IMG/VR virus record: IMGVR_UViG_3300019927_000044
Span: 3,331-67,330 of that record
Source of the DNA: a virus
Reading direction: 5' to 3' (one strand)
Length of the DNA: 64,000 nt
Translations under genes and position numbers: made by a program
The notes under the pieces: model-generated
Seen by the model: the letters and a program-made list of their open reading frames with translations, nothing else
Told to the model about the DNA's origin: nothing
Databases searched by the model: none
Part shown: in pieces, positions 1 to 64,000 of the stretch
Layout: every line of letters starts with the position of its first letter
Position numbering within the stretch: position 1 is the stretch's first letter

Positions 1-1
1 C

Positions 2-259
2 ATCGTCGTGTTCGCTGGACCCGCTCATGACGACCTTTCGATTACCTTCATCGACACCACTGCGCTTTTTCAGTTCGATGTAGGCGACGTGTCGAGGTGC
101 GTCATCGTAGCGTTGGGCCTCCCAGACGACCATGATATCAGCCACCTCACCGACGCTACTGCCAGAAAAGTCTGGACGGTGGGCCTTCACCCAGTCATGT
201 GTGTTGCTGTTAATGTCGTTTTTCGTGTCAAGCTCATAACGTTTGCCTTTTCCAGCCAT
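2..259 (-). CDS. hjc: Archaeal Holliday junction resolvase (Hjc-like), truncated by the window edge
   Basis: Manual translation MAGKGKRYELDTKN...VADIMVVW...YIELKKRSG; matches the Hjc pattern G-x-x-x-E / D-h-h / E-h-K. Confidence 0.7.
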   Translation of the reverse strand, partial: MAGKGKRYELDTKNDINSNTHDWVKAHRPDFSGSSVGEVADIMVVWEAQRYDDAPRHVAYIELKKRSGVDEGNRKVVMSGSSEHDD

Positions 260-261
260 TT

Positions 262-486
262 TCAGTCAACCTCATACATTTCTCGCAATTCATCAAGCGT
301 TTGCGGGTCACCATTCCACGTATCAAACGATGCCCACATACTTTCTGCTTCTGTAATATCGTGTTCGTTGATAGCGTCTCTAATAATTCGTGCTTCTTCG
401 TAATGGTGGTGACTTTTGTATAGCTCACCATCAATGTATATCCCAACCCAATCTGGGTCCATTTTAACGGTAGTTAGTTTACTCAT
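262..486 (-). CDS. Hypothetical protein (74 aa)
   Basis: Acidic ORF coupled to its neighbours. Confidence 0.6.
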   Translation of the reverse strand: MSKLTTVKMDPDWVGIYIDGELYKSHHHYEEARIIRDAINEHDITEAESMWASFDTWNGDPQTLDELREMYEVD

Positions 487-646
487 CGTAAATCACCGTA
501 ATAAATCCACACTTCCCACCGACCCTGCTTGCGACACACTCTCTGTAGGGAACGTCGTACTTGTCAGCAAAGTGCGATTTAATAGTGTTGATGTCGCTGT
601 ACTCCGACTCGTACGTTTCGGATAGCTTATCTGCAACGCTTACCAT
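479..646 (-). CDS. Small hypothetical protein (55 aa)
   Basis: Manual translation MVSVADKLSETYESEY...VIYDE; TATA-like TTTTTTATA upstream. Confidence 0.55.
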   Translation of the reverse strand: MVSVADKLSETYESEYSDINTIKSHFADKYDVPYRECVASRVGGKCGFITVIYDE

Positions 647-680
647 ACGAATATACGTACGGCAAGCAGCTATAAAAAAC

Positions 681-1089
681 TTATGTTGCTAATATTCCGA
701 TAGCGACACCGAACGCAATCATGCATAGCACGCCAAAGAGCGGCCAGCCAATTGCCTCGTACCAACTATACGTCATTACCCGCTATGCACCGTCCTGTCG
801 TCACCACAGTGCTTACACTCTTCGTATCGGTAGCCAGCAGGTAGCTTGCTACTGATGTACATGTTTTTCGTATATTGATGCCCCATCGGATGTGAACAGT
901 CGTCTTGGTTGAACATTGTTAGCTGTGTAGTTTGCAGTAAATGTTACCGTCGTCGTCCATTGTCCAGTCGCTCTGTTCGACCGCTTCACGCATCGTCTGA
1001 TTCGGCTCGATATTGATATACGTACACTTGTTGCAGTGAACGTGGTTTTTGTTCACATTGTCGCAGTAGATTGTCAGGTTTGTGTTCAT
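681..1089 (-). CDS. Three coupled micro-ORFs: 919-1089 (56 aa, Cys/His), 776-916 (46 aa, CxxC), 681-776 (31 aa, hydrophobic)
   Basis: Manual translation; abutting or overlapping stop/start codons; below the ORF-track cutoff. Confidence 0.5.
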
Positions 1090-1892
1090 AGTTGTTCAAG
1101 GTATTCTGTTGGGTCTTGTAGGTGGTCTGGGTCCATTTCTATAACTGTATTCCCATCGAAGGCCTTGAAGGCACTATAGATGGCGTCTGAGGCAAGTACT
1201 GCCTCTTTCGTTTCCTCGTACAGCATTTCGGGGCCGTCATCAAAGTGCCCAGCAACAGCCTCGTAGTCCCAGTCGGTCGGTACTTCGCCGACGTATTCTT
1301 CCTCAGCGACACTATCATTATCGGTATCAATGAGTGTGAAATACACAAAGACAGGCACGTCATAGGCAGCCGCGTGTTCAGCATAGTGGGCCAGATGTCG
1401 GAGATTCAACTTCCCCAGCCATGACGAACTACTTTTCGTCTTCACATCACCGATAGCACGTAGCTCCCATTCAAGCTCGTTGAAATCGTCACCCATTGAA
1501 AACGCTGGATACGTTTCTCGAAGCGTGGTTTCGCCATAGGGCGTTGTGATGTCGGAAGGCAAGAACGACTGCTGTCCTTGGGCCTCCCACAGCCGAAGGT
1601 CCATCTTGTTGTCGAAAATAAGGCCATCTTCACCACTCTCACCTCTCATGTCTACGCCCCAGTTTTCAACTTGGAAACCGCGCTGTTTAATCCGTCCTTT
1701 TAGATGGGCCTCACCCCAGTCGTGTTTATCATAATTGTTTAGTAAACTGTTCCATTCGGTGTCCATATTTTCTGAACCACACTCTGGACATACTTCTGAA
1801 CCTGCGTAAGATTTTTCACCACAATCTTCGCATTTTGCACCTCTGTTCAAGTCGTCTGACGTGATGGAATTACTTTTATTCATTATTCCCAC
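1086..1892 (-). CDS. Zn-ribbon + PD-(D/E)XK restriction-endonuclease-like protein
   Basis: CEDCG...CPECGS ribbon; E(GEAHL)...MDLRL...GDVKTK catalytic pattern. Confidence 0.5.
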   Translation of the reverse strand: MGIMNKSNSITSDDLNRGAKCEDCGEKSYAGSEVCPECGSENMDTEWNSLLNNYDKHDWGEAHLKGRIKQRGFQVENWGVDMRGESGEDGLIFDNKMDLRLWEAQGQQSFLPSDITTPYGETTLRETYPAFSMGDDFNELEWELRAIGDVKTKSSSSWLGKLNLRHLAHYAEHAAAYDVPVFVYFTLIDTDNDSVAEEEYVGEVPTDWDYEAVAGHFDDGPEMLYEETKEAVLASDAIYSAFKAFDGNTVIEMDPDHLQDPTEYLEQL

Positions 1893-2272
1893 CTCTTTTC
1901 GGCACTAATACGTCCATGCTCTTCATGTTCTTCAATCTTTAGATTTTCGACTCTGTTGTCTATTTTCATGTTATTTTCATGATGAATATCTTTATTTATC
2001 ACAGAACTAAAACCGTGTTCAGCAATTGCGATTAGCCTGTGTATTTTAACAGAACATCTTTCATTGCACGCATTTGTCTGTACCACTTCATATCCATTAG
2101 AACTACTAATTGTGTGATATGGTGGTGTGAACTTTTTTATATCAAACTTTCTAACCCATTTTCCTATAGTACTTCGTGAAACGTCACACTTTTTTGCTAT
2201 TTCAGCTTGTGTAAAGTCTTCTTCTACGTATTTTTTACGTAGCCAACTTTCGTCTCTATATTTTTGCCCCAT
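1883..2272 (-). CDS. HTH + HNH endonuclease (free-standing, AT-rich)
   Basis: TQAEIAKKCDVSRSTIGKW HTH; IHRLIA...DIHHENNMKIDNRVENL HNH. Confidence 0.85.
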   Translation of the reverse strand: MGQKYRDESWLRKKYVEEDFTQAEIAKKCDVSRSTIGKWVRKFDIKKFTPPYHTISSSNGYEVVQTNACNERCSVKIHRLIAIAEHGFSSVINKDIHHENNMKIDNRVENLKIEEHEEHGRISAEKRWE

Positions 2273-2371
2273 TCGTGTATACGTAGACTACCTACGTATA
2301 TAAAGGTGTTGGTGTGGGTCGGAACGTATCAATTGATGGAAATAGTGCTGGTAGCGGTGGTTCGAGTAGTG

Positions 2372-2644
2372 TCATCGTAGTGAGAACCCTCCAAGGTCAG
2401 CTTCGACCTCACCAAAGAACACACGATAGCCTTCGAAGCTAACTGAACGCATGTCACTTGTGTGCGTGACCTTGATTGGGGCAGCGTTGTGGTCTTCAAG
2501 AATCATCCGTGTGGCACCTCGCGCAAACGGATTATGAAATTCTGTATAAATGTCTATCCATTGTTCACCAGCGACAGCTTCGTAATTACCTCTGCCATCG
2601 TAAAACTCGTTCAGCGTGTCAGCGATTGCATTGTGGTCTACCAT
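2372..2644 (-). CDS. Hypothetical protein (90 aa)
   Basis: Acidic ORF with its own TATA-like element. Confidence 0.65.
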   Translation of the reverse strand: MVDHNAIADTLNEFYDGRGNYEAVAGEQWIDIYTEFHNPFARGATRMILEDHNAAPIKVTHTSDMRSVSFEGYRVFFGEVEADLGGFSLR

Positions 2645-2667
2645 ACACAGTAGTGTATGATGTACAC

Positions 2668-2704
2668 CTACATAAATTCACCGATTCCAGTCTGCTGCGA
2701 TATA
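2668..2704 (-). pseudogene. Displaced duplicate of the polB 3' end (ISQQTGIGEFM*)
   Basis: Aligns to the PolB C-terminus KQTDIEKFM*; lies immediately after the HNH stop codon. Confidence 0.65.
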
Positions 2705-3358
2705 TTAGTATTCTTTGTAGTCTTCATTTTCTACCGTTCTATGACAAGATTTACACAATGTTTTAAGATTTTCTTCAAAGTTGCCATTTTCTGGTTCATC
2801 GAAATTTCGTATAGGTATTATATGATGCACTGAAAGGTCTACATCATATTTCTCTAAATGCTCACTCCGAGTAATACCACACTTAACACATTCAAAATCA
2901 TCTCGTTCTATTTGTGCCTCTCTTACAAATTCCCAATTTTTACCATATTTTACATCTCCACCCTTCCATCTTGGGTGATTTTCACCAGACATTTTCTCAC
3001 TATGTATGGAATTAAAACATTTATCCGAACATACAACATCTCCACAAACTTGTGATGGCCATTTTTCAACATTTTTATCACAATTTTCACATTGGTATAC
3101 TTCTTTCCCCCCAGAATATGAAGGTGAATCCTCTCCAGAACCGTTTCTCATTTCGGCTAAGAATTTTTTATGACATTCAGAATTACAGAAATGATTTTCA
3201 TGCTCTGACGCTCTACTATGAATTTTGTCAAAATTATCGCCACAATATGTACATTGTACACTTACTCTACTATCATGTTCCAGACCTTCATGTGCCCCGC
3301 GTGCTTGTTTGGAACCGAATACGCTATCACAAAATCTACACTTTACATCATTTTCCAT
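2705..3358 (-). CDS. Zn-finger HNH endonuclease (homing-type)
   Basis: C2H2 and CxxC repeats; ERDDFECVKCG...VHHIIP...NLKTLCKSCH; AT-rich. Confidence 0.9.
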   Translation of the reverse strand: MENDVKCRFCDSVFGSKQARGAHEGLEHDSRVSVQCTYCGDNFDKIHSRASEHENHFCNSECHKKFLAEMRNGSGEDSPSYSGGKEVYQCENCDKNVEKWPSQVCGDVVCSDKCFNSIHSEKMSGENHPRWKGGDVKYGKNWEFVREAQIERDDFECVKCGITRSEHLEKYDVDLSVHHIIPIRNFDEPENGNFEENLKTLCKSCHRTVENEDYKEY

Positions 3359-3379
3359 AAATTACTATAATATCTCAAA

Positions 3380-6300
3380 CTACATAAATTTTTCTATATC
3401 TGTTTGTTTTGTATCTGAAATCATTGATTTATAACTCCAATTCATGGCCGACAGAATCGGCGTCAACGAACTGCCGATGGTCTTCTGCAACTGCGTGTCC
3501 ATGTCGATGACGAAGTTATCTGGTACCTTGTTTGGATTCTCGACCGACACTGCATCGACGTTCATTCCATCCTCTTTCGTTTTGGCAGTGTACGTACTGG
3601 GCCAGTCACCGCGGACACGTTCGATGTGTAGTAGTTGTGGCTTACTACCTTCACCCATGTGTTCCCAGTCGAAGTTCTTGTTCGCGTACTTTGCACCGCG
3701 ATACGTTGTCGATGGTAGCTCAGTGGGCGACCCGTACTCGTCTGGGTGCATGCTCATTCCCTTTGGACGGGCGATGTGGGCGTTTGAACACTCACCCCTT
3801 TGGGCTGTATCGTATGCAGTCTTGATGCGCTCACGGATGGCCTCACGCGCCTTAGAACGCTCGTCAATTCGAAGGATATGTTCGAGTACGTCACTGCATA
3901 CCTCGCGGGTAATCGTTGCTCTGTCAGACCGCACTACGTCGATACCAGTCACGTTAAACTCTGCTGGGTCGAACCATTCACCCTCTTCCCATGCGATAAT
4001 TTCTGCGTATCGTTTCTTCCCTTCTGCATTTTTCGTCGCTGGCTCTGGAACAAACAACCACGGCGCATACGACTCTATCTCTAATCTGCAATAATGCTCA
4101 CCATTCTTAATATTAAATGTATCTTCTGTCCACTCATTGTACCATTCGTTAACGCGGTCAGCAGCATCGTGCGCAATCTCTACAACCTCTTCCATATCAT
4201 CGCGGTCCTCGATATCGACATACGGAACAGCGCTCATGACACTATCCGTATCTCCCCCCACAAGTCGGGCGTTCCGCCCGTCGTAACCGCGTTCTTCTTT
4301 AATATCATTTAACGCACCAACGAACTTATCAGATGAGTCGATAATCATCTTCCTTCCACCAAGTGTAATCCCTTCTGCAATGCGCCAATCATACAGTCTG
4401 TAGCCCTTTCCGTAGGAATTACTGTCTCCGAACACTCCGTAGCAATTCGGTATATTGGTAAATTTTCCATTACGTCCAGCAACAAGCATATGATTATCTT
4501 CTACTTGGATGCAGTAGACGCCATTCTGTGCCCGCTCACGAGTCTCGTCACGATGACAGCGGAATGACATATTCGACCGCTCTGTACGCCAAAAGACACG
4601 CCACACCGAGTCACCATGTCTGGAACTATCATCTTCTGTATAAGTCACTGGGTGACCAGTTTCCCACACGAGGCGCATGAAATCGTCTCGAAGATTTGTC
4701 GAAACTGTTGTATATCTCTTTGGTGTATCAGCAGTATCACCATCACCTTTCATCATCGTATCACGTAGCAGCTTTTTCTGCTCCGTACTACATTTTTCAA
4801 ATACCCAAGATGGAATGGTCATATTGTAGCTCCCCTCACCACACCACTCAGTCAACATCTCGGCCCATACAGAACCGCTGTGGTTAATATCTGTATCTGT
4901 GACAGTGTACGATAGCTCCATTTCTTCAAATAGCTCAACTATTTCGCTGTGATGGTCTGGATGCACAGACTTATACTGAGAGATGGATATCCTATCACCA
5001 CGAGGTTCATCACCACTAAGATAAACTGAACCCTCAGTAATAAACCACCCAAGAAGCTTAATAACATTATCAGCATCATAATGTCTTGGGATGGCGTTGT
5101 GTCTTCCATTATCACTACAGCGGATAGATTCATCGGTGGTATCACCATCGTAATAATCCGCGAGGTCGATGGTATCTATACCACTACCATCAGTAGAAAT
5201 CCAATTGTTTGGAGTTTCGTATTGTGTCCACTTATTAAGGTTGCCAGCCTCGGTGTATTCGTATCCTCCACCATGTCGTGGTTTATTGGCGAGGAATCTA
5301 TGGTCTGGCGTTACTTTCAAGTCCATGGATTGGTTCTGTATGTGAACAATTTCACCATCATAGTTTGGCTTTTCTATTGTCTCTGTAACTGGTTTAACCT
5401 GCATTTCTTTTGTTTTTGGGTTGTACGAATACACATCATCACCAACCTCAATATCTGTAATGTTTCGGACCCCATCTGGTGTCAGTACTTCTGTATCGGG
5501 CGTGAAGCAACTATTCACAACCCTCTTAACGGCACTGTAGAGGTCTGTACCATCGTAATCGTTTTTCATTTCCATCAATTCATCTACAACACTATTCATA
5601 AACCCTTCTTTTATCGACGGTTTGCAGAAGTATAGCTTTTCATAATTGGGGCTATCCTCCTTTTTTATGTTCTTTGTACGCGTGTCAATGTATGTCCACC
5701 GACAGTCGTCTTTCGTATATTCAGACGCTTCTAAGTCCTCTTCTGTCCCAATAAGCGTTTCTGGGGACATATTACAGTTCCGAATCATGTTCGGATACAT
5801 CGACCATAGGTCTGGATATACAGCGTTCTTATGCCGCCCAAACTCTGGGGTGAAGTTGTGTGCCCCATAGTACCAATCCCGCTCTGGTTTCTCATTTGTT
5901 GGTAGTGCAATACCAGCATTATAGGCTTCACGAAGAATAAATGGGTCGAGGATATCAATGTTGTTATGGCAGTTATCGAACTGCACGCCTGTCAGCTTAC
6001 GAATGTTCTGGAATAGGTCGGTGACGCCCGCACTGTGGTCGATTCCTACAACGGCCTGCACGTCACGCATGTTGTATTTCAGGAACAGTTCAGGCTCGTC
6101 ACGCCACGCACTGTCGATATCTTCGATTTCTTCTTTCCCGAAGCCTAATTCCCGATTAGCGATGTTTTCGAGGCCGTACCCACCATTGGGCTTGCTGTAC
6201 TGGGTCTTCTTATAGGCCTTCATCATGTCGAAAAAGGTCAGACCTTTGCCAGACGGTCCCCAGCTACCGTCCCAGACCTGCTCCATTGGCGACCAACCCT

Positions 6301-7228
6301 TGAATGACATGATGTTACGTGCCTTACAGCGGTTAATGAGATAGGGGTAGTCGAAGGCCTTCCCATTGTCAGTAGTCGAGGAATTCCAGCCACCAAGCAT
6401 GTCGGGCTGTTTGTCAGCGACGTACTGATTGAAGTTATGAAGTAGCGCCGACTCTTCGTCAAACACACGTACGTCGCTGATATTGACTGGATGGCTGTGG
6501 TCGTCAGTTTCGATAGTGTCTGGCCGATTCTCGACGGCCATATTCTGTATTTCAGTATCGCTGTAGGCCCAGCCCTCATAGCGCAGTACCCAGACAGTGT
6601 ACTCGTCGGTATAGTTGTCGTGGGCAGTGATGGCCGTGACGGGCTGGTCAGCCTCGTCTGGGTCAGGAAACCCGTCTGGACTCTCAACCTCAATATCAAT
6701 CGTTATCTGACGAGGGTCAGCCTTCCAGTCAGCGTCGATGGCTTCAAAATCATCGACGTGAACGCGGTAGTCGCCATTAATGTACTGTGAGTCCCACGTT
6801 TCGTCCTTGTCGACTTCGATGTGGGTATAGATACCATTGTCAATGAGGAATCGCGTGGTGTAGAATACGTCAGCTTCCCACGTTGTATCAAAGTATTCTC
6901 GCAACCCCTCTTTGTCACGACCGCCATTGATATGCTCTGGCAGCTTCGTGTACACTCTCGCAAGGTCGTCGCCATGAATTGACTCGTAGCCACCTTCGGC
7001 GGTTTCGACCCACTGATGATTCTTGACGCGCTGGCTGTATGCATCTCGCTCGATATAGAACGATGGCAGATGCCCTTCAACTTCGACCCAGCGAGATTTT
7101 CCACTTCGTGTCCGACAGAACAGATAGACAACAGGTTCCTCGAACTGTTCGCGGTACTCGATATTCATTATATGCAACTGTTCTGTGTTACTGCCACCGT
7201 CGTCAATAAAGTCGTTCAATCCAGCCAT
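3380..7228 (-). CDS. polB: Family B DNA polymerase with intein
   Basis: ExoI IDIE, ExoII FDYPYL, ExoIII YNMRDV; polymerase motifs DLWSMYP, KRVVNS/CYG, GDTDS. Confidence 0.97.
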   Translation of the reverse strand: MAGLNDFIDDGGSNTEQLHIMNIEYREQFEEPVVYLFCRTRSGKSRWVEVEGHLPSFYIERDAYSQRVKNHQWVETAEGGYESIHGDDLARVYTKLPEHINGGRDKEGLREYFDTTWEADVFYTTRFLIDNGIYTHIEVDKDETWDSQYINGDYRVHVDDFEAIDADWKADPRQITIDIEVESPDGFPDPDEADQPVTAITAHDNYTDEYTVWVLRYEGWAYSDTEIQNMAVENRPDTIETDDHSHPVNISDVRVFDEESALLHNFNQYVADKQPDMLGGWNSSTTDNGKAFDYPYLINRCKARNIMSFKGWSPMEQVWDGSWGPSGKGLTFFDMMKAYKKTQYSKPNGGYGLENIANRELGFGKEEIEDIDSAWRDEPELFLKYNMRDVQAVVGIDHSAGVTDLFQNIRKLTGVQFDNCHNNIDILDPFILREAYNAGIALPTNEKPERDWYYGAHNFTPEFGRHKNAVYPDLWSMYPNMIRNCNMSPETLIGTEEDLEASEYTKDDCRWTYIDTRTKNIKKEDSPNYEKLYFCKPSIKEGFMNSVVDELMEMKNDYDGTDLYSAVKRVVNSCFTPDTEVLTPDGVRNITDIEVGDDVYSYNPKTKEMQVKPVTETIEKPNYDGEIVHIQNQSMDLKVTPDHRFLANKPRHGGGYEYTEAGNLNKWTQYETPNNWISTDGSGIDTIDLADYYDGDTTDESIRCSDNGRHNAIPRHYDADNVIKLLGWFITEGSVYLSGDEPRGDRISISQYKSVHPDHHSEIVELFEEMELSYTVTDTDINHSGSVWAEMLTEWCGEGSYNMTIPSWVFEKCSTEQKKLLRDTMMKGDGDTADTPKRYTTVSTNLRDDFMRLVWETGHPVTYTEDDSSRHGDSVWRVFWRTERSNMSFRCHRDETRERAQNGVYCIQVEDNHMLVAGRNGKFTNIPNCYGVFGDSNSYGKGYRLYDWRIAEGITLGGRKMIIDSSDKFVGALNDIKEERGYDGRNARLVGGDTDSVMSAVPYVDIEDRDDMEEVVEIAHDAADRVNEWYNEWTEDTFNIKNGEHYCRLEIESYAPWLFVPEPATKNAEGKKRYAEIIAWEEGEWFDPAEFNVTGIDVVRSDRATITREVCSDVLEHILRIDERSKAREAIRERIKTAYDTAQRGECSNAHIARPKGMSMHPDEYGSPTELPSTTYRGAKYANKNFDWEHMGEGSKPQLLHIERVRGDWPSTYTAKTKEDGMNVDAVSVENPNKVPDNFVIDMDTQLQKTIGSSLTPILSAMNWSYKSMISDTKQTDIEKFM
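4445..5509 (-). mobile_element. Intein (355 aa) with LAGLIDADG endonuclease in PolB motif B
   Basis: Begins CFTPDTEVLT, ends GRNGKFTNIPN before Cys+1; LLGWFITEGS and TMMKGDGD blocks. Confidence 0.92.
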
Positions 7229-7332
7229 TACTGTTGTATAATACGGCTACCTACATAAAGGTGTCGATGGCTTTTGCAGCAAACTCGTCACTGACCATAT
7301 CAACTACAACTACACAACAAAAACGTAAAAGA

Positions 7333-7503
7333 TTACTCTTCTATTGGGTCCATCGACACCATCACTTTCAGTACGTCGATGGCTGCGTGATAGTACAGAT
7401 TTTCCCTGATTACGTGGTCGTCAGCGTTTTTAGCGGCCTCTGTTCTTGCACATGCCTGTTGTATCAACTGTCTCTGCATCAATAGGCGTTCTGAATCTCT
7501 CAT
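7333..7503 (-). CDS. Small hypothetical protein (56 aa)
   Basis: Manual translation MRDSERLLMQ...DPIEE; ATGA overlap with the upstream gene. Confidence 0.55.
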   Translation of the reverse strand: MRDSERLLMQRQLIQQACARTEAAKNADDHVIRENLYYHAAIDVLKVMVSMDPIEE

Positions 7504-7955
7504 TGGTTGTCGTACACGTATCTATGTCCATGCGACCGAAGCAGTTCGTTGGGGTCACCGCGACCATCTTGGGCGTTCGTCACCCATTGCAGTCCTTTAT
7601 CGAAACCAATGTCACGCTCACATGCGATGATAGCCGCACAGATGGTCACAGAGCGGCTTCGACCAGCATGGCAGTGTACGAGGACCTGTTCATTCTGGAC
7701 CCACTCAGAAATGTTCTCAGCGGCTATCTCGAACATTGTATAACTACAGTCGCCGCCATGTTCTTGCTGTGACTCGACACCATCAGCTAACATGAAATGG
7801 TCGTAGGGGATTCGACCAGCCACGTTATTTTCACAGCGGTCTTGGCAAACGCTGACAATGCGGTCGAACTTTCCTGCCGTGGACCCATGTCTAACTTCTT
7901 CGATGGACGCATTCCACAGTTGCCCGCCGTCAGTTCCGTAGATTGGATAGACCAT
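7500..7955 (-). CDS. Dual-specificity/Cys-based phosphatase
   Basis: VLVHCHAGRSRS (HCxxGxxR) P-loop; upstream LADG general-acid loop. Confidence 0.88.
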   Translation of the reverse strand: MVYPIYGTDGGQLWNASIEEVRHGSTAGKFDRIVSVCQDRCENNVAGRIPYDHFMLADGVESQQEHGGDCSYTMFEIAAENISEWVQNEQVLVHCHAGRSRSVTICAAIIACERDIGFDKGLQWVTNAQDGRGDPNELLRSHGHRYVYDNQ

Positions 7956-7996
7956 TACATACTACCATATGTGTACATCATATAAAAGTGTTTTTG

Positions 7997-8512
7997 TTAC
8001 GATTGCTCAATTTCGTCGGCGGCTGTCCCGACACCATCGACGCGATAGAAATAGCCATTCACGTCGATGTCACGATTGTAGGGATGGTCAACGAGGAACA
8101 TGAACATGTCTGGTTCGTCGTCAACTAACTCTGCCAGCTTCGGTTTATCGTCAATGTAGGCGTCATGCGGTGTATGCAGCTTTTCACTTTTCGGTGTAAG
8201 AAACTCGTTGTAGGGGATGTTGTGGTGCTGTAGCCACGATTGTATCTGGTCATCAACGTCAAAGCGATGGGTGACGATATCAACAGTGTGTCCAGCCTGC
8301 CGCATCCGCTCGACGTGATGCCCAAGGTAGGGTTCACACGGTTCGATATCCAGCGGCGACTCTTCCCACATTTCTTGCGTGATTTCATGAAACTGGTCAC
8401 GCTGTTCTGGGTTTTCAAAGCCCCATGAGTCTACATCGTCAATACCCATTTCATCGTACGCTGGTTCGTGTATCTCAGCCAACACACCTTCCACGTCCAG
8501 TGCAATTTGCAT
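7997..8512 (-). CDS. HAD-superfamily 5'(3')-deoxyribonucleotidase-like protein
   Basis: IALDVEGVL motif I, IVTHR motif II, K and YIDDKP motif IV. Confidence 0.8.
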   Translation of the reverse strand: MQIALDVEGVLAEIHEPAYDEMGIDDVDSWGFENPEQRDQFHEITQEMWEESPLDIEPCEPYLGHHVERMRQAGHTVDIVTHRFDVDDQIQSWLQHHNIPYNEFLTPKSEKLHTPHDAYIDDKPKLAELVDDEPDMFMFLVDHPYNRDIDVNGYFYRVDGVGTAADEIEQS

Positions 8513-8568
8513 ACACCACTATAGGTGTACTACGTATAAAAAGTCTTCGGTTACGGTTCAGTTACTGT

Positions 8569-9171
8569 CTATTCGTCGTCTTCATCATCGTCGTCAGTAG
8601 GGTTCCCAGCTTCGCTGCCATTGCCAGTCTCCTGCTGAGTTTCGGTATCCGACGAAGGTTCGTCCGCCGTACTTTCCTCGTCGTTTGAGGTAGCAGAGTC
8701 GCGCTCTGCGGAGTCGTCTTCTGACGACTCAACACTACCGATGTCGTCTCGAATCTGCTCGATGGTACGTTCACCGACGCCCTTCGCGTCCATCAGTTCC
8801 TCGTCAGTTGCGAGGTAGACTTCTGTCGGCGTGCTGATATCGTGATTCTGTCTGAGGCGCTTGGCGTAGGTCGGTCCGATACCAGTGATTGCCGTCGTAC
8901 CATCGTATTCACTGAGGTAGTCTGGTAGCTGTGGTTCGTCACCCGCAGCTTCTTCGTCAGTATCGCCCTCACTATCAGTAGCATCGTTGTCAGCCACAGC
9001 CGCCGTATCCGTATCAGCAGCCGTCTGGTCGCCGCCGAAGGTAACGTCGTCGTTCCCGTCGTCGTCAACGTCGACGCTTGCTTCATTGCCGCTGAAGTAC
9101 GCGTACGCAGCCGCAGAGATGGTTGTAAGTGCAATGCCGCCAGCCGCCACGAATTCAGGTGGAACATTCAT
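8569..9171 (-). CDS. Membrane-anchored helix-hairpin-helix protein
   Basis: N-terminal hydrophobic helix; ITGIGPTYA and AKGVGERTI HhH motifs between acidic linkers. Confidence 0.75.
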   Translation of the reverse strand: MNVPPEFVAAGGIALTTISAAAYAYFSGNEASVDVDDDGNDDVTFGGDQTAADTDTAAVADNDATDSEGDTDEEAAGDEPQLPDYLSEYDGTTAITGIGPTYAKRLRQNHDISTPTEVYLATDEELMDAKGVGERTIEQIRDDIGSVESSEDDSAERDSATSNDEESTADEPSSDTETQQETGNGSEAGNPTDDDDEDDE

Positions 9172-9173
9172 TG

Positions 9174-9569
9174 TTAGTTGTCTCCAAGTTCGATGGTCCC
9201 GCGCTCATTGAGGGACGCATTTGTAGTGACGCCACCAATCCCCATAAGTGTGTCGAAAGTCACTTCGTCTGGGTCCACGTCAGTGTGCGATGCGACGAAC
9301 TGCACCAACGGACTGTCATTGTCGCCAGTACCGTCATTAGGAATCAGGAACTCGCGCTTACCAGTTCCGTACAGTTCACCGTCAGCGGTCTGAACGCCGA
9401 AGTGGAAGACGACAGACGGTTCGTCAACCAGATTCGGTTCTGGCTCAGTGAACGTTGCTTGCAGGTCAAGCGTAGCCTCACGCTCGCTGAACAGTTCTCG
9501 AAGCGCCTCAGTTGAACTGCGGTCGTCTGTGCTAAATAGTGCGTTACGCACGTATTGTAGTAGGCTCAT
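9174..9569 (-). CDS. Hypothetical protein (131 aa)
   Basis: Acidic ORF with upstream TATA-like element. Confidence 0.7.
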   Translation of the reverse strand: MSLLQYVRNALFSTDDRSSTEALRELFSEREATLDLQATFTEPEPNLVDEPSVVFHFGVQTADGELYGTGKREFLIPNDGTGDNDSPLVQFVASHTDVDPDEVTFDTLMGIGGVTTNASLNERGTIELGDN

Positions 9570-9623
9570 ACATACTATTGTAGAAGCCCTATGTATAAAA
9601 AAGTGCCGACTCGTCAGTCAATC

Positions 9624-9687
9624 GAGAAATTTGTTCCGTTCGGGCCTGTGACGCAATCGAAAATTTCTCACATGACCACGAACGGAA
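9624..9687. repeat. Two interleaved perfect 9-bp inverted repeats
   Basis: GAGAAATTT 9624-32 / AAATTTCTC 9661-69; TTCCGTTCG 9634-42 / CGAACGGAA 9679-87. Confidence 0.8.
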
Positions 9688-9924
9688 TCAGTCGATAAAT
9701 CTATTCCGCTCGGGCCAAACGTCTTCCAGCCGCTCAAGCCGACGAATGTATTCTTTTGCCGTTAGTTCCTCGTTCAGAAGCATCTCTGAAAGCGTACGCA
9801 TATCGTACACCATTTGTTCGGCCACGACAAGCTCGTCAATTTCCTCCTGAATTTCGGCTACTGTAGCCACACCGTCATGCTCAACCTCACTGATTGGCTT
9901 ATCTGGGACGCGCTCTGACAGCAT
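9688..9924 (-). CDS. Hypothetical protein (78 aa)
   Basis: Acidic coupled ORF. Confidence 0.65.
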   Translation of the reverse strand: MLSERVPDKPISEVEHDGVATVAEIQEEIDELVVAEQMVYDMRTLSEMLLNEELTAKEYIRRLERLEDVWPERNRFID

Positions 9925-10235
9925 TATTGTGCCACCTCTTCAACACGGCGCTTGAAGCGACGGAACAGTTTTCGCTGTAGGTAGTCCGACCGAAGACTGT
10001 GTTCTCGCTTCGCACGCTGTAGTTCCGTGATGATGGCACGCCACTCGTCGTCTTCAAGTGGGTATTCATCACGCATAGGCGAATACCCGTCAAGTGCCTG
10101 TGCCGCATTAGCAATCTTTTGTTCGTTCTCACTGTCGATGTTCTCCAAATCAGCAAGCACGAACGGGAGAAATTCTTCTGTTAGCTGTCGACGCTCGTTT
10201 TCGCGCAGTTGTAGTGGAACAGTTACCATACACAC
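9924..10235 (-). CDS. Hypothetical helical protein
   Basis: Charged helical ORF with upstream TATA-like element. Confidence 0.65.
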   Translation of the reverse strand: MCMVTVPLQLRENERRQLTEEFLPFVLADLENIDSENEQKIANAAQALDGYSPMRDEYPLEDDEWRAIITELQRAKREHSLRSDYLQRKLFRRFKRRVEEVAQ

Positions 10236-10274
10236 GTACTACAACTGCCGACTATAAAAACGTTTTGTTACTGC

Positions 10275-10892
10275 TTAGATGCCGTAATGTTCGATTGCAC
10301 CCTCCTTCGTTCGGTACAGATGGATACCACTGGTACAGCGCGCAGTCACGTCATCATCAAACTCGTTTTCGGGCTGAATCAGGTCACCAAGCTCGTACTC
10401 GAAATCATTGTCATGACGTGACACATCTTCGAACACACCAGACGCATTTTCGGCGTCACTCATGAATTCTCGCTCTTTATCAGCAAACTCGTCTGGGTCG
10501 TACATGTCTGCGACGAAGGCCATGTTTGTTCGCAGCTTTTTTCGACCAAATGCGCTGTGGCGTGGATACACGACCTTGGCCGTGGGAGGAAGGAGTAGCT
10601 TGACGATAGCATTGCGAGTTGCCTTCCACGCAACACGTTCTTCCTCAAGGCGGACTACTTCACCGTCTTTCCCTTCAAGTTCGGCAACGGCATCAGTCTC
10701 GATATTGAAGCGGTTGTACATCGCCTCTGCAAACTCCTCGAACTTGTTTTCAATACGCTCAGCCTTCCGCTGTGCGTTGTCAGCAACGTTTGCAGCACGT
10801 CGCGCATCTTCCTGTGCTGTTTCTAACTCGTCTTCAAGTGCTTCGATTCGGTCTTCGTTCTCAACTGTCGAACCGCCAAGTAGGATTCCCAT
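10275..10892 (-). CDS. Coiled-coil + DUF5758-like protein
   Basis: IVKLLLPPTAK...KLRT...FEYELGD...FDDDVTARCTSGIHLY pattern. Confidence 0.65.
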   Translation of the reverse strand: MGILLGGSTVENEDRIEALEDELETAQEDARRAANVADNAQRKAERIENKFEEFAEAMYNRFNIETDAVAELEGKDGEVVRLEEERVAWKATRNAIVKLLLPPTAKVVYPRHSAFGRKKLRTNMAFVADMYDPDEFADKEREFMSDAENASGVFEDVSRHDNDFEYELGDLIQPENEFDDDVTARCTSGIHLYRTKEGAIEHYGI

Positions 10893-10944
10893 GTGCGTTT
10901 CATTATAAAGTCTTTATTGTAATAAGTGTTTTCATTCACGTTCA

Positions 10945-11362
10945 AAAAAAAACGGTCGGATAGCCCGTTACCGCCACACTTTGTGGTGATACGATACCTG
11001 TTTCAATGTGGCCTACTGGCACGGAGGCAGTCGACCAAATGTCGAACTCATCCATATCATTGAGCCGCGATTATATGCGGCAATCTAACAGGCTGGTGTC
11101 CATTTAATCCATACTTCGCCACAGTTCACCCAACAGTTACCTTTAGGGCGATGCCCTATTCGGCATCGTCCTATCGGCTCGTGCGATAGTACGATACTTT
11201 GCCGTGCATAGGGTATACACCGTTTCACGAGGTCAGTTGTGTAGCGCGCATGGAACCACTTTTCATTTCGGTATCTTAATTTGGTTTATGCTTGTTTTGC
11301 GTCGGTGGAAGGGGCATATCAACCCACCATCCGTGTCAGGGGTAGTTCGACCACCGACATAC
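10945..11362 (-). ncRNA. Putative structured ncRNA A (~410 nt)
   Basis: No long ORF; TATA-like element at 11381-90 and T9 run at 10944-52 on the - strand; multiple helices. Confidence 0.6.
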
Positions 11363-11399
11363 TATGTTAGGAACCCCGTGTATAAAAAAGTTTCGAAAA

Positions 11400-11676
11400 T
11401 AAATGGAAGAGGGCTGCATGATTACCGCACCCACAGCCGTTAGTTAAAGGCTTTTCCTATCTCATATCCCTTACCGTAAGTGTCTACATGACGTTTCACC
11501 GTCATCCCCGACAATCTTACAAGGGCTATAATTCGGTCTACCATACTGTTGTGAGCCATGACCTCCCTACAGCGTTAATCAGCTATGGTCATGCGGCCTC
11601 CAAGCGGACAGCCTACCGCTCTCATCGCAAGATGCTTAGTTGTATGCACTAACTTCCTCTCGTGTGAGAGGCATGT
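11400..11676 (-). ncRNA. Putative structured ncRNA B (~275 nt)
   Basis: No long ORF; TATTAAGTA about 21 nt upstream; nested helices with G-U pairs on the - strand; T-rich end. Confidence 0.6.
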
Positions 11677-11712
11677 AGTAGTACACAACCCAGCTACTTA
11701 ATACTTGTGAAA

Positions 11713-11979
11713 CTATTCCATTTTCTCCATCCCATCAACGCTAATTGAGATACTATCATCTCGACGTTGCCGACCAAGTTCAAACTGCTCACTCGCCGTA
11801 TGACCGACCAGTTCCGCCGTCAGACCGTCGCCAACGTCAAAGACGATGCATACCACCTTCGTCAGTCCAAGGCTCTTCATCTCCGTCTCAACGACTGTCA
11901 GCGGCTCTGGCACTTCGTCAGTATCGAACTGTACAACATCTCCTTCCTGTAGGTTTTCGGGCCTCATTCGTCGTAGCAC
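11713..11979 (-). CDS. Hypothetical protein
   Basis: Acidic ORF; true start probably MRPENL. Confidence 0.6.
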   Translation of the reverse strand: MLRRMRPENLQEGDVVQFDTDEVPEPLTVVETEMKSLGLTKVVCIVFDVGDGLTAELVGHTASEQFELGRQRRDDSISISVDGMEKME

Positions 11980-12239
11980 TCCGTATGCATGTCAGACTTC
12001 CAGTCGTACTTATGCCAGTGGTTAGACAGATTTGAGTTGAGTATGATGTCTTTCAGCACTGTCTGACAGCGTGGGCACAGCGTCTTTGCGTAGTCCGCCG
12101 TCCAGAGTCCGTCTTTCCTAACCGTCGACTGCGAGTCGGCGTTTGGCAACTCTGTGACGCGACCGTACAGCCAGACGCCACCATGAATACCGTACTCATC
12201 CTTCACGTCACTGCCACAACCGACACAACGAATTGTCAC
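11964..12239 (-). CDS. Small Zn-finger protein
   Basis: CVGCG...CPRC. Confidence 0.65.
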   Translation of the reverse strand: MTIRCVGCGSDVKDEYGIHGGVWLYGRVTELPNADSQSTVRKDGLWTADYAKTLCPRCQTVLKDIILNSNLSNHWHKYDWKSDMHTECYDE

Positions 12240-12571
12240 ATTCCAGCCTCCCGAACCGTTTCAAGTGCGTCTTCATACCGCTCTTCGTCTATTTTAATCA
12301 GCACGCGTAGCAATTCATACGTGCTGTATTCTAAGTCTTCATCTGTCGGGCCACTTTCTATATCGTAATTATCGACACAGTTTTCTATTCGCTCGACCAA
12401 CATGTCGGCAACCCAGTCGAGTGCTACAGCAGCACCGCCACTAACAATGTCTTGTTCAGACGGGGACGCACTGTCAAAATAGACCGCCTTACCAAGCGGT
12501 TTATCGTTTTCTTCATCTTTGACAGTTTCAACACCGTACGAGTCGATAACTTCGTACAATTTTCCGTTCAC
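12236..12571 (-). CDS. Hypothetical protein (111 aa)
   Basis: Acidic ORF. Confidence 0.65.
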   Translation of the reverse strand: MNGKLYEVIDSYGVETVKDEENDKPLGKAVYFDSASPSEQDIVSGGAAVALDWVADMLVERIENCVDNYDIESGPTDEDLEYSTYELLRVLIKIDEERYEDALETVREAGM

Positions 12572-12602
12572 ACAATACTATACTATACGAAAGGTTATAA
12601 AC

Positions 12603-13214
12603 TTATCGTTCACCCACTGCTGGGAAGTGCGTCTTAAGGACAGGATGCATGTCTTTCACGGCGATGTCATTATATGGACGAGAACCAGCTAAGTCGGCCA
12701 TGTGCATTGTCTGTTCGGCACTTGTTGAAGGGGGTGACCCAACATACCAGCAGCCGTTATGGGCCTCCACAGCGTCAGCTACGCCGTCTGGCAGGCTTGT
12801 GTGATTGCGAATGTAATTGGCAGCAAGAATGTCGTGATTTGAAACAGTGCTATCAACTGCCGTGGGCGGGCGACCGTACTTAAACATGTCGTGTAGGATA
12901 CAGGCCGCTCGCATCTCATTCACGTCCTGTTGGCTCATATGGCCCTGCTTTTTCAGCGACGGTGCAAAGCCCTCAAACATCGAACAGACACGTTTTATGT
13001 GCAGCCAGAGGCCATGTCGTGACCGATGTTCGGGCTGGTGGTTCCGAGACGAGGCTGGGGCGACCCAAAAATAATTCGGGATATCATCCTGAATGACCTG
13101 AATGACCTGCTCTCGAAGATGACTGTCAGTAATATCAGTCACTTCGGGAAAACGTGCCACAGCTTCGTCGTCGTCAAAGTCACCGTACAAATCGTGTGTT
13201 ACCGTAATGTCCAT
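12603..13214 (-). CDS. HD-domain phosphohydrolase (YhaM-like)
   Basis: GLWLHIKRV...ILHDMFKYG...HDILAA...EAHNG...HMAD. Confidence 0.85.
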   Translation of the reverse strand: MDITVTHDLYGDFDDDEAVARFPEVTDITDSHLREQVIQVIQDDIPNYFWVAPASSRNHQPEHRSRHGLWLHIKRVCSMFEGFAPSLKKQGHMSQQDVNEMRAACILHDMFKYGRPPTAVDSTVSNHDILAANYIRNHTSLPDGVADAVEAHNGCWYVGSPPSTSAEQTMHMADLAGSRPYNDIAVKDMHPVLKTHFPAVGER

Positions 13215-13333
13215 ACAGCCTCAATTACGGTTAGGAGGTTTAAGTACTTTTCGGTTCCAGACTGTAGTCTTTATTTGGACAGCCCTCGTCAATTTCGTGG
13301 CGCTCTTCACAGTCGTAGCAGTAGACGTTTCTG

Positions 13334-13654
13334 TTACTTGTCATTGATTTTTTCCTTCATATTGTGTCGTAATACTTTCATCGTCATGTCATGACCGTAA
13401 TCTCCATTACATACAGCATGTTCGCCAGTTTCTTCGTCACTGACTGACAGTTCGACCTCGTTACTACAGGCAACACATGTAAAGACTGTCGTCTGTCGAA
13501 GTACTATCGGTGCCGTCGCATTAGTCGTTACGGTCTGCATTAACAACTCACCGAGTGCATATTCTTCATGCACGTCGTACTCAGCGTCTTCGTTGATGGC
13601 ACCACATTCTTGACAAATGTGGTCAGTCATTGTTCCATCTGACGAGTCCACCAC
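13334..13654 (-). CDS. Zn-finger protein
   Basis: CQECG...CVAC...C. Confidence 0.6.
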   Translation of the reverse strand: MVDSSDGTMTDHICQECGAINEDAEYDVHEEYALGELLMQTVTTNATAPIVLRQTTVFTCVACSNEVELSVSDEETGEHAVCNGDYGHDMTMKVLRHNMKEKINDK

Positions 13655-13855
13655 TGTTCAAACTGGGCCAGCGCCGCACGACGGTCGATTGATTCCAGTT
13701 CTTCGACACCGTAGCCCTTACTATACCCTTTCCAAAAGCTCTTCCATGCGATTTCTTTTGCTGGGTCGTCGTATTCTGCCATACACAGTAACGTACTGTG
13801 CCTATGTATAAAAAAGTATCGTCTTACTCTGACGTAAACTCGAAGTTACTTGTCA

Positions 13856-14311
13856 TTATTCTTCCTCGATTAGTGACGCCAACATTGCCGCGTACCCAGC
13901 AAGGTCACGGGCAGCATCGGACGTGCTATCATTGCCGACTTGCGGTTCATCAGCCAGCAAGACAAGGGTATATGCGCGTAGAACCTTGTCCAGCATCCGT
14001 GTGAAGATGCCATCAGCGTTCTCTTCAAACAGCGACCCATTCGTGGGCGTATCGGCCATCTTCACGTACTCGTCTCCCTCATGTTTGATAGTCGTTGGTC
14101 CACCCTCGTCAGCCATCACGCGCTTGATAGCACCAACCTTCTCGTAGGCGTTTCCGTAGTCGTCGTTTTTGTCTTCGACGGTTTCTGCCACATCTTCGAG
14201 AACGTCTTGCGGACGAGTCTGGTTCAATTCTGCCAGAAGTTCACTTCCGTTAACTTCAAACGTCATTTCGATTTCTCTGGCACCATACAGACCACTATTC
14301 ATCATCATCAC
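13856..14311 (-). CDS. Nucleotide-modification-associated domain 1 (DUF1599/Nmad1)-like all-alpha protein
   Basis: KNDDYG...RMLDKVLR...DSTSDAARDLAGYA pattern. Confidence 0.65.
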   Translation of the reverse strand: MMMMNSGLYGAREIEMTFEVNGSELLAELNQTRPQDVLEDVAETVEDKNDDYGNAYEKVGAIKRVMADEGGPTTIKHEGDEYVKMADTPTNGSLFEENADGIFTRMLDKVLRAYTLVLLADEPQVGNDSTSDAARDLAGYAAMLASLIEEE

Positions 14312-14443
14312 CGTCGTTAGTCAACACAATGTCGTCTTCGCTGTCACTGTTTTCGAAAATCTCGCCAGCGTCGTCTGTGTCGTCAGTGTTGTCTACCATA
14401 CACAGTAGTATAGCAGACCTACCTATAAAAAGTTATCGACTTA

Positions 14444-14803
14444 CTATTCGCCCCGAGGAATGTCGTCAGTGTCAGGTTCTTCTGGCTCTTCGACAACTTC
14501 GTCTGGCTGCGACATGCCAGACTCTGCGGTGCCATTTTCAAATGGCACAACTTCAAGTTCCTGCAGGGCCGTCAGTCCAGCCTCAATCGGAATGATGAAC
14601 TCGATTGGGGCCATCAGGTCACGGGCGTCTTCACCCTTGACCAACTTCCCAACCACTTCATCGGGCTGGTCGTTAAGTCCAGCCACTTGCGCCAACTGTA
14701 GGGCCAGTTCTCGACTGACCGATTCTGGGTCGATAAGAATGCTTGTCTCCGCTCTATCCATTACGCTGTCGTCGCCAATAATGTCTGATGGGTAACGCGT
14801 CAT
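14444..14803 (-). CDS. Hypothetical acidic protein
   Basis: ORF with upstream TATA-like element. Confidence 0.6.
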   Translation of the reverse strand: MTRYPSDIIGDDSVMDRAETSILIDPESVSRELALQLAQVAGLNDQPDEVVGKLVKGEDARDLMAPIEFIIPIEAGLTALQELEVVPFENGTAESGMSQPDEVVEEPEEPDTDDIPRGE

Positions 14804-14869
14804 GCGTCCCCTACTACACGGTACTACTATAAAAAAGTGTTGCTATTTGTCTATACTACTGAACTGCGT

Positions 14870-14899
14870 TCAACAGAGGCTGAAGCCGCATCTCGCAAC
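14870..14899 (-). repeat. Synonymously diverged duplicate of the last 9 codons plus stop of the 14937-15035 gene
   Basis: GTTGCGAGATGCGGCTTCAGCCTCTGTTGA vs GTTGCGAGATGCGGCTTTAGCTTGTGCTAA; both encode VARCGFSLC*. Confidence 0.9.
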
Positions 14900-14936
14900 C
14901 TTTGAGAGTGTGTAACACTCTCATTCGGTAGCAGCT

Positions 14937-15035
14937 TTAGCACAAGCTAAAGCCGCATCTCGCAACGCACCGCTCACAGCCTTCGATGAACGCAATATCG
15001 CTACCACAGTCAGGGCATTTATCGAGGTGTCCCAT
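14937..15035 (-). CDS. 32-aa CPxCG zinc-ribbon microprotein
   Basis: MGHLDKCPDCGSDIAFIEGCERCVARCGFSLC; GTCAGTACG motif 11 nt upstream. Confidence 0.7.
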   Translation of the reverse strand: MGHLDKCPDCGSDIAFIEGCERCVARCGFSLC

Positions 15036-15093
15036 GTGTATTATTCCGTACTGACGCGTTTATTTTGATAAACGCTTCCGTGATTGAATGTTT

Positions 15094-17064
15094 TCATTCT
15101 GAACTGACAGATACTTCGTCACTATTCACAACGATGTACGAATCGCCATTTTCTTCATCGAAGAATTGCATTACCTCTTCGTCGGTCAGCTTGGCAATCG
15201 CGTTCTCAACGATATCAGCGACCTGCCCCTCACTCTTGTCAGCCCACATATGATGGGACGGGTCCATGATAGACCCATTCTTATCATCACTACGCCGCTC
15301 ACGTTCAGCACGCACGTACTGTAGTCCCTCGTCGTTGGTGTAGTACTCGACGGGACTGATGCCCAGCATGTGCTGTGTGTCCAGACTCTGCACGTCGTCT
15401 GGCGTCACACGTTTGTCGTCAATCGTATTCTCAAGGTGCTGTGCGACTTCTGCATCGACTTCTCGCCATTCTACGTCCCCTTCATCGTCATCATCACTGA
15501 ACGCGCTCAGACCCTCGTCAGCGTCGTCTGTGTCGTCGTTAGTATCTGGCTCTGTTGCACGAGATGGTGCAAGCGACTCGGCTGCATTTTCAGTTTCGCG
15601 TACTTCCGTCGTCGCAGATAGCTCGGCCTCAAATTCGTTAACTGTCTCAGCGATGTGCTGGTCACGAATCGGGTCGGTTACAGGTTCGAACAGTTCTGGG
15701 TACACATCGAGATTCGGGTGACCGAACGTGGACCCACCCAAAAATTCATACATGTGTGCCCCATTCGGCCCGTCACCCTCATGTTTGACGATTAGATACT
15801 CGTCTTCCATTTCGTCCAGCACACCTTTGTCACGACTGTTCGACAGTTGGTCTTTTGACAGCGATGGGATATCTGCATAATCGTCAATATACTCCGCGAT
15901 ATCCATGCGTGTCGCCTGTAGCCCACCGTTCGGACCATGCCCACCGACACCATTGTGCTCGTCTGTCAGTGCGTCGATAACTGCAAGTCGCTGTTCATCC
16001 ATACCGTGCGTGAGATTCAGCAGTAGATGGCGGTAGGAAAGGACATTGCCGATGTCTTGCGGTTCAGCAACAAGATATTCCGTCCCACCGACGTTCATCG
16101 TCTCACGAGAGTGATAGTTCATCCGCGTCCACGACCGAATGTGGTTCCCGACCGCCTTGGCAGCCCGCTTACTGTCAGTTTTTCCCCAGTTGAATATCGG
16201 CCCCATGACTTCGAATGTGTCCCAGCCATAACTTTCGATATCTGGGTGCGTGGACGTGGGCCAGTCGATATCTTCACTGTGTGGGATAATGACGGGACGG
16301 GCGTAGGACTTTGTAACGCCGTCGACAGTACTCTCAAGCGGGCGTGGGATATTAGCAATGTGGTCCTGTACAGCCCGCGTCCCTTCATCGAAGTTGAAGT
16401 TGTATGTATGCTCACGGTCAGTAACCTCGACCTCGCGGTGGTCGAACATGGTCTTCCCGACCGCACGGTTAATGTCTTCGTCGGCCTCAACGCGAATGAC
16501 CATCTGCCGCGTTTCCAGTTCTTTCGGAATGTCGGCATTATTCTCGTCAGCGAACAGGAAGACGGTCGGCATTGCCTGTTTCTCAATTACGTCTTCCTCT
16601 CGTCCGCCATCACCGTCGTCAACATTCCGACTATGCTGGAACCCGACACCATTTTCGTCGGCGTCGTCACCCGCTGAAGACTTTACCATTTCTAACATTT
16701 TACCCTGCATCTGCTGGAACTCTGCGAACGCGCCGATATACTTCTTGTTCCAGCGGTCTGAGTCGACCAGCCCCATGTCAGACGTGCTACCAGTCCGCAG
16801 CAGCCAGTCATTGACCCAAATTTTGTCCTGCGTCTGCTTAAGTTTCGTCTTCCCCTCACCGCTTTTTCCACGGATAATCAGTTGCAGATACTCGTCTGGG
16901 TCGATAGAAAGGCCAGATGCGTAGCCCGCAGCAGTCGCAAGGAATTCGGCCTCATTACCGACCATTTCCGACCGAATCACGTCGACAATATTCTCCGCGA
17001 TATTATCTGCCACTTCGTAATTCGGGGCTGTCTTATCGGATACGTCTATTTCAAATTCACTCAT
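15094..17064 (-). CDS. P-loop ATPase, probable replicative helicase
   Basis: Walker A GKSGEGKT, AFAEFQQ Walker B-like, ELETR putative Arg finger, acidic C-terminal domains. Confidence 0.6.
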   Translation of the reverse strand: MSEFEIDVSDKTAPNYEVADNIAENIVDVIRSEMVGNEAEFLATAAGYASGLSIDPDEYLQLIIRGKSGEGKTKLKQTQDKIWVNDWLLRTGSTSDMGLVDSDRWNKKYIGAFAEFQQMQGKMLEMVKSSAGDDADENGVGFQHSRNVDDGDGGREEDVIEKQAMPTVFLFADENNADIPKELETRQMVIRVEADEDINRAVGKTMFDHREVEVTDREHTYNFNFDEGTRAVQDHIANIPRPLESTVDGVTKSYARPVIIPHSEDIDWPTSTHPDIESYGWDTFEVMGPIFNWGKTDSKRAAKAVGNHIRSWTRMNYHSRETMNVGGTEYLVAEPQDIGNVLSYRHLLLNLTHGMDEQRLAVIDALTDEHNGVGGHGPNGGLQATRMDIAEYIDDYADIPSLSKDQLSNSRDKGVLDEMEDEYLIVKHEGDGPNGAHMYEFLGGSTFGHPNLDVYPELFEPVTDPIRDQHIAETVNEFEAELSATTEVRETENAAESLAPSRATEPDTNDDTDDADEGLSAFSDDDDEGDVEWREVDAEVAQHLENTIDDKRVTPDDVQSLDTQHMLGISPVEYYTNDEGLQYVRAERERRSDDKNGSIMDPSHHMWADKSEGQVADIVENAIAKLTDEEVMQFFDEENGDSYIVVNSDEVSVSSE

Positions 17065-17114
17065 CCACTCACAGATAGAGTATGGGGATATAAAAAGTTA
17101 TCGATTGCTGCTCG

Positions 17115-17747
17115 CTACAGATACTGCTTCACTCGTTCCACGTCACCGTGCGGGAATGGCGTGTCCGTATAGACACCCCAGTCCATTGAAACTGCCTTCA
17201 ACCTCGCTCGGAAGGACGGAATATCACTATTGTTTGGAATGATGTGGTCGGCAGTGTGTGGCGAATTAGCGGCATACATCGACGCACAGTCCCATTCGTA
17301 TAGTTCCTGTTTGTCACGGTACTGGAACTGTTCCCACATTTCGTGGTCGACACTGACAGGCTCACCGTGCTTGCGCTTGAATCGTAGGTCTGGAAGTGTC
17401 CAGATAGCTATTGTTCTGACAGCACAGTCGAATCGAGTTTCGAATACATCGACTTCTGCGGGTGAACGAATGCCGCTGACAATTACCACGTCACTGTCAG
17501 AATCATTGACAATCGTGTCAGCAAGACCATCAGCGAAGGTAAAGTCACCGTATTCTTCTTTACAATTACCAGCCCATTCAGCAAGACTGATGTCAACACC
17601 ACTGTCTTGCCATTCTCCCCGAACAAAGTCGCTCATTTCTTCGACACGAACGTCTTTACCCCATTCAGTGAAGTGCTGTTCGAGAAGGTCAGCGGCCAGT
17701 GATTTGCCAGCGCCCTGCGGTGCAGCGAGTAGGATGATTGATTCCAT
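17115..17747 (-). CDS. P-loop nucleoside monophosphate/dephospho-CoA kinase-like protein
   Basis: AAPQGAGKS; VIVSGIRSPAE; LRFKR. Confidence 0.75.
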   Translation of the reverse strand: MESIILLAAPQGAGKSLAADLLEQHFTEWGKDVRVEEMSDFVRGEWQDSGVDISLAEWAGNCKEEYGDFTFADGLADTIVNDSDSDVVIVSGIRSPAEVDVFETRFDCAVRTIAIWTLPDLRFKRKHGEPVSVDHEMWEQFQYRDKQELYEWDCASMYAANSPHTADHIIPNNSDIPSFRARLKAVSMDWGVYTDTPFPHGDVERVKQYL

Positions 17748-17784
17748 ACACTACCCTATTGTGCAGGGTAGTATAAAAGGATTA

Positions 17785-18357
17785 CTATTCTACGTTACGC
17801 ATGACGATTTCTGTATTTGACGGAACGAAGTGTAGCCCATTGTCAAAGTTTTCACACTCTTTACCCGAAAACCAGCCGAAGCTATTTCCAATTACATCTT
17901 TGTCGTCATAATAGACTGTCGACTCTATCAGACTCGACTTTTTCTCCGAAATGATATTAAACGATGATGTCAGCGGTAGCACTACACTATTGACACCATC
18001 ACTGAACCTGACACACTTTTCACGCTCTTGCACTTCTTGCACGGCCTCATACACCCGCTGCAAATCATCTTCTGGAATTGTATACCCATTCCACTCTACA
18101 CTATCACACGCTTCAATATCCAGCGTTGCTTTTGAACCATCTGTCTTACCTGCTGGAACATACGTAAGGCCAGTAGATGTATGGTGTGTCGACTGCGCCT
18201 GTCCGTCAATCTCACGCAGCGTCGTCAGAATTTCACTGATATCGTCTGGCGTGAGATAGTGCGTGTAAGTTTCATTACCGCCGTCAATCTTGACAGCATC
18301 GCCGTCGAATGTTGCTTCAAAGTCGTATCGTGGTTCGATGTCGAGTGTTTCAGACAT
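17785..18357 (-). CDS. Hypothetical protein (190 aa)
   Basis: Acidic ORF. Confidence 0.65.
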   Translation of the reverse strand: MSETLDIEPRYDFEATFDGDAVKIDGGNETYTHYLTPDDISEILTTLREIDGQAQSTHHTSTGLTYVPAGKTDGSKATLDIEACDSVEWNGYTIPEDDLQRVYEAVQEVQEREKCVRFSDGVNSVVLPLTSSFNIISEKKSSLIESTVYYDDKDVIGNSFGWFSGKECENFDNGLHFVPSNTEIVMRNVE

Positions 18358-18400
18358 TACGATTAGTATATTGCGAGGGTATTACTTAATAGTACCGATT

Positions 18401-18586
18401 CTACTCGACAATGCGGTAGTCGTTCTCTGGGTCTTCTATCCCAACCCACTCAGTTTCGACAGTCTCTCGCTTGTCCATCTCTGTGTTACAGTCAGGACAG
18501 AGTAGTTGCCGATGAACGCCACCGCTCTCGACAAGTACAGCACTGTTGTCACAGTCGTCACAAATGTATTTGTAGCTACTGCTCAT
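18401..18586 (-). CDS. Small Zn-ribbon protein
   Basis: CDDC...CPDC. Confidence 0.65.
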   Translation of the reverse strand: MSSSYKYICDDCDNSAVLVESGGVHRQLLCPDCNTEMDKRETVETEWVGIEDPENDYRIVE

Positions 18587-19053
18587 AGTTCCTCATAGCG
18601 GTACGCATCAACATCTGGCTCTGGCTCACACCAGCCGTTACAGACACCGACACCATTGCTCTGCATGTCGATTGTCTCAGCGTAGCAGTAGCCGACAGTC
18701 TCGACACCAAACGCGTCGTAGATTTCGTCAGACTCGAAACCGATAACTGGACCGTCGTCGTAATCGACCATCGTCGCCCACTCAAACAGATGTTCGTGCA
18801 GTTCGTACTCACACAGTTGCTCTAAACCAGCCTGTAGCGCATCTGGAAGCGATTCAGTAGTGAACAAGTGTTCTACCCTTCGCCCCCCGTCACAGCCCTC
18901 ACGACAGCACACAGACTGCTCTACAACGACAAACAGTTCGTCACCATCAACCATATCGACTTGGCTAACGCCGAAGCCGTCGATATCAAATGTCGGCTCG
19001 CTCAGTTCGTGGTCAGTGTCGTGCAGTGGTTCGACGTAAGTTGGTGGTTGCAT
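18583..19053 (-). CDS. Hypothetical protein (156 aa)
   Basis: Acidic ORF. Confidence 0.65.
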   Translation of the reverse strand: MQPPTYVEPLHDTDHELSEPTFDIDGFGVSQVDMVDGDELFVVVEQSVCCREGCDGGRRVEHLFTTESLPDALQAGLEQLCEYELHEHLFEWATMVDYDDGPVIGFESDEIYDAFGVETVGYCYAETIDMQSNGVGVCNGWCEPEPDVDAYRYEEL

Positions 19054-19095
19054 TACGTCTTAACCATCACACCACTATAATAAAAAGCTGTCGAT

Positions 19096-19575
19096 TTACT
19101 CGTCTACTGTGTTCAGTTCAAGCGACTGGAAATAAAATCCGTTCTTGTTAGTCCCAGCATTCCATGAACTTTCATCAGTAATTACAGTAATTTCATCAGG
19201 GTCGAAATATAGCGTTTCAATATTATCGCTTGTACTTTCTTCATCAACAATTTCAAATTCTTCATCGAACGGTAGCACAATTTTATGACCTTCCATATCA
19301 ATGAATGAGACAATACGAGTAGCACCGTCTGGAACCAGCGCATCTTCGGCCAGTTGTTTAACCTTTGAAAGCGCCACTCGCAACGACTTGCATCCATTGT
19401 AGTGAATGCGAACATCACTATCATCATATCCATCACCAACGACAAACACATTACCAGAATGATGAACATAGCCAGCGGTGTTCTCTTCATCATCGAACTT
19501 CTTTGCTGCTTCAAGAGTGTCTTCGGCGGGCACTGTAAGGCTCCCAATTTCAACGTCGGTAGTATCGTTTGACAT
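19096..19575 (-). CDS. Hypothetical protein (159 aa)
   Basis: Start MSNDTT placed just downstream of the repeated promoter module. Confidence 0.65.
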   Translation of the reverse strand: MSNDTTDVEIGSLTVPAEDTLEAAKKFDDEENTAGYVHHSGNVFVVGDGYDDSDVRIHYNGCKSLRVALSKVKQLAEDALVPDGATRIVSFIDMEGHKIVLPFDEEFEIVDEESTSDNIETLYFDPDEITVITDESSWNAGTNKNGFYFQSLELNTVDE

Positions 19576-19661
19576 TGCGATTAGACAAAAGAGACTATTT
19601 GTATTAAACTTTTCTATATTATTCTCACGCATATTTACTGACGAAAAAAAAAACTACCTAC

Positions 19662-21005
19662 TTACACGTCGATTTCGTCACGGATGGCCTCGACAGACGG
19701 GTCCACATCGAACGCATCATCGTTCAGTTCAACCAGTCCAGCAAGGTCATACGTCTCGCCATCGACCTCGAAGGCGTCTTCGTCGTCCAGTGAGGCTTCT
19801 CGGCCAGCCATCTTTTCACTAACCATCTGTGCGAATCGCTCTTCCTGCTCGGTCGGGTGGTCGACGCCGCTGTCGTCGTCGCCATCGCCCATCTCGAAGC
19901 CGCCACCGTCGTTACCATCGGCACTGCCGCCCCACTCGTCAGGTTCGTCCTGCCAGCCCTCACCGCTGTACCACTGGTACAGTTCGTCAGCGGGCTGGTC
20001 GAAGAACTCGTCCAGTTCCTCGTCAGCATCATCGCTGTATCGAAGCCCAACCTCGTCGTAGCCGTCCAGTTCAATGTCGTCATACGAACTGTCACGGGCA
20101 TTCATCGCCTCGACAAAGGCCTCGTAGTCGTCCAGTGCGTACCCGATATTGGCTTCACGCATCGCACCGCCATTGAAGCGACTGATGGAGATGAACAGCC
20201 GCTCACCGTCGATATCAGGACGGACATGCGGTCGGCGGACAGTTCGTGGCGACCGACCAAGACCGCCCCTATCTTCGGACTTTGCCAGCTTGCTCTTATC
20301 CGTCGTCTCAACGTTGTCGTAGAAGTCAGCGTCAGCACTGCCACGCCAGCCCTTTGCTGGCTGGAACAGGCCCTTGATAAGATATGGCTGTTCACCATCA
20401 TCGGGCTTCGTGAACCGCGCCCACGGCAGGCCATTGAAGTCCATCGCACGACCAACGAACTGGCCAGCGATACCGCCATACCAGACCATTACGTTGTCGG
20501 TATCGAAGCTGTCGACAGTGACAGAATTGAACGTTCCGCCACCAACGTCGACACCCTTCTCATTTCCGTCACGGTCGAAGGACGGTTCGGTATCTTCGTC
20601 GTCTGGGTCGACAATCTTGTAGTCAGTCCCACCGACAGACTCGTCGCTCACGTCGTCAGGAATGTCACCGACGACGGCCTCAACGGCCTCAGTCGCCGCC
20701 TCAACCATTTCGTCGTCAACTTCCATGCCGCGCATGTAGTCAGGTTCTTCGACAGCCAGTTCAAGATAGTCGTTGAACTGACTGGTACTGACGAAGCCCT
20801 CGGGAATGCTGTCGTTCTTCCAGATTTCACCCTTCTCGACAACAGCGTCCGCAAACGTGACGCCGAAGTTACTGCCCGTCTGTTCGGCATCACTCACGTC
20901 AGGCGAGACGATATCATCGACCTCACCTTCAACGATGGTGTGCGGGTGCTGCGTGACTTGTGGGTACCAATCGAAATCGAATACGTCGTCGTTGGTTTCT
21001 ACCAT
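19662..21005 (-). CDS. Large, very acidic protein of unknown function
   Basis: 447-aa ORF with its own promoter and T10 terminator. Confidence 0.8.
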   Translation of the reverse strand: MVETNDDVFDFDWYPQVTQHPHTIVEGEVDDIVSPDVSDAEQTGSNFGVTFADAVVEKGEIWKNDSIPEGFVSTSQFNDYLELAVEEPDYMRGMEVDDEMVEAATEAVEAVVGDIPDDVSDESVGGTDYKIVDPDDEDTEPSFDRDGNEKGVDVGGGTFNSVTVDSFDTDNVMVWYGGIAGQFVGRAMDFNGLPWARFTKPDDGEQPYLIKGLFQPAKGWRGSADADFYDNVETTDKSKLAKSEDRGGLGRSPRTVRRPHVRPDIDGERLFISISRFNGGAMREANIGYALDDYEAFVEAMNARDSSYDDIELDGYDEVGLRYSDDADEELDEFFDQPADELYQWYSGEGWQDEPDEWGGSADGNDGGGFEMGDGDDDSGVDHPTEQEERFAQMVSEKMAGREASLDDEDAFEVDGETYDLAGLVELNDDAFDVDPSVEAIRDEIDV

Positions 21006-21128
21006 TGCATACTATTGTAGACGGTGGTTATACTTAAGTCTTCTGTTTTACGTCGTAAAGCGAAGAACTGCTAAGTCTTCTGTTTTGCACCGCAAAAAAA
21101 AAAGGATACCGATTGAATCTCTAATCGG

Positions 21129-21338
21129 TTACTCGTGTGGACCGAGCGGAAACTCATGCGGCTTGATATGCGCTATCAAGAACGTGAACAGACCGCAGAG
21201 GAGGCCAGAGAACAGCAGGCCGTAGACGCCACTTGAGGAGATTGTCCCCAGCCCGATTCCCATTGCGATGCCTGCACACACCAGCACTCCATCTGGGTGC
21301 TGTAGCGTCCAGTCGCCAAGTTGCTGGATGATGCTCAT
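21129..21338 (-). CDS. Small two-TM membrane protein
   Basis: MSIIQQ...two hydrophobic segments; preceded by 28-aa TM and 18-aa micro-ORFs. Confidence 0.6.
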   Translation of the reverse strand: MSIIQQLGDWTLQHPDGVLVCAGIAMGIGLGTISSSGVYGLLFSGLLCGLFTFLIAHIKPHEFPLGPHE

Positions 21339-21478
21339 GCGTACACCTCTTGATAGGCCGTGACAGTTGCGTAGGCCAGCCACGCAAGGCACATCGCAGT
21401 AAATACGACCCAGCCCCACATATTACATAGCCTCCCGAGTGGTCGGCACAGTAACGCTTGTTTCGATTGAAACAACCA

Positions 21479-21976
21479 TTACATAGCCTCCTGCATCTCG
21501 ACACCATCGTACAGTAGCTCACTGTCCAGCTTGACGACACACAGATACTCTGCGGCACTCTTTGGTATCCACAGTTCGCCGCTGTCAGCGCCGTCATACT
21601 CGTCATCTTCGTACATTTTTAGCATCGACTTGCGACCGTCACCGCTTTCAAGCCAGCCAGCCTGTACGATTTGCGTATTATTGAACAGCACTGCATCTTT
21701 TCCGAGTGAGGCCTGATGGTTCAGTTCACCAAACGCAATCTTGTTCAGCGAATTGTCACTGAAACCAAACTCGTTCTGGGCGTATTCAGACCACGTACCA
21801 CTAATTATCATACACTCAGTCGCGTCGTCGTCAAGTGCCGAGCCACGTGCATCAGCACGCTGCTGGGCGACTTTCAGCAGTCGCTCGAACTGTTCAGCAG
21901 GGATATCATGGCAATGTTCGTTGCTGTCCAGAATTTGCTGAAGATTGTCTTCGGTGAACGCTGTTGGGAGTTCCAT
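21479..21976 (-). CDS. Hypothetical protein (165 aa)
   Basis: Acidic ORF. Confidence 0.65.
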   Translation of the reverse strand: MELPTAFTEDNLQQILDSNEHCHDIPAEQFERLLKVAQQRADARGSALDDDATECMIISGTWSEYAQNEFGFSDNSLNKIAFGELNHQASLGKDAVLFNNTQIVQAGWLESGDGRKSMLKMYEDDEYDGADSGELWIPKSAAEYLCVVKLDSELLYDGVEMQEAM

Positions 21977-22014
21977 TACAGCCCTATATTCGGATTAGGG
22001 GGTAATAAAACTTC

Positions 22015-22120
22015 GCATTTGAAATGCTCGCCTCGGCTTACGCCGTGCGTAACCGTGCGAGATAGCGTGTGCTATCACGCAGGCTCATTCGATTTCACGA
22101 ACTGCGTTCGAGAAAAAGAA
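22015..22120. other. Dense hairpin cluster in an intergenic region
   Basis: GCATTT/AAATGC, TTACGC/GCGTAA, GATAGC/GCTATC, GCCT/AGGC, CGAAC/GTTCG. Confidence 0.55.
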
Positions 22121-22128
22121 ACTTTCGA

Positions 22129-22374
22129 CTACAGTTCGTCAATCTCGTCCATGACCTTGCGAATAAGTTCGGCGGCACCATCACTACGTTTGTGATACAC
22201 TCTCGTCACGTACTCACCGCTTTCAGTTACCTTCTCACCTTCCTGAACATCTTCACAGCGATATGCCTCATACTCACAGGTTTCTGGCATATCGCCCGCA
22301 TCTGGCCGAGACATGTTTATAATAGCTAACTGTGCAACACCGCGCCGATTAACATCAACTGTCACTCTAAGCAT
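22129..22374 (-). CDS. Hypothetical protein (81 aa)
   Basis: Coupled ORF. Confidence 0.6.
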   Translation of the reverse strand: MLRVTVDVNRRGVAQLAIINMSRPDAGDMPETCEYEAYRCEDVQEGEKVTESGEYVTRVYHKRSDGAAELIRKVMDEIDEL

Positions 22375-22711
22375 CAGTAATCAATGACGTAATCTGGTCT
22401 TCGATTTCATCACCGTTCACATGCCCGTCGCCGTACTGTAGCAGTGCATCAATCATCGCCTCGCAGGCTGCATTGGTATGACAATACAGCGTCACCATCG
22501 AATCGTTCCGTTCGTGAATGGCGTTGTAAATGCGCTCTGCATAATCGTCAGCAATGGCACCACATTCCTTACGGTTGTGGTCGCCATAATGGGCGTATTC
22601 TTGCAGCACACGGGCATACCACAGCGCACGCCAGTCGTCAAGTGTTACTGACGGCGCTGTGTCCCTATCCGCTGGGTCAGCAGGAACAGCGTTATGTTCT
22701 ATTATAGCCAT
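22367..22711 (-). CDS. Hypothetical protein (114 aa)
   Basis: Start MAIIEH lies about 25 nt after TTTATGTA. Confidence 0.6.
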   Translation of the reverse strand: MAIIEHNAVPADPADRDTAPSVTLDDWRALWYARVLQEYAHYGDHNRKECGAIADDYAERIYNAIHERNDSMVTLYCHTNAACEAMIDALLQYGDGHVNGDEIEDQITSLITDA

Positions 22712-22732
22712 ACTATTGTATAATAGACCCAC

Positions 22733-23569
22733 TTACATAAAGGTGTCGGATGCTTTTTCAGCAAACTCGTCTGGGTCACAGTCTTTCCACCGTCCTTCAC
22801 AACGACTGTGACAACTGCTACAAAGTGTAATTAAATTATCTAATGTATTAGAATCAGACACATTATCAAAATCACTTCGAGGTTTAATATGATGAACGTG
22901 GTTGGATTCGTCTTTAAATTCGCATACTTGACAGATATAGCTGTCACGGTCTAACCTTTCTTGACGTATTTCTTCCCAACCAGAACCATACGCTCTTTCA
23001 CCAGTACCAGCCAACTCTTTCATATCTAATCTATTAATTTTCAATCCAGCTTCTTTCAATGCCTCATTCCACGACCCAAAATTTCTTTGATAAGTTGTAC
23101 TATCCCAAGGGCCGTCATCATTCATATCCCCCTTTGTTGGCGTTCTGCCCAATTCTTCTGCAAATTGCTGTAAATCTTCTATTAATTGCCGTTTAGATTT
23201 TACACATTCTATCTTTTTATTAATATCTAATCCAGCCTCTTCTAATGCATTATTCCATGACCCAAAATGTCGATGATAAATATTTGCATATCTCTGTCCA
23301 AATTCTTCCATTTTTTCTTGTGTTGGGGGACCGTCCACTTTTTCTGCAAATTGTTGGAGGTCTTTTATTAATTGTTCTTTAGACACCCCCTTTTCTTGGT
23401 TAACATCTAATCCAGCCTCCTTCAATGCTCCATTCCACGACTCAAAATACTTCACATAAGTTGTCGGACTCCACGGACCTTCATCATTCATGTCGTTTTG
23501 CGTCGGCGTTTTACCCAACTCTTCCGCAAAAATCTTCAAGTCTTCTATTAATCGGTCATCGCTAACCAT
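22733..23569 (-). CDS. HNH endonuclease with three homing-endonuclease-associated repeats
   Basis: Three LIEDLxxFAEELGxTPT...FGSWNxALxEAGL repeats; RDSYICQVC...HVHHIKP...NLITLCSSCH. Confidence 0.9.
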   Translation of the reverse strand: MVSDDRLIEDLKIFAEELGKTPTQNDMNDEGPWSPTTYVKYFESWNGALKEAGLDVNQEKGVSKEQLIKDLQQFAEKVDGPPTQEKMEEFGQRYANIYHRHFGSWNNALEEAGLDINKKIECVKSKRQLIEDLQQFAEELGRTPTKGDMNDDGPWDSTTYQRNFGSWNEALKEAGLKINRLDMKELAGTGERAYGSGWEEIRQERLDRDSYICQVCEFKDESNHVHHIKPRSDFDNVSDSNTLDNLITLCSSCHSRCEGRWKDCDPDEFAEKASDTFM

Positions 23570-23622
23570 ACTATATACATAGTACCATACACGTTACATG
23601 TATATAAATCCAGCGAAGTAAG

Positions 23623-23904
23623 TTACGTATCTGCGAGAATCGTCACAAGTGGCTGTTCATACGTCCCATCACGGCCAGCAGCCCGCTCAATCTTGTCAGT
23701 CTCACCTTCAAATAGGTCACGTACGTCTTCATATCCGACTGAAACATCAGCATAACCGACCGATACAGACTCCAAGAAAATGCTGATACTTTCACACCCG
23801 TCTGGATGGCAGCGAATTTCTCCGTGGTGGACCAGTGACAGCGCCTCTGCGACAGTAATTTCAACCTCAAGTTCAAGGTTCTTCTGTTTGACAGTTGATT
23901 GCAT
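23623..23904 (-). CDS. Hypothetical protein (93 aa)
   Basis: Acidic ORF. Confidence 0.6.
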   Translation of the reverse strand: MQSTVKQKNLELEVEITVAEALSLVHHGEIRCHPDGCESISIFLESVSVGYADVSVGYEDVRDLFEGETDKIERAAGRDGTYEQPLVTILADT

Positions 23905-23937
23905 ACATACTACCGTACACGTTCCACGTATATAAAT

Positions 23938-24798
23938 CTATTGCCCTCCAAGAACGTTTTCAGTATCGAAGTTTTCTATAACTTCCATATAGCGCTCTCG
24001 CTCCCTTGAGCGGGCATGTTCCCTGTTGTGACAGATTTCTATATCTACTACATCAATAAATTCTATTTTTCCAGACTCTCTATATTCCTTCACATTATGT
24101 GATGGAATTCTATTCACTGGCGAGTTTGTCATACCAACGTAGTACCACACTTCATTAAGTGAATTTTTTAATTTTATTGTGTAAACATATTGTTGGTGGT
24201 TATATAAATTATTTTGCTGCATATATTTTTTAACTTTTTCTTCAACATCCTTTGGCGATGGGGTAGACCCTACATCTGTGGCCCATTTTAATCCATCTAA
24301 TAAACGAACGCGCCTTTTTGACTGCTCAAATTCTTTCATTTCAGAGTTATTAAATGGGTTTTTACTATTACCGTTTTTAGCATCATATTCTGCAAATGTT
24401 TCGTATATTCTTCCAAATTCTTTGTCCATAATATATGATATAAACCGCCGTCCTTCTTTTGAGCGCATTACATCCTTGTTATATGTATATTCATTATGTA
24501 TTCGAAGCTTTTTACTAACATAATTATAAAACCATTCAAACCCCCACTCTTTAGCCACACTTCTATCCATTTGTTCTATTTTAACGTATGGCCTAAATGC
24601 TATATACATATCATGTGCGAGAAACCTGCTATGCATCCTATCGACAGCTTCACTACACACTTGAAACTTAGAACTTACACTTCTACCGCCTTTGTTATAT
24701 TTAATTTTTGCTTTTGTACCCACTGGTTTCATGAAATCGCATTTAGAACTATCAAACAATCCTATACGCATCCATTCTCTCTGAGACATACGAAACAC
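23938..24798 (-). CDS. GIY-YIG endonuclease (C-terminal nuclease domain)
   Basis: YVYTIKL...YYVGMTNSPVNRIPSH...ERE; AT-rich, basic. Confidence 0.8.
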   Translation of the reverse strand: MFRMSQREWMRIGLFDSSKCDFMKPVGTKAKIKYNKGGRSVSSKFQVCSEAVDRMHSRFLAHDMYIAFRPYVKIEQMDRSVAKEWGFEWFYNYVSKKLRIHNEYTYNKDVMRSKEGRRFISYIMDKEFGRIYETFAEYDAKNGNSKNPFNNSEMKEFEQSKRRVRLLDGLKWATDVGSTPSPKDVEEKVKKYMQQNNLYNHQQYVYTIKLKNSLNEVWYYVGMTNSPVNRIPSHNVKEYRESGKIEFIDVVDIEICHNREHARSRERERYMEVIENFDTENVLGGQ

Positions 24799-24947
24799 TT
24801 TATGCTATAAGTATATAAATCCAGCGAAGTAGTAACAGCACAACAATACAACAGTAGTAACAGCACAGTCCAACTCCCGTAGTCACCGCCCCGCACAACC
24901 CTATTGTTGTATATGTACTACTATAGTAAAAGAGTGTCGGTCTGCCC

Positions 24948-25304
24948 CTACTCGCTACCGCGACAGTCGTCTGCGTCACATCGCTCTTCCCACGACCCTA
25001 TCATGTCAACAGTAAAGACTTTTTTATATGCATAGCGATAGTTGTTACAGTCTTCACATCGCTCTTGTACCGCTTCATGTAGAACCGCTGTCTTACCGTC
25101 TCCTTGCCCTTCTACTTTGAACGGCTTAGAATTGGCGTGTGCTGTAGCAAGCAATGGCTGTTTGCTGCCTCTATGTTCTATTTCCCAATGGTGTCCGTTA
25201 CAGCCCTCTGTGTTGTCGCTACTTTTCGACTTGTAATACGCTCGAACAATACCTGCTGTAGCAGTCACCGCAGCAACAACTGGTAGTGGGTCAATATTGA
25301 ACAT
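24948..25304 (-). CDS. Protein with N-terminal hydrophobic segment and Cys/His motifs
   Basis: LPVVAAVTATAGIV; CNGHHW, CEDC. Confidence 0.6.
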   Translation of the reverse strand: MFNIDPLPVVAAVTATAGIVRAYYKSKSSDNTEGCNGHHWEIEHRGSKQPLLATAHANSKPFKVEGQGDGKTAVLHEAVQERCEDCNNYRYAYKKVFTVDMIGSWEERCDADDCRGSE

Positions 25305-25402
25305 TGCAGATAGACCTCTATGGCCTACCTATAAAAAACTTCGTATTGAAAATACTCAGTCAATACGATGCCGATATATTCGCCATTGGAAAGTTGTCGA
25401 AG

Positions 25403-25906
25403 CTATTCTTCGGTCAGCGATTCACGCTCAGTTGTAACAACGACACCACTGTCACTGTCACGGGCAGCCCGCTGCACTGACGGACCACCATCCTTGTCAA
25501 TTTGGCCGCCAGCCGCTATTTCAGCGGTTTCTTGCTCGGTACTATTGTCACCACCATCAAACCATTCAGATTCTCTCAGCGCCGACTCAGCGTCTTTCAT
25601 GGCGTGCTGGGCAAGTAGGTACGACCCATCACCGTCTGGGACGACTGGGACCACTGTTGTGTCTGGTTCACAGTCACGCATTGTACTGTCACCCTCTCCG
25701 ATATCTGATGGTCGGTAGCCCCACTTTGCGAGGAACTGTAGGGCTGCGTTATCGACTGTCCAGCCACCATTCGGTAGGTCATGCGTGTGCATGTCACCGT
25801 CTGGCGCTCGAAGGTAGATGCGAAGTATTGGAACTGGTTGCTGTGGTACATTGCCAGTTTGTCTGAATTGCAGTGCGACAAGTCGTGCGAGTGGTTGGTT
25901 AATCAT
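25403..25906 (-). CDS. Hypothetical protein (167 aa)
   Basis: Acidic ORF. Confidence 0.65.
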   Translation of the reverse strand: MINQPLARLVALQFRQTGNVPQQPVPILRIYLRAPDGDMHTHDLPNGGWTVDNAALQFLAKWGYRPSDIGEGDSTMRDCEPDTTVVPVVPDGDGSYLLAQHAMKDAESALRESEWFDGGDNSTEQETAEIAAGGQIDKDGGPSVQRAARDSDSGVVVTTERESLTEE

Positions 25907-26184
25907 GCGCTCACAACCCCTTCATCGTCGCTGTACGTCCACTGACCGTCTTCTATCGCGTCAAGCGTGGTCCAGACCTTTTTGCTGTGGCGGTGGCTCA
26001 CAAACGTATTGTCGCGCTCATAGGCCAGTGCCGTGCGAATCTCTGCGATGAATGCAGTCGTGTCGATATGGCGCTTAATTTCCGATGCCTTCGGCGGGAT
26101 ACCGTTTTCCCGCAGTTCATCGCACAGATTGGTCAGAATGCCACTGTAAAGCAGTTCATCGCGGTCGTATTCGTACTGTTGCAT
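25903..26184 (-). CDS. Hypothetical protein (93 aa)
   Basis: Start MQQYEY lies after GAAAGGTTTATATAC. Confidence 0.6.
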   Translation of the reverse strand: MQQYEYDRDELLYSGILTNLCDELRENGIPPKASEIKRHIDTTAFIAEIRTALAYERDNTFVSHRHSKKVWTTLDAIEDGQWTYSDDEGVVSA

Positions 26185-26224
26185 ACACTGTTGCCTTTCG
26201 GGGCAGTGTATATAAACCTTTCTA

Positions 26225-26734
26225 TTATATCCCGTGGACAAACGTATGTTCGCTGTAAAGGTCAAACCACTTACCACGGTTATCTTCATCAACAACACAC
26301 GCGTCTACATCATCGTCTACTTTTCCGCCAACTGTACTGTCATACTCACTTTGTACGAGTGCGGCAGCAGTACGACCACATTGCGGACACGTCGTCGGAA
26401 CATCTGTATTTGAGAACGTCGGTTCATCGACGCTTAATGGGTCTGTAAGTGCTGCTCGTTTGACATACGTGAGATAGTGCCCGCTACCATAATCGTTCGG
26501 TTCGAATGTCAGTGTGACATATTCGCCACGCTCATATGAATGTACATCCCCGTCAATTTTAACAGCCCCACCACCCATATCTTCCGCACCACCGTCAGTA
26601 CGCCTGTCACGACCGATTACTGGGATGTTGACGTACAGTGAACTGTCTATTGATGAATTGGTAAGAACTTTCGCAAGTAGTGTTTCGGTATCGTTACTGT
26701 CGAAGTGGTCGGTATGCATCGCCATACATACCAA
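26225..26734 (-). CDS. Hypothetical protein with CPQCG
   Basis: Acidic ORF. Confidence 0.6.
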   Translation of the reverse strand: MVCMAMHTDHFDSNDTETLLAKVLTNSSIDSSLYVNIPVIGRDRRTDGGAEDMGGGAVKIDGDVHSYERGEYVTLTFEPNDYGSGHYLTYVKRAALTDPLSVDEPTFSNTDVPTTCPQCGRTAAALVQSEYDSTVGGKVDDDVDACVVDEDNRGKWFDLYSEHTFVHGI

Positions 26735-26769
26735 TTAACAGCTACCTATAAAAAGCTATCGGAACTGCC

Positions 26770-27297
26770 TTATTCGTTGCGCTGGTCGAGTAGACCGACG
26801 ACCGTGAACTCTTCCTCGTAGTCGTTGTGATTTGCGCCTGTATTTGCGATATAGCTCAGTTGTACATTCTCATCATCCTGCATACTCTTGATGGTCCCAG
26901 AACCGAACACATCACGGTGCTGATTACTCTTAACGTCCATTTCTCCGTCATTGAACATCGTATCATTACCTTCTGCGGTAACAGTGACACGATAGTTGTC
27001 TTCGATGTACGCAGCGAAATCGCTCTTTGTAGCCATCTCAATTTCCTCTTCCGCCTTTTCTTTCAGTGTGCTGAGATAGACATAGCCATCAGACTGCCAA
27101 CTCTCACCACTCATGTAGACGGCAGTATCATTGTCACCGTCGTCAGCAGCAGTGACAGAATTGACAACAGCGACACCATCAGTTACTTCACGACCGCGCC
27201 CATCTTCCTCTAACAGTTCATCAGCCATTTCAACAATCGTTTCTGCATCGACTTCGTGACCATCAACGTTAACGGCAAGGTCTTCAGTTTCGGACAT
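26770..27297 (-). CDS. Hypothetical protein (175 aa)
   Basis: Start MSETED lies after the repeated promoter module. Confidence 0.65.
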   Translation of the reverse strand: MSETEDLAVNVDGHEVDAETIVEMADELLEEDGRGREVTDGVAVVNSVTAADDGDNDTAVYMSGESWQSDGYVYLSTLKEKAEEEIEMATKSDFAAYIEDNYRVTVTAEGNDTMFNDGEMDVKSNQHRDVFGSGTIKSMQDDENVQLSYIANTGANHNDYEEEFTVVGLLDQRNE

Positions 27298-27478
27298 TGC
27301 ACTTAGGTAGAAGAGCCTATCTGTATTAAGTCTTTTCATATTACTACAAGTAATATTGACTGCTAAATAAAAAAAAAACTATGACAGTTCTTTTTCCATA
27401 CAGTCTCGATGCAGGTCTGTACCAGTCTCAACACGTTCACCGAGCGGTATTTTCTCACCACAGCGTCGACAGATATGC

Positions 27479-27862
27479 TCAGACATCTGTTACAGGCTCC
27501 CCTTCTTCTTGTGGTTCGTATTTGACAGACGTAACATTTCCGTATTCCATCAGCTTTTGCCAGCGGGCCAATTTAGACATGGAAGCTGGAAGTTCACCAC
27601 TGACGTAGCCTTGTAGCAGACTCTCTGCATGACGTTCGTCAACTTCTATCGTAGTTGTCTTTATTGCCATCCGCGTGTCAATTGCGTCAACTTCGTGGGA
27701 CATGACGACTTGCGACCTTGTGAATTCCATCACATCACACTGTTGCAGAGTATGGGTAATAAAACTATCGAAATACTGTATACCTCTCAGACGCGTCTGT
27801 AGCGGTTTGAAATGAACGCAACCAATGCCACTCACTTCGAAAAGAAACAGTCTGTACGCCAA
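27479..27862 (-). CDS. Hypothetical protein (start uncertain, possibly 27730)
   Basis: Acidic C-terminal part. Confidence 0.45.
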   Translation of the reverse strand: MAYRLFLFEVSGIGCVHFKPLQTRLRGIQYFDSFITHTLQQCDVMEFTRSQVVMSHEVDAIDTRMAIKTTTIEVDERHAESLLQGYVSGELPASMSKLARWQKLMEYGNVTSVKYEPQEEGEPVTDV

Positions 27863-27870
27863 CTGAGCGG

Positions 27871-29679
27871 TTATTTGTAGCCGTCTGGCAATTCGTCAGC
27901 GACCGTCACGTCGACAGCTTCAAGCACGTAATCTTCAATCAGATGTTGCTTATCTTTCAGTAATTCAACGCATGATTCATCTAATAAATAGGTAAAGCAC
28001 CAGTCACTTTCGCTTCTCATACCTCTCCCTATTGCTTGTTGCATATCTATTGCCGCTGAACCAAAGTACCAATCCCACTCATTGAGTTCGTTAACCCTAT
28101 AATTCGTCCGCTTCGCTTCGGGACCAGCGTACGGGTGTGCAGCCTTCGCAATGACCTGCCAGCGAGTTTGCCAGTCGTCAAGACTGATACCTTCCGCCAT
28201 GCCGACTGAAAGGAACACTTGCCCGCCCTCGTTCTTGCCCAGCCCGCCGTCGTCCACGTCAGCGTTTAGCCAGTCTTCAAGTGACTGCTCGCGGTTATCC
28301 TCGTCCTGACACCGCGTCCGCCGTCGAACGTTGGCAGGTAGCAGTTCGTACAGCTTTTCCATGATGGCATAGCTGTGACAGTGAACGAAGCCGCGATGTG
28401 GGTTCCCCTCATTGTGATAGTCAGCAATGTCAGCAATCTTATCTGCCATCTTCGGTAGCGTCGTGTCACGTTCTGCCATTGTCATTTTACCGACAGTACA
28501 GTCCGTGTAAATCGGGCGGCGATGGGGGTCAAACGTTGACTCAACCTCGACGTTAGCTACGTCACCGCTCGGGAGGCCCAATTCCTTCATGAAGTCGTGC
28601 TTCGGAATTGTGGCGCTGGATAGGACCGCCTTATGACCTTGCGACCACAGGAAACTGTCAAGAAATCGGCCAATGTGAATCGGTTCAAATTCTACTTTGA
28701 AACCATCATCTTCATCTTCGGTATTGACCGTCCAGTGGTTATTTTCGACATCTTCAATCAGGTTACTGACCTTACGGGAGAACTGCTGTAGGTCTTCCTG
28801 ATTGTCAGACTGCTGTTCAGTTAGTTCGACTATCATTTCATACTCGTCCAGTTTTTCAGCAACGAGTGGTTGCACATCATTAGATAGCCAGTCGACCATT
28901 TCAGTAGCGTCATCAGTGCTGGGCGGTATCGAAATGTCGTCGTACACAACAGGGACAGTGTTGTCGCTCACAACAACGCCAATGAACTGTAGTGCAAAGT
29001 CTTCGATAGACTGACACTCATCAATTAGCACCAGTTCACGTGGGTCGAGTCGGCCATCAACAGTTTCAGGTATCATGGAGTTAGCCATGAGGTAGGCGAT
29101 GTTTGTCGTCAGTTCGGCAGTGTGCTTGGCCGACTCTTTCCGACCGTAGTAATCACAGCCGCCAGACGTGTGTGGCTGTTTCTTGTACTGACAGTCAAAG
29201 TCGTCAACGCGCTGGCAAATGGCATTGTCAACGCTTGCACCTCTATCCATACGGTGCTTGCACTGGTAATTGCTCATTCCCTTGATGGTCAACACATCAT
29301 CACCGATGAATTCATCGGCGTTTATCTGGTCAATGAGAGAGTTAAGCGGCGTGGTGATGAATGAGTCACGATTAAACACGTTGTCAATCGTTGCCACGAC
29401 CGCATATATGATTAGGGACTTTCCAGCACCAGTGGGGGCTGAAAGCGTGACTGCGCTGTTGTCGTTGACATATAGCTCTTTGATAATCTCGACCACAGCC
29501 TCGCGCTGGTGCGGTCGATATTCGGGTGCAGGCCAGATTTCGTCAACAGCGGCACCAATGCACGCGTCAAACCCGACGCCATCAGCTTGAGCCGCGTACT
29601 GTTCGATAATCGTCTCTTTGAACTCGTCTGACTGAAGCGGTGGAGTAACGTCACCGCCTATCTGGAATGGACTTCGCAT
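27871..29679 (-). CDS. Rad3/XPD/DinG-family SF2 helicase
   Basis: APTGAGKS, four-Cys Fe-S cluster region, LIDECQ, SSATI, AEGISL, QQAIGRGMRSESD. Confidence 0.92.
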   Translation of the reverse strand: MRSPFQIGGDVTPPLQSDEFKETIIEQYAAQADGVGFDACIGAAVDEIWPAPEYRPHQREAVVEIIKELYVNDNSAVTLSAPTGAGKSLIIYAVVATIDNVFNRDSFITTPLNSLIDQINADEFIGDDVLTIKGMSNYQCKHRMDRGASVDNAICQRVDDFDCQYKKQPHTSGGCDYYGRKESAKHTAELTTNIAYLMANSMIPETVDGRLDPRELVLIDECQSIEDFALQFIGVVVSDNTVPVVYDDISIPPSTDDATEMVDWLSNDVQPLVAEKLDEYEMIVELTEQQSDNQEDLQQFSRKVSNLIEDVENNHWTVNTEDEDDGFKVEFEPIHIGRFLDSFLWSQGHKAVLSSATIPKHDFMKELGLPSGDVANVEVESTFDPHRRPIYTDCTVGKMTMAERDTTLPKMADKIADIADYHNEGNPHRGFVHCHSYAIMEKLYELLPANVRRRTRCQDEDNREQSLEDWLNADVDDGGLGKNEGGQVFLSVGMAEGISLDDWQTRWQVIAKAAHPYAGPEAKRTNYRVNELNEWDWYFGSAAIDMQQAIGRGMRSESDWCFTYLLDESCVELLKDKQHLIEDYVLEAVDVTVADELPDGYK

Positions 29680-29772
29680 ACCCGTACATCACACGGGTAC
29701 TATAAAAAAGTATCGTATTAAAAATACTCAACCGATGCGATGGTGAATAAATCACCATCGAAAAGTATCTAT

Positions 29773-30381
29773 CTACTCTTCTGGGTAGAACGTGATTCCG
29801 ACACCGTTGATGTTCGCATCATAGTCAGCATACCAGCCATCAGGAATGTGACTAATTTCTGCCTCGTTTTCGTAGACATATAGACAGTAGCACCCGCTAT
29901 TGTCTTCCGTCTGAATGACTTTGCCAGAGAAGTTGTTATTTTTGTCAATTTCTTCTCCAACGCTTTCCCAGTCAGGTTCATCATCGACGGGGCTAAATTC
30001 TACCCCATCAATGGTAATGTTCTCGTCATTTTCAGCAGCGTCGATGATGTGCTGACCCACTTCAAGCAGTTCATCACGTGGCATTTTGACAACCTCGCCA
30101 GTCTCGTCAGCAAGCTGCACTTTCACGTTCTGCATGTCCCAGTAAATTTCCTCTTTTTCACCATCTCGAAGTCGTTCCCATGAATGTATGGTGTGTGGCG
30201 TTGTGTCGTATTTGACACCATCGTAGCGATTATCATCGATGAAGTCGTACCCGACTGAGTGCCGACGACCGTCATCAGTTGTCACATCAATGCGGCGCTC
30301 ACCCGCGATAATTTCGTTCAGTTCATCTTCGGTAATCTCAACAATCTTCGTGTCGCCATCGCCGTTTGTGATTTCGACCAT
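29773..30381 (-). CDS. Hypothetical acidic protein (202 aa)
   Basis: First gene of the leftward unit at the divergent promoter. Confidence 0.7.
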   Translation of the reverse strand: MVEITNGDGDTKIVEITEDELNEIIAGERRIDVTTDDGRRHSVGYDFIDDNRYDGVKYDTTPHTIHSWERLRDGEKEEIYWDMQNVKVQLADETGEVVKMPRDELLEVGQHIIDAAENDENITIDGVEFSPVDDEPDWESVGEEIDKNNNFSGKVIQTEDNSGCYCLYVYENEAEISHIPDGWYADYDANINGVGITFYPEE

Positions 30382-30462
30382 TGCGTTTCAACTGTCTGGT
30401 CGGATAGTAATAAAGGCTCCGATTTACCACAGATTTATATACTCCCAACCACACGTACACAT

Positions 30463-30774
30463 ATGGGCAACAGACTTCCCAAACCAACGGCAGTCGAACT
30501 GCTGAAAGAACGACAGGCAAATGTCGACGGTGCATTCGGCGTCAGTCAGGCTAACTTGCCAGACAAGGCTGACGACATTGGTGACGTTGACGAGGCCGCA
30601 AACCCGTCTGCGACCGATTTAGACCACGTTGACGCCGCTGCTGGAAGTATGCAGCACAGTGAAAACGACGGTATGCATACGTTCTATGATGGCCCGAACG
30701 TCGTGCTGGCGGGCAGTCGCTACGTGTGCGTGGATGATGGTAGCCTGATAGACGATATCACGAACTGGGCATAG
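30463..30774 (+). CDS. Hypothetical protein (103 aa)
   Basis: Start MGNRLPKP lies after GATTTATATAC. Confidence 0.6.
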   Translation: MGNRLPKPTAVELLKERQANVDGAFGVSQANLPDKADDIGDVDEAANPSATDLDHVDAAAGSMQHSENDGMHTFYDGPNVVLAGSRYVCVDDGSLIDDITNWA

Positions 30775-30803
30775 ACCAAAACACTTATTACATAGTGCAG
30801 TAA

Positions 30804-31079
30804 TTGTCGTGTATGGTGAATCGAACACCACTCCCCCAGCGGTCGAACAGTACGCTTGAACTTGTCACAGACTTCGATAACGAAAATGTTGCACATCTTA
30901 CCTCGACGGACGGCAGCCTTTTCCTACAGTTTAACCAATTGAAACGTATGGATGTGGGTGATTTTGAGGCATTGTACTTAAGACATAAGGGTGAAATTGT
31001 CACATCTATCTATGTCGAGTCACATGTTGCGACACGCATGGAAATCGAACTGGTTCGTGACGGCGTTATTGAACCGTAA
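30804..31079 (+). CDS. Hypothetical protein
   Basis: ORF after a TATA-like element. Confidence 0.55.
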   Translation: MSCMVNRTPLPQRSNSTLELVTDFDNENVAHLTSTDGSLFLQFNQLKRMDVGDFEALYLRHKGEIVTSIYVESHVATRMEIELVRDGVIEP

Positions 31080-31350
31080 CACTTAATACAAATACCTCAC
31101 AATAGACAACTGCAATGGTACGAGTTACTGACGGCGATTACAGCTTCGAGGCAGAGGTTACAGAACAGTACGACCACAGCGGCGATACATTCGCGCATGT
31201 CGAAGAGCGTGACGGTCAGCGGTCTGGTTGGGTCGAACTGAACTGATACCGTAATACTTTTGTAGTGTCGGACTAACGGGTGCGATGCCAAAGACGGCGA
31301 CGTGTACCGCGTCTGGTTCCAGCGATAGAGTAGTCGGTACCTTTTTGTAA

Positions 31351-31767
31351 GTGGGTGTTGAAGACCGTTATGTAATGGCAGTGAACCCAATCGACAGTGT
31401 TGAACTGTCCACGGACGGTCGACGCTACGGAGAGTACGGACGTACAGATGGCGGTTCGCTCGTGTTTGTCTGGTATCACGATGGGCTGTACAGCTACAAT
31501 GAACCTGCATGGGCAATGGGTGGCATGGAAGAAGCTCGAATAGACGACCGTGTTGAGACTATTCTTGTCTCACACTTCGGTACTGTCTACGCCATCGACC
31601 GTGAAGCATTTGGTCGTGCCTATGGTGTACTTGACGGTATTGACCAGCTTATCGCAACCGCGTCGGACGATTTCGTCAGCCGTATTGGTCGTGCTAAAGA
31701 CATTTTCAATAAGCATCTCGACATGGCACACATTGATGACGGGTACCACAAGCGGGCTAACCACTGA
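31351..31767 (+). CDS. Hypothetical protein
   Basis: ORF; start uncertain. Confidence 0.55.
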   Translation: MGVEDRYVMAVNPIDSVELSTDGRRYGEYGRTDGGSLVFVWYHDGLYSYNEPAWAMGGMEEARIDDRVETILVSHFGTVYAIDREAFGRAYGVLDGIDQLIATASDDFVSRIGRAKDIFNKHLDMAHIDDGYHKRANH

Positions 31768-32147
31768 TGAAGGGAGCGCCTTCATCTGATTTTCAGTCCG
31801 CCTGTGGAGGACTGAAACATTAATGAGTGATTTCCTCATTCTTGCGACGGCTGTGACACTGTGCTGTGGCTGGCCTGTCGCGTGCTACATCATCTGGCGT
31901 GTCGTTGGGCTGGCATAGGTCCGACAGTATTAAGTACTTATAGCTATTATACTATATTGGGGGCGGTGTGGGAGGCCTACTAACTTTGCTGTGCTGTTAC
32001 TAAGAGCCAGAAATTAGATTAGGGACTTTGCTGACTTTTCATGTGCGTATATGTATCTGCACGTATATTATTGGCAGTTATCTATAACTGCTGTGCATAC
32101 CTCGCTCGAATCGATGGATTTATATGTGGATGGTGCTATTGTCATGT

Positions 32148-32399
32148 ATGGCTCGCATTTTCCGCGAATGTCCATGCTGTCGGCAGTACCGCGACGACGT
32201 GCAGCGCGATTATACTGGCGAGCGAGAGGCGTGTGGAAAGTGTAAGAAACATGAAACTGGACCAATTCGTGACAGGCGGCATTATCGTAGCAGCTACCGC
32301 ACTGCACCGCAGATGGGTGGACGTGACTGTCTACGAAAGTTCCGTGACAGTCTTCGACGTAATGGAGAAGACTTAAGTGATATGCTCGATAAGCACTAA
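32148..32399 (+). CDS. Zn-finger protein (83 aa)
   Basis: CPCC...CGKC after GGATTTATAT. Confidence 0.6.
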   Translation: MARIFRECPCCRQYRDDVQRDYTGEREACGKCKKHETGPIRDRRHYRSSYRTAPQMGGRDCLRKFRDSLRRNGEDLSDMLDKH

Positions 32400-32487
32400 T
32401 CGCAATGGAATACCTCTGTGAAGCCTTCGATTGCATCGTTACCGAATCGCCATGTCCGTACTGCGGCTCTACGGGACACGATGAACT

Positions 32488-32691
32488 ATGAGTGACGCTG
32501 TTGCCAGTGGCTACGTCAGCGTTAAGCGGCTTTCTGACGGCGCTGAATGGGATGAGAAAGTCGTCGTCTTCCCGTCGCAAGTCTGCGACACAGACGGCAC
32601 TCACGTGCCTATTGAAGACGCTGCACGGCGGCAGGCGCGTCGACAAGCGGGTATGGGGCAGTTCAAGGTCGTCGGCGTCGACGTGAGCTAA
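32488..32691 (+). CDS. Hypothetical protein (67 aa)
   Basis: Followed by a T10 terminator. Confidence 0.6.
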   Translation: MSDAVASGYVSVKRLSDGAEWDEKVVVFPSQVCDTDGTHVPIEDAARRQARRQAGMGQFKVVGVDVS

Positions 32692-32796
32692 GACAGTCGA
32701 GTTTTTTTTTTGACGGTTAGATATAACCAGTAGTAATTTCGTGAACTGCTGCCTCTTTTTCGAAACCTATAAGTAGGGATACGACAATGACTACAT

Positions 32797-33027
32797 ATGG
32801 CAGCACTCTGCCCGAAGCTCGAAGATATCGAAGCGGTGATAGATGAACACACTGGTGGCAATGTTGTAACAGCTCAGCGACACAACGCTGGCCATGTCTA
32901 TGTCAGTTACATACACAACGCTGGCAGTCTTCAAACTCGGTATGACAACATTCGAGAACTGGCCGATTACTTTTCTGATATTGGCTATGAGACAGAAGTA
33001 AACGGTCTTTCGTTATACGTCTGGTAG
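32797..33027 (+). CDS. Hypothetical protein (76 aa)
   Basis: Own promoter. Confidence 0.6.
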   Translation: MAALCPKLEDIEAVIDEHTGGNVVTAQRHNAGHVYVSYIHNAGSLQTRYDNIRELADYFSDIGYETEVNGLSLYVW

Positions 33028-33299
33028 ACTCCGTTGCGGGCCAGAAATCAGATTAGGAGGCTTTTCACAGAAAAGTTATACTTTTTCTGAAAATCGCCAG
33101 AAATTAGATTAGGAGGGTTGTGGGCTTCATGTGCGTGTACGTTCTGCACATGATAACTGCTGGTAATATTATTGTCGTGCATATAACTGTCACGCATATC
33201 GAAAGGTTTAGAGCGAATAGCTCATGCACCATTCGCTCTATCGCGTGAGGTCGATAGACCGAAGGGTTTATACCATTGCACCTCATGTCTCTAATCGCA

Positions 33300-33542
33300 A
33301 TGCAACACACCACCGTCGTGCCAGAAAACGCCGAAAGTCGAAAAGCCCAGAAACTATCAACGTGCCCGTACTGTTGCGCAAATGCAAACCGTTTAGATAG
33401 TACGTGGTATTTCAAGTGTGAAGGTGAAACGCGGCATACGTACCACGCGGATGATTATGATGGCATTCGACAGACTGATAATACCATTTACGGTAATGTT
33501 GAAGATAACATTTCCGTAACCCCGAATTACGGTAAGCTGTAG
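33300..33542 (+). CDS. Small Zn-finger protein (80 aa)
   Basis: CPYC...C after GAAGGGTTTATAC. Confidence 0.6.
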   Translation: MQHTTVVPENAESRKAQKLSTCPYCCANANRLDSTWYFKCEGETRHTYHADDYDGIRQTDNTIYGNVEDNISVTPNYGKL

Positions 33543-33606
33543 GCGGGCAGACTTTTTTATTTGGCTGGCGATATGCGTGGCAGTAATGTCGAAAGGTTTA
33601 ATATAC

Positions 33607-33745
33607 CCTACCTCATTTGTTGAGGTACGCGACGGTAAGCGTGGTTTCCCTACGCCTTACCCGATTTGTAAGCCCTGTATCGGAATTGAAAGATTCCGTA
33701 CGTGGGGACGACTGATTTTCAATCAGTAGCCCCCAAACCAAAGGA
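33607..33745 (+). ncRNA. Structured leader or small RNA upstream of the glycosylase gene
   Basis: Five consecutive hairpins between TATA and ATG; two have G-U pairs on the + strand. Confidence 0.5.
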
Positions 33746-33755
33746 CAACACTACA

Positions 33756-34424
33756 ATGTCAGACATTCAATCCGTACGTGAATGGATAGTTGACCACAAC
33801 GAAGATTATGCTCAAGTGCGTAGCCGTTTGGATGCATGTCGGAATGTCATCCTTCATGGTCGTTTGGACGCCGCCAGTGAAATGCTGAGGGCGTCTTACA
33901 TCAATGCGGTCCTTTCCATCAGAACCGCGAAAGACCGTCATGAAAACGCATTTGCGGCGTACTATGCCAGTGATAAAGTGTCACTGAAAGATGCAGCCCT
34001 ACAAACGGTGTATGGTGGGCACAAAAAGAACTGGCTTAACCGTACCCATAATAAGGTAGACTGGGAAATGCTGGCTATTGCAGTCCGCCAGCATATTAAA
34101 AATGGTCGCATCAAGAAGCTACTTGAAACCGTCGTGGATAATATTGTCGGTGTGTCATATCGCAAAGGTTCATTTATGCTGGCAATGGTCGGCATGCATG
34201 AATACATGTGTATCGATAGCAATGTCGGAAACTTTGCAGATATTGACACCGATGGGGACTATTACAGCGCGACGGCATACCTATCTGATTGTAAGGCCAT
34301 ATATGACGAAATAAATGCTCAGTGGCTTCCGCCGTTTATTGTCCAGTGGGCAATATATGACGTGGAGCGCGGCGAACATGCCCGTCATATGCCGTTTTAT
34401 AATCAGGTGTTAGGTGGCAAATGA
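33756..34424 (+). CDS. HhH-GPD DNA glycosylase/lyase-like protein (Ogg2-like)
   Basis: NIVGVSYRKGSFMLAMVG...MCIDSNV...QWAIY parallels the Ogg2 IKGIGYKEASHFLRNVG...IIDRH pattern. Confidence 0.65.
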   Translation: MSDIQSVREWIVDHNEDYAQVRSRLDACRNVILHGRLDAASEMLRASYINAVLSIRTAKDRHENAFAAYYASDKVSLKDAALQTVYGGHKKNWLNRTHNKVDWEMLAIAVRQHIKNGRIKKLLETVVDNIVGVSYRKGSFMLAMVGMHEYMCIDSNVGNFADIDTDGDYYSATAYLSDCKAIYDEINAQWLPPFIVQWAIYDVERGEHARHMPFYNQVLGGK

Positions 34425-34588
34425 AGCCAGTATCGGCACTTAAAAAAGACGGTAATATTGTTGCACTATTTGAAGAGCGAAAAGACGCCTATCAGCTACG
34501 TGAGGAGAAACAAGAATTTGAAGAGTGCCACTTTACAGTAGAAAAACATATCCTCTATCGGGATATCGAAGATAGAGAACAGCTGTAG
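34421..34588 (+). CDS. Small hypothetical protein (55 aa)
   Basis: Manual translation; ATGA overlap. Confidence 0.55.
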   Translation: MKPVSALKKDGNIVALFEERKDAYQLREEKQEFEECHFTVEKHILYRDIEDREQL

Positions 34589-34670
34589 GGTGGTTTTTTT
34601 TTGGTCGGTGGATATGCGTGACAGTAATATCGCTGGATTTATATACATGGCAGTGTATGAACTAAGTGTA

Positions 34671-34973
34671 ATGTCCGAACTTGATGTTGCTGTCGGCGCG
34701 GCAGTTGAATCGGCTCAAAAAGCATACGACAGCGGTGACAAAAACCCCTTCGACCACGGTTTTGCCCATCTTGAGGTAGATGGTCGCACAAGCCTCGCAA
34801 AGGCGCTACAAGAACACCCAGCGGTAAACGCGTCCGATTCATCATACGTTACTGTTGATGGACTCTCACGGTATCTCACGCCCCAGCAGGCGGGCTATAG
34901 AGCGTTCATCGAGACGTTAGAAGACTACGGCGTTGATGTGGGTCATGTTTCGCGGCATGGCCGTCTTGACTGA
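34671..34973 (+). CDS. Hypothetical protein (100 aa) ending RLD
   Basis: DHGFAHL...YRAFIETLEDYGV...RLD resembles a recurrent phage hypothetical family. Confidence 0.65.
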   Translation: MSELDVAVGAAVESAQKAYDSGDKNPFDHGFAHLEVDGRTSLAKALQEHPAVNASDSSYVTVDGLSRYLTPQQAGYRAFIETLEDYGVDVGHVSRHGRLD

Positions 34974-35058
34974 CAATTGAGGTTTTTTTTGGTCGGTGGA
35001 TATGCGTGATAGTAATATCGACAGACTTAATACATCTCATTCTAAAGTACTAATCGCA

Positions 35059-35232
35059 ATGTCCAATGCACGAAAAGCTCAGATATGGTACGATGTTAGA
35101 ACCGATGAAAGGGAACATACCGATATTGTTCAAGTGGATGATATAGAGAAAAGTGGTGATATTATAAAAATCTGGCTTGAAGGTAGTGAAGAGCCAGATT
35201 ACTATGTAAATGGTGTCCATTTCTTAGAGTAG
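35059..35232 (+). CDS. Small hypothetical protein (57 aa)
   Basis: Follows a promoter module. Confidence 0.6.
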   Translation: MSNARKAQIWYDVRTDEREHTDIVQVDDIEKSGDIIKIWLEGSEEPDYYVNGVHFLE

Positions 35233-35311
35233 GGCAGCTTTTTTTTAGTCGGTGGATATGAGTGACGGTAATATCGACAGACTTAATACACACCATTTCA
35301 TTTACTGATGT

Positions 35312-35512
35312 ATGCTCTTTGGCCGATGTCCGCGATGTGGTGATGTGGCGGAATTGTTCCACGCAAATGCTGTAAAGTGTCTGTGTAAGCATTGTATTCG
35401 TACGACTGAGAGAAATTCACGTTTACAAAATCATGGCCGTCCAGAGTTACCTCATGATAAGAATGATGTACAATTAGTGTATCAAGTAGATAGAGTATAC
35501 TCACAATTGTAG
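35312..35512 (+). CDS. Small Zn-finger protein (66 aa)
   Basis: CPRCG...CKHC after a promoter module. Confidence 0.6.
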   Translation: MLFGRCPRCGDVAELFHANAVKCLCKHCIRTTERNSRLQNHGRPELPHDKNDVQLVYQVDRVYSQL

Positions 35513-35519
35513 AGTGACA

Positions 35520-36330
35520 TTTTTTTTTGGTCGGTGGATATGCGTGACAGTAATATCTTTTCTAAGACGCTGTATGGCTTTCTCAGCAGTTTTTGACGTA
35601 TGAGGGTTCCAACTACGTGCCCCACAAACAAACCGCCCTAACACGTACTGACAGACTTCTAAGCTGGTTCTTACGGTGGTAATGAGAGAGAATAGGTAGG
35701 TTGTGGGTTCTGGCTGGGAGAGTGTTGTAAGGAATGCATGGGAGTTATTTCTGTATGTATGGGCGTATTTACTGGTAGATATGGGCATATTTAGTGATTG
35801 AATGGGTGTAATTGCGGGAAGATATGGGGGTGGGTACTTGTGCGGCGACGAAAATAACCTGTAGTTATACCCTAATAGCCCACAGACGGCCATGCCTTAC
35901 ACGCGTACGTAACGCAAAACGGCCAGAAATCAGATTAGCGGGTGTGTGCTGGCTTACACGGGCGTGAGAAGCGGATAACTGACGGTAATGAAAAGGTGGG
36001 GGACATATGCAGCTAAGAAATGATGAAATAGTACTTCACAAATATGCGATGAAATAGTACTTCACACCTTTACCTAATACATCCTAATATGACCTTGTAC
36101 ATTTCATGTCAGATATGTGGACTGGCAAGTATTGCCGCCAAACCACTCTCAATCAGGTAGCCGCAATCTATCAGTCAGACAGAATTAAGGACAGTCGACA
36201 GTGTATAAGGGTGTATAATGCATGTATAAGGTTTTACGCGTGTACAATCTACCTTTACAGCTATAGTAGTTTCACGTCTATAACAGTGAAACAAAGTCGA
36301 TAACTCAAAGACATATTTGCCAGTACAAGA
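35520..36330. other. ORF-poor region with iteron-like repeats (origin or genome-end candidate)
   Basis: G-rich + strand at 35670-35870; 19-bp repeat at 36022-40 and 36048-66; TGTATAA three times at 10-11 bp spacing, 36201-29. Confidence 0.45.
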
Positions 36331-36333
36331 TTG

Positions 36334-36585
36334 CTACCTGCTGTAAACAGCGGCATTAACGGTTTCGCCAGCTTTAAGTGGGGTAAGGTGCATTGTACAA
36401 GTACATCAAGTCAGGAGCTACCCGCCACTTGCCCACCCTTCAAACCCTCTTGCTGGGGTTACACCGTGAAACGTCGAAGGGCTCGATTCAAACAGCAGGT
36501 CCGTGTGTTGTCCACGGGAATGGTTCACTGAGGTAGTAGAAGCCCGTTAAGAGCGGTAAGTCTTCGAACGTTCGATACCTCATGC
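36334..36585 (+). ncRNA. Putative structured ncRNA C (~250 nt)
   Basis: 9-bp closing helix 36336-44/36492-500 with nested helices; further domain closed by TGAGGTA/TACCTCA. Confidence 0.55.
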
Positions 36586-36725
36586 AATCACGACAAAGGC
36601 GCTGTACAGCCACACAAAGCCCTACAAGGCGACGTAACCATGTAAGACGGTAAGAACTAACCAGCGGCGTGATACCAAAACCTATCCGCTATATTCACGC
36701 TAAACAGGTAATACAGACTTCAACG

Positions 36726-37019
36726 ATGCACATCAATTACAACGACAGCGGCAAAATCGAAAGTATAGATGTCGACAAATACGGCGATGTTCGAACGGAA
36801 GTAGAACAGGCGTTGCAACGGTTTTTCCACAACAAAACGGCCAAAGTCCGCGCTGGGCTTGTGGCTGCTGGTGTAAGCGACTTGAACAAGGCTCATCCGC
36901 ATTCTAAGCGGTATCAAGACATGGCTGATGACATGACCGTGGAAATCGAAGATATCACTCATACGCGGCGTGGATACGAATGTGAGGCTACTCGCGTCAT
37001 CATTCAGGAGGCTAACTGA
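36726..37019 (+). CDS. Hypothetical protein (97 aa)
   Basis: ATG start MHINYND. Confidence 0.6.
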   Translation: MHINYNDSGKIESIDVDKYGDVRTEVEQALQRFFHNKTAKVRAGLVAAGVSDLNKAHPHSKRYQDMADDMTVEIEDITHTRRGYECEATRVIIQEAN

Positions 37020-37020
37020 T

Positions 37021-37329
37021 ATGACTGAAGCAAACACTCAAGCTATCCGCGTGTACGTCCCTATCAATGCTCCAACTGATTCGCACCAAGACGTGAAGAG
37101 CTATTTCAGCCAGCGTTTCGGTGGGTACACTGAGTATAACGTGAATGGTGGGTGGGAAAGTGACAGTGGGCAATGCATTCAAGAACCAGTAAAAATCTAT
37201 GAATGTGTGGCTGATACAAACGAACCCGTTACCGTGGCAAAACGACTGGCTCAAATGGTCAAAGCACAATCAGATGAAGATACTGTCATGTGGGAAATTC
37301 GACCTGTCACTGTGATGGGTATGGAATAG
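37021..37329 (+). CDS. DUF3574/PII-like small protein
   Basis: FGGYT...GGW...G...EPV pattern. Confidence 0.5.
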   Translation: MTEANTQAIRVYVPINAPTDSHQDVKSYFSQRFGGYTEYNVNGGWESDSGQCIQEPVKIYECVADTNEPVTVAKRLAQMVKAQSDEDTVMWEIRPVTVMGME

Positions 37330-37584
37330 CACACCCGCCCGTCGAAATTGGTCAAGTGGGTAACATCTTTTTTATCGGGGTGCGGGGTGCATACACGCCT
37401 GCTCTGTGTCATTTTGATATCCCATATATAGCGACCCGCCGACACGTTTTGAGCCTCATTTTTTATTTTTTACAGATTTGACCCAAAATTGCCAGAATTT
37501 AGATTAGGGGGTTACAGCAACGTAAACATAAATTACAACTGTTATAAAAAAAAAAGAGTTGTAGGTCTTACAACATGTTGCTGC

Positions 37585-37821
37585 TCACTCGTGATGCATC
37601 CACCGCTCTGTCATAATTAGCAGCCGTCGCCAGTCGTGTATCCACGGATGTCGAGGGGAAACACCGTAGTCAAGTATTGGATACATTTCTGACACTTTTT
37701 TGCTAAAACGGCGCTGTTCTATGTCAGGGTGCTCAGACGCCAGCTTCGGTATGTCAACATTTCCGTCACTCTTGATAGCTCGTTTTGCTATCAACAATTT
37801 AATATTTGGGTTATTCGTCAT
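37585..37821 (-). CDS. Hypothetical protein (78 aa)
   Basis: Coupled to the HNH gene. Confidence 0.55.
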   Translation of the reverse strand: MTNNPNIKLLIAKRAIKSDGNVDIPKLASEHPDIEQRRFSKKVSEMYPILDYGVSPRHPWIHDWRRLLIMTERWMHHE

Positions 37822-38229
37822 TTAAATAGGTCCAGAATGTATTTTACCATGACACGTTTCGCACAGCGTTAACAAATTTCGACGTGTGTTCGTCCCGCCA
37901 CAGCCCAGCGGTACAATGTGGTGAATCGGTGCGCTCGCATCCACGTCAGACCCGCACCCTTGGCACGTATAGTCGTCCCGCTCTAAGACGTATTCTCGAA
38001 GTGCTTGCCAATCGTCATCACGTGGGTAATCCCGAAATCTGACATGGCCGAGGAAATCGTCGTATGGTTCTTGTTTCACCCATTCAGTTGTAGAAATTAC
38101 CCCAGCGTTGTCTCGTGACTTTGCACCACGGTACCATATTTGATTCGAGTCATCGTGATGCGTTGTCACGACCTCACCCTCTTCGACATTGTGGTAATAA
38201 ATATTACCGACACGTATTTTCTGACTCAT
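37822..38229 (-). CDS. HNH endonuclease, possibly packaging-associated
   Basis: ERDDYTCQGCG...IHHIVP...GGTN...NLLTLCETCHGKIH; near the terminase genes. Confidence 0.9.
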   Translation of the reverse strand: MSQKIRVGNIYYHNVEEGEVVTTHHDDSNQIWYRGAKSRDNAGVISTTEWVKQEPYDDFLGHVRFRDYPRDDDWQALREYVLERDDYTCQGCGSDVDASAPIHHIVPLGCGGTNTRRNLLTLCETCHGKIHSGPI

Positions 38230-38495
38230 AGTGGAATATCGTCACGGTCGTAGCCAGCCTGTTCCAGACGGCTAACTGCTCGCCGTCGTTCATCGAGGTT
38301 GGCAACAATTTCGTGCAATTCATCTCGCTGCTTCCGTATCGCTACTTTACGTTCCAGCCTTTCTTTCACAGCAGTGACATGACCCTCATTGATATCCGAC
38401 GTGTCACTAATTGGAACCATTACACGTTCTTCTTTCCCACCAGCAGTTACGTGAACAACTGCAATATGTTCAGTAACCACCTCAGTCCACGTCAT
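38226..38495 (-). CDS. Hypothetical protein (89 aa)
   Basis: Start MTWTEV. Confidence 0.6.
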   Translation of the reverse strand: MTWTEVVTEHIAVVHVTAGGKEERVMVPISDTSDINEGHVTAVKERLERKVAIRKQRDELHEIVANLDERRRAVSRLEQAGYDRDDIPL

Positions 38496-38556
38496 TGGTA
38501 ACAGCCCCATCCATATTATAATATAATAGCTGTAACTACTAAAGTGTTGTGGTACG

Positions 38557-38875
38557 CCACGACCCCGCCCTTCCTCTGGCCTGCAACGGAATCTTTCGAT
38601 TCCTTGCGTGGCCCGCAAGACGAGTCTTGCATGGCCATGTAGGGGTTGTCCTCTACAGGCCACGACTGATTTTCAATCAGTAGGGGCTCCCGACAGTAGC
38701 CAGTTTACTGAAAGCTTCTGAGACGACGCTGAAGCGGTTTGAATATCAGCATGACCAATACCACTCACTTTCTATTCAAACCGATTGAGCGTCGACTGTG
38801 GGCGACTGAGTATGGGTTGCTGGTGAGACAGTGGGCGTGATATAGAAGCCCCACTCAAAAAATGGGCGGTCGTGG
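38557..38875. ncRNA. Putative structured ncRNA D (~320 nt), strand unresolved
   Basis: Terminal helix CCACGACC/GGTCGTGG plus GCCC/GGGC; perfect 11-bp stem 38735-45/38773-83; several hairpins. Confidence 0.6.
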
Positions 38876-38969
38876 TGGGCGGACTACAAACGTGTCGTCC
38901 CCTCCGCAGACTATTACTGCGAATCATAACACTTAAGTTACTGGGACCGTTAGTAATATATACAGCAAT

Positions 38970-39566
38970 ATGACGGTGCCAGAACACCAGTTGGATAGAA
39001 GTGAAGGGAACGGTAGTAGTGCTGGTATTGATGATAAGTACGACGGAACCGAATACCAGTCAAAAGACAAACGTAGTGATACAAAGACGACATTTTACGA
39101 ACATGATATTGACTCACTTGAGGTCAGTCAGCGGCGAAAGCGGCAGTTAAAGCGTTCACTACGTCGACAGGAAGGTGAAGATTTCGGTGAAGGGACGACC
39201 AAAGACCGAAATTACCGCAGTCGGAAAAAGCAAAACCGTGAAGAATGGCGACGACGCATTGTCTTGACTTATGCATCGCAGGCAGAGCTAACTGATAGGC
39301 AGAAAGAGCGGTGTGTCCATTGGATGATGGATGTGCTTGAAATGACTTCATTTGGACCCTATTCGAAGGAGAAAATAGCCCTCGGTGTTGTTAACGTCGT
39401 CGGAAATAGTGAAGGCCGCATGCTTGAGGATGAAGAACTGTTTCAGGACCTGATGCGTGCGGCTGAAATAACGTTGGACGACAATGAGACACCAGACCAT
39501 GACACAATGGGCCGATTACGTGGTTTGGTACGTGACCGTATCCCAAGTCAAAAACTCGACGGATAA
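38970..39566 (+). CDS. TFB-like (single cyclin-fold) transcription factor
   Basis: TTF...KRSLRRQ...YASQAELTDRQKERC...YSKEKIALG parallels the TFB linker and first cyclin repeat; no Zn ribbon. Confidence 0.55.
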   Translation: MTVPEHQLDRSEGNGSSAGIDDKYDGTEYQSKDKRSDTKTTFYEHDIDSLEVSQRRKRQLKRSLRRQEGEDFGEGTTKDRNYRSRKKQNREEWRRRIVLTYASQAELTDRQKERCVHWMMDVLEMTSFGPYSKEKIALGVVNVVGNSEGRMLEDEELFQDLMRAAEITLDDNETPDHDTMGRLRGLVRDRIPSQKLDG

Positions 39567-39629
39567 TTTGTCAGTACGTTCCAGTGTGGAGAAGGCATCT
39601 TTGATGCTTGAACCACATGGGTCACTCTA

Positions 39630-40598
39630 TTGGGACCAGAGTGGCTGCCCATACTCGGCCATACCGTTTTTGATACTATGACTAACCTACGAGAACGAGT
39701 TGTTGATACGATACCAGACGACGTAGAGTTGTTCGAGCAAAACGGCGATGTGTATGGTCGGGACGAGCATGGGGAATTTATTTTAGACCCGCTTCGAGGT
39801 TCTGACGAGCCAGTTGAGGGCCGCTGTGGTGCGGTCTGTAAATTTACAATGGAGCGATATGGGCAGACCCGATACTGCACTGCAATGCCCGAATCTACGT
39901 TTGTAGATGATGGGTCAGACTTTTGCAGAAACCACAAATCGAGGGAAGCACTAATGGAACGAGCATACGAACTATTTGAACACGGTTACTTCGCACAGAA
40001 TTACGTCAATTTCGCACAGAAGCTTGATGCGGCAAAGTTTCTGTTTGCTGTAGAAATGGTTGGTGGGCTATTTGAAATGAGTACCCACGAATTTGAACTG
40101 CACGAAGAGCGTCGAAATATTGACACGAGTGATAGCAACCTTATTAACGAAGATTCGGTTGCTGTCGACCTTCCGCTTCCGACACAGAAAACGTTGGCAT
40201 TTCAGGCTAACGAACTGTGGACGGCGGCGCTAAAAGAGGTCATGACGCAGAATATGCAGGAAGCCATCTTTACAGACGGCATGGCTACTGAAACGATTTC
40301 TCAGACTGCTGATATGGAGGGGAAGATTACTGATACGAAAACAGAGTCGGTAGAACATCACCTCCATCTACCACTTTCTCGTGTTGCGAAAGATATCAAA
40401 AACCATCTTGAGAATGGTGGCGTTACTATCGATGACGACGATGGTGCTGGCGTGACGTTTGAGCAGCGTGAGTACACGCTGAACGTCGGGCCAGAAGATA
40501 ATGATGCAGAGGTCGATGATGTTGGAGAAGTCGCTTCAGACCTTACTGAGAAGCTGCAATCGGGTGCTGAGGAGATTGAGGTGGAGATTGATGGCTAA
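39630..40598 (+). CDS. terS: Terminase small subunit (probable)
   Basis: GRCGAVC...YC...FCRNH Cys/His motif; position before TerL; start probably MTNLRE. Confidence 0.6.
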   Translation: MGPEWLPILGHTVFDTMTNLRERVVDTIPDDVELFEQNGDVYGRDEHGEFILDPLRGSDEPVEGRCGAVCKFTMERYGQTRYCTAMPESTFVDDGSDFCRNHKSREALMERAYELFEHGYFAQNYVNFAQKLDAAKFLFAVEMVGGLFEMSTHEFELHEERRNIDTSDSNLINEDSVAVDLPLPTQKTLAFQANELWTAALKEVMTQNMQEAIFTDGMATETISQTADMEGKITDTKTESVEHHLHLPLSRVAKDIKNHLENGGVTIDDDDGAGVTFEQREYTLNVGPEDNDAEVDDVGEVASDLTEKLQSGAEEIEVEIDG

Positions 40599-40776
40599 TA
40601 GGGAAGATATTGTTGCGGCTGAATGGAACGATGCTGATGCAAGTGACCATCTTCCACAGCACCCAGACGACGTGAGTGAGCTATGGGATGCTGATAAAAT
40701 GGCGATTGTCAATTACGAAGATGGTCGACGTACGGGCGTTGTAACTGCTGAATATCCCATTTCGGTGAGACGATAA
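40591..40776 (+). CDS. Small hypothetical protein (61 aa)
   Basis: Coupled to TerL. Confidence 0.55.
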   Translation: MANREDIVAAEWNDADASDHLPQHPDDVSELWDADKMAIVNYEDGRRTGVVTAEYPISVRR

Positions 40777-42656
40777 TGTACGACGGTATGCCCGAGGAAC
40801 TTCGTGAACTACTCCCTCACGACATTCGTCTTTATATGCGAAATTTGTGGGTTCATCCCAACGACCCAACACGAAGTTACGATTTTTATGATGACGTTGG
40901 TCCAGCAGAAGATGAAGACGATGAAGAAGGGCAGTTTCTTCACTATCTTGCTGACGAAGATGGACCACTTGTTCCGAAAAATTGGGGCGATGTAGTTGTT
41001 CTTAATTTCGCTCGTGGGTGTCTAAAAACAACGACGGCGACTGCGGCTGCTGACTGGGGCGTGAGCCAGTTCCCCATGATTGAAGTTGACATTACTGCAC
41101 CGCGACAAGAGCAGTTCGGTGAAGTAATGGACAGATTTAAGGGGGCCGTCAAAAACAGCGGCATGGAAAAGCTACGGACGAAAGACAATATTAGTCACCA
41201 GAAGTTCGAGCGCGTACTTGAAGATGATAGCGGTGATACAATTAACGTCGAAGCTGACGTGAAGGCACGTTCTGCGTGGGGTAGCGGTGACGCACTTCGT
41301 GGACTGCACGGCCACTTCGGTATTATTGACGAGTTTCAGGACGTTGACGAATCGATGTTCTCAACGTTCCTTGAGGCAGTCGACCAGTCTGTTCCGCAAG
41401 TTCCGTATTTCCCGACGATTTTCATTATTGGAACGCCGAAGATGGCCAATTCGTTCTTCCATGACCTTTGGTCAATGTCGGACCAAAAGACGTGGAAACC
41501 GTACGAAGATAAAGATGGTGGCGAATGGGTCGAGCAAGACGAGCCAGACGAATTTATCCCACCCGAGCTTGCTGAACGGCGCGAGGAACTGCACGAAGAA
41601 GCAGATGAGTATATTGAATATTTGCATGGCGTTGCGAGAGAGGCTTACAATGAATGGCAGTCGCGTGATGATGCGCCACGAGATGTAGCTATTCCAGACG
41701 ACCTACAATCGATTGTTGCAGAAATCCAGAGCAAGCGTGAGGCTGCATCGTCTATTGAAGGTTATACTGTTACTGGCTGGCACATCGACCAGTATGCGTC
41801 CCCACTGCACGATGATGCAAAGATAGAATTTAAGCGCCAAAAATATACCGAAAAGAAGTTTAAAAACGAGGTGCTGGCAGAGTTTTACACGCCAGAAAAC
41901 GACCTGCTTGCCGACACGCACGTTAATGATGCATTTATTGACGACGCTGGCTTCACAAACAGACGGCAGTATGATGATAGCACTGTCGTGATGGGCGTTG
42001 ACTGGGGTGGTGGTAGTTCCGAAGATGCGTCAGATACTGTTATTGTCGTTGGTGAGCAAATCGGTGACGATGAGAGTGAGCGAATTGTAGTTCGGGATAT
42101 CGAATTCCTTGACCCAGACCTCAATAAGCAAGACGAATTGGACGAAGTTGAACAGCGCATACGTGACTATGAGGTTGACCGCATTGCGGTGGACGAGGGG
42201 TACGGCGCAAAGCAGCGTGAAGACCTGCAAGAAGGGAATAACATCTGGAACGATGATGGATGGGAGTCTGTATGTGGTATAATTTACGGCAACATCAAAG
42301 ATAAGGAAAAGCCGAAGTTTAGTGATTCAAGCTTTACTAACTCCGCATACTGTACTGTTGCCCGAACACACATGATTGAATCGATGGTCGACTACTTCAA
42401 AGATGGGCGGATTGAGATTCCCGCTGCGGATATGGATAACAACCGTGACGGGATGAAACAACAACTTATTGACCATTTGACTGCCCCGTACACTGATAGG
42501 ACAGAAACCAGTGGTGGGAAAAAGAAACTAAAAGTGATGGCTGACAGAAACGATGACGCGTTTCAGGCCTTCACGTATATGTACATCGCTGCTAAGAAAT
42601 TTGGCAGCACGAGAACGTTGACGAAAATTGGCAGCCATAATCGAACTGGATACTAA
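40776..42656 (+). CDS. terL: Terminase large subunit
   Basis: FARGCLKTT Walker A, GIIDEFQD Walker B, IGTPK, MGVDWG and NDDA nuclease motifs. Confidence 0.92.
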   Translation: MYDGMPEELRELLPHDIRLYMRNLWVHPNDPTRSYDFYDDVGPAEDEDDEEGQFLHYLADEDGPLVPKNWGDVVVLNFARGCLKTTTATAAADWGVSQFPMIEVDITAPRQEQFGEVMDRFKGAVKNSGMEKLRTKDNISHQKFERVLEDDSGDTINVEADVKARSAWGSGDALRGLHGHFGIIDEFQDVDESMFSTFLEAVDQSVPQVPYFPTIFIIGTPKMANSFFHDLWSMSDQKTWKPYEDKDGGEWVEQDEPDEFIPPELAERREELHEEADEYIEYLHGVAREAYNEWQSRDDAPRDVAIPDDLQSIVAEIQSKREAASSIEGYTVTGWHIDQYASPLHDDAKIEFKRQKYTEKKFKNEVLAEFYTPENDLLADTHVNDAFIDDAGFTNRRQYDDSTVVMGVDWGGGSSEDASDTVIVVGEQIGDDESERIVVRDIEFLDPDLNKQDELDEVEQRIRDYEVDRIAVDEGYGAKQREDLQEGNNIWNDDGWESVCGIIYGNIKDKEKPKFSDSSFTNSAYCTVARTHMIESMVDYFKDGRIEIPAADMDNNRDGMKQQLIDHLTAPYTDRTETSGGKKKLKVMADRNDDAFQAFTYMYIAAKKFGSTRTLTKIGSHNRTGY

Positions 42657-44332
42657 TGACAGAAGAATTTGATATTGGTGTCAGTGCAGAAACTGACGCT
42701 ACGACATCGTTTGAACTTGGACGTGTAGCAACACATCAGTATTCCGAACGCACTGCGGAGCGGACTGCTGGTGTTGGAACCGAAGAGGGTGACAGTGCCG
42801 ATGAAATTGACCCACGTCGGCTGATGGGCGACCCGACTGTTAATAAAATACGTTGGCTATATCGCACATCGCTGGCACAGACACTTGTCAATAAACCAGT
42901 CGATGATGCATTTAAAAATGGCTACGAAATAGAACACGACGGTAATCGTGACATTCAGTCGCTACTTGATGGTCTTGACTGGGAACAGCACTACAAAGAC
43001 GTGAAGAAAAAGGCACGTCGTGATGGATTTGCACTATCGTTCTTTGTTCTTGAGGATAATAGCGATGGTGTGTGGGAGGACCCAATGAAAGACGACGTGA
43101 CTGTTAGTTCTGTCAAAAAGCTTGAAATAGAGACACTTGACAGTCTTGCAACGTTTAAGGCCAGTCACGACGCTATTCCTGCGGGTGCTGATGCTGACCC
43201 ACTTGAAGGTCTTCCACACGACGACTATGAGATTCGTCCAACTGGTATTGTGATGGACACTGACCCCACATCTGAAACATACAAAGAACCACTTGGTTAT
43301 CTCATTGGTCCGAAAGACTGGATTGAGGAGCATGACCCGTCTGGTGTGAAATTCTATCATCGCAATCGCTTTATCCACCACGTTGAGAACCGTACCGTGG
43401 ATGGCGATATTAGCGATGATAGTCTGGGTCGCTGGGAAGGTGACAGCGTACTTGTCTCTTCGTATCATCTTCTTGACGGTATGAAGAAAGGTAACTGGGC
43501 GACAATGCAGACAGTATTCCGTTATGCTGCAAAGCTATACCACGTTGCCTTACCCGAAGACGCTGACGAAGACGACTGGGAGCAGGCCAATGAGAACATG
43601 CAGAATCTCAATGCCAAGTCAGAGCTTGTTACGCCAGCTGGCTACGAAATTGATGATTTCCAGACTGATGGTCAACTGGACCCAGAGCCGTACTTTGACG
43701 TGCTATTCGAGCAAGTCTGTGCGTCTAATGAGATGACCAAATCTGTTTTGTTTGGCACACAAAGCGGTACTGTCAGTGGGTCTGAAACTGATATCAAAAA
43801 TTACTTTAACAAAGTCGAGCGGATGCGTCATGGGTCTATTGACAGAGACATGCATAAATTTGTTAACAAGTCGATACAACTTGTTGACAATCGTGCAAGT
43901 AGCGATTACGACCTTGATTTTACAATTGAGTGGGGACCACTATTTCAGCTATCGCAGCTTGATAGGGCAGAGCAGCTATCCCGAACGATGGGGACGCTGG
44001 CCTCGGCTATCAATAACTTCATCCTGACGCCAGAAGAAGCCCGTGAGATTCTGAAAGAGGAGTGGGCTGACGTTGACATTGACTGGTCTGATAGTTTCAG
44101 TGAAGAAGAAACTGACTTCCTCAAAACGCTGAACATTGCCCAGCTTGGTACTGAGGCTGCATTACCAGACGGTGAGGGTGGCAGCGACGGAAATCCCGCT
44201 GTCGGGCAGAATGGTGGGGGCAACCCTCGCGGAAATACTATATCATCCGAACAACCAACGACTGATAACTTAAGCGATGAAGACAAAAGTGATATAGCAC
44301 GGAGAGTTGTGGAGATGATAGAAAATGAGTGA
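42656..44332 (+). CDS. Portal protein (DUF1073-like)
   Basis: Follows TerL; LVNKPVDDAFKNG, LFGTQSG...SETDIKNYF motifs. Confidence 0.88.
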   Translation: MTEEFDIGVSAETDATTSFELGRVATHQYSERTAERTAGVGTEEGDSADEIDPRRLMGDPTVNKIRWLYRTSLAQTLVNKPVDDAFKNGYEIEHDGNRDIQSLLDGLDWEQHYKDVKKKARRDGFALSFFVLEDNSDGVWEDPMKDDVTVSSVKKLEIETLDSLATFKASHDAIPAGADADPLEGLPHDDYEIRPTGIVMDTDPTSETYKEPLGYLIGPKDWIEEHDPSGVKFYHRNRFIHHVENRTVDGDISDDSLGRWEGDSVLVSSYHLLDGMKKGNWATMQTVFRYAAKLYHVALPEDADEDDWEQANENMQNLNAKSELVTPAGYEIDDFQTDGQLDPEPYFDVLFEQVCASNEMTKSVLFGTQSGTVSGSETDIKNYFNKVERMRHGSIDRDMHKFVNKSIQLVDNRASSDYDLDFTIEWGPLFQLSQLDRAEQLSRTMGTLASAINNFILTPEEAREILKEEWADVDIDWSDSFSEEETDFLKTLNIAQLGTEAALPDGEGGSDGNPAVGQNGGGNPRGNTISSEQPTTDNLSDEDKSDIARRVVEMIENE

Positions 44333-45092
44333 ATGTCCAAGTTGTGACAAAACTTTTCAAACTGATTCAGGAATGAAATCACACCACACGCAAGTACATA
44401 ATGAAAGTTTATGTATGATAGAAGTGGGCTGTGCAAATTGTAATGAACTATTTTCTGCCCACGAATATAAGATAGAACGTTCAGATAATTTGTTTTGTTC
44501 TCAAGAATGTCAGTCAGAATATAAAAAAGACAATGAATATTTACACCCTCCCACATATGAGGGTAAAGAACATCCACAATTTGATTCTACTAAAATAAAT
44601 TGTTGTTGATGTGATAAAATATATTTACAACATGATTATAAAATAGAACAAAATGAAAACAATTTTTGTTCTGTCGGTTGTCGTGCAGAATGGCAATCTG
44701 AAAACGTTGTAGGAGAATCACACCACCAATGGAGTGGTGGTAAAAATAAATATAACAAAGGTTGGGAAAGAAAAAGAATTAATGCAATAGTCCACTCTGA
44801 TGGAAGATGTAAATCGTGTGGAATATCAGAAAAAGAACATATTAATAAAAATGGTTTTGGTCTTCATGTTCATCATATAATACCATTAAAAGAGTTTGAT
44901 GACCAAAACAGAGCACATCAGTTAGATAATCTTATGCCCTTATGTATTAATTGCCATATGAGAGTAGAAAATTCTGGCGGGATGGAGCAAGGTCAGCAAA
45001 CGGCAAGTGAGCAGCCAGAAAATGACGGACTTTCGCGCCGAGACATTGACAGAATTGCAGAACGAACGGCAGAAATAATTCAAAACGAATGA
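44325..45092 (+). pseudogene. Zn-finger HNH endonuclease interrupted by an in-frame TGA (44607-09), fused to a duplicate portal C-terminus
   Basis: Frame continues after TGA to GRCKSCG...HVHHIIP...NLMPLCINCH, then SEQPENDGLS...EIIQNE*. Confidence 0.85.
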
Positions 45093-45148
45093 CACAGAAT
45101 GTTACATTAATATTAAAATGATAACAATTATTTGTCATTACGGTATAT

Positions 45149-45472
45149 ATGAGGAGTAACACAATGGGAGAATCATTCACAGTTTCGGAAGGCGACGTTC
45201 CTGATGGTGACGACTTTGTTGCGACAAAAGAAGGGCAGAATACAGAGTTTGTCGCAAAGTCTTTTGTACTTGGTGGAGAATTTGAAATTTATTGGGAACG
45301 TGATACGGATGGTGATGGAAACTATGAAGTGTCGGTGCTGCTTGATACGTTAGGGCAGGGCATTTCAACTGGTAATGATATCCCAGTTGATGAGTTTTTC
45401 CGCTCACGACTTCGATGTAAAAATGTTAGTGGCGATACCGCAGATATTAGTGTTATGGGGGAACGTTTATGA
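45149..45472 (+). CDS. Hypothetical virion-region protein
   Basis: Acidic beta-rich ORF between portal and protease. Confidence 0.65.
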   Translation: MRSNTMGESFTVSEGDVPDGDDFVATKEGQNTEFVAKSFVLGGEFEIYWERDTDGDGNYEVSVLLDTLGQGISTGNDIPVDEFFRSRLRCKNVSGDTADISVMGERL

Positions 45473-46002
45473 GTGGGCTTAATCCAACTGGTCTGGGTAA
45501 TACTGAAAACTTTTCTAACGTAAAAGCTGAATCGGTTAATGCAGAGCAATCATCTCTTAAAAACGTATCATCTGAAATAATTTCAAAAAATTTAAAAACT
45601 GATATTGATGTTAATGAATATGAATTTATTTCTATTTTAATCAAAAATCTTTATTCTGGTAATAATGAAAATATTATATTTCGTATAAATAATAATACAA
45701 ATAAAATATATAATAATATTTTTGAATACGGTTCATCAGTTAAAAATTATTGGGTTGTGGCTTCAAACACGTCTTCTGAAAATCGTTATTCTGGAAAAAT
45801 AGATATATTTTCAGGAGATAATATTAATGGCAATTCTCCTATAACAATTTCTAATCATGGAAATTTAAAAAAAGTTAATAACACTAAAATAAAAAATGGA
45901 CACACAACAAATAATGTTAGTATGAATTCCATTCAAATCAATACAACTGGTACAGAAAACTTATCATCAACAAAATTTGTTGTCATAGGTTATAAATATT
46001 AA
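45469..46002 (+). CDS. Very AT-rich, Asn/Ile/Lys-rich fibre-like protein
   Basis: NFSNVKAESVN resembles NFGNVTADSVN in the 61018 fibre. Confidence 0.65.
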   Translation: MSGLNPTGLGNTENFSNVKAESVNAEQSSLKNVSSEIISKNLKTDIDVNEYEFISILIKNLYSGNNENIIFRINNNTNKIYNNIFEYGSSVKNYWVVASNTSSENRYSGKIDIFSGDNINGNSPITISNHGNLKKVNNTKIKNGHTTNNVSMNSIQINTTGTENLSSTKFVVIGYKY

Positions 46003-46064
46003 AAAAAAATATTTGACAGAATATATTACCTGTCAGTACGATATAAACGAGACAGGTTGCTTCT

Positions 46065-47588
46065 ATGACTGACATTGTACGAAGTCACGACACTGGAATT
46101 AACGCGCTTGCAGACGCGGGTGGTGTCGTAGAGAGCGCGGATGGTGAAAGTGTCTCATTTGACTGGGACGAGCAACACGTCGTTACTGTTGATGCGCCAG
46201 CCGACCTGAAAGGTGCATTTGATACCGACAAGTTCTACAAAATTACCGATGCCGTTGTTGCGAGGCCGATTAAACAGCGGTATATTAAAGATGGCGAACT
46301 TGTCACAATGGTCAAAGCGGCTGACGAGCTTCGAAAAGCTGCATGGTCGTTTGACAATTCACCATACACCATCGGCCATCCTAACACTGGGATGGTCAAG
46401 GATGTGAACGACATCCACGGGTTCTGGCGCAACGTTCAGTACGACACTGACGATGCAGAAATGGTTGCGAATCTTTATATTCCAGTCACAGACGACGAGG
46501 CTGTTGACTATATTGAAGAAAATAAAGACGTATCGGTTGGATTTTACAACCGAGAGGCCGCTATTGACAGTTACGATGGCGACCTTGGGCCTCTTGTCGA
46601 AGATACCAGCGATGTAGATGGCGTTCAGACAGATATTCTTGGCAATCATATCGCTGGTGTTGAGCGCGGACGATGCAGTGGTGAAGATGGATGCGGACTT
46701 GATGACGCCTCTCATGGTGTCATCAAACAGACTGATTCTATGACAGACGAGTATTCTATCGTTGGTGATAGTTCTGTCGACTTTACGACAGACTATACTG
46801 ACGACGAGGGCCAGTATTTTGCAGTTGCGCCCGACGAGAATCCAGACGACGAACCAAAATTCCCTGTCAATAGTTGTTCTGATGTGGAAGACGCATGGCA
46901 CTTTGCTATTCGAGAGCGAGGTGACATTGACATTTCATTTGGAACGCTAAAAGAGCGCATTCAGTCGAGAGCGAGCAATCTTGACTGTGATGTACCATCC
47001 GAAGACGAATCGGATGATGGGGAAACTGACAATTCTTGTGGTTGCGGTACGACACAAACAATGGACGAAGACTTTAAGCTTCCACAAGCCAGTATCGACG
47101 CGCTGGCTGAGGAGAACGATAAGGTTGCACAGCTAATTGAAGAACGAGACGAATATGAGTCTGCGCTTGACGAGCGGCGTGAGCGTATTGACGACGCGTT
47201 CGATTCTGCCGAAAACTTTGACATCGACCTTGACGAAGATGAGTGTCGGTGCGATGGTGTTAAGCAGATTGTTGAAGACCTTGACGAGCAGATTGACGAG
47301 GTTGAAGACCTTCGAGACGAACTTTCCGAATATCGGGAAGACGAAATCGAAGAGAAGCTTGACGAACTTGAAGACTTTGGTGCTGACCGTGAAGAGATGA
47401 AGGAAATGGCCGACGAGGCCGAAAACCCTATTTCGGAACTGGACAGCGAGCTTGAGCGGTGGGAGACTATCGCTGAAAACGTTGACGACAGCACCGTGAA
47501 GAATACTGAGTCTGGTACCGAGTCTACACCAGACACGACAGTTGAATCCAGTGGCACGCGAAGTTACGGTCGCGGTCACGGGGCATAA
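46065..47588 (+). CDS. Prohead protease (DUF2213-like) fused to an acidic coiled-coil scaffold
   Basis: PYTIGHP...VSVGF...GNHIAGVERGRCS; coiled-coil C-terminus. Confidence 0.85.
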   Translation: MTDIVRSHDTGINALADAGGVVESADGESVSFDWDEQHVVTVDAPADLKGAFDTDKFYKITDAVVARPIKQRYIKDGELVTMVKAADELRKAAWSFDNSPYTIGHPNTGMVKDVNDIHGFWRNVQYDTDDAEMVANLYIPVTDDEAVDYIEENKDVSVGFYNREAAIDSYDGDLGPLVEDTSDVDGVQTDILGNHIAGVERGRCSGEDGCGLDDASHGVIKQTDSMTDEYSIVGDSSVDFTTDYTDDEGQYFAVAPDENPDDEPKFPVNSCSDVEDAWHFAIRERGDIDISFGTLKERIQSRASNLDCDVPSEDESDDGETDNSCGCGTTQTMDEDFKLPQASIDALAEENDKVAQLIEERDEYESALDERRERIDDAFDSAENFDIDLDEDECRCDGVKQIVEDLDEQIDEVEDLRDELSEYREDEIEEKLDELEDFGADREEMKEMADEAENPISELDSELERWETIAENVDDSTVKNTESGTESTPDTTVESSGTRSYGRGHGA

Positions 47589-47637
47589 TCTGTCAGTACG
47601 ATTAATACAGACGGAGACATAACGGAGATACTATATT

Positions 47638-48204
47638 ATGGCAGTTGAACGCTACGTTGAACAGGCTGACCGTTCCCCGCTATCGGGTATTGTTGACGAA
47701 GACATTTACGCTGGTGAACTGACCAGCGATGGTGGCAGTGGTGTCACCGCCTTCGTTTACGCCGATGCGAATGAAACGCTTGGCCTTGCACGATATGATG
47801 GACAGGCATTTGCACGAGAACACGAGGATGAAGTTCGGGAAGACAAGTACGTCGCTGGTGATGCCCAGCGTGAGCGTGCCCAGTACCACCCGAACGAATC
47901 TGACGCCCGTGTGAACGTTCGCACGGCGGAAGATAATGGCGTCGACCCCGCACCGTCGATTGGACATCGGGATGTTGTCGGTGTCATTGACGCGGCTGGT
48001 GGGACTGCTGACTCTGCGGCTGAGTTTAGCGGGCGCATTGTTCAGGAGGGTTACACTGACGATGCGGCAACGACGTACGACCGAGATACTGGCAACTTTA
48101 AGGCTATTGGCTATGCCTACCGTCCTGCACAGCAGGCGGGCAACAGCGTGACTGAGTTTGACCGACCAACTCGTGTCGTGCTTTTCGGAGAAATTAAGGA
48201 GTAA
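47638..48204 (+). CDS. Capsid decoration/cement protein (probable)
   Basis: Position between scaffold and MCP. Confidence 0.6.
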   Translation: MAVERYVEQADRSPLSGIVDEDIYAGELTSDGGSGVTAFVYADANETLGLARYDGQAFAREHEDEVREDKYVAGDAQRERAQYHPNESDARVNVRTAEDNGVDPAPSIGHRDVVGVIDAAGGTADSAAEFSGRIVQEGYTDDAATTYDRDTGNFKAIGYAYRPAQQAGNSVTEFDRPTRVVLFGEIKE

Positions 48205-48211
48205 TTAACTA

Positions 48212-49324
48212 ATGGCAACGACTTCTTTCCATACTGAAGAAGATTTCACTGAACAGGTTAGTCCCGACGAAGACCTCATGCTTGAGCGTGAGGGTCGTGA
48301 CCGTCGTGGTGTCCGTCGAGAGATGGCCCCACTGAATGTCATGGAGCGTGGGACGCGAAAGATTGAGGAAGGCGATGGGACGTATGTGCAGCACGATTCG
48401 TCCATGCCGACTGGTACCACTGGCGTTGGCGAGGTTCTTGGCAACGTCGACATCGTTCGGTACCTCGGTGACGAAGTGCTGATTCCGCGTATGACGCACT
48501 CCATGGCGCTTGACGCCGAAGACCTTGACCTTGGCAATGCCAATGAAAAGGTCCAGCGAGCGCAGGATACCGTCATGGAGATGTTCGACATTCAGGCGGA
48601 CCTACAGTTCCTCAAAGGCATTACCGATGAGGAAGGTAACGAGGTTCAGCCCGATATCTTCTCGTGGCTTGATAACAACATCCCGAGCGGAAATGTTATC
48701 GACGCGACGAACTACACGTCGGACTATTCGCTGTCGAACGGACAGCCGTCGAACATTATCCAGCGTGTTGCCTACCAGAACACGCAGGGTATCTATGCCG
48801 ACGACGCATGGGACATGGCGCTGTGGAAGCATCCTGTAGAGGCACTGTGGAACACGATTGACGACAACAGCGGCTTCGCGCTTCAGAGTCAGTGGGTTGA
48901 CATGGGCGCTGACGCGGCTGGTGTCGGTAACTCTGTCGTTGGCGATACGGTCAAGATTCCGAATCAGGTTGGTCTTCGCACCGCGCCCGACCAGCCCGAT
49001 AGTCTTCAGTTCGACATCGACTTCCCGACTCGTCAGAACTCCTCGTACGACTCGCCCATTGGTGACATCGAAGGGTTCACGGATGACGACGACGTGATGT
49101 ACCTCATCCCCGACCACGGTGGGGACTTCTTCTCGATGTACGAGCATCCCGAACCCACGCTTATTCAGGAGCCTGTCCGCAAGAACGGCGGGCGTCTTGA
49201 GTACGAGTACTACTGGCGTGCTGGTCAGGCATTCGGCTTCGGTTCCCACAAGACCGACGACGGTGCTGGTGGCGATGTTGCGTACGATGCCATCAAGATT
49301 GAGAACGTCTCTGCGCTATTCTAA
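48212..49324 (+). CDS. Major capsid protein (HK97 fold)
   Basis: 370 aa; position; AQDTVMEMFDIQADLQFLKG backbone-helix pattern. Confidence 0.85.
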   Translation: MATTSFHTEEDFTEQVSPDEDLMLEREGRDRRGVRREMAPLNVMERGTRKIEEGDGTYVQHDSSMPTGTTGVGEVLGNVDIVRYLGDEVLIPRMTHSMALDAEDLDLGNANEKVQRAQDTVMEMFDIQADLQFLKGITDEEGNEVQPDIFSWLDNNIPSGNVIDATNYTSDYSLSNGQPSNIIQRVAYQNTQGIYADDAWDMALWKHPVEALWNTIDDNSGFALQSQWVDMGADAAGVGNSVVGDTVKIPNQVGLRTAPDQPDSLQFDIDFPTRQNSSYDSPIGDIEGFTDDDDVMYLIPDHGGDFFSMYEHPEPTLIQEPVRKNGGRLEYEYYWRAGQAFGFGSHKTDDGAGGDVAYDAIKIENVSALF

Positions 49325-49403
49325 CATGACGGTGGGAACTGATAGCGCAGATGCAGAGCGGACTCATGCTACGCAGAGTCCGAAAGTCTCTGCGCTATTC
49401 TAA
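49307..49403 (+). repeat. 18-bp direct repeat of the MCP 3' end around a 61-nt spacer containing its 10-nt complement
   Basis: GTCTCTGCGCTATTCTAA at 49307-24 and 49386-403; ATAGCGCAGA at 49342-51; GGACTC/GAGTCC hairpin. Confidence 0.92.
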
Positions 49404-49415
49404 GGAGTTGTGGCA

Positions 49416-49583
49416 ATGGGTTCCGAAGAATCGTACGAACGACCATTGCCAAAACGCAATCGGGAAGATATTGACCAAAATAGCAAGAAAATTGACTGGC
49501 TCATGAAACTTGGCATTTTGGTCAGTGGCTATATGATTAACGATGGTGCGAATCTCGTAACTGACTTAGCTCAATTCATTTAA
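49416..49583 (+). CDS. Small protein with C-terminal hydrophobic segment (55 aa)
   Basis: Manual translation MGSEESYERP...DLAQFI; AGGAG SD upstream. Confidence 0.6.
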   Translation: MGSEESYERPLPKRNREDIDQNSKKIDWLMKLGILVSGYMINDGANLVTDLAQFI

Positions 49584-50005
49584 TGGCACTACCAACATTT
49601 GCGGTCACGGACGACAGTGAACTACAGACAGACGTTCGTGACCTGACATCATACAACGATTCGCCAGATGAACTGCCAGCAACGCAGTTTGACGGCATTA
49701 TCCGTAGTGCTAAACGGACGCTCTATGTAAAAACTGGGTCGGATAAATGGTACGACGATACGGCCTATGGTAATGCGCTTGTCATGATGGCGGCGCTAAA
49801 GGCAAAAGAGGCCGTTGAGAACGTCAATATTGATTCGTACGGCATTGCCGATGAATCACTGTCGTTCCATAATGCTGACCCAGATGATAGCCAGCAGATT
49901 CGGTCGTGGAGCGGTGAACTAAACGAGTCGCTTGAGAAATCTGACGTACAGTTCGACAACGAGCAAGACTTGGCGTTCAGTAACACAAGCTCATACATAG
50001 GATAA
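49583..50005 (+). CDS. Head-tail adaptor (probable)
   Basis: Synteny after MCP; size. Confidence 0.65.
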   Translation: MALPTFAVTDDSELQTDVRDLTSYNDSPDELPATQFDGIIRSAKRTLYVKTGSDKWYDDTAYGNALVMMAALKAKEAVENVNIDSYGIADESLSFHNADPDDSQQIRSWSGELNESLEKSDVQFDNEQDLAFSNTSSYIG

Positions 50006-50406
50006 TGGTTCGGAGTTCTGGCACACCACGACGGCGGGCGCTCGGTCACATGAGTCGCATCATTCGCAGTCGTGCAGAGCCAGTGACGTTTGCACGACCG
50101 ACCGAATCAAAGAACGCTCTTGACGACACAACCACCTCTCTAACGGAACACACGGAGTCTGTGTGGTTTTTTGACCCAGATAAAGGGGTTGGTACCGTTG
50201 ATACTGGCGAGCGCGTCAACGGTGCTATAGCGGCTCTCACAGTGGCTGATGATTCTGTCGATATTCAACTAAATGACAGAGTTACGCACGGTGGTGTCGA
50301 GTACGAGGTTGATACTGTCATCGGACAGCCAGTTGACGCGGATGCCGATGGTACAGCATCGCCAGAAACGTCATTCTTTATTATTGACATGGTGCGTCGT
50401 CAATAA
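50005..50406 (+). CDS. Head closure protein (probable)
   Basis: Synteny; NDRVTHGGVEYEV pattern. Confidence 0.6.
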   Translation: MVRSSGTPRRRALGHMSRIIRSRAEPVTFARPTESKNALDDTTTSLTEHTESVWFFDPDKGVGTVDTGERVNGAIAALTVADDSVDIQLNDRVTHGGVEYEVDTVIGQPVDADADGTASPETSFFIIDMVRRQ

Positions 50407-50999
50407 TGCCGTCAAACATTGACAGCGTTATTGATGATGTTGGTGATGTGAAAGACGACATTACAAACGAGTCTCGCAAAAAAGTCGGTTTAGAGATGCA
50501 AAATATGGCTGGTGATATTCGGCAGACGATTGCCAATGACCCGCTATATACAGGCGCACTGTATGATAGCGTCGAAATTGATACACCACTTCCCAATACT
50601 GTCGACATGCAGTTCACAGTCCGTGCTGGCGGTCCTCGTGCTGCACACGGTACTGTTGTTGAATTTGGGAGCGGTGACAAAAGTGAGCGACCATTCTCGG
50701 CATCTGAAAAGGTACCGCCACAGTGGTCGTTCAGTTCAACTTCTGAATATCCTCGACAGTTCCCATATTCTGCACCAAATATCTCTCCCGATGCGTTGGC
50801 AGTTGAAATAAAGCAGTGGATGGAACGAAAGGGAATTGTCCCGCAAAAAGACACGTTGTCTGCATCTGCATCGGCAATTGCGTCAACTATTGTCAATGAT
50901 GGGACGTATGCACATCCCTTTATGCGGCCAGCATATTACCGTCACGAATTACAGCTTATTCGTGCGGCCCGAAACGCAATACGGAGTGCTACACGATAA
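50406..50999 (+). CDS. Neck protein (HK97 gp10-like)
   Basis: YTGALYDS...VVEFGSG...AHPFMRPA. Confidence 0.75.
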   Translation: MPSNIDSVIDDVGDVKDDITNESRKKVGLEMQNMAGDIRQTIANDPLYTGALYDSVEIDTPLPNTVDMQFTVRAGGPRAAHGTVVEFGSGDKSERPFSASEKVPPQWSFSSTSEYPRQFPYSAPNISPDALAVEIKQWMERKGIVPQKDTLSASASAIASTIVNDGTYAHPFMRPAYYRHELQLIRAARNAIRSATR

Positions 51000-51565
51000 T
51001 GGCAACACGAGAGGTTGTTCGGACAGCGTTTTACGACGAGCTTGAGTCTTCTGTTAGTGGTTTGGTTGACAGTAGCAATGTATCGCTACAATCGCCAAAT
51101 GTGAAAGAAGATTTACCCGCAATTACGCACACAGACTCATACCGAAATATTCCATATAATCGCGGTACTGAACCATCTCGCATCATTCGTGATAGTGATG
51201 GCAATGTGAATGGGCAAGAGTTTACAAAAGTAATGGAAATTCGGTTTATTTGTACTATTGCATCTGAATTTGAAAGTGAAACTGAACAAATTTACGAAAC
51301 TGTTCGGTCACACTTCGAGGAATTTGAAACGTTTGAAACGAAAAACGTTGAAGATATTCACCCAGATGCAAGTAATATCTCCGTTGGTGATGCAAACCCA
51401 TCGGACGATATAGAGCGGGAACCAAGCATGCGTGGTGATGCACTGGATATCCGAATCCAGTATAAGCGGAAACATATTGAATCGCTAACGTCTATTACCG
51501 AGGTTAATACGGCTGTGGACGTTGACGATGACGATACTGACGAAATTAACAAGGTGACTAATTAA
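50999..51565 (+). CDS. Tail terminator/completion protein (probable)
   Basis: Synteny before sheath. Confidence 0.6.
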   Translation: MATREVVRTAFYDELESSVSGLVDSSNVSLQSPNVKEDLPAITHTDSYRNIPYNRGTEPSRIIRDSDGNVNGQEFTKVMEIRFICTIASEFESETEQIYETVRSHFEEFETFETKNVEDIHPDASNISVGDANPSDDIEREPSMRGDALDIRIQYKRKHIESLTSITEVNTAVDVDDDDTDEINKVTN

Positions 51566-51567
51566 TA

Positions 51568-52866
51568 ATGGCAGAAGTTTACGGCGGAAGTGGTCCTGTT
51601 GGGGATACGACAACTGTTCGCACTGGCGGAACGACCGCTATTAGTGCGGCATTTAATATTTCTGTTGGTCTTGTCGGCAATGCTGACTTGGCTAACGGAA
51701 CTGCCTCAGCAGAGTCCGTTGAGTTTGTAGAATCGTCCAGTGAAGCGGCAACGTTGTTCGGTGAAGATTCCGAACTAAAGCAGCAGATTGACCTTGCCAT
51801 TCTGAATGGTGCTGGGGAAATTTACGCTGCTGCGGTGCCCGAAACTGAAACAACTGAGTCCTTTGACAGTACGTCCAGCGGGACGCTGGGCAATCAGACG
51901 GTTGCTGACCCGCGTGTGATGCCAGAGGAAGAGATTACGGCCCTTGATACGGTCGAGTCGACAACTGTAACGGTCAATCTTGTCGACGGACTACCCTCAA
52001 CACCGACAGAAGCTAACACGATGAACCTAAATCCTGTTAGTGGCGAGTGGGCTGCCGATGAGTCGTCTGATTATGATATCACGTACACGTACAGCGACTA
52101 CTCGACGGCCATTACGAACATGGTTGACGAGTCGCCGCGCTTCCTCGGCATCTGTTCCGAGAAAAGTACTGATGGCAACACGGCACTGACTGGAATGAAC
52201 AACGCCGATGTTGGGTTCGACTTCATGCACGCTGTTGTTGGGGCTGTACCAGAAGTCGACCCGTCGTCGTTCAGTCAGTCCTACAACGACCGTCGTATGG
52301 GTGTTATCACGTCGTCTCGTGGCTACACAGACGATGCTGAAACGAATGAGCAACGTCTTGTCGGTGCAATTGCTGGCAAGCAGGCTGGGAAAGCACTTGG
52401 TGACTCTACGACGCAGGAACTTATTAGCGGCTTTACGGCGCTGAAACAAAATCACAATCCGAGTGATACGTCGACGCTAAACGACGCTGGCGCATACGTT
52501 GTTAAGGAAGAACGTGGTATCCGTGTTGTTCGAGATACTAACACCAGCGAGGAGGCCAAACTTGGCCGATTTGCGTGGTCGGAAATTACGGATGAGGTGA
52601 CTGAAATTTCCCACCTTATTTCGCTGGACTTCCTCGGTGAGAAAAACACTGAAGAGCGACGTGATGACCTTGCCGAGTCTCACCGTACGTCCTATGATGA
52701 ATTTGTTGCAGACGACCTGCTAACGAATTACTTCGTTGGCGTGTCTACTGTCAATGATACCACAGTCGACCTTAACATTGGTATCGATGTTGTCGGCTAC
52801 ATGGACAATATTAATGTTACGGTTACTGTCGGTGACGTGACTGTTGAAAACGGAGGTGCAAGCTAA
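51568..52866 (+). CDS. Contractile tail sheath protein
   Basis: 432 aa; GEKNTEERR...IDVVGYMDNINVTV C-terminal pattern; followed by tube gene. Confidence 0.8.
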   Translation: MAEVYGGSGPVGDTTTVRTGGTTAISAAFNISVGLVGNADLANGTASAESVEFVESSSEAATLFGEDSELKQQIDLAILNGAGEIYAAAVPETETTESFDSTSSGTLGNQTVADPRVMPEEEITALDTVESTTVTVNLVDGLPSTPTEANTMNLNPVSGEWAADESSDYDITYTYSDYSTAITNMVDESPRFLGICSEKSTDGNTALTGMNNADVGFDFMHAVVGAVPEVDPSSFSQSYNDRRMGVITSSRGYTDDAETNEQRLVGAIAGKQAGKALGDSTTQELISGFTALKQNHNPSDTSTLNDAGAYVVKEERGIRVVRDTNTSEEAKLGRFAWSEITDEVTEISHLISLDFLGEKNTEERRDDLAESHRTSYDEFVADDLLTNYFVGVSTVNDTTVDLNIGIDVVGYMDNINVTVTVGDVTVENGGAS

Positions 52867-53312
52867 TGGTTTGGTATCCTACAAATGCGAACGATGTTTC
52901 GCTAACGGTTAGTGTTGTAGAGCGCGACGAAACTGGGTCCCGTACTGGGTCGACTACACTTGGCGAAAGTGCCAATATCAGCGTCGATGATTTCAGTATT
53001 GGGACTGATGAAGACCTTGAGGGGCTGTCGGGAATTGGCAACCCTGAAGCTTTGGGCCTCTCACGCGGTGATATTGAACACACGTTCTCGTTCACTGTCC
53101 AAGGTGAAGACGCAGCACTGTTCACTGGTCTTGCCAGCGACGAAACTGGTCGTGCAGTCGAACTGGAAATTATTGTTGTAATGGAAGACTACAAAGATAA
53201 ACTTGTCGGTGCGCGTGCTGGCACTCGGAACATCTCTGGGTCCAGCGGCGACCCGATTGAGTTTGAAGTTGAAGGTATGGCAACTGGGCGACCGAACGCG
53301 GATACATCATAA
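52866..53312 (+). CDS. Tail tube protein
   Basis: 148 aa after the sheath gene. Confidence 0.75.
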   Translation: MVWYPTNANDVSLTVSVVERDETGSRTGSTTLGESANISVDDFSIGTDEDLEGLSGIGNPEALGLSRGDIEHTFSFTVQGEDAALFTGLASDETGRAVELEIIVVMEDYKDKLVGARAGTRNISGSSGDPIEFEVEGMATGRPNADTS

Positions 53313-53323
53313 ATTAATAACCA

Positions 53324-53890
53324 ATGAGTGACCTATTTGAAGTACGTGGTAAGACAGAAGAAGGTACAGACTGGCGTGGTTCCATTACAATCCAGATGGA
53401 TGGTGAAGAGAAAGAGCTTACCATTCGTCAGCTAAACGACACTGAAAACTGGGATGTGATGGAAAAAATTGACAAAAAGGAGCTTCAAAACCTTGACGCT
53501 GACGTTGATGAAGAGCTTGTTTCTGAGCTACAGGAGCTTGAAGAGCGTGAAGACCTAAGTGATGAAGAGCAAGAGCGGAAAGAAGAACTGTACGAACGCG
53601 TCGAGGAAGAAGACATGAACCTGTTCGATACTATCTCGAAAGAAACGTTCGAGGGTATCAAACAGGCTGCAAAGTACGGTGTTGAGCCTGACAACAAAGA
53701 CGTTCGTGATGCACTGACCGAACATGCTGGTGAAATTGAAGAGCAGTATGGCGGTACTGCACACGAAGATGCGCGACAGTACGTCAACGACAATGTTGTC
53801 AAGCCGATGATTGAAGATTCGGTTGACTTTACGTCGTTTGCTATCGGTATTAAAGTTCTGAACGCTACGCTTGGTGATGTAAAAAACTGA
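53324..53890 (+). CDS. Tail assembly chaperone
   Basis: Between tube and TMP; ends in an A AAA AAC slippery site. Confidence 0.75.
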   Translation: MSDLFEVRGKTEEGTDWRGSITIQMDGEEKELTIRQLNDTENWDVMEKIDKKELQNLDADVDEELVSELQELEEREDLSDEEQERKEELYERVEEEDMNLFDTISKETFEGIKQAAKYGVEPDNKDVRDALTEHAGEIEEQYGGTAHEDARQYVNDNVVKPMIEDSVDFTSFAIGIKVLNATLGDVKN

Positions 53891-54108
53891 AAGAGTTAGC
53901 CCATTCTGAAATGGGGAAAGAAATATATTCCCTACATGATAATGGGCGAAAATTATTTACATCACCGAAAGATTGTACACCAATTCAGCGATATGTTTAT
54001 GTGATGGCAAAAGACCATCACACTGACGACCCAGACGCGGGAAGCCCAAATCCGCACGGTATGCAGCACGGGCAAGACATTAAGAACCACACAAGTAAAT
54101 TTGTGTGA
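53881..54108 (+). CDS. -1 frameshift extension of the tail assembly chaperone
   Basis: Heptamer AAAAAAC 53881-87; the -1 frame reads KKLKELAHSEMGKEIY... to 54108. Confidence 0.75.
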   Translation, partial: KKLKELAHSEMGKEIYSLHDNGRKLFTSPKDCTPIQRYVYVMAKDHHTDDPDAGSPNPHGMQHGQDIKNHTSKFV

Positions 54109-54159
54109 CTTTTTTTGTAGCCATTTCTAATCTGTCAGTACGTTCTACACAGAATAGGT

Positions 54160-55944
54160 ATGGCTATCGAATCTCTTGAAATCGATGTCATCATTAATGT
54201 TGCTGAAGCTTTATCTTCATTAGAAGAATTAGAAAATGAGCTTGATGAACTTTCTGATGATATTGATGCTGTCGATAGGCGCGGGACAGAAGGGATTAGT
54301 GTTAATACCCGCGTTGACCCGATAGATGACGACCTTGCAGAAATTCGTGCAAAGTTAGCTGCATTTGAGCGGAGTACGTCGCTCGATATTGGGACAAATA
54401 TCGGTGGCATTGGTGGCGGGGGTGGTGGTATGGGACCAGCACAGCTACGTGGGGTGATGCGTGATGCTATGGCTGATGCTCTAAGCTCCACAGGCGGCTC
54501 TCAAGCGGTTGATGCATCGGCAAGGTCCAGAACCCTTCGCGGCGCGCTGCAACGGATGCAGGCGTCTACTGCGTCCAATGTGGGCGAGCTATTCGACCAG
54601 TTCGATGACTTTGGCGGCACTCGTCGTGGAACTGGTGACGACGGTGGCCCACTTGACAGTTTGTTCCGTCGAATGCGTGGTAGTTTTAGTAGCATGATTG
54701 ACGGTATGGGCGAGTTCGACCTTCGTATGTCGGACCTTCACAATGCGATGGCACGCCTTGTCCCGCTACTACTTGTCTTTATTGGTGCCATTCCAGCAGC
54801 TTACACTGCACTCATTGGTCTTGCGACTGCCGCAGTTGCTGCTGCTGCATCGCTGGCTGCTATTGGCGGCTTTGGTGCGTTAGGTGTTGCACTGCAAGAT
54901 GGGCAGTTAGATATGGCCCGATTGCAAGAAGTTGGAACTGAAATAAAGAACTCTTTCATTGACGCCTTCGCACCGCTGGCCGAACAACTACAGCCGTTGT
55001 TCATAGACGCAGTTGACGGTCTGGATAGATTCTTCCAGTTAGTTGCCAACAATGGTGATGCGTTGCTTGAACTGCGTGACGAGGCCAGAGCATTTGGTCA
55101 GTTTGTTATTGACTTTGTTCCAAACGCACTTCGAGCAATTGCTGGACTTGTTGAAGGAATGGCAGATGTCTTTGGCAACATTGGCGATTTCCTCCAACGT
55201 AACTTTGCTGGTGGAATGCGGCAGCTACTTCGAGTGACGAGAGATGCTATTCCTGCCGTCGCAGAGGTGGGGTTATTGCTTGCACAAGCTGTTCCGACAC
55301 TTGTTGAAATGTCTGTCGGCTTTATGCGCGTTGTTGGGACTGTAATACAGGTAATTGGTGCCTTCTCACGTCTACTCGGGCTATTAGGCATTGGGCCTGA
55401 AATGTTTGGGTTACTAACTGGTGCGATACTTGCTGCGGCAACCGCAACGTTACTTTTCAGAACTGCCATTGTTAAAGCATTAATAGCTTCGTTAGCAAAA
55501 CTGGGAGGTGGAATCTTAGCAGCCGCTTCATCACTTGTTGGATATTCTGGCAGTGCCATTGTAGCTACTTTAGCAACTAATGCACTTGGAATGGCGCTGC
55601 TGACACTTATCGGCATTGTCACTTTGGGCCTCGGAATTGCGGTACTGGCTGGTGTCGTTGGTGGGATAGCCTCACAGTTCGACCTTCTGAAAAACGATAT
55701 TACGGACACGACTGACGCACTAAAAGAGTTCGATAACGTTGCCAGTTCCGTTGGTGGTAATGGGTCGCAAAATCCGTATGGCTTTACACCAGAAAACGGT
55801 TCTGGCGGTGGTTCTGGAACGTCTGGCAGTAATAGTTCCAAAGACGTAACCATCAACATCGAGTCCAGTGGTGATTCTCAAGAAGATAGGAGCAACGCAC
55901 GCTATGCGGCATGGGCGCAAGGTCGAGACACAGGTAGTACATAA
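54160..55944 (+). CDS. Tape measure protein
   Basis: 594 aa, Ala/Gly/Leu-rich helical with hydrophobic segments. Confidence 0.85.
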   Translation: MAIESLEIDVIINVAEALSSLEELENELDELSDDIDAVDRRGTEGISVNTRVDPIDDDLAEIRAKLAAFERSTSLDIGTNIGGIGGGGGGMGPAQLRGVMRDAMADALSSTGGSQAVDASARSRTLRGALQRMQASTASNVGELFDQFDDFGGTRRGTGDDGGPLDSLFRRMRGSFSSMIDGMGEFDLRMSDLHNAMARLVPLLLVFIGAIPAAYTALIGLATAAVAAAASLAAIGGFGALGVALQDGQLDMARLQEVGTEIKNSFIDAFAPLAEQLQPLFIDAVDGLDRFFQLVANNGDALLELRDEARAFGQFVIDFVPNALRAIAGLVEGMADVFGNIGDFLQRNFAGGMRQLLRVTRDAIPAVAEVGLLLAQAVPTLVEMSVGFMRVVGTVIQVIGAFSRLLGLLGIGPEMFGLLTGAILAAATATLLFRTAIVKALIASLAKLGGGILAAASSLVGYSGSAIVATLATNALGMALLTLIGIVTLGLGIAVLAGVVGGIASQFDLLKNDITDTTDALKEFDNVASSVGGNGSQNPYGFTPENGSGGGSGTSGSNSSKDVTINIESSGDSQEDRSNARYAAWAQGRDTGST

Positions 55945-56423
55945 TGCCAACAATACAAATAGTTGACGATACTGGAACTGTCACAGAAACAGAAGTTATT
56001 AGTCGTGGTGCTGCAATATTAACTGATGTTCAGGCAGTAAATGTTGGGACTGAAATACCAACATTTGAAGACATTAATGACGAAAATCCAGACGTGTTTG
56101 TTCCAGCAGTTACACGACGAGTAGAATATGATAACAAGGGCGTTATGTCGAGCATTACGACAGATTGTGGTGAAACTGAGAACCGTCGTGAAGCTGATGA
56201 GAAGCCTAATATAACGCTTGAAGGCATTATCACCGAGTCGCAAATCCCCGCCGCGAAAAGTCTCAAAAGTCTGAATAAGATAATTCTTATCAGTGATATT
56301 GAACGAGGTGAAATGGTCATTGAAAGGGTAACTATTAGTCAAGATACAGACTTGCTTTCATACATTACAAATGGTAACGAAGAACTGGCATTTAGTTTCC
56401 AAATGCAGCTTAAACAGCCATGA
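55944..56423 (+). CDS. Tail tube initiator-like protein
   Basis: Synteny after TMP. Confidence 0.5.
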   Translation: MPTIQIVDDTGTVTETEVISRGAAILTDVQAVNVGTEIPTFEDINDENPDVFVPAVTRRVEYDNKGVMSSITTDCGETENRREADEKPNITLEGIITESQIPAAKSLKSLNKIILISDIERGEMVIERVTISQDTDLLSYITNGNEELAFSFQMQLKQP

Positions 56424-58018
56424 TACCTGATGATTCAGACTTTGCTGGAATAGATGCAGAGTCGCTTCCAGAAGTAGATTACGACTTTTCATGTAAGTCA
56501 GATACACCACCAGCACAAGCTGACGTGGCTGTCGACTTGTTTAAAAAAGACGATGAAGGTGGAGAGGTGAGTGGCCCATTTGCACCCGTTGCTGGCACAT
56601 TTGACGTTTCTGGTGAGTTTATTCGCCTTCCAGTGGTCGAAGCAGAAACGTGGGAAAATAAAGACGGCGCGTCTGATTTGATTCGTACCAGTCGTGTAAA
56701 AGTACCGATGATATGGGACGGTGTCGAAATACATGAGCTTGTCGGTGCAGATAGAGAAGATGAAGATGCTGGGTTCGATTTGTGTCGTATTAGCTACAGA
56801 GATAGAGATACTGGGCGCTGGCAAGTTCAGCAGTTTGGCTACGTCGCATCAATTGGCCCAGCCAGTGAAAATGGTGTGCTAAAGTTTTACACGTATGACC
56901 CAGCCGACTTCATGCGTGAGATACCTGTTACAAAAACATACGACGAACCTACTGCATCACAAGTCGCCAGTTTTGTCGCATTTGATGACGAATATGGACT
57001 GGATTTTAATAATCCTGTTCCAATTCTTGACACAATTGTTACAACGCCAGCAAGAAACTTTGAAGAAGCCGCCCGTGAAGATATAGAGGTCGATATTGTC
57101 GGTCAATATGAAAACTTAAATAACAACGTGTATGGCTGGGCTGATGAAAATATACCTATTATTGGAGACTTCTTACTTTCAGGTAGGGATGCATTAAACG
57201 TTAGTGAAGCAGAAGAATGGGCAGATGATGCACTTCATAACGGTGGACATAAACATTTTCGTCGTAATAGACACAATCTTGTCGATGTAATGAATTGGCT
57301 TACCGACCGCATTGGTGGGTCATGGTTCCTACAGCCAGAAGATAAAGGTGTAACACTTATTGTGAACAACGGTGGCGATGTTGACGATTCGATGGCACGT
57401 CGGTCGTTTAAAACGCAAAGTGTTGACCCATCACAATATGATTATATTCAGGGAACAAACCATAGCGATGCTATAGCAATAGACAATAATGCTATAGAAG
57501 ACATTAAACCTATAAATAAACTAACGCTAAATGGTGAAAGTGCAGATTCATTCTTAGGCCTTAATGCTGATAGGGACATATTTGACGGTCCATTAGGTGC
57601 CCCTCGTGGACATACAAACAAGTATCCTCACGTTGAAGTGACGTATCCGCCGCTACTTAAGCGGGCTGGCGGTGTTGAGTTGGGACCAAAACGTATTGAA
57701 TCTGATGCAACAACGCTTGCTGAAGCCAGAGAGGAGGCTATACAGTCATTTATTTCACAACACGAAGACAATACTGAAGGAAATATCATAATTTACGGAA
57801 AACCAACTATCCGACCGTATGATTATCTTTCCGCAAAGCCAGTTTGTAATGATGTGTTTGATATTGATGCTAACCCTATTCAATATGAAATTAATAGCGT
57901 CAAACATCATGTCAAAAACGATGAACCATACCAGACAGAATTAGGTGTCAGTATAGCATTAAATGAAGATATCGTGCGAGAAAATGTTGTAGACGATTAT
58001 CTTGACACAAGAAAATGA
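56420..58018 (+). CDS. Baseplate hub protein (probable)
   Basis: Synteny; GKPTIRPYD C-terminal pattern. Confidence 0.6.
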   Translation: MIPDDSDFAGIDAESLPEVDYDFSCKSDTPPAQADVAVDLFKKDDEGGEVSGPFAPVAGTFDVSGEFIRLPVVEAETWENKDGASDLIRTSRVKVPMIWDGVEIHELVGADREDEDAGFDLCRISYRDRDTGRWQVQQFGYVASIGPASENGVLKFYTYDPADFMREIPVTKTYDEPTASQVASFVAFDDEYGLDFNNPVPILDTIVTTPARNFEEAAREDIEVDIVGQYENLNNNVYGWADENIPIIGDFLLSGRDALNVSEAEEWADDALHNGGHKHFRRNRHNLVDVMNWLTDRIGGSWFLQPEDKGVTLIVNNGGDVDDSMARRSFKTQSVDPSQYDYIQGTNHSDAIAIDNNAIEDIKPINKLTLNGESADSFLGLNADRDIFDGPLGAPRGHTNKYPHVEVTYPPLLKRAGGVELGPKRIESDATTLAEAREEAIQSFISQHEDNTEGNIIIYGKPTIRPYDYLSAKPVCNDVFDIDANPIQYEINSVKHHVKNDEPYQTELGVSIALNEDIVRENVVDDYLDTRK

Positions 58019-58830
58019 GTAATAATTCTAACCCATATGACCTTGATGGTGGACAAATTCGGAGCATACTATCCGAGGCTGTTGACAGAGCGACAGTACT
58101 CGACGTGATTCCAGAAGCCCATGCCGTTCGTGTCAATCCTCGCGGTGATAATTCGCCACTTGTCGCACCAGTCGTGACACCAATGTACGGGTCTGTCACG
58201 CTGCCACGTAAAGGTTCTCGTGTGACGCTTGTCTATATTACTGACAACGTACCCATTTGTGTCGGTGGTATTTATCTTGCTGACGGTGAAGAACCGCCTA
58301 CCGCAAAAGATGGAGATATTATACTTGGCAACGGTACTGGGTCACAAATCAAAATAGCGGATGACGGACATATTGAAATTGTTACAGACGGTACTGAGCG
58401 CGTTGATATTGACAATAAAAGTGCCAGTGTCTATCTCTCGAATACACAAACAATCCCGTCACAATCGGACCCAACGAAGGTAAAATTTGACACTGTTGAG
58501 GAAGATAAAGAAAGTCTCTGGGACCAAGATAATTATCAAATGGTCGCTAAAGCGAGCGGGTTGCATAAAATAAACACATCAGTCGCAATCCTTTCGGCTG
58601 GACAAAATAAACTGTATGAGATAAGCATTTTCGTAAATGATGTAGAAGTAGATAAAATGTATCGACAATCAGCAACAAACGAACCGCTTTCACTACATGC
58701 GTCAACTTCTGAACTACTTGAGGCTGGCGATACAGTTGACGTTCGAGTGAAAAACCAATCTGGTAGTAGTAGAGATATAGAAGGTGATTCAGTGACAACA
58801 GAATTTGACATACGGAGGACTGGTATCTAA
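58015..58830 (+). CDS. Baseplate spike (gpV-like) with C-terminal extension
   Basis: OB-fold-like N-terminus LPRKGSRVTLVY. Confidence 0.7.
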   Translation: MSNNSNPYDLDGGQIRSILSEAVDRATVLDVIPEAHAVRVNPRGDNSPLVAPVVTPMYGSVTLPRKGSRVTLVYITDNVPICVGGIYLADGEEPPTAKDGDIILGNGTGSQIKIADDGHIEIVTDGTERVDIDNKSASVYLSNTQTIPSQSDPTKVKFDTVEEDKESLWDQDNYQMVAKASGLHKINTSVAILSAGQNKLYEISIFVNDVEVDKMYRQSATNEPLSLHASTSELLEAGDTVDVRVKNQSGSSRDIEGDSVTTEFDIRRTGI

Positions 58831-59165
58831 TGGTTGAGTATCCGACTGACGCTGAACTAAATGGGCAGAAAGACATCTTTATTGATGAGGCAGGTGATAT
58901 TTCTGTAATTAGCGGTATTGACCAGCTTGCACAATCAGTTGGTATAGATATATTTGATGAAACGCAAGACTTTACTGGGTCTAAATTAACAGGCCTGACA
59001 ATTGGCCGACTTGAGGCCCAAATCCGCGATGGCCTTGATAATGACCCGCAGCTTGACGATATTGTCAGCGTTACAATACGAAGTTTTGATGAGGAGGCTG
59101 GCAATGTATTTATTGAAGTTGTAACAACTGCAAACAACGAATTTACACTTCCGATAGAACTATGA
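58830..59165 (+). CDS. Baseplate wedge protein (gp25-like)
   Basis: 111 aa before baseplate J. Confidence 0.65.
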   Translation: MVEYPTDAELNGQKDIFIDEAGDISVISGIDQLAQSVGIDIFDETQDFTGSKLTGLTIGRLEAQIRDGLDNDPQLDDIVSVTIRSFDEEAGNVFIEVVTTANNEFTLPIEL

Positions 59166-60994
59166 CAATAATTAACGGACAATACGAAAAATTGACGGAA
59201 CAGGAGATTACTGACGCACTTGAGCAGGAACTACAGGACCAGTTTGGTGCTGATATTGACCTGACAGAATCGTCAGTTTTCAGCACACTTATTAGTACGC
59301 TGGCGGCAGTGCTGGCAGAAAATCAAGAAAAATCGCTACAAGATGTATACCAGAGCGCGTTCCTTGATACGGCCACTGGTATTGACCTTGAACGCATTGT
59401 TGCACTTATCGGTCTACAGCGCCGTCAAGCAACGCACGCTACTGGCGTTCAGCGATTCCTCGCAAGTGGAAAGGTGACACAGGACTATGTTATTCAACGC
59501 GGGACAACTGTCCAAACTGGCGGTGGAGAGCCAATAGAATTTGAAACGACTGATGTTACCATTCTTAAACTGATTGATAGTTTTGAAAACGGTAATCTTG
59601 ATGAATACAATGGTAATACTACTAACGCGTCTACACTATCGGTTGCTAATGCGCCAGAAGGGTCAAATGTCCTTGAACTTGATGCAACTGAAGATGCAAG
59701 TATCTATCAAGAGAACACTGTGCTAAAACGCGGCAGTGTAATGCATTGCTACGTACGGCCAGATGCAGGCACCGTTCCGATTATGCAGTTTGGCATTCAG
59801 CAAAGTGATGTGTCGAACTATTATCAGGTCGCTGTAGACGAGGCAAACGATACTATCTCACTTGAGCGGTTTGATAGCGGTTCTCTGGCCTCGACTATCG
59901 ATAGCACTAACGTGACCATTTCCAGCAACACATGGTACGAAATCGAAGTGGACTGGAACATCACGGATAATATCAGCGTCACGCTGTATGACATCGACGG
60001 TAACGAACTTGCTACCTTAGGCGGCATTGACGATACATATATTCAAGGGCTGTGTGGCTTTAAAAGTGGCGATAACAATGGCACAAAACAGTTCGACTGG
60101 TACACTACCAGCGAAGTGAGTGTCAATATTCGGGCCATTGAGGGTGGCAGTGCTGGCAATGTCGGCCCTAATAGCATTACGTCTATTCCGTCACCGCCCG
60201 CTGGCGTCAACGCAACGACAAATCTTTACTCGACTGGCGACCTTGACCTATATGACCTTGAAGGAACGGCCTTTATTGTCGGTCGTGACAGGGAAGAAGA
60301 TGACGAACTACGCGAACGTGCTGAAGAGGCCGTTGCGGGTGGTGGTACTTCAACTCACGACGCCCTTGCCGCAGCACTAATTAACGATATTATTGACGTT
60401 ATTTCCGTCACAATTTACGAAAATAAAACATCAATAGATAATAGTGGCAGTGGCGGACTACCGCCTCACTCATTTGAAGCTGTTGTGTACGGTGGTGACG
60501 AAACTGAAATTGCCAGAACAATATTCGATAATAAAGCAATAACGTCAAATGATATCGGCGGTGTTCGTGGAACAAAAGTTACGGAAACAGTACAGTCAAA
60601 TGTAAATAACGACGAACGCCAGATATCATTTACTCGACCGACAAAGCAGACTGTTGATATTACAATTAATATTGTTACGTCCGACTCATACATTGGTGAC
60701 AATAATTTGAAAGACCTTATTGTCAAATATATTGGTGGTACGTTGTCTGACAGTACGAATGCATTAGGTCTTAGTGTTGGAAAAGACGTTCGTATTGACC
60801 AGCTTCGTGATATCATTGTTGGTGAAGATACTGGTGTTATTGGATTTGACCAGTCTGTTGACGGGACTCCCATTAGTACAACACCAAGTACTACAACAGT
60901 CAGTGGTCTTCAAATCGTTGATATTGGAGAAAATGAAGTTGCAAAAACTGACGCAACTGACGGAAGTATTACGATTAACAAAACTGAGCTATAA
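59162..60994 (+). CDS. Baseplate J-like protein with an internal beta-sandwich insertion
   Basis: FLDTATGIDLERI; GSAGNV; GRDREEDDELRER; PPHSFEAVVYGG. Confidence 0.9.
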   Translation: MTIINGQYEKLTEQEITDALEQELQDQFGADIDLTESSVFSTLISTLAAVLAENQEKSLQDVYQSAFLDTATGIDLERIVALIGLQRRQATHATGVQRFLASGKVTQDYVIQRGTTVQTGGGEPIEFETTDVTILKLIDSFENGNLDEYNGNTTNASTLSVANAPEGSNVLELDATEDASIYQENTVLKRGSVMHCYVRPDAGTVPIMQFGIQQSDVSNYYQVAVDEANDTISLERFDSGSLASTIDSTNVTISSNTWYEIEVDWNITDNISVTLYDIDGNELATLGGIDDTYIQGLCGFKSGDNNGTKQFDWYTTSEVSVNIRAIEGGSAGNVGPNSITSIPSPPAGVNATTNLYSTGDLDLYDLEGTAFIVGRDREEDDELRERAEEAVAGGGTSTHDALAAALINDIIDVISVTIYENKTSIDNSGSGGLPPHSFEAVVYGGDETEIARTIFDNKAITSNDIGGVRGTKVTETVQSNVNNDERQISFTRPTKQTVDITINIVTSDSYIGDNNLKDLIVKYIGGTLSDSTNALGLSVGKDVRIDQLRDIIVGEDTGVIGFDQSVDGTPISTTPSTTTVSGLQIVDIGENEVAKTDATDGSITINKTEL

Positions 60995-61017
60995 TCTGTC
61001 AGTATGGTTAATATAGA

Positions 61018-62475
61018 ATGACACGGCAGACAACATTGCATAATTTTAACGTTCCTGAAACTGGCGATGCAGATTACGCCGATACGTTTGCGCAGTATTT
61101 CGACTCTGTTGATAATGCGATAGAGATACGAGATACTGAAAATAATATATCAAATTATGAACCACAAGAAGGGGCTAAATTCACTGCTACAGATAGTGGC
61201 GTTATTTATATTGGTGACGGTAGCTCATGGACACAAATTACATCAACAGGCATTAATCCAAACTTTGGAAATGTAACTGCTGATTCGGTCAATACAAAGG
61301 AAATAAATAACGTCAAAACACCGCTGCCCAAAAACGGGGGCGCTGGCATAAACGACGCTGTATCCGCAGGAACAAAAATCGAACTACAATCTGGCGTTTA
61401 CGAACTTAATTCACCAATACAGATAGATGCTGACGGACTCTCTCTCATCGGGCAAGGAGTTGAATCGTCCGAGGCTGGAGATAATGACACCAACATAACG
61501 GTGCTACGTAAGGTTCACAACGGGCCGATGGTCGAAACGACCTCTAATGAAGTTAGAAGTGTTACCATCAAGGGAGTCGCGTTCGACGGCCAAAAATCGA
61601 CATATAGCGGGCGTGGCGTGGATGCTGGCGAGGTGCCAAATAATTGGAAGATTCAAGACTGTGTGTTTTACGATATTGCCAGTGAACCAATATATGCGGA
61701 TATGTTATACAATAGTTGGATACAAGACAATTGGTTTAGACGGTGGGGGACATCTGGTAATTCTGACGCAATAAAGATAGATAAGACGGGAAACACGTCT
61801 CCAAGCCATCTAAAAATCACGGGGAATGACTTTCGTGATGGGGACGGAAACAGCCGCGACTGCATCAACGTGGAAACGTGTGATGCGTTAAGGGTGCAAA
61901 ACAATGAGCTAAACCTCCCCGCTCGCCACGCCGTCCGTATCAAAGAGTGTGAAACGCTTTTCCTTTCTGGAAACTACAGCGAGGATGCGGGGGACTCGGG
62001 ATATGTTCTCGGAGTGACGGGCGCAGACAATATTCAGCACGCCACGGTCCACGCAAATCGGGCGAGCCGAGGAGGGACTGGGTATGGTTTTGACTATCGT
62101 AACGTTCGCAATTCTGTTGTAGGAGAGAATCAAGCGTTTAATTTTAATAGTGGCGGGGCGCGAGTTGGAACTGACTGCAAAGATTTCCTGTGGCTTACCA
62201 CAAACGTCGGCAGTGACGTTACGTTCAACTCGCAGGTGTATTATACTCCAAACGTAGTTCGGCAAAGCACTGGAGATATCGTTGTTTTGGACGATAACGG
62301 AGATATAGCGAAAAAAATCACCACCACTGCAAATAAACTTTATCAGGGGGCGGATTATTCAACGTCGAATGTCTCGTTAGATAGAACGTTTGACGCAGAT
62401 AATACAACGGTTAATGAGTTGGCTGATGTTGTCGGGACGATTATATCTGACCTTGGCCTTGATATTGCCCGATAA
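61018..62475 (+). CDS. Tail fibre/spike with pectin-lyase-like beta-helix
   Basis: GAGINDAV...IELQSGVY...LSLIGQG followed by parallel beta-helix repeats. Confidence 0.8.
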   Translation: MTRQTTLHNFNVPETGDADYADTFAQYFDSVDNAIEIRDTENNISNYEPQEGAKFTATDSGVIYIGDGSSWTQITSTGINPNFGNVTADSVNTKEINNVKTPLPKNGGAGINDAVSAGTKIELQSGVYELNSPIQIDADGLSLIGQGVESSEAGDNDTNITVLRKVHNGPMVETTSNEVRSVTIKGVAFDGQKSTYSGRGVDAGEVPNNWKIQDCVFYDIASEPIYADMLYNSWIQDNWFRRWGTSGNSDAIKIDKTGNTSPSHLKITGNDFRDGDGNSRDCINVETCDALRVQNNELNLPARHAVRIKECETLFLSGNYSEDAGDSGYVLGVTGADNIQHATVHANRASRGGTGYGFDYRNVRNSVVGENQAFNFNSGGARVGTDCKDFLWLTTNVGSDVTFNSQVYYTPNVVRQSTGDIVVLDDNGDIAKKITTTANKLYQGADYSTSNVSLDRTFDADNTTVNELADVVGTIISDLGLDIAR

Positions 62476-62522
62476 TGAGAGTGAACATAACAATTTATTC
62501 AAAAATAAATTTATGAAATAAA

Positions 62523-63179
62523 ATGTCTTGGGGTAGTAACAAGTGGGGTGACTATTATTGGGGTATAAATAGCCAATTTAATATTGGTAGAAATATTCGT
62601 ACGGCTGAAAAGAAATGGAACAGCGGTATTGCATTCTCACCACATTCAAATACATATAAACTTTTAGAATCTTTATTATCTGAGGCTGGTCGTATAGATA
62701 ATGATTTAACTGCAATAAACAAAAGTACAAAAATAAATACTGCTTTTGGTGAAGAACTTGAAAAAATTGGAAATCTTGTCAATGTTAATAGGCAAAGTAA
62801 TGAATCTGATGTAAAATATCGGGCACGTATTAAAGCTACATTTCGTGCGGCAACTACCAGTGCGACATTTGACGAATTTGTTCAATTCTCTTCATCAGTT
62901 CTTTCAACAGACGTTAATAATCTTACATTTACGACAAATGTTCCAGAATCAGCAACCATTCGCGTTGGCGCTGACGGTGATGTATATGACAATGCTGACC
63001 TTACGAATCAGCAGATTGTCGACTTACTCGGTCGTGGTGTGCCTGCTGGTCATGAAGTGAACATTGTTGAACGTGGAACATTCCTTCTCAAATCAGACGG
63101 ACAGGCTAACACGGCAGATAATGGGCTAACATCTGACACAATTGATACTGGTGGAACGCTTGCGGCTGACATAATATAA
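62523..63179 (+). CDS. Baseplate wedge protein (gpI-like)
   Basis: GEELEKIGNLVNVNR...DVKYRARIKA...VPAGH. Confidence 0.75.
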   Translation: MSWGSNKWGDYYWGINSQFNIGRNIRTAEKKWNSGIAFSPHSNTYKLLESLLSEAGRIDNDLTAINKSTKINTAFGEELEKIGNLVNVNRQSNESDVKYRARIKATFRAATTSATFDEFVQFSSSVLSTDVNNLTFTTNVPESATIRVGADGDVYDNADLTNQQIVDLLGRGVPAGHEVNIVERGTFLLKSDGQANTADNGLTSDTIDTGGTLAADII

Positions 63180-63205
63180 TCTGTCAGTACGATTGACACA
63201 GAACG

Positions 63206-64000
63206 ATGTCTTGGGCAATTCAAGATAGGTTCCCAACTTGGGGAGAAAATGGCGAATACCCAGCAAACGGTTTCTTCTACGAAGGTGGGGACCAAGTTAA
63301 CGAGAAGCATCAGGACGCCCTCTGGAACGGAATTAAAAACTTCGAGCAAAATGTTCGAGATTCATTAACTGACATTGACAGTAACCAAGACGGGACTGTT
63401 GATGCTGCCGACAATGTAGAAACAAATGGCACTCCGTCTAAAATTATTGACACGACTAATAACATTGATTTGCTTCGTGCCAATGAAAACGGTCCTGTAG
63501 AAATTCCTAATGGCGACGTTGTAATTACAAATGGTGATATTACTAACGGTTTGAAAACTATATTTGATTCTTCAAAAGAACATATTCCATATACTATACT
63601 TTCAAAAAACCAAATTACAGTTAATGCTGGAACAAATATAGACGGTGGTGGTACGATAGACCTTGGTAGTTCAATTTCCGTATCTCACAGCGACACAAGC
63701 ACACAAGGAGATGTTTCTTCTATTAACGGTTCTGCTATAACAGATATAGCTTTAGATGATGCAGGTCACGTAACTTCTATCAACACGACAAGTTTTGATA
63801 ACCGATATCTTTTTGAATCTGAATACAATCCTGAGTCTGACACACACAATAGATACTCTGACAGTGAAGCACGAAGTGCAGTTAACAATTCAAATGTTAA
63901 TGTTGGATATGCTGACAATGCAGGTGATGCAAATACGCTCGATGGAATAAATTCAAGCGAATTTGCACGTCTGTACGATGGTGTTAAAACACCAGTCTAT
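63206..64000 (+). CDS. Tail fibre protein, N-terminal part (open at the window end)
   Basis: Manual translation MSWAIQDRFPTWGENGEYP...ANTLDGINSSEF; Gly/Asn/Thr-rich. Confidence 0.75.
   Translation, partial: MSWAIQDRFPTWGENGEYPANGFFYEGGDQVNEKHQDALWNGIKNFEQNVRDSLTDIDSNQDGTVDAADNVETNGTPSKIIDTTNNIDLLRANENGPVEIPNGDVVITNGDITNGLKTIFDSSKEHIPYTILSKNQITVNAGTNIDGGGTIDLGSSISVSHSDTSTQGDVSSINGSAITDIALDDAGHVTSINTTSFDNRYLFESEYNPESDTHNRYSDSEARSAVNNSNVNVGYADNAGDANTLDGINSSEFARLYDGVKTPVY

Follow-up and report, generated by a model that had tools for sequence, protein, structure and literature searches.

Homologous two-hairpin cassettes at two non-coding sites of an archaeal virus genome carry an exact repeat that resembles a tRNA anticodon limb

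In the window, by which is meant the whole 64,000-nt stretch analysed here from the genome of an uncultivated virus of halophilic archaea, an exact 22-mer (ACGACTGATTTTCAATCAGTAG) is present twice on the + strand, in each case as the right edge of a two-hairpin core cassette of about 57 nt and not as a free-standing motif. The two cassettes are homologous (Table 1). Cassette 1 interrupts the family-wide conserved leader of a glycosylase-like gene (site 1), and cassette 2 is located in a non-coding stretch ahead of the packaging genes (site 2). The 22-mer reproduces a limb of real tRNAs, and relatives of the virus differ in whether they carry the cassettes. The reading favoured here, still a tentative one, is that of an accessory cassette that was copied recently; its tRNA-limb-like hairpin, should it have any effect, would work as an RNA module within 5' leaders.

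Table 1. Features at and around the two cassette sites (positions in the window)
Feature	Position	Strand	Basis and remarks
BRE/TATA-like putative promoter of glycosylase-like gene, CGAAAGGTTTAATATA	33590..33605	+	Read from sequence; repeat family D2
Hairpin B of family-wide conserved leader	33634..33661	+	8/11 predicted pairs keep pairing through two-sided changes, 5 viruses
Cassette 1 (57 nt)	33676..33732	+	Hairpin C, 9-nt linker, 22-mer
Extended hairpin D, site 1	33704..33733	+	4-bp outer helix GGGG/CCCC, internal loop ACG/AG, 7-bp stem, loop UUC
22-mer, copy 1	33708..33729	+	Exact match; equals tRNA nt 24-45
HhH glycosylase-like gene (endonuclease III / Ogg-like), downstream of site 1	33756..34424	+	tblastn, Pfam
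Promoter-proximal shared piece	38545..38561	+	15/17 to 33618-33634; conserved in L053 and L055
Cassette 2 (106 nt)	38577..38682	+	Hairpin 1 (38578-38613) holding loop-flipped hairpin C, nested insert, 22-mer
Nested insert in cassette 2 (49 nt)	38611..38659	+	Holds hairpins 2 and 3; GGCC repeats on both sides
Extended hairpin D, site 2	38658..38688	+	Outer helix GGCC/GGCU in window, GGCC/GGCC in L053
22-mer, copy 2	38662..38683	+	Exact match; copy in sister virus L053/L054 differs only by loop TTC -> TTT
First packaging-block gene (198 aa), downstream of site 2	38970..39566	+	Synteny in 12 relatives

A preliminary description of this DNA had reported an exact 22-nt repeat with differing flanks, and this was confirmed (GGGG/CCCC at site 1, CC/GG at site 2). 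No third copy was found in the window or in the full 67,387-bp record with up to 3 mismatches allowed, and the chance expectation for such a repeat, obtained from shuffles, is 0. The hairpin formed by the 22-mer (hairpin D) had been drawn as 5 bp of stem around a 7-nt loop; its minimum-energy fold has a 7-bp stem and a 3-nt loop, and opening two U-A pairs of this fold gives the 5/7 form. In all contexts a 4-bp outer helix is preserved by different letters (GGGG/CCCC, GGCC/GGCC and GGCC/GGCU), and the extended hairpin of site 1 reaches -12.0 kcal/mol in the common fold. Hairpin D can be compared in three copies, of which two are in the window and the third in L053/L054, and the covariation of the outer helix amounts to two base pairs, which templated "quasi-palindrome" repair could also yield without selection. 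Folding is predicted to be stronger on the + than on the - strand (z of -5.5 vs -3.9), and several stem pairs are G-U on the + strand only. As to whether the loop varies freely among homologues, a question raised by the preliminary description, a change of the triplet from UUC to UUU was seen in the single homologous copy found.

The suggested likeness to an anticodon arm extends beyond shape. All non-anticodon positions of the 22-mer (19/19) equal those of nt 24-45 of real tRNAs, a span that runs from the end of the D stem through nt 26 and the anticodon arm into the variable loop, of which it takes in the first 2 nt. When metagenome and viral sequences were scanned with these 19 positions fixed and the anticodon left free, 13 of the 23 metagenome matches and 6 of the 6 viral matches lay inside ARAGORN-called tRNA genes, at the same tRNA position and mostly in phage tRNA arrays, and a backwards control pattern gave 0 matches. 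Positions 33706-33729 match a tRNA-Glu(UUC) of metagenome contig L035 at 24/24 nt; tRNAs such as the tRNA-Thr(UGU), Gly(UCC) and Ala(UGC) of phage arrays are identical to the 22-mer at nt 24-45, the anticodon excepted. An anticodon arm is recognizable (stem of 5 bp, loop of 7 nt, U33 and a purine at 37), flanked by nt 24-26 and 44-45, with a loop of the U33 and A37-A38 type and a purine mismatch of the G26/A44 type between two stacked helices.

Hairpin D differs from a tRNA in that acceptor stem, D-stem 5' strand and T arm are missing and in that the strand past nt 45 pairs back to nt 22-23, giving one long hairpin; it is called by neither ARAGORN nor Infernal. Searches for tRNA genes, a check proposed in the preliminary description, found no tRNA at either site: ARAGORN called 0 tRNA genes in the window, and the Rfam tRNA model (RF00005: acceptor stem, D arm, T arm) reached E<=10 neither within 33400-39100 nor anywhere in the full record. 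No Rfam family matched the window at the gathering threshold, and the matches at E<=10 in 33400-39100 were at chance level only. That the two sites are decayed tRNA genes is largely refuted. The 24-nt identity to a tRNA-Glu would agree with such an origin, as would the tRNA arrays that can occur in haloviruses (PMC8651126), HGTV-1 having 34 tRNA matches. However, the missing tRNA parts, the recent insertion of both cassettes, the lack of any relative with a tRNA at either place and a best HGTV-1 tRNA match to the arm of 13/22 argue against it. Among 185,579 species genomes of GTDB, the arm pattern was found in two alphaproteobacterial MAGs only and in no haloarchaeal genome. The data do not point to an attachment site of an integrative element overlapping a host tRNA gene: no haloarchaeal genome of this set matched the pattern, and no integrase (PF00589) was matched in the virus.

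Cassette 2 without its nested insert has the build of cassette 1 when the two cores are aligned, and the insert is itself missing from a contig of run X3 (joint 38610>38660). The cores are collinear, with 22/22 identity inside the 22-mer and 23/30 outside it; against a background of about 77-87%, a perfect match over the 22-mer has a probability of 0.3-5% and is no more than moderately unlikely. A further piece shared by the two sites (15/17) directly follows TATA-like boxes at both sites. At the junctions, AGCCC occurs at both ends of cassette 1 and only GG at site 2, and the empty alleles are precise. The other hairpin of the core, hairpin C, lies at 33681-33698 in cassette 1, where its GAAA loop is closed by U-G. 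It had been described as a second shared hairpin, matching at 16/17 nt in opposite orientation. The sharing holds, at 17/18 between 33682-33699 (+) and 38586-38603 (-), but the orientation reduces to the loop: stem and flanks are collinear between the cassettes, and only the 6-nt loop is reverse-complemented (5/6), matching only when flipped. Small inversions of hairpin loops are well known from chloroplast spacers, and an event of this kind would account solely for the orientation of hairpin C, not for the 22-mer.

The flipped loop also bears on a possible regulation in trans, in which + strand RNA from site 2 would pair with the glycosylase leader through the hairpin C copies, or loop C (UUGAAA) would kiss loop D (UUUCAA) within site 1. 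Transcripts of the same strand would be complementary at 17/18 positions, and the two loops of cassette 1 are complementary over 7 nt (ATTGAAA/TTTCAAT). Yet this complementarity is the automatic outcome when one copy of a duplicated hairpin has its loop flipped, the duplex energy of the two RNAs exceeds that of shuffles by only about 2.6 sd, with one shuffle surpassing it, and the sister virus has site 2 without the target at site 1. Such regulation appears very improbable.

The cassettes are polymorphic among close relatives. Cassette 1 is missing from L051/L052, whose gene is 94% identical and in which GTAAGCC runs directly into CCCAAAC across the site, and also from L064, L067, L068 and all more distant leaders compared; joints in metagenome contigs at site 1 (33674>33748 and 33603>33748) have short sides and are hence weaker evidence. 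Cassette 2 is lost exactly in a contig of run X2 (joint 38576>38683, side 105) and swapped for 14 nt in L055, and the contigs in which it is absent or replaced are about 97% identical. It is present in the sister virus L053/L054 (97-98% identity), in which site 2 is filled and site 1 is empty, and missing from relatives L006-L025, including 12 syntenic ones. Because relatives of 94-97% identity are precisely without one of the cassettes or both, and none of the more distant relatives has either, the two are regarded as recent, dispensable gains; any function must be optional, since near-identical viruses manage without them.

These data also suit selfish or neutral DNA, that is, hairpin-rich junk spread by template switching or by some nuclease or transposase, with the hairpins a by-product of its origin and repair and the tRNA likeness inherited from a tRNA-gene fragment with no present function. 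This explanation is conceivable, though on balance doubtful. It is in keeping with the absence of cassettes from the relatives of 94-97% identity, with the microhomology at the junctions, with the abundance of mobile nucleases in the genome (four HNH genes, one GIY-YIG gene and a PolB intein) and with other short hairpin inserts in the genome that have target duplications as flanks. It is less easily reconciled with a 22-mer that is perfect while the remaining cassette has diverged to about 77%, or with outer helices matched at both sites. Neither a Y1 HUH transposase (PF01797, no match in the record at E<=1) nor an integrase was found in the virus, and searches of IMG/VR and of GTDB genomes gave no additional copy of any part of the cassettes, so that a mobile family is not established. 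The promoter and stem-loop repeats (PeSL) of T4-type phages mediate module shuffling, and MITEs and PATEs, the latter derived from IS200-IS605, are hairpin elements. The cassettes resemble both groups in being short, non-coding and hairpin-bearing, in occupying a variable early region and in differing in presence among close relatives. However, the two-hairpin cassette has no promoter. The neighbouring T-run + promoter repeats (33551-35579) resemble PeSLs in their behaviour, in that contig deletions fall between repeat copies. The cassette has no clear terminal inverted repeats and no clearly consistent target duplication, and it is not found in many copies, with two here, one in the sister virus and none in IMG/VR or GTDB haloarchaea.

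The leader at site 1 had been called unusual for its structure. About 75 nt of it, including a covarying hairpin, are conserved throughout the group of viruses, and the insertion accounts for only 57 nt. The putative promoter upstream is one of five copies of the T-run + promoter repeat (family D2). The name glycosylase, given earlier to the downstream gene, is weakly founded (Pfam Ogg-HhH at E=0.014, under the cut-off); the gene has 67 homologues, its relatives are annotated as endonuclease III, and tblastn links it to "endonuclease III" genes of HATV-2 and HGTV-1. Hairpin D ends 26 nt before the ATG, and a purine-rich AAAGGA lies about 10 nt upstream of the ATG, where relatives have SD-like GGTGA/GAGGT. 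At site 2, the shared piece follows TATA-like tracts of a divergent intergenic region, from which transcription probably starts, and the packaging block begins with a 198-aa gene, followed by a 322-aa gene and TerL at 40776 (matching phrog_675). The thrS operator of E. coli is an anticodon-arm mimic in an mRNA leader. Site 1 is similar in that an anticodon-type hairpin on an extended stem lies in a 5' leader, conserved in relatives, tens of nt before the ribosome-binding site. It differs in that the downstream genes are glycosylase-like or packaging genes and not a tRNA synthetase, so that the regulated gene does not encode the binder, and in that the cassette has an archaeal host, is an optional insertion and has only a putative binding protein. 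No tRNA-related enzyme or RNA-binding protein was recognized among 44 scanned ORFs.

The same surroundings could be read at the level of DNA, the 17-bp near-palindrome ACTGATT-N3-AATCAGT being bound by a dimeric regulator as its operator, or recognized or cut as the homing site of a viral nuclease. The palindrome is perfect (7+7), homing nucleases are numerous in the genome, and site 2 lies within the divergent promoter/packaging region, 430 nt from an HNH gene. But that HNH gene is syntenic in relatives lacking the cassette, only two sites exist, without enrichment of half-sites, the TATA box of site 1 is about 100 nt upstream of it, conservation reaches asymmetrically into ACG/AG and the loop, and duplex DNA does not need covariation of the outer helix. 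A DNA-level site is therefore considered improbable.

At the RNA level, a transcribed hairpin might serve as an anticodon decoy, titrating or misdirecting a host nuclease that cuts the loops of tRNA-Glu(UUC) or tRNA-Lys(UUU), or another defence protein that reads anticodon loops. The tRNA-limb identity is genuine, the element is variable among close relatives, as is typical of counter-defence genes, and the loops observed (UUC and UUU) belong among tRNAs cut by known anticodon nucleases, such as gamma-toxin (PMC2275089) and PARIS and PrrC, which target tRNA-Lys (PMC11464382). PARIS is neutralized by the virus-encoded tRNA-Lys of T5 (PMC11464382), which is likewise an accessory RNA of a virus and has an anticodon loop rich in U, but which is a complete, chargeable tRNA, whereas the cassette offers the anticodon limb alone, embedded in longer putative transcripts. 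Known viral countermeasures are whole tRNAs, and the cassettes have no cloverleaf; moreover, the minimum-energy fold shuts the loop to 3 nt, the arm was in no haloarchaeal genome of the GTDB scan, and one or two copies within mRNAs are expected to make a weak sponge. Haloarchaea are not known to have an anticodon nuclease. A decoy of this kind is thus quite unlikely.

Returning to the recently copied accessory cassette, its first arrival would have been in the non-coding region before the packaging genes, and it is only there that the sister virus carries it. In the lineage of the window, a second copy would then have been placed in the glycosylase-like leader; the probable mechanism is microhomology-mediated template switching, with GCC as the left and CAGTAGCC/CC as the right microhomology, and the 6-nt loop of the left hairpin would have been flipped during copying. 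Since both copies lie a few tens of nt downstream of promoter-like boxes on the + strand, they most likely belong to transcribed 5' leaders. The right hairpin and its locally matched 4-bp outer helix would form a continuous stem imitating the anticodon/D-stem limb of a tRNA (Glu-UUC, or Lys-UUU in the sister virus). Such a module would be portable and dispensable: its sequence-specific top (internal loop and anticodon-type hairpin) would be maintained, probably because a tRNA-binding protein recognizes the hairpin, while the base of the stem need only pair. It is possible, but unlikely, that archaeal viruses pick up this portable "tRNA-limb" RNA module, that it has moved between their leaders and that it engages a protein whose normal target is the anticodon/D limb of tRNA-Glu or tRNA-Lys. 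It would do so as a decoy against anticodon-directed defence or as a handle tying the fate of viral mRNA to a tRNA-binding protein. Were this so, the cassette would give the first example of an archaeal virus using an anticodon mimic that is not a tRNA.

The window carries a dispensable two-hairpin cassette that has been inserted twice and bears at its right edge a look-alike of a tRNA limb. This right-hand hairpin is the exact 22-mer which the preliminary description had reported as shared by the leader of the glycosylase-like gene (site 1) and RNA D, before the packaging genes (site 2); both copies are exact and on the + strand, and neither the window nor the whole record holds a third at up to 3 mismatches (chance expectation, none). 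Local comparison of the two regions bore out the second shared hairpin as well, at 17/18, and brought to light a third piece in common (15/17), which lies directly downstream of TATA-like boxes. Likeness of this piece to TGTCAGTACG was rejected, as TGTCAGTACG is absent from both sites at ≤1 mismatch. On the + strand, folding is much better than that of shuffles at both sites, with a z of -3.6 for the site-1 leader and of -5.5 for site 2, whose - strand reaches -3.9. At both sites and in the sister virus L053 (3/3 contexts), a 4-bp outer helix lengthens the stem of the 22-mer, each time with different letters (see table); at the apex, the window has the triplet UUC and L053 has UUU. Because the 3' strand of the outer helix is pre-existing flank DNA, the inner letters of the cassette match its landing place, which could reflect selection for pairing or templated repair. 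The sites are not tRNA genes: the suggested ARAGORN check gave nothing at either, and no tRNA or Rfam family was found there (ARAGORN, Rfam).

The likeness to an anticodon arm, previously proposed from the hairpin itself, stands, because the pattern with a free anticodon recurs in real tRNA genes at the same position. When the 22-mer with its three central letters free was scanned against public metagenome and IMG/VR contigs, 13 of 23 metagenome matches lay within tRNA genes called by ARAGORN, always in sense and in the same register of the tRNA. Next to about five others an obvious T arm is seen, and all six IMG/VR matches belong to tRNA-Thr(UGU) genes of tRNA arrays. The free triplet reads UGU, UCC, UGC, CGU or UUC, and the backwards pattern, used as a control, gave no viral match. 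Window 33706-33729 is identical to nucleotides 23-46 of one bacterial tRNA-Glu(UUC) (24/24). Read from these matches, the 22-mer takes in the D stem's 3' end, nucleotide 26, the complete anticodon arm and two nucleotides at the start of the variable loop; together with the outer helix it mimics the anticodon/D limb in its stacked form, down to a G26/A44-type mismatch. The free-anticodon pattern is absent from all haloarchaeal genomes in GTDB, the 35 tRNAs of halovirus HGTV-1 were rejected as a source of the arm (best in-register match, 12-13/22), and neither an integrase nor a Y1 transposase was found in the virus record. The exact 22-mer also occurs in an unrelated contig of 54% GC (L049; 23 nt with either flank letter), outside any tRNA, where it overlaps an ORF start preceded by a bacterial-type AGGAG; we regard this match as chance or as unexplained.

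At site 1, the cassette lies between a BRE/TATA-like box and the ATG of the HhH glycosylase-like gene, within a leader of about 75 nt common to homologues of the gene in four related loci. In this leader, invariant GTGAG and TGATGTAAG stand on either side of a hairpin (hairpin B) with two-sided changes at 8 of its 11 pairs, and an SD-like GGTGA and the ATG follow; the leader has the look of a cis-regulatory RNA, conserved but of unassigned type. TGATGTAAG also reads as a mini-frame, ATG ATG TAA. A K-turn was rejected by eye for the GTGAG/TGATG flanks of hairpin B and for an ACG/AG internal loop, the tandem G-A geometry or C stem being unmet or unconserved. In the window the leader is interrupted by 57 nt, in which a linker joins a left hairpin with a GAAA-type loop (hairpin C) to the 22-mer. 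The related loci L051 and L052 (94% identical) are uninterrupted here (GTAAGCC|CCCAAAC), and the same joints are found in metagenome contigs, but with short sides. Within the glycosylase promoter, both loci have an insert of their own, about 40-57 nt long and with two hairpins, between diverged duplicates of a promoter piece (GAAAGACTTcATAAT / GGAAGACTTAATACA); this is a further small hairpin insertion with target duplication.

Site 2 falls within 459 nt of divergent intergenic DNA, with a small leftward gene on one side and the packaging block's first gene on the other. In a single contig of metagenome run X2 (n = 1), exactly 38577-38682 are missing, and in the related locus L055, with flanks 97% identical, 14 different letters replace 38578-38698. 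One contig of run X3 (n = 1) lacks 38611-38659 only, and cassette 2 contains a nested 49-nt insertion. The sister virus (L053/L054), from the same source samples as L051/L052, has cassette 2 at 97-98% identity and lacks cassette 1; site 2 was probably filled first. No trace of cassette 2 was seen in 12 syntenic relatives with TerL identities of 65-76%. Since one or both cassettes are missing from near-identical relatives, and both from the more distant ones, these are recent gains.

Neither cassette is in any of 23 loci from a TerL search (blastn, regular expression); the glycosylase-like and 198-aa protein queries matched nothing in viral contigs, nor did the region match cultured phages by blastn. 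A 34-nt hairpin query gave one chance-level match of 17 nt, and IMG/VR holds no match to the exact 22-mer or to the patterns of hairpin 3 and of hairpin 1/linker. No relative was confirmed in the provirus/host search of GTDB genomes (TerL; glycosylase-family alignment). A 14/15 match to hairpin C in a related locus (L068 9475-9489) is a piece of a promoter repeat with no hairpin.

Once the nested insert is removed, the cassette cores are collinear and in the same orientation, in the order flank TG.A.C, stem GGAAT, 6-nt loop, stem ATTCC, linker.T.CGTGG, two letters and 22-mer. The opposite orientation earlier ascribed to the second hairpin is thus a flip of its loop, the sole reverse-complemented part (5/6), and not an inverted element. 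Identity is 22/22 within the 22-mer and 23/30 outside it. At their junctions, both cassettes have GCC to the left and CAGTAGCC/CC to the right, as template switching at microhomology would produce; the cassette was probably copied in this way. A BHB intron as the explanation of the precise presence and absence was rejected by eye, as the cassette ends leave 5-6 unpaired nucleotides and not two 3-nt bulges across a 4-bp helix.

Coordinates of the features (window positions, unless a related locus is named)
Feature	Window	Related loci	Remark
22-mer, site 1	33708-33729		+ strand
22-mer, site 2	38662-38683		+ strand
Second shared hairpin	33682-33699 (+); 38586-38603 (-)
Outer helix, site 1			GGGG/CCCC
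Outer helix, site 2			GGCC/GGCU
Outer helix, sister virus		L053	GGCC/GGCC
BRE/TATA-like box, site 1	33590-33605
Conserved leader	33596-33673	L051 6903-6975; L064 7902-7974; L067 116-185; L068 7912-7977
Cassette 1	33676-33732
ATG, glycosylase-like gene	33756
Promoter insert		L051 6860-6925 (and L052)
22-mer in unrelated contig		L049 1482-1505
HTH+HNH_3	1883-2272
HNH	2705-3358
Intein in PolB	3380-7228
HNH_repeat+HNH	22733-23569
GIY-YIG	23938-24798
Packaging-linked HNH	37822-38229
Hairpin spacers	14881-14965; 49307-49403
GCCAGAAWTYAGATTAGGRGG	32006; 33040; 33096; 35922; 37491	L004 (HATV-2) 342-362; L068 9259-9280
62-nt repeat	33551-35579		five copies
ATGGGNGTNTTT-type repeats	35700-35830
TGTCAGTACG	39569; 46031; 47591; 54133; 63182 and others		mostly + strand
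CTCAAAAA/CCCCTCCGCAG element	38848-38925	L006; L015; L016; L019; L020; L024
CCCCGTCAAAA		L004 (HATV-2) 238-250; 398-410

The window (G+C about 47%) is nearly all of a 67,387-bp IMG/VR record whose closest cultured relative is HATV-2, a haloarchaeal myovirus (Soleiviridae) with 48% TerL identity; the HATV-2 'endonuclease III' gene is 30% identical to its counterpart in the window. Left of about 30.4 kb the genes point leftward and beyond about 39 kb rightward; between these points lie the small genes of an early, accessory region, with five copies of the motif GCCAGAAATYAGATTAGG. GCCAGAAWTYAGATTAGGRGG, which this region contains five times and which HATV-2 and one other relative share, probably acts as a promoter or regulatory element. 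The copies of a 62-nt repeat (a T-run plus promoter) each lie upstream of a small gene, and deletions in related contigs fall exactly between copies (34595>34983, 35034>35239), a gene-cassette shuffling that resembles the promoter/stem-loop cassettes of T4-type phages. Direct repeats of type ATGGGNGTNTTT, spaced about 22 nt in a 1.1-kb stretch with no convincing genes, resemble iterons of a replication origin. The late motif TGTCAGTACG, found mostly ahead of late genes, is strongly enriched, with 18 matches at ≤1 mismatch where 5.7 are expected, in support of a late-promoter role. Upstream of the first packaging gene, at a distance of about 100 nt, an element CCC(A)CTCAAAAA(A)YGGG..GTCG..GG then CCCCTCCGCAG, kept across relatives, is a candidate packaging (pac) signal; HATV-2 has CCCCGTCAAAA twice, adjoining its terminal repeat of about 290 bp.

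The mobile nuclease load of this genome is unusually heavy, with HNH and GIY-YIG nucleases and a PolB intein, and other short hairpin inserts are bordered by duplicated target sequence, so a purely selfish origin of the cassettes is a strong rival to any function. Spacers of 37-61 nt with hairpins, lying between 18-30-nt direct repeats of a gene 3' end, have no sequence in common with the cassettes. A role of the hairpin as RNA, if it has one, would accord with the position of both cassettes downstream of promoter-like boxes on the same strand, the better fold of the + strand with its G-U pairs, a 22-mer that is perfectly conserved while the remainder of the cassette diverged, and the matched outer helices at both sites. 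However, only three copies can be compared, no further family members were found in IMG/VR, none of 44 scanned ORFs encodes a recognizable tRNA-related protein, and viruses that lack the cassette do well. The duplex energy of the two putative RNAs, about 2.6 sd better than shuffles, is not informative. A decoy against tRNA-cleaving defences, as suggested earlier, is a possible role of low probability; UUC and UUU are the anticodons of tRNAs that known anticodon nucleases attack (PMC2275089, PMC11464382). Palindromic DNA sites had been suggested too, but an operator at the 22-mer is unlikely, because there are two sites only, half-sites are not enriched and the outer helix covaries.

Altogether, the original observation of the 22-mer is confirmed and its interpretation partly supported, and the cassette belongs with known tRNA-arm mimicry and mobile hairpin cassettes, here in an archaeal virus. 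If functionless, it would be a clean example, of limited general interest, of the origin, copying and loop flipping of short hairpin cassettes where mobile nucleases abound in a viral genome. Should the hairpin act as RNA, archaeal viruses would use partial tRNA mimicry, with the anticodon limb alone placed in mRNA leaders, and would trade such modules as small cassettes in a variable early region. Filled and empty alleles co-occur in hypersaline-lake metagenomes, so that they can be compared directly. We know of no tRNA-directed defence or regulation in haloarchaea, and a working hairpin would offer a handle on it.

Follow-up and report, generated by a model that had tools for sequence, protein, structure and literature searches.

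The late genes of an uncultivated tailed virus, whose host group is the salt-loving archaea, are headed by the gene for a protein, P0001, that appears to derive from the initiation factor TFB, and they are marked by a repeated intergenic box, TGTCAGTACG. On this basis, we regard the virus as a candidate among archaeal viruses for late switching of the sigma-factor type. The timing of gene expression in archaeal viruses is largely unknown, and the regulators described so far are mostly small repressors. A switch for late genes that would be the counterpart of the phage sigma factors is not known from archaeal viruses.

Genome organization

The window, which is the whole stretch of DNA that we analyzed, covers 64 kb of a 67.4-kb record, and the temporal classes (early and late) used below were inferred from gene content. 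The genes of the late arm are as follows.

38970-39566, + strand, P0001, a putative ribbon-less, single-cyclin TFB-derived protein of 198 amino acids (translation, AF2, Foldseek, VIA-align, hhalign)
39678-44332, + strand, first late block (Pfam and PHROGs)
39678-40598, + strand, Cys-rich TerS-like gene of 306 amino acids, adjoining the TerL gene as TerS genes do
40776-42656, + strand, large terminase (Pfam, PHROGs)
42656-44332, + strand, portal (Pfam, PHROGs)
46065-49324, + strand, protease/scaffold, decoration protein and major capsid protein (Pfam DUF2213; synteny and alignment with HATV-2 gp11-13)
51568-64000, + strand, tail sheath, tube, chaperones, tape measure, baseplate and fibres (PHROGs; synteny with HATV-2)

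The first late block shows 40% identity to HATV-2 gp4, and the PHROGs matches in the tail region include tail sheath (3e-58) and baseplate wedge (5e-48). The virus also encodes many Zn-ribbon micro-proteins.

Structure and sequence of P0001

The original prediction described a TFB-like ORF without the Zn ribbon and the second cyclin repeat, and the structural examination bore this out. The AF2 model (pLDDT 82.8, and >95 across residues 85-190) contains a single cyclin box, whose best match is the first repeat of TFIIB/TFB. Every top Foldseek match was TFIIB, with a probability of 0.99 and an rmsd of ~2.6 Å over ~100 residues (for example 1vol_A, 2.6 Å over 102 columns). When we aligned the model using VIA-align, the Z-scores were 10.3 to yeast TFIIB (118-224), 9.9 to human TFIIB (105-206) and 9.4 to P. 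woesei TFB (1108-1203). Cyclins scored equally (Z 10.4), and therefore TFB and cyclins cannot be told apart by their fold alone; it is the colinear profile match, together with the archaeal context, that separates them. In the hhalign comparison of P0001 with a TFB alignment (E 3e-4; with mact 0.05, probability 64% and E 6.6e-5), residues 5-189 were aligned to TFB 57-261, and the match runs colinearly from just past the TFB zinc ribbon via the B-linker into cyclin repeat I. The matched motifs are S..KR.QM.RLRKWQ in P0001 against S.RRK..LKR.LR(R/W)Q in TFB, and HDKGLTTTIDW against D.R..T.TTFY. Clusters of TFIIB, some from tailed viruses, were also found as look-alikes of P0001 by protein language model and structure, which we take as a lead only.

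Two parts could be assigned, a segment resembling the B-reader strand and B-linker (residues ~33-70) and cyclin repeat I (~83-198). The former was aligned with the TFB region from the B-reader strand to the B-linker helix, with RLRKWQ-like residues and D/T/aromatic/D positions, at an hhalign probability of only 31-64%, and an equivalent of the B-reader helix was not evident in the alignment to TFB. The cyclin box superposes on repeat I of P. woesei TFBc (1AIS/1D3U), human TFIIBc (1VOL) and yeast TFIIB in Pol II complexes (4BBS/7O4I). The profile match to TFB passes through an RLRKWQ motif at the putative B-linker helix and through the GxxSxExV helix of repeat I, and Arg114 aligns with a TFB-invariant Arg. 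Unlike these proteins, P0001 has no Zn ribbon, B-reader helix or second repeat and gives no Pfam TFIIB score, and the identity is ~15%. HMMER with the Pfam TFIIB profile (PF00382) at E up to 10 gave no match in P0001, in 67 relatives or in the six frames of the virus, and P0001 had neither Pfam matches nor PDB sequence matches to TFB.

P0001 contains a single Cys and therefore has no Zn ribbon, and an in-frame stop at 38934-36 rules out an N-terminal extension. Among 85 family proteins only P0049 has an N-terminal Cys cluster, and a search for the PF08271 ribbon across the whole virus yielded matches of just 13 bits, where the cut-off is 29. After a single five-helix box the protein stops, at residue 198; the second cyclin repeat is absent, and therefore P0001 has no BRE-reading HTH. 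Taken together, the fold and the weak profile match support P0001 as a probable diverged TFB fragment, from which the Zn ribbon and cyclin repeat II would have been lost while the B-reader-strand/B-linker segment and cyclin repeat I were kept. Crosslinking of Pyrococcus TFB1 showed DNA contacts of repeat I from -16 to -20 and of the B-linker strand from -4 to -10 (PMC13502027), and contacts with promoter DNA at about -20 to -4 are known for just those parts of TFB that P0001 would have kept.

The late box

The 10-mer TGTCAGTACG occurs in six exact copies in the 64 kb on both strands, compared with ~0.12 expected by arithmetic, and the remainder of the 67.4-kb record contains zero additional copies. 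Allowing at most one mismatch, we found 18 matches; shuffled sequences gave 5.7 on average and 15 at most. Of the exact copies, five are on the + strand and one is on the - strand, and three intergenic copies with one mismatch share the flanks of the exact ones, giving nine sites.

39569-39578, + strand, exact (late box 1), 2 nt past the P0001 stop and with the TerS-like ATG 99 nt on
45133-45142, + strand, variant TGTCATTACG, preceding the 45149/45164 ORF
46031-46040, + strand, exact, 24 nt ahead of the prohead protease/scaffold gene
47584-47611, + strand, full extended element CATAATC-TGTCAGTACG-ATTAAT-ACAGA (exact box at 47591), ahead of the decoration gene and the MCP gene
54133-54142, + strand, exact, with the tape-measure gene 17 nt on and a T7 run upstream
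60997-61006, + strand, variant TGTCAGTATG, with the 61018 gene of the fibre/spike region 11 nt on
63182-63191, + strand, exact, with the tail-fibre gene 63206 (homolog of HATV-2 gp30) 14 nt on
35644-35653, - strand, exact; the search for a downstream ORF gave none convincing
15047-15056, - strand, variant CGTCAGTACG, within the replication arm, 11 nt ahead of a CPxCG Zn-ribbon micro-gene (32 amino acids, ATG at 15035, - strand)

All nine sites are intergenic and co-oriented with the downstream gene, and seven of them stand at the heads of blocks for packaging, head, tail and fibre genes. With a weight matrix built on the extended element (31 nt), eight sites scored 22.8-39.2 bits, while nothing else in the rest of the window reached 12 bits. 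These observations support the box as a real, strand-specific intergenic mark on late operons. It had been predicted ahead of the TerS-like gene (39678), the protease (46065), decoration and MCP (47638/48212), tape-measure (54160), 61018 and tail-fibre (63206) genes and the CPxCG micro-gene, and was found at each of them; the frequent fusion with a TAA stop upstream was confirmed at 39569, 47591, 60997 and 63182 and not at 54133. Sites 45133 and 35644(-) were additional to that list, and the latter possibly serves an antisense or non-coding transcript.

Promoter classes

Early and late genes had been predicted to differ in their promoters, and this contrast was confirmed. The canonical arrangement of TTTTTATA followed after 20-25 nt by ATG was found in ~13 cases, all in the - strand replication arm, and TTTTTATA was absent from promoter positions in the + strand late arm. 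The early class carries cgaTAACTTTTTATA. At the late sites we found no CGAAA-like BRE block, only ATAAT, CTAAT or ATTAT, so that the combination of a CGAAA-type BRE with a TTTAWA-type TATA near -26 is missing there. The description of the late promoters as TATA-less, on the other hand, is doubtful and found no support. An A/T-rich block (ATAAT-C and variants) abuts each box upstream, and a second block (ATTAAT) lies downstream. The end of the upstream block is 22 (60997), 23 (15047), 25 (63182) and 28 nt (54133) from the ATG, which resembles the 20-25 nt between early TATA ends and the ATG. The start codon of 63206 was confirmed by N-terminal homology to HATV-2 gp30 and those of 46065 and 47638 by homology, and the 54160 start is plausible. 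Because of this spacing, the ATAAT block can be read as a weak TATA with the box downstream of it; the box most likely lies between the weak TATA and the start site, which at these four sites would therefore be at most 11-17 nt past the box. The 'GTC' motif of SIRV1/2 is likewise a virus-specific conserved element just past the TATA box of an archaeal virus (PMC5569661), but it is a 3-nt motif of most SIRV promoters, is not class-specific and has no known dedicated factor.

The P0001 gene itself is preceded by a TATA-type promoter box, AACACTTAAGT (38928-38938, + strand), of a third class distinct from the late box. The same box stands ahead of the + strand genes 30780 and 31078 and an RNA at 10923(-), a TATA-type box is conserved 5' of the P0001 homologs in L016 and L017, and CGAAACACTTA is the principal promoter word in HATV-2. 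These patterns are best explained by three or more classes of promoter. The replication arm would use BRE/TATA promoters of the type (cga)aACTTTTTTATA giving leaderless mRNAs, a few genes including P0001 would use the AACACTTAAGT-type TATA, and the packaging, head, tail and fibre genes would use a private late promoter without BRE, in which a weak TATA-like ATAAT block is followed by TGTCAGTACG, by a short stretch of A/T (ATTAAT) and, close to the start site, by ACAGA.

Conservation in related viruses

Homologs of P0001 are HATV-2 gp2, HGTV-1 gp2 (both previously unannotated) and ~80 metagenomic clusters (80 cluster representatives), some with an acidic N-terminal extension. In 10/10 contexts the structural arm begins with a member of this family, and in HGTV-1 the gp2 homolog lies upstream of a separately annotated small terminase. 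Each lineage has its own repeated late box. Boxes stand at matching intergenic places in L011, L015, L016, L017, L028 and L029-31, with variants at the late box 1 position in L016 and L017, and analogous repeated boxes occur in HATV-2 and HGTV-1; the position between the A/T block and the ATG is kept while the sequence has diverged.

L015, TGACTACTAC...ACAGAAAC, 2 copies
L016, AGTCAGTACG and TTCAGTACG
L017, TTTATAAA-N7-TGTGAGTACT
L028, TTTTATAA-N9/10-GTGACTACTAC
L029, CTGTTATACGG-CTTAATACAGAG
HATV-2, ATTACA(A/T)ACG, 4 copies
HGTV-1, CCGACGCACRTTAGA, 3 copies

The element at 47584 has homologs in L029-L031 with identical TTAATA-to-ATG spacing (30 nt) and a variant in L015, and a near-identical counterpart of the 45133 variant was found in L032. 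The distance from the nearest A/T block to the box ranges from ~1 to 20 nt across lineages.

Proposed role of P0001 and alternative explanations

We tentatively favor, at slightly less than an even chance, the explanation that P0001, with the late boxes, is a TFB-derived activator of late transcription. P0001 would be made from its own non-late promoter, directly upstream of the first late box, and would join host TBP and RNA polymerase at the weak late promoters, with its cyclin repeat and linker overlying the box. Late transcription would thereby be turned on, as by phage late sigma factors or activators. Since the Zn ribbon is missing, P0001 probably needs a partner, which may be host TFB/TFE or another viral protein; TFB would probably not be replaced outright. 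That P0001 reads the box or redirects the polymerase is a hypothesis suggested by its position and structure. As in the phage late switches (T4 gp55/gp33, SPO1 gp33/34, lambda Q, P2 Ogr), the putative regulator gene adjoins the late genes, and the late promoters carry a short private box in place of the normal upstream element. The polymerase system is different and there is no homology, so the likeness is an analogy and the activity of P0001 hypothetical. Several observations count against a late switch of this kind. Canonical polymerase recruitment is impossible for a protein without the ribbon, a single fixed geometry of TBP and factor is difficult to reconcile with the variable distance from A/T block to box, and the boxes at 15047 and 35644 are outside the late arm.

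A simpler explanation, which we consider possible though rather unlikely, is that the box is part of a strong virus-specific core promoter used by host TBP/TFB alone, as a conserved block of proximal-promoter or initiator type, comparable to the gamma motif in the HF2 class I repeats. P0001 would then act elsewhere, for example as a dominant-negative TFB decoy on TBP-DNA or on the B-linker site of the polymerase that shuts off or re-weights host transcription; its lack of the ribbon required for polymerase recruitment would fit such a role. The class I and II intergenic repeats of HF2 are experimentally shown promoters in which a TATA at ~-26 is accompanied by a conserved, essential block about the start site, and they showed strong activity when cloned alone before a reporter with no other viral gene (PMC8707807), which counts against the need for a viral factor. 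Like them, the late box is virus-specific, repeated, found only between genes, oriented downstream and conserved in position among relatives, and one of the HF2 repeats, too, drives late genes, in a 35-kb morphogenesis transcript. Their sequence is unrelated, however, and here many late blocks are marked rather than one. Moreover, the late boxes accompany a weak A/T block without BRE, unlike the strong early promoters of the virus, suggesting that help is needed. The P0001 gene invariably heads the late arm, and its stop is followed, 2 nt on, by the first box, as expected for a late regulator, while a shut-off factor would be expected among the early genes.

It is improbable that the box is an operator for a different viral or host regulator, such as a small Zn-ribbon or HTH protein, with P0001 unrelated to it. 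This regulator could be an activator, or an early repressor bound between the TATA and the start site; archaeal repressors typically bind directly past the TATA box (review, PMC5569661), and the virus has its many Zn-ribbon micro-proteins, but no candidate regulator was identified. The partial inverted repeat (T)CTGT...ACAG(A) that flanks the box at five window sites and in L015 and L029 would suit an operator, but it is short and is missing at 39569, 35644 and 15047.

Still less probable is an action as RNA, in which the box would be a 5'-leader or intercistronic hairpin, a processing site or a translation signal of late mRNAs. The box lies 11-37 nt ahead of start codons without Shine-Dalgarno sequences, CUGU and ACAG are able to pair, the pairing is kept via a G-U change at 60997, and both arms are shifted at 46031. 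The predicted hairpins are nevertheless weak and overall no better than shuffles (z -2.2 to +1.2). In addition, the DNA above the A/T block at 47591 and 63182 is G+C-rich; a start above the box would therefore be without TATA there, and the left arm would stay untranscribed.

The least probable alternative, very unlikely in our view, is that P0001 is a packaging accessory acting as the DNA-recognition partner of terminase, since, although its gene is always directly upstream of the TerS-like gene and TerL and some proteins of the cyclin fold, for instance Orc6, are able to bind DNA, HGTV-1 has its own annotated small terminase downstream of gp2, the Cys-rich 306-aa protein adjoins TerL in the present lineage, and there were zero terminase folds in the top 50 structural matches.

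Significance

Copies of initiation factors carried by viruses have been described in the rudiviruses MRV1/ARV3/SSRV1, Asgard wyrdviruses, the halite metagenome virus Ha38 and giant viruses (TFIIB), and poxvirus VITF-3 is stage-specific. Those homologs are recognisable by sequence, the Ha38 TFIIB having been reported to be similar to host TFB and the rest carrying an annotation as TFB/TFIIB homologs, whereas the P0001 family is a truncated, unannotated fragment fixed at the head of the structural arm. The present analysis points to a conserved, previously unannotated and apparently TFB-derived protein family heading late genes, whose occurrence in cultured myoviruses of haloarchaea spans at least two families (HATV-2, HGTV-1). 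For annotation, gp2-type genes can be described as TFB-like and the boxes mark operon boundaries. The candidate factor and the late box of each lineage are a concrete pair for reporter and in vitro transcription methods such as have been used on haloviruses, as in the HF2 bgaH reporter assay.

We also consider a stronger proposal, about which we are more doubtful than about the activator itself, namely that the P0001 family is the specificity subunit of a virus-directed initiation complex, reading the box downstream of a weak TATA and, together with host TBP, polymerase and a ribbon-bearing partner, turning on all late operons. Haloarchaea use multiple TFB paralogs as sigma-like specificity factors, and the finding extends this picture; it also bears on the capacities of the B-linker and cyclin repeat I when the ribbon and repeat II are gone. 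If the stronger proposal is true, the switch would be the first sigma-like temporal switch described in an archaeal virus, and P0001 would be a natural 'split TFB' in which cyclin repeat I is able to confer promoter sequence specificity.

Genome layout and promoter classes

The window covers positions 3331-67330 of the virus record (67,387 bp), which was rated complete by CheckV. The portal of the window is 43.5% identical with that of Haloarcula tailed virus 2 (HATV-2), a myovirus of the Soleiviridae, and the gene order of HATV-2 is matched by the window from the large terminase to the tail fibres. The minus strand carries replication-type genes at about 1-31 kb and the plus strand carries structural genes from 38,970 to the end, and this gene content suggests an early and a late class of genes. 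The early promoters, (cga)aACTTTTTTATA, were found in about 13 copies from 671 to 29,701, all in the minus-strand arm and each 20-25 nt before an ATG. A TATA element at this distance is the geometry of haloarchaeal leaderless promoters. Since no (cga)aACTTTTTTATA stands in promoter position within the late arm of the window, the original prediction was right to contrast early TATA promoters with late genes marked by a box. A third promoter word, AACACTTAAGT, heads the TFB-like ORF P0001 and three other units, and is the same as the main promoter word of HATV-2.

Fold and origin of P0001

38970-39566, plus strand: P0001, 198 aa

P0001 contains a single cysteine, and its ATG is closely preceded by an in-frame stop. 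HMMER assigned no Pfam family to P0001 and gave no Pfam TFIIB hit for 67 relatives, PF00382 was not found in the virus by a six-frame search, and a profile search of PDB sequences returned nothing TFB-like for P0001. An exhaustive search gave 80 cluster representatives of the family, ranging from 125 to 283 aa. The AlphaFold model, with 67 relatives in the alignment, showed a mean pLDDT of 82.8, and above 95 over residues 85-190. When we compared this model with the PDB using Foldseek, as the original prediction had proposed, TFIIB chains led the list (4bbs_M, 4v1n_M, 7o4i_M and 1vol_A) with a probability up to 0.99 and an rmsd of about 2.6 Å over about 100 columns, at E-values of only 0.17-0.5. 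In VIA-align, which is independent of Foldseek, cyclin-fold proteins made up 37 of the 40 top rows, the exceptions being ranks 27 (Rb pocket), 37 and 39. The Z values were 10.4 for cyclin C, 10.3 for yeast TFIIB 118-224, 9.9 for human TFIIB 105-206, 9.6 for Brf1 and 9.4 for P. woesei TFB 1108-1203, and the first cyclin repeat was the aligned part in every TFIIB-family case. The Atlas look-alikes of P0001 were TFIIB clusters, some from tailed viruses, which we treat as a lead only.

We then compared P0001 by hhalign with TFB alignments built from haloarchaeal and methanogen genomes. Residues 52-149 aligned with TFB 109-195 at E-values of 5e-4 to 3e-4, and a greedier setting aligned residues 5-189 with TFB 57-261 (probability 64%, E 6.6e-5), beginning directly after the TFB ribbon. 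The TFB motifs S..KR.QM.RLRKWQ and GRSIEGVA are matched in the family by S.RRK..LKR.LR(R/W)Q and G.YS.E.VA, respectively, and several relatives contain RLRKWQ or RLIRWQ verbatim. Based on the fold, the hhalign results and the motif matches, P0001 is best read as a TFB fragment in which the B-linker region and cyclin repeat I are kept and the ribbon and repeat II are gone. The claim of a TFB-like ORF without the Zn ribbon and the second cyclin repeat is thus borne out by fold, hhalign and the single cysteine, and the likeness is visible only by fold and profile-profile comparison. We consider it quite probable that P0001 derives from TFB.

The P0001 family and its genomic context

The P0001-family gene was the first of the structural arm in 10 of 10 contexts (the window, the related contigs L016, L017/18, L027, L028, L029-31 and L032, HATV-2, and the cultured virus HGTV-1), after diverging HNH or small genes. 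A gap of 100-290 nt separates it from a Cys-rich TerS-like gene, which abuts TerL, and the portal comes next. HATV-2 gp2 is 32% identical with P0001 (E 4e-19) and HGTV-1 gp2 matches the family with an hhalign probability of 99.5%; both are annotated as hypothetical. A small terminase role of the P0001 family is disfavoured, because in HGTV-1 a small terminase is annotated separately, after gp2. Scanning genome contigs with the family alignment revealed no proviral or host copies, and in the metagenomes the scan matched only five short contigs, all from a single lineage.

Many relatives of 205-283 aa (P0020-P0075) have an acidic N-terminal extension, in which the motif (L)D(D/G)YPIDxDYIDV...RADVS recurs, and the extension of one relative, P0049, contains a CxC...CxxC cluster. 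In several lineages, CCCCTCCGCA is conserved about 40-60 nt upstream of the family start codon (window 38900-38909; L016, L017 and L028; CCCCTCCGAA in L032). Stand-alone proteins of about 100-130 aa matching the Pfam TFIIB repeat (E 1e-6 to 1e-15) were found in the haloarchaeal host genomes G001 and G002, which shows that solo cyclin-repeat TFB fragments exist in haloarchaeal cells too:

L175, 953-1261: host solo TFIIB-repeat protein
L173, 884-1270: host solo TFIIB-repeat protein

Copies and placement of the late box

The late box, TGTCAGTACG, has six exact copies, against a calculated expectation of about 0.12 for a 10-mer when both strands of the 64 kb are counted. At one mismatch there were 18 matches, and shuffles gave a mean of 5.7 and a maximum of 15.

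39569, plus strand: exact box, late-arm intergenic gap
46031, plus strand: exact box, late-arm intergenic gap
47591, plus strand: exact box, late-arm intergenic gap
54133, plus strand: exact box, late-arm intergenic gap
63182, plus strand: exact box, late-arm intergenic gap
35644, minus strand: exact box, no convincing ORF found after it
45133, plus strand: one-mismatch box with the same flanks, in a gap
60997, plus strand: one-mismatch box with the same flanks, in a gap
15047, minus strand: one-mismatch box with the same flanks, in a gap

With a 31-nt weight matrix, the late-box sites scored 22.8-39.2 bits and the rest of the window all scored below 12 bits; the 3.4 kb of the record beyond the window contain no box copy. 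The consensus of the extended late element is (c)ATAATC-TGTCAGTACG-aTTaAt-ACAGA. The mapped sites place the box, as had been claimed, before the TerS-like gene, the protease/scaffold gene, the decoration gene with the MCP, the tape-measure gene, the 61018 gene, the tail-fibre gene 63206 and the 32-aa CPxCG micro-gene, and also before a 107-aa ORF. Within the blocks, genes either overlap an adjacent gene or have a Shine-Dalgarno-like sequence, features that are mostly absent from genes that follow a box. The box is likely to be an element of late promoters. The short inverted repeat CTGT...ACAG is found repeatedly at the elements, and a stable RNA hairpin at the box is unsupported, the predicted hairpins being weak (z -2.2 to +1.2).

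Several other features were observed. The stretch 44325-45130 between portal and protease, which precedes the box variant at 45133, has low G+C (35%) and HNH-endonuclease coding sequence, and looks like an inserted homing-endonuclease cassette:

44325-44609: HNH ORF, with more HNH-like motifs downstream of it

At 49307-49416, the final 15 nt or so of the MCP gene (tctgcgctattctaa) recur 78 nt further on, and a Shine-Dalgarno sequence and an ORF for a small membrane protein (ATG 49417) follow directly. A box look-alike with two mismatches, TGCCAGTAC, lies below the matrix threshold at 36318-36326 (plus strand). The plus-strand region 34595-35570 contains four direct repeats of about 40 nt, each a T8 run followed by GGTCGGTGGATATGCGTGACAGTAATATCG:

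34605, plus strand: repeat opening a small ORF, start MRDSNI
34993, plus strand: repeat opening a paralogous small ORF, start MRDSNI
35249, plus strand: repeat, start MSDGNI
35531, plus strand: repeat

At least the first two repeats open such ORFs. The repeat tail, ...GACAGACTTAATACA, has a faint likeness to the late element, and the region may represent tandemly arranged genes of one family that carry promoter or terminator signals of their own.

Probable geometry of the late promoters

The late promoters had been described as TATA-less, but they probably are not. At four sites (60997, 15047, 63182 and 54133) the ATG lies only 11-17 nt past the box, and the distance to the ATG from the end of the A/T block adjoining the box upstream is 22, 23, 25 and 28 nt, respectively, which matches the early TATA-to-ATG range. 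One of the start codons concerned, that of 63206, is confirmed by homology: N-terminal similarity to HATV-2 and L029 proteins fixes it along with those of 46065 and 47638. In the simplest layout, a weak TATA-like block is followed by the box at about -22 to -12, a short A/T block, and ACAGA at or near the start. A start site inside or before the box was rejected for the window virus, in which the DNA upstream of the A/T block at 47591 and 63182 is all G+C-rich. A BRE-like box before the following ATTAAT/ATATAAA block fails as a general layout, because at four sites only 3-10 nt separate that block from the start codon; it is possible at 47591 and HGTV-1 gp3. L017 and L028 have a strong TATA 7-10 nt upstream of the box, so that the box stands between TATA and start there too, with a box-to-TATA spacing that varies between lineages.

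The late box in related viruses

The near-identical 14-kb contig L011 keeps three boxes. The exact 15-mer TAATCTGTCAGTACG matched 14 IMG/VR contigs, among which only L011 has more than one copy and L011 alone is shown to be a relative. A whole-element matrix scan of relatives gave almost no matches; since the box diverges quickly, we compared relatives place by place. In diverged relatives, the box occupies the same intergenic places with a changed sequence:

L016: AGTCAGTACG after the P0001 homolog (57% identical), TTCAGTACG after TerL
L017: TGTGAGTACT
L028 and L027: GTGACTACTAC-type
L015: TGACTACTAC...ACAGAAAC, two copies, before the protease and decoration genes
L029-31 (P0001 homolog 40% identical): CTGTTATACGG-CTTAATACAGAG before the decoration gene
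HATV-2: (C/G)ATTACA(A/T)ACG before gp6, gp21, gp27 and gp30
HGTV-1: CCGACGCACRTTAGA before gp3, gp8 and gp11

The TTAATA-to-ATG spacing before the L029-31 decoration gene is 30 nt, as in the window. Because relatives keep a diverged box at the same places, these sequence comparisons argue that the late element is functional and evolves by lineage.

In most lineages (window, L016, L017, L027, L028, L030 and L032), CC(C)CGACCACACCGTTTTT is conserved 6-15 nt upstream of the TerS-like start codon (window 39655-39677, GGCCATACCGTTTTT), at the end of a long leader beginning at the first late box; the L017 copy, ...CCGTTTT, lies about 75 nt upstream of the ATG. Oligo-T tracts are archaeal termination signals. 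The arrangement could conceivably be one of promoter, leader and terminator that recalls lambda Q-type control, and the word could equally be a translation signal.

A possible link between P0001 and the late box

TFB uses its ribbon to recruit polymerase and its repeat II to read the BRE. Crosslinks of the Pyrococcus protein to promoter DNA lie at -16 to -20 for repeat I (F192) and at -4 to -10 for the B-linker strand (PMC13502027). The retained parts of P0001 would lie over the stretch holding the late box and the A/T-ACAGA tail, and its missing parts would match what late promoters miss, the BRE. A promoter of non-late type precedes P0001, whose stop lies 2 nt ahead of the first box. Because these features of placement and structure cohere, we tentatively propose, as a reading slightly less likely than its negation, that P0001 together with host TBP and polymerase recognises the box and switches on the late genes. 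Against this late-switch role, P0001 is without a ribbon and the box-to-TATA spacing differs from lineage to lineage. A further point against it is that promoter repeats of HF2 drove a reporter when cloned upstream of it by themselves, on a construct lacking any other viral gene (PMC8707807); the box may instead be read by host TBP and TFB alone, with P0001 acting elsewhere. Complex prediction of P0001 80-198 with a haloarchaeal TBP scored 0.01, a value that speaks neither for nor against a complex. No viral TBP (PF00352) was found in the virus, nor a TFB-type Zn ribbon above the cut-off, with only two 13-bit matches.

TFB homologs have been reported in giant viruses. They are also known from rudiviruses and Asgard viruses (bioRxiv 10.1101/2021.07.29.453957; 10.1101/2020.01.16.907410) and from a halite virus genome (10.1101/029934), and poxvirus VITF-3 is a stage-specific TBP/TFIIB-like pair (PMC12917281). 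TFB goes unmentioned in a large study comparing archaeal tailed viruses (PMC8651126). The truncated P0001 family adds a variant to these known viral TFB homologs.
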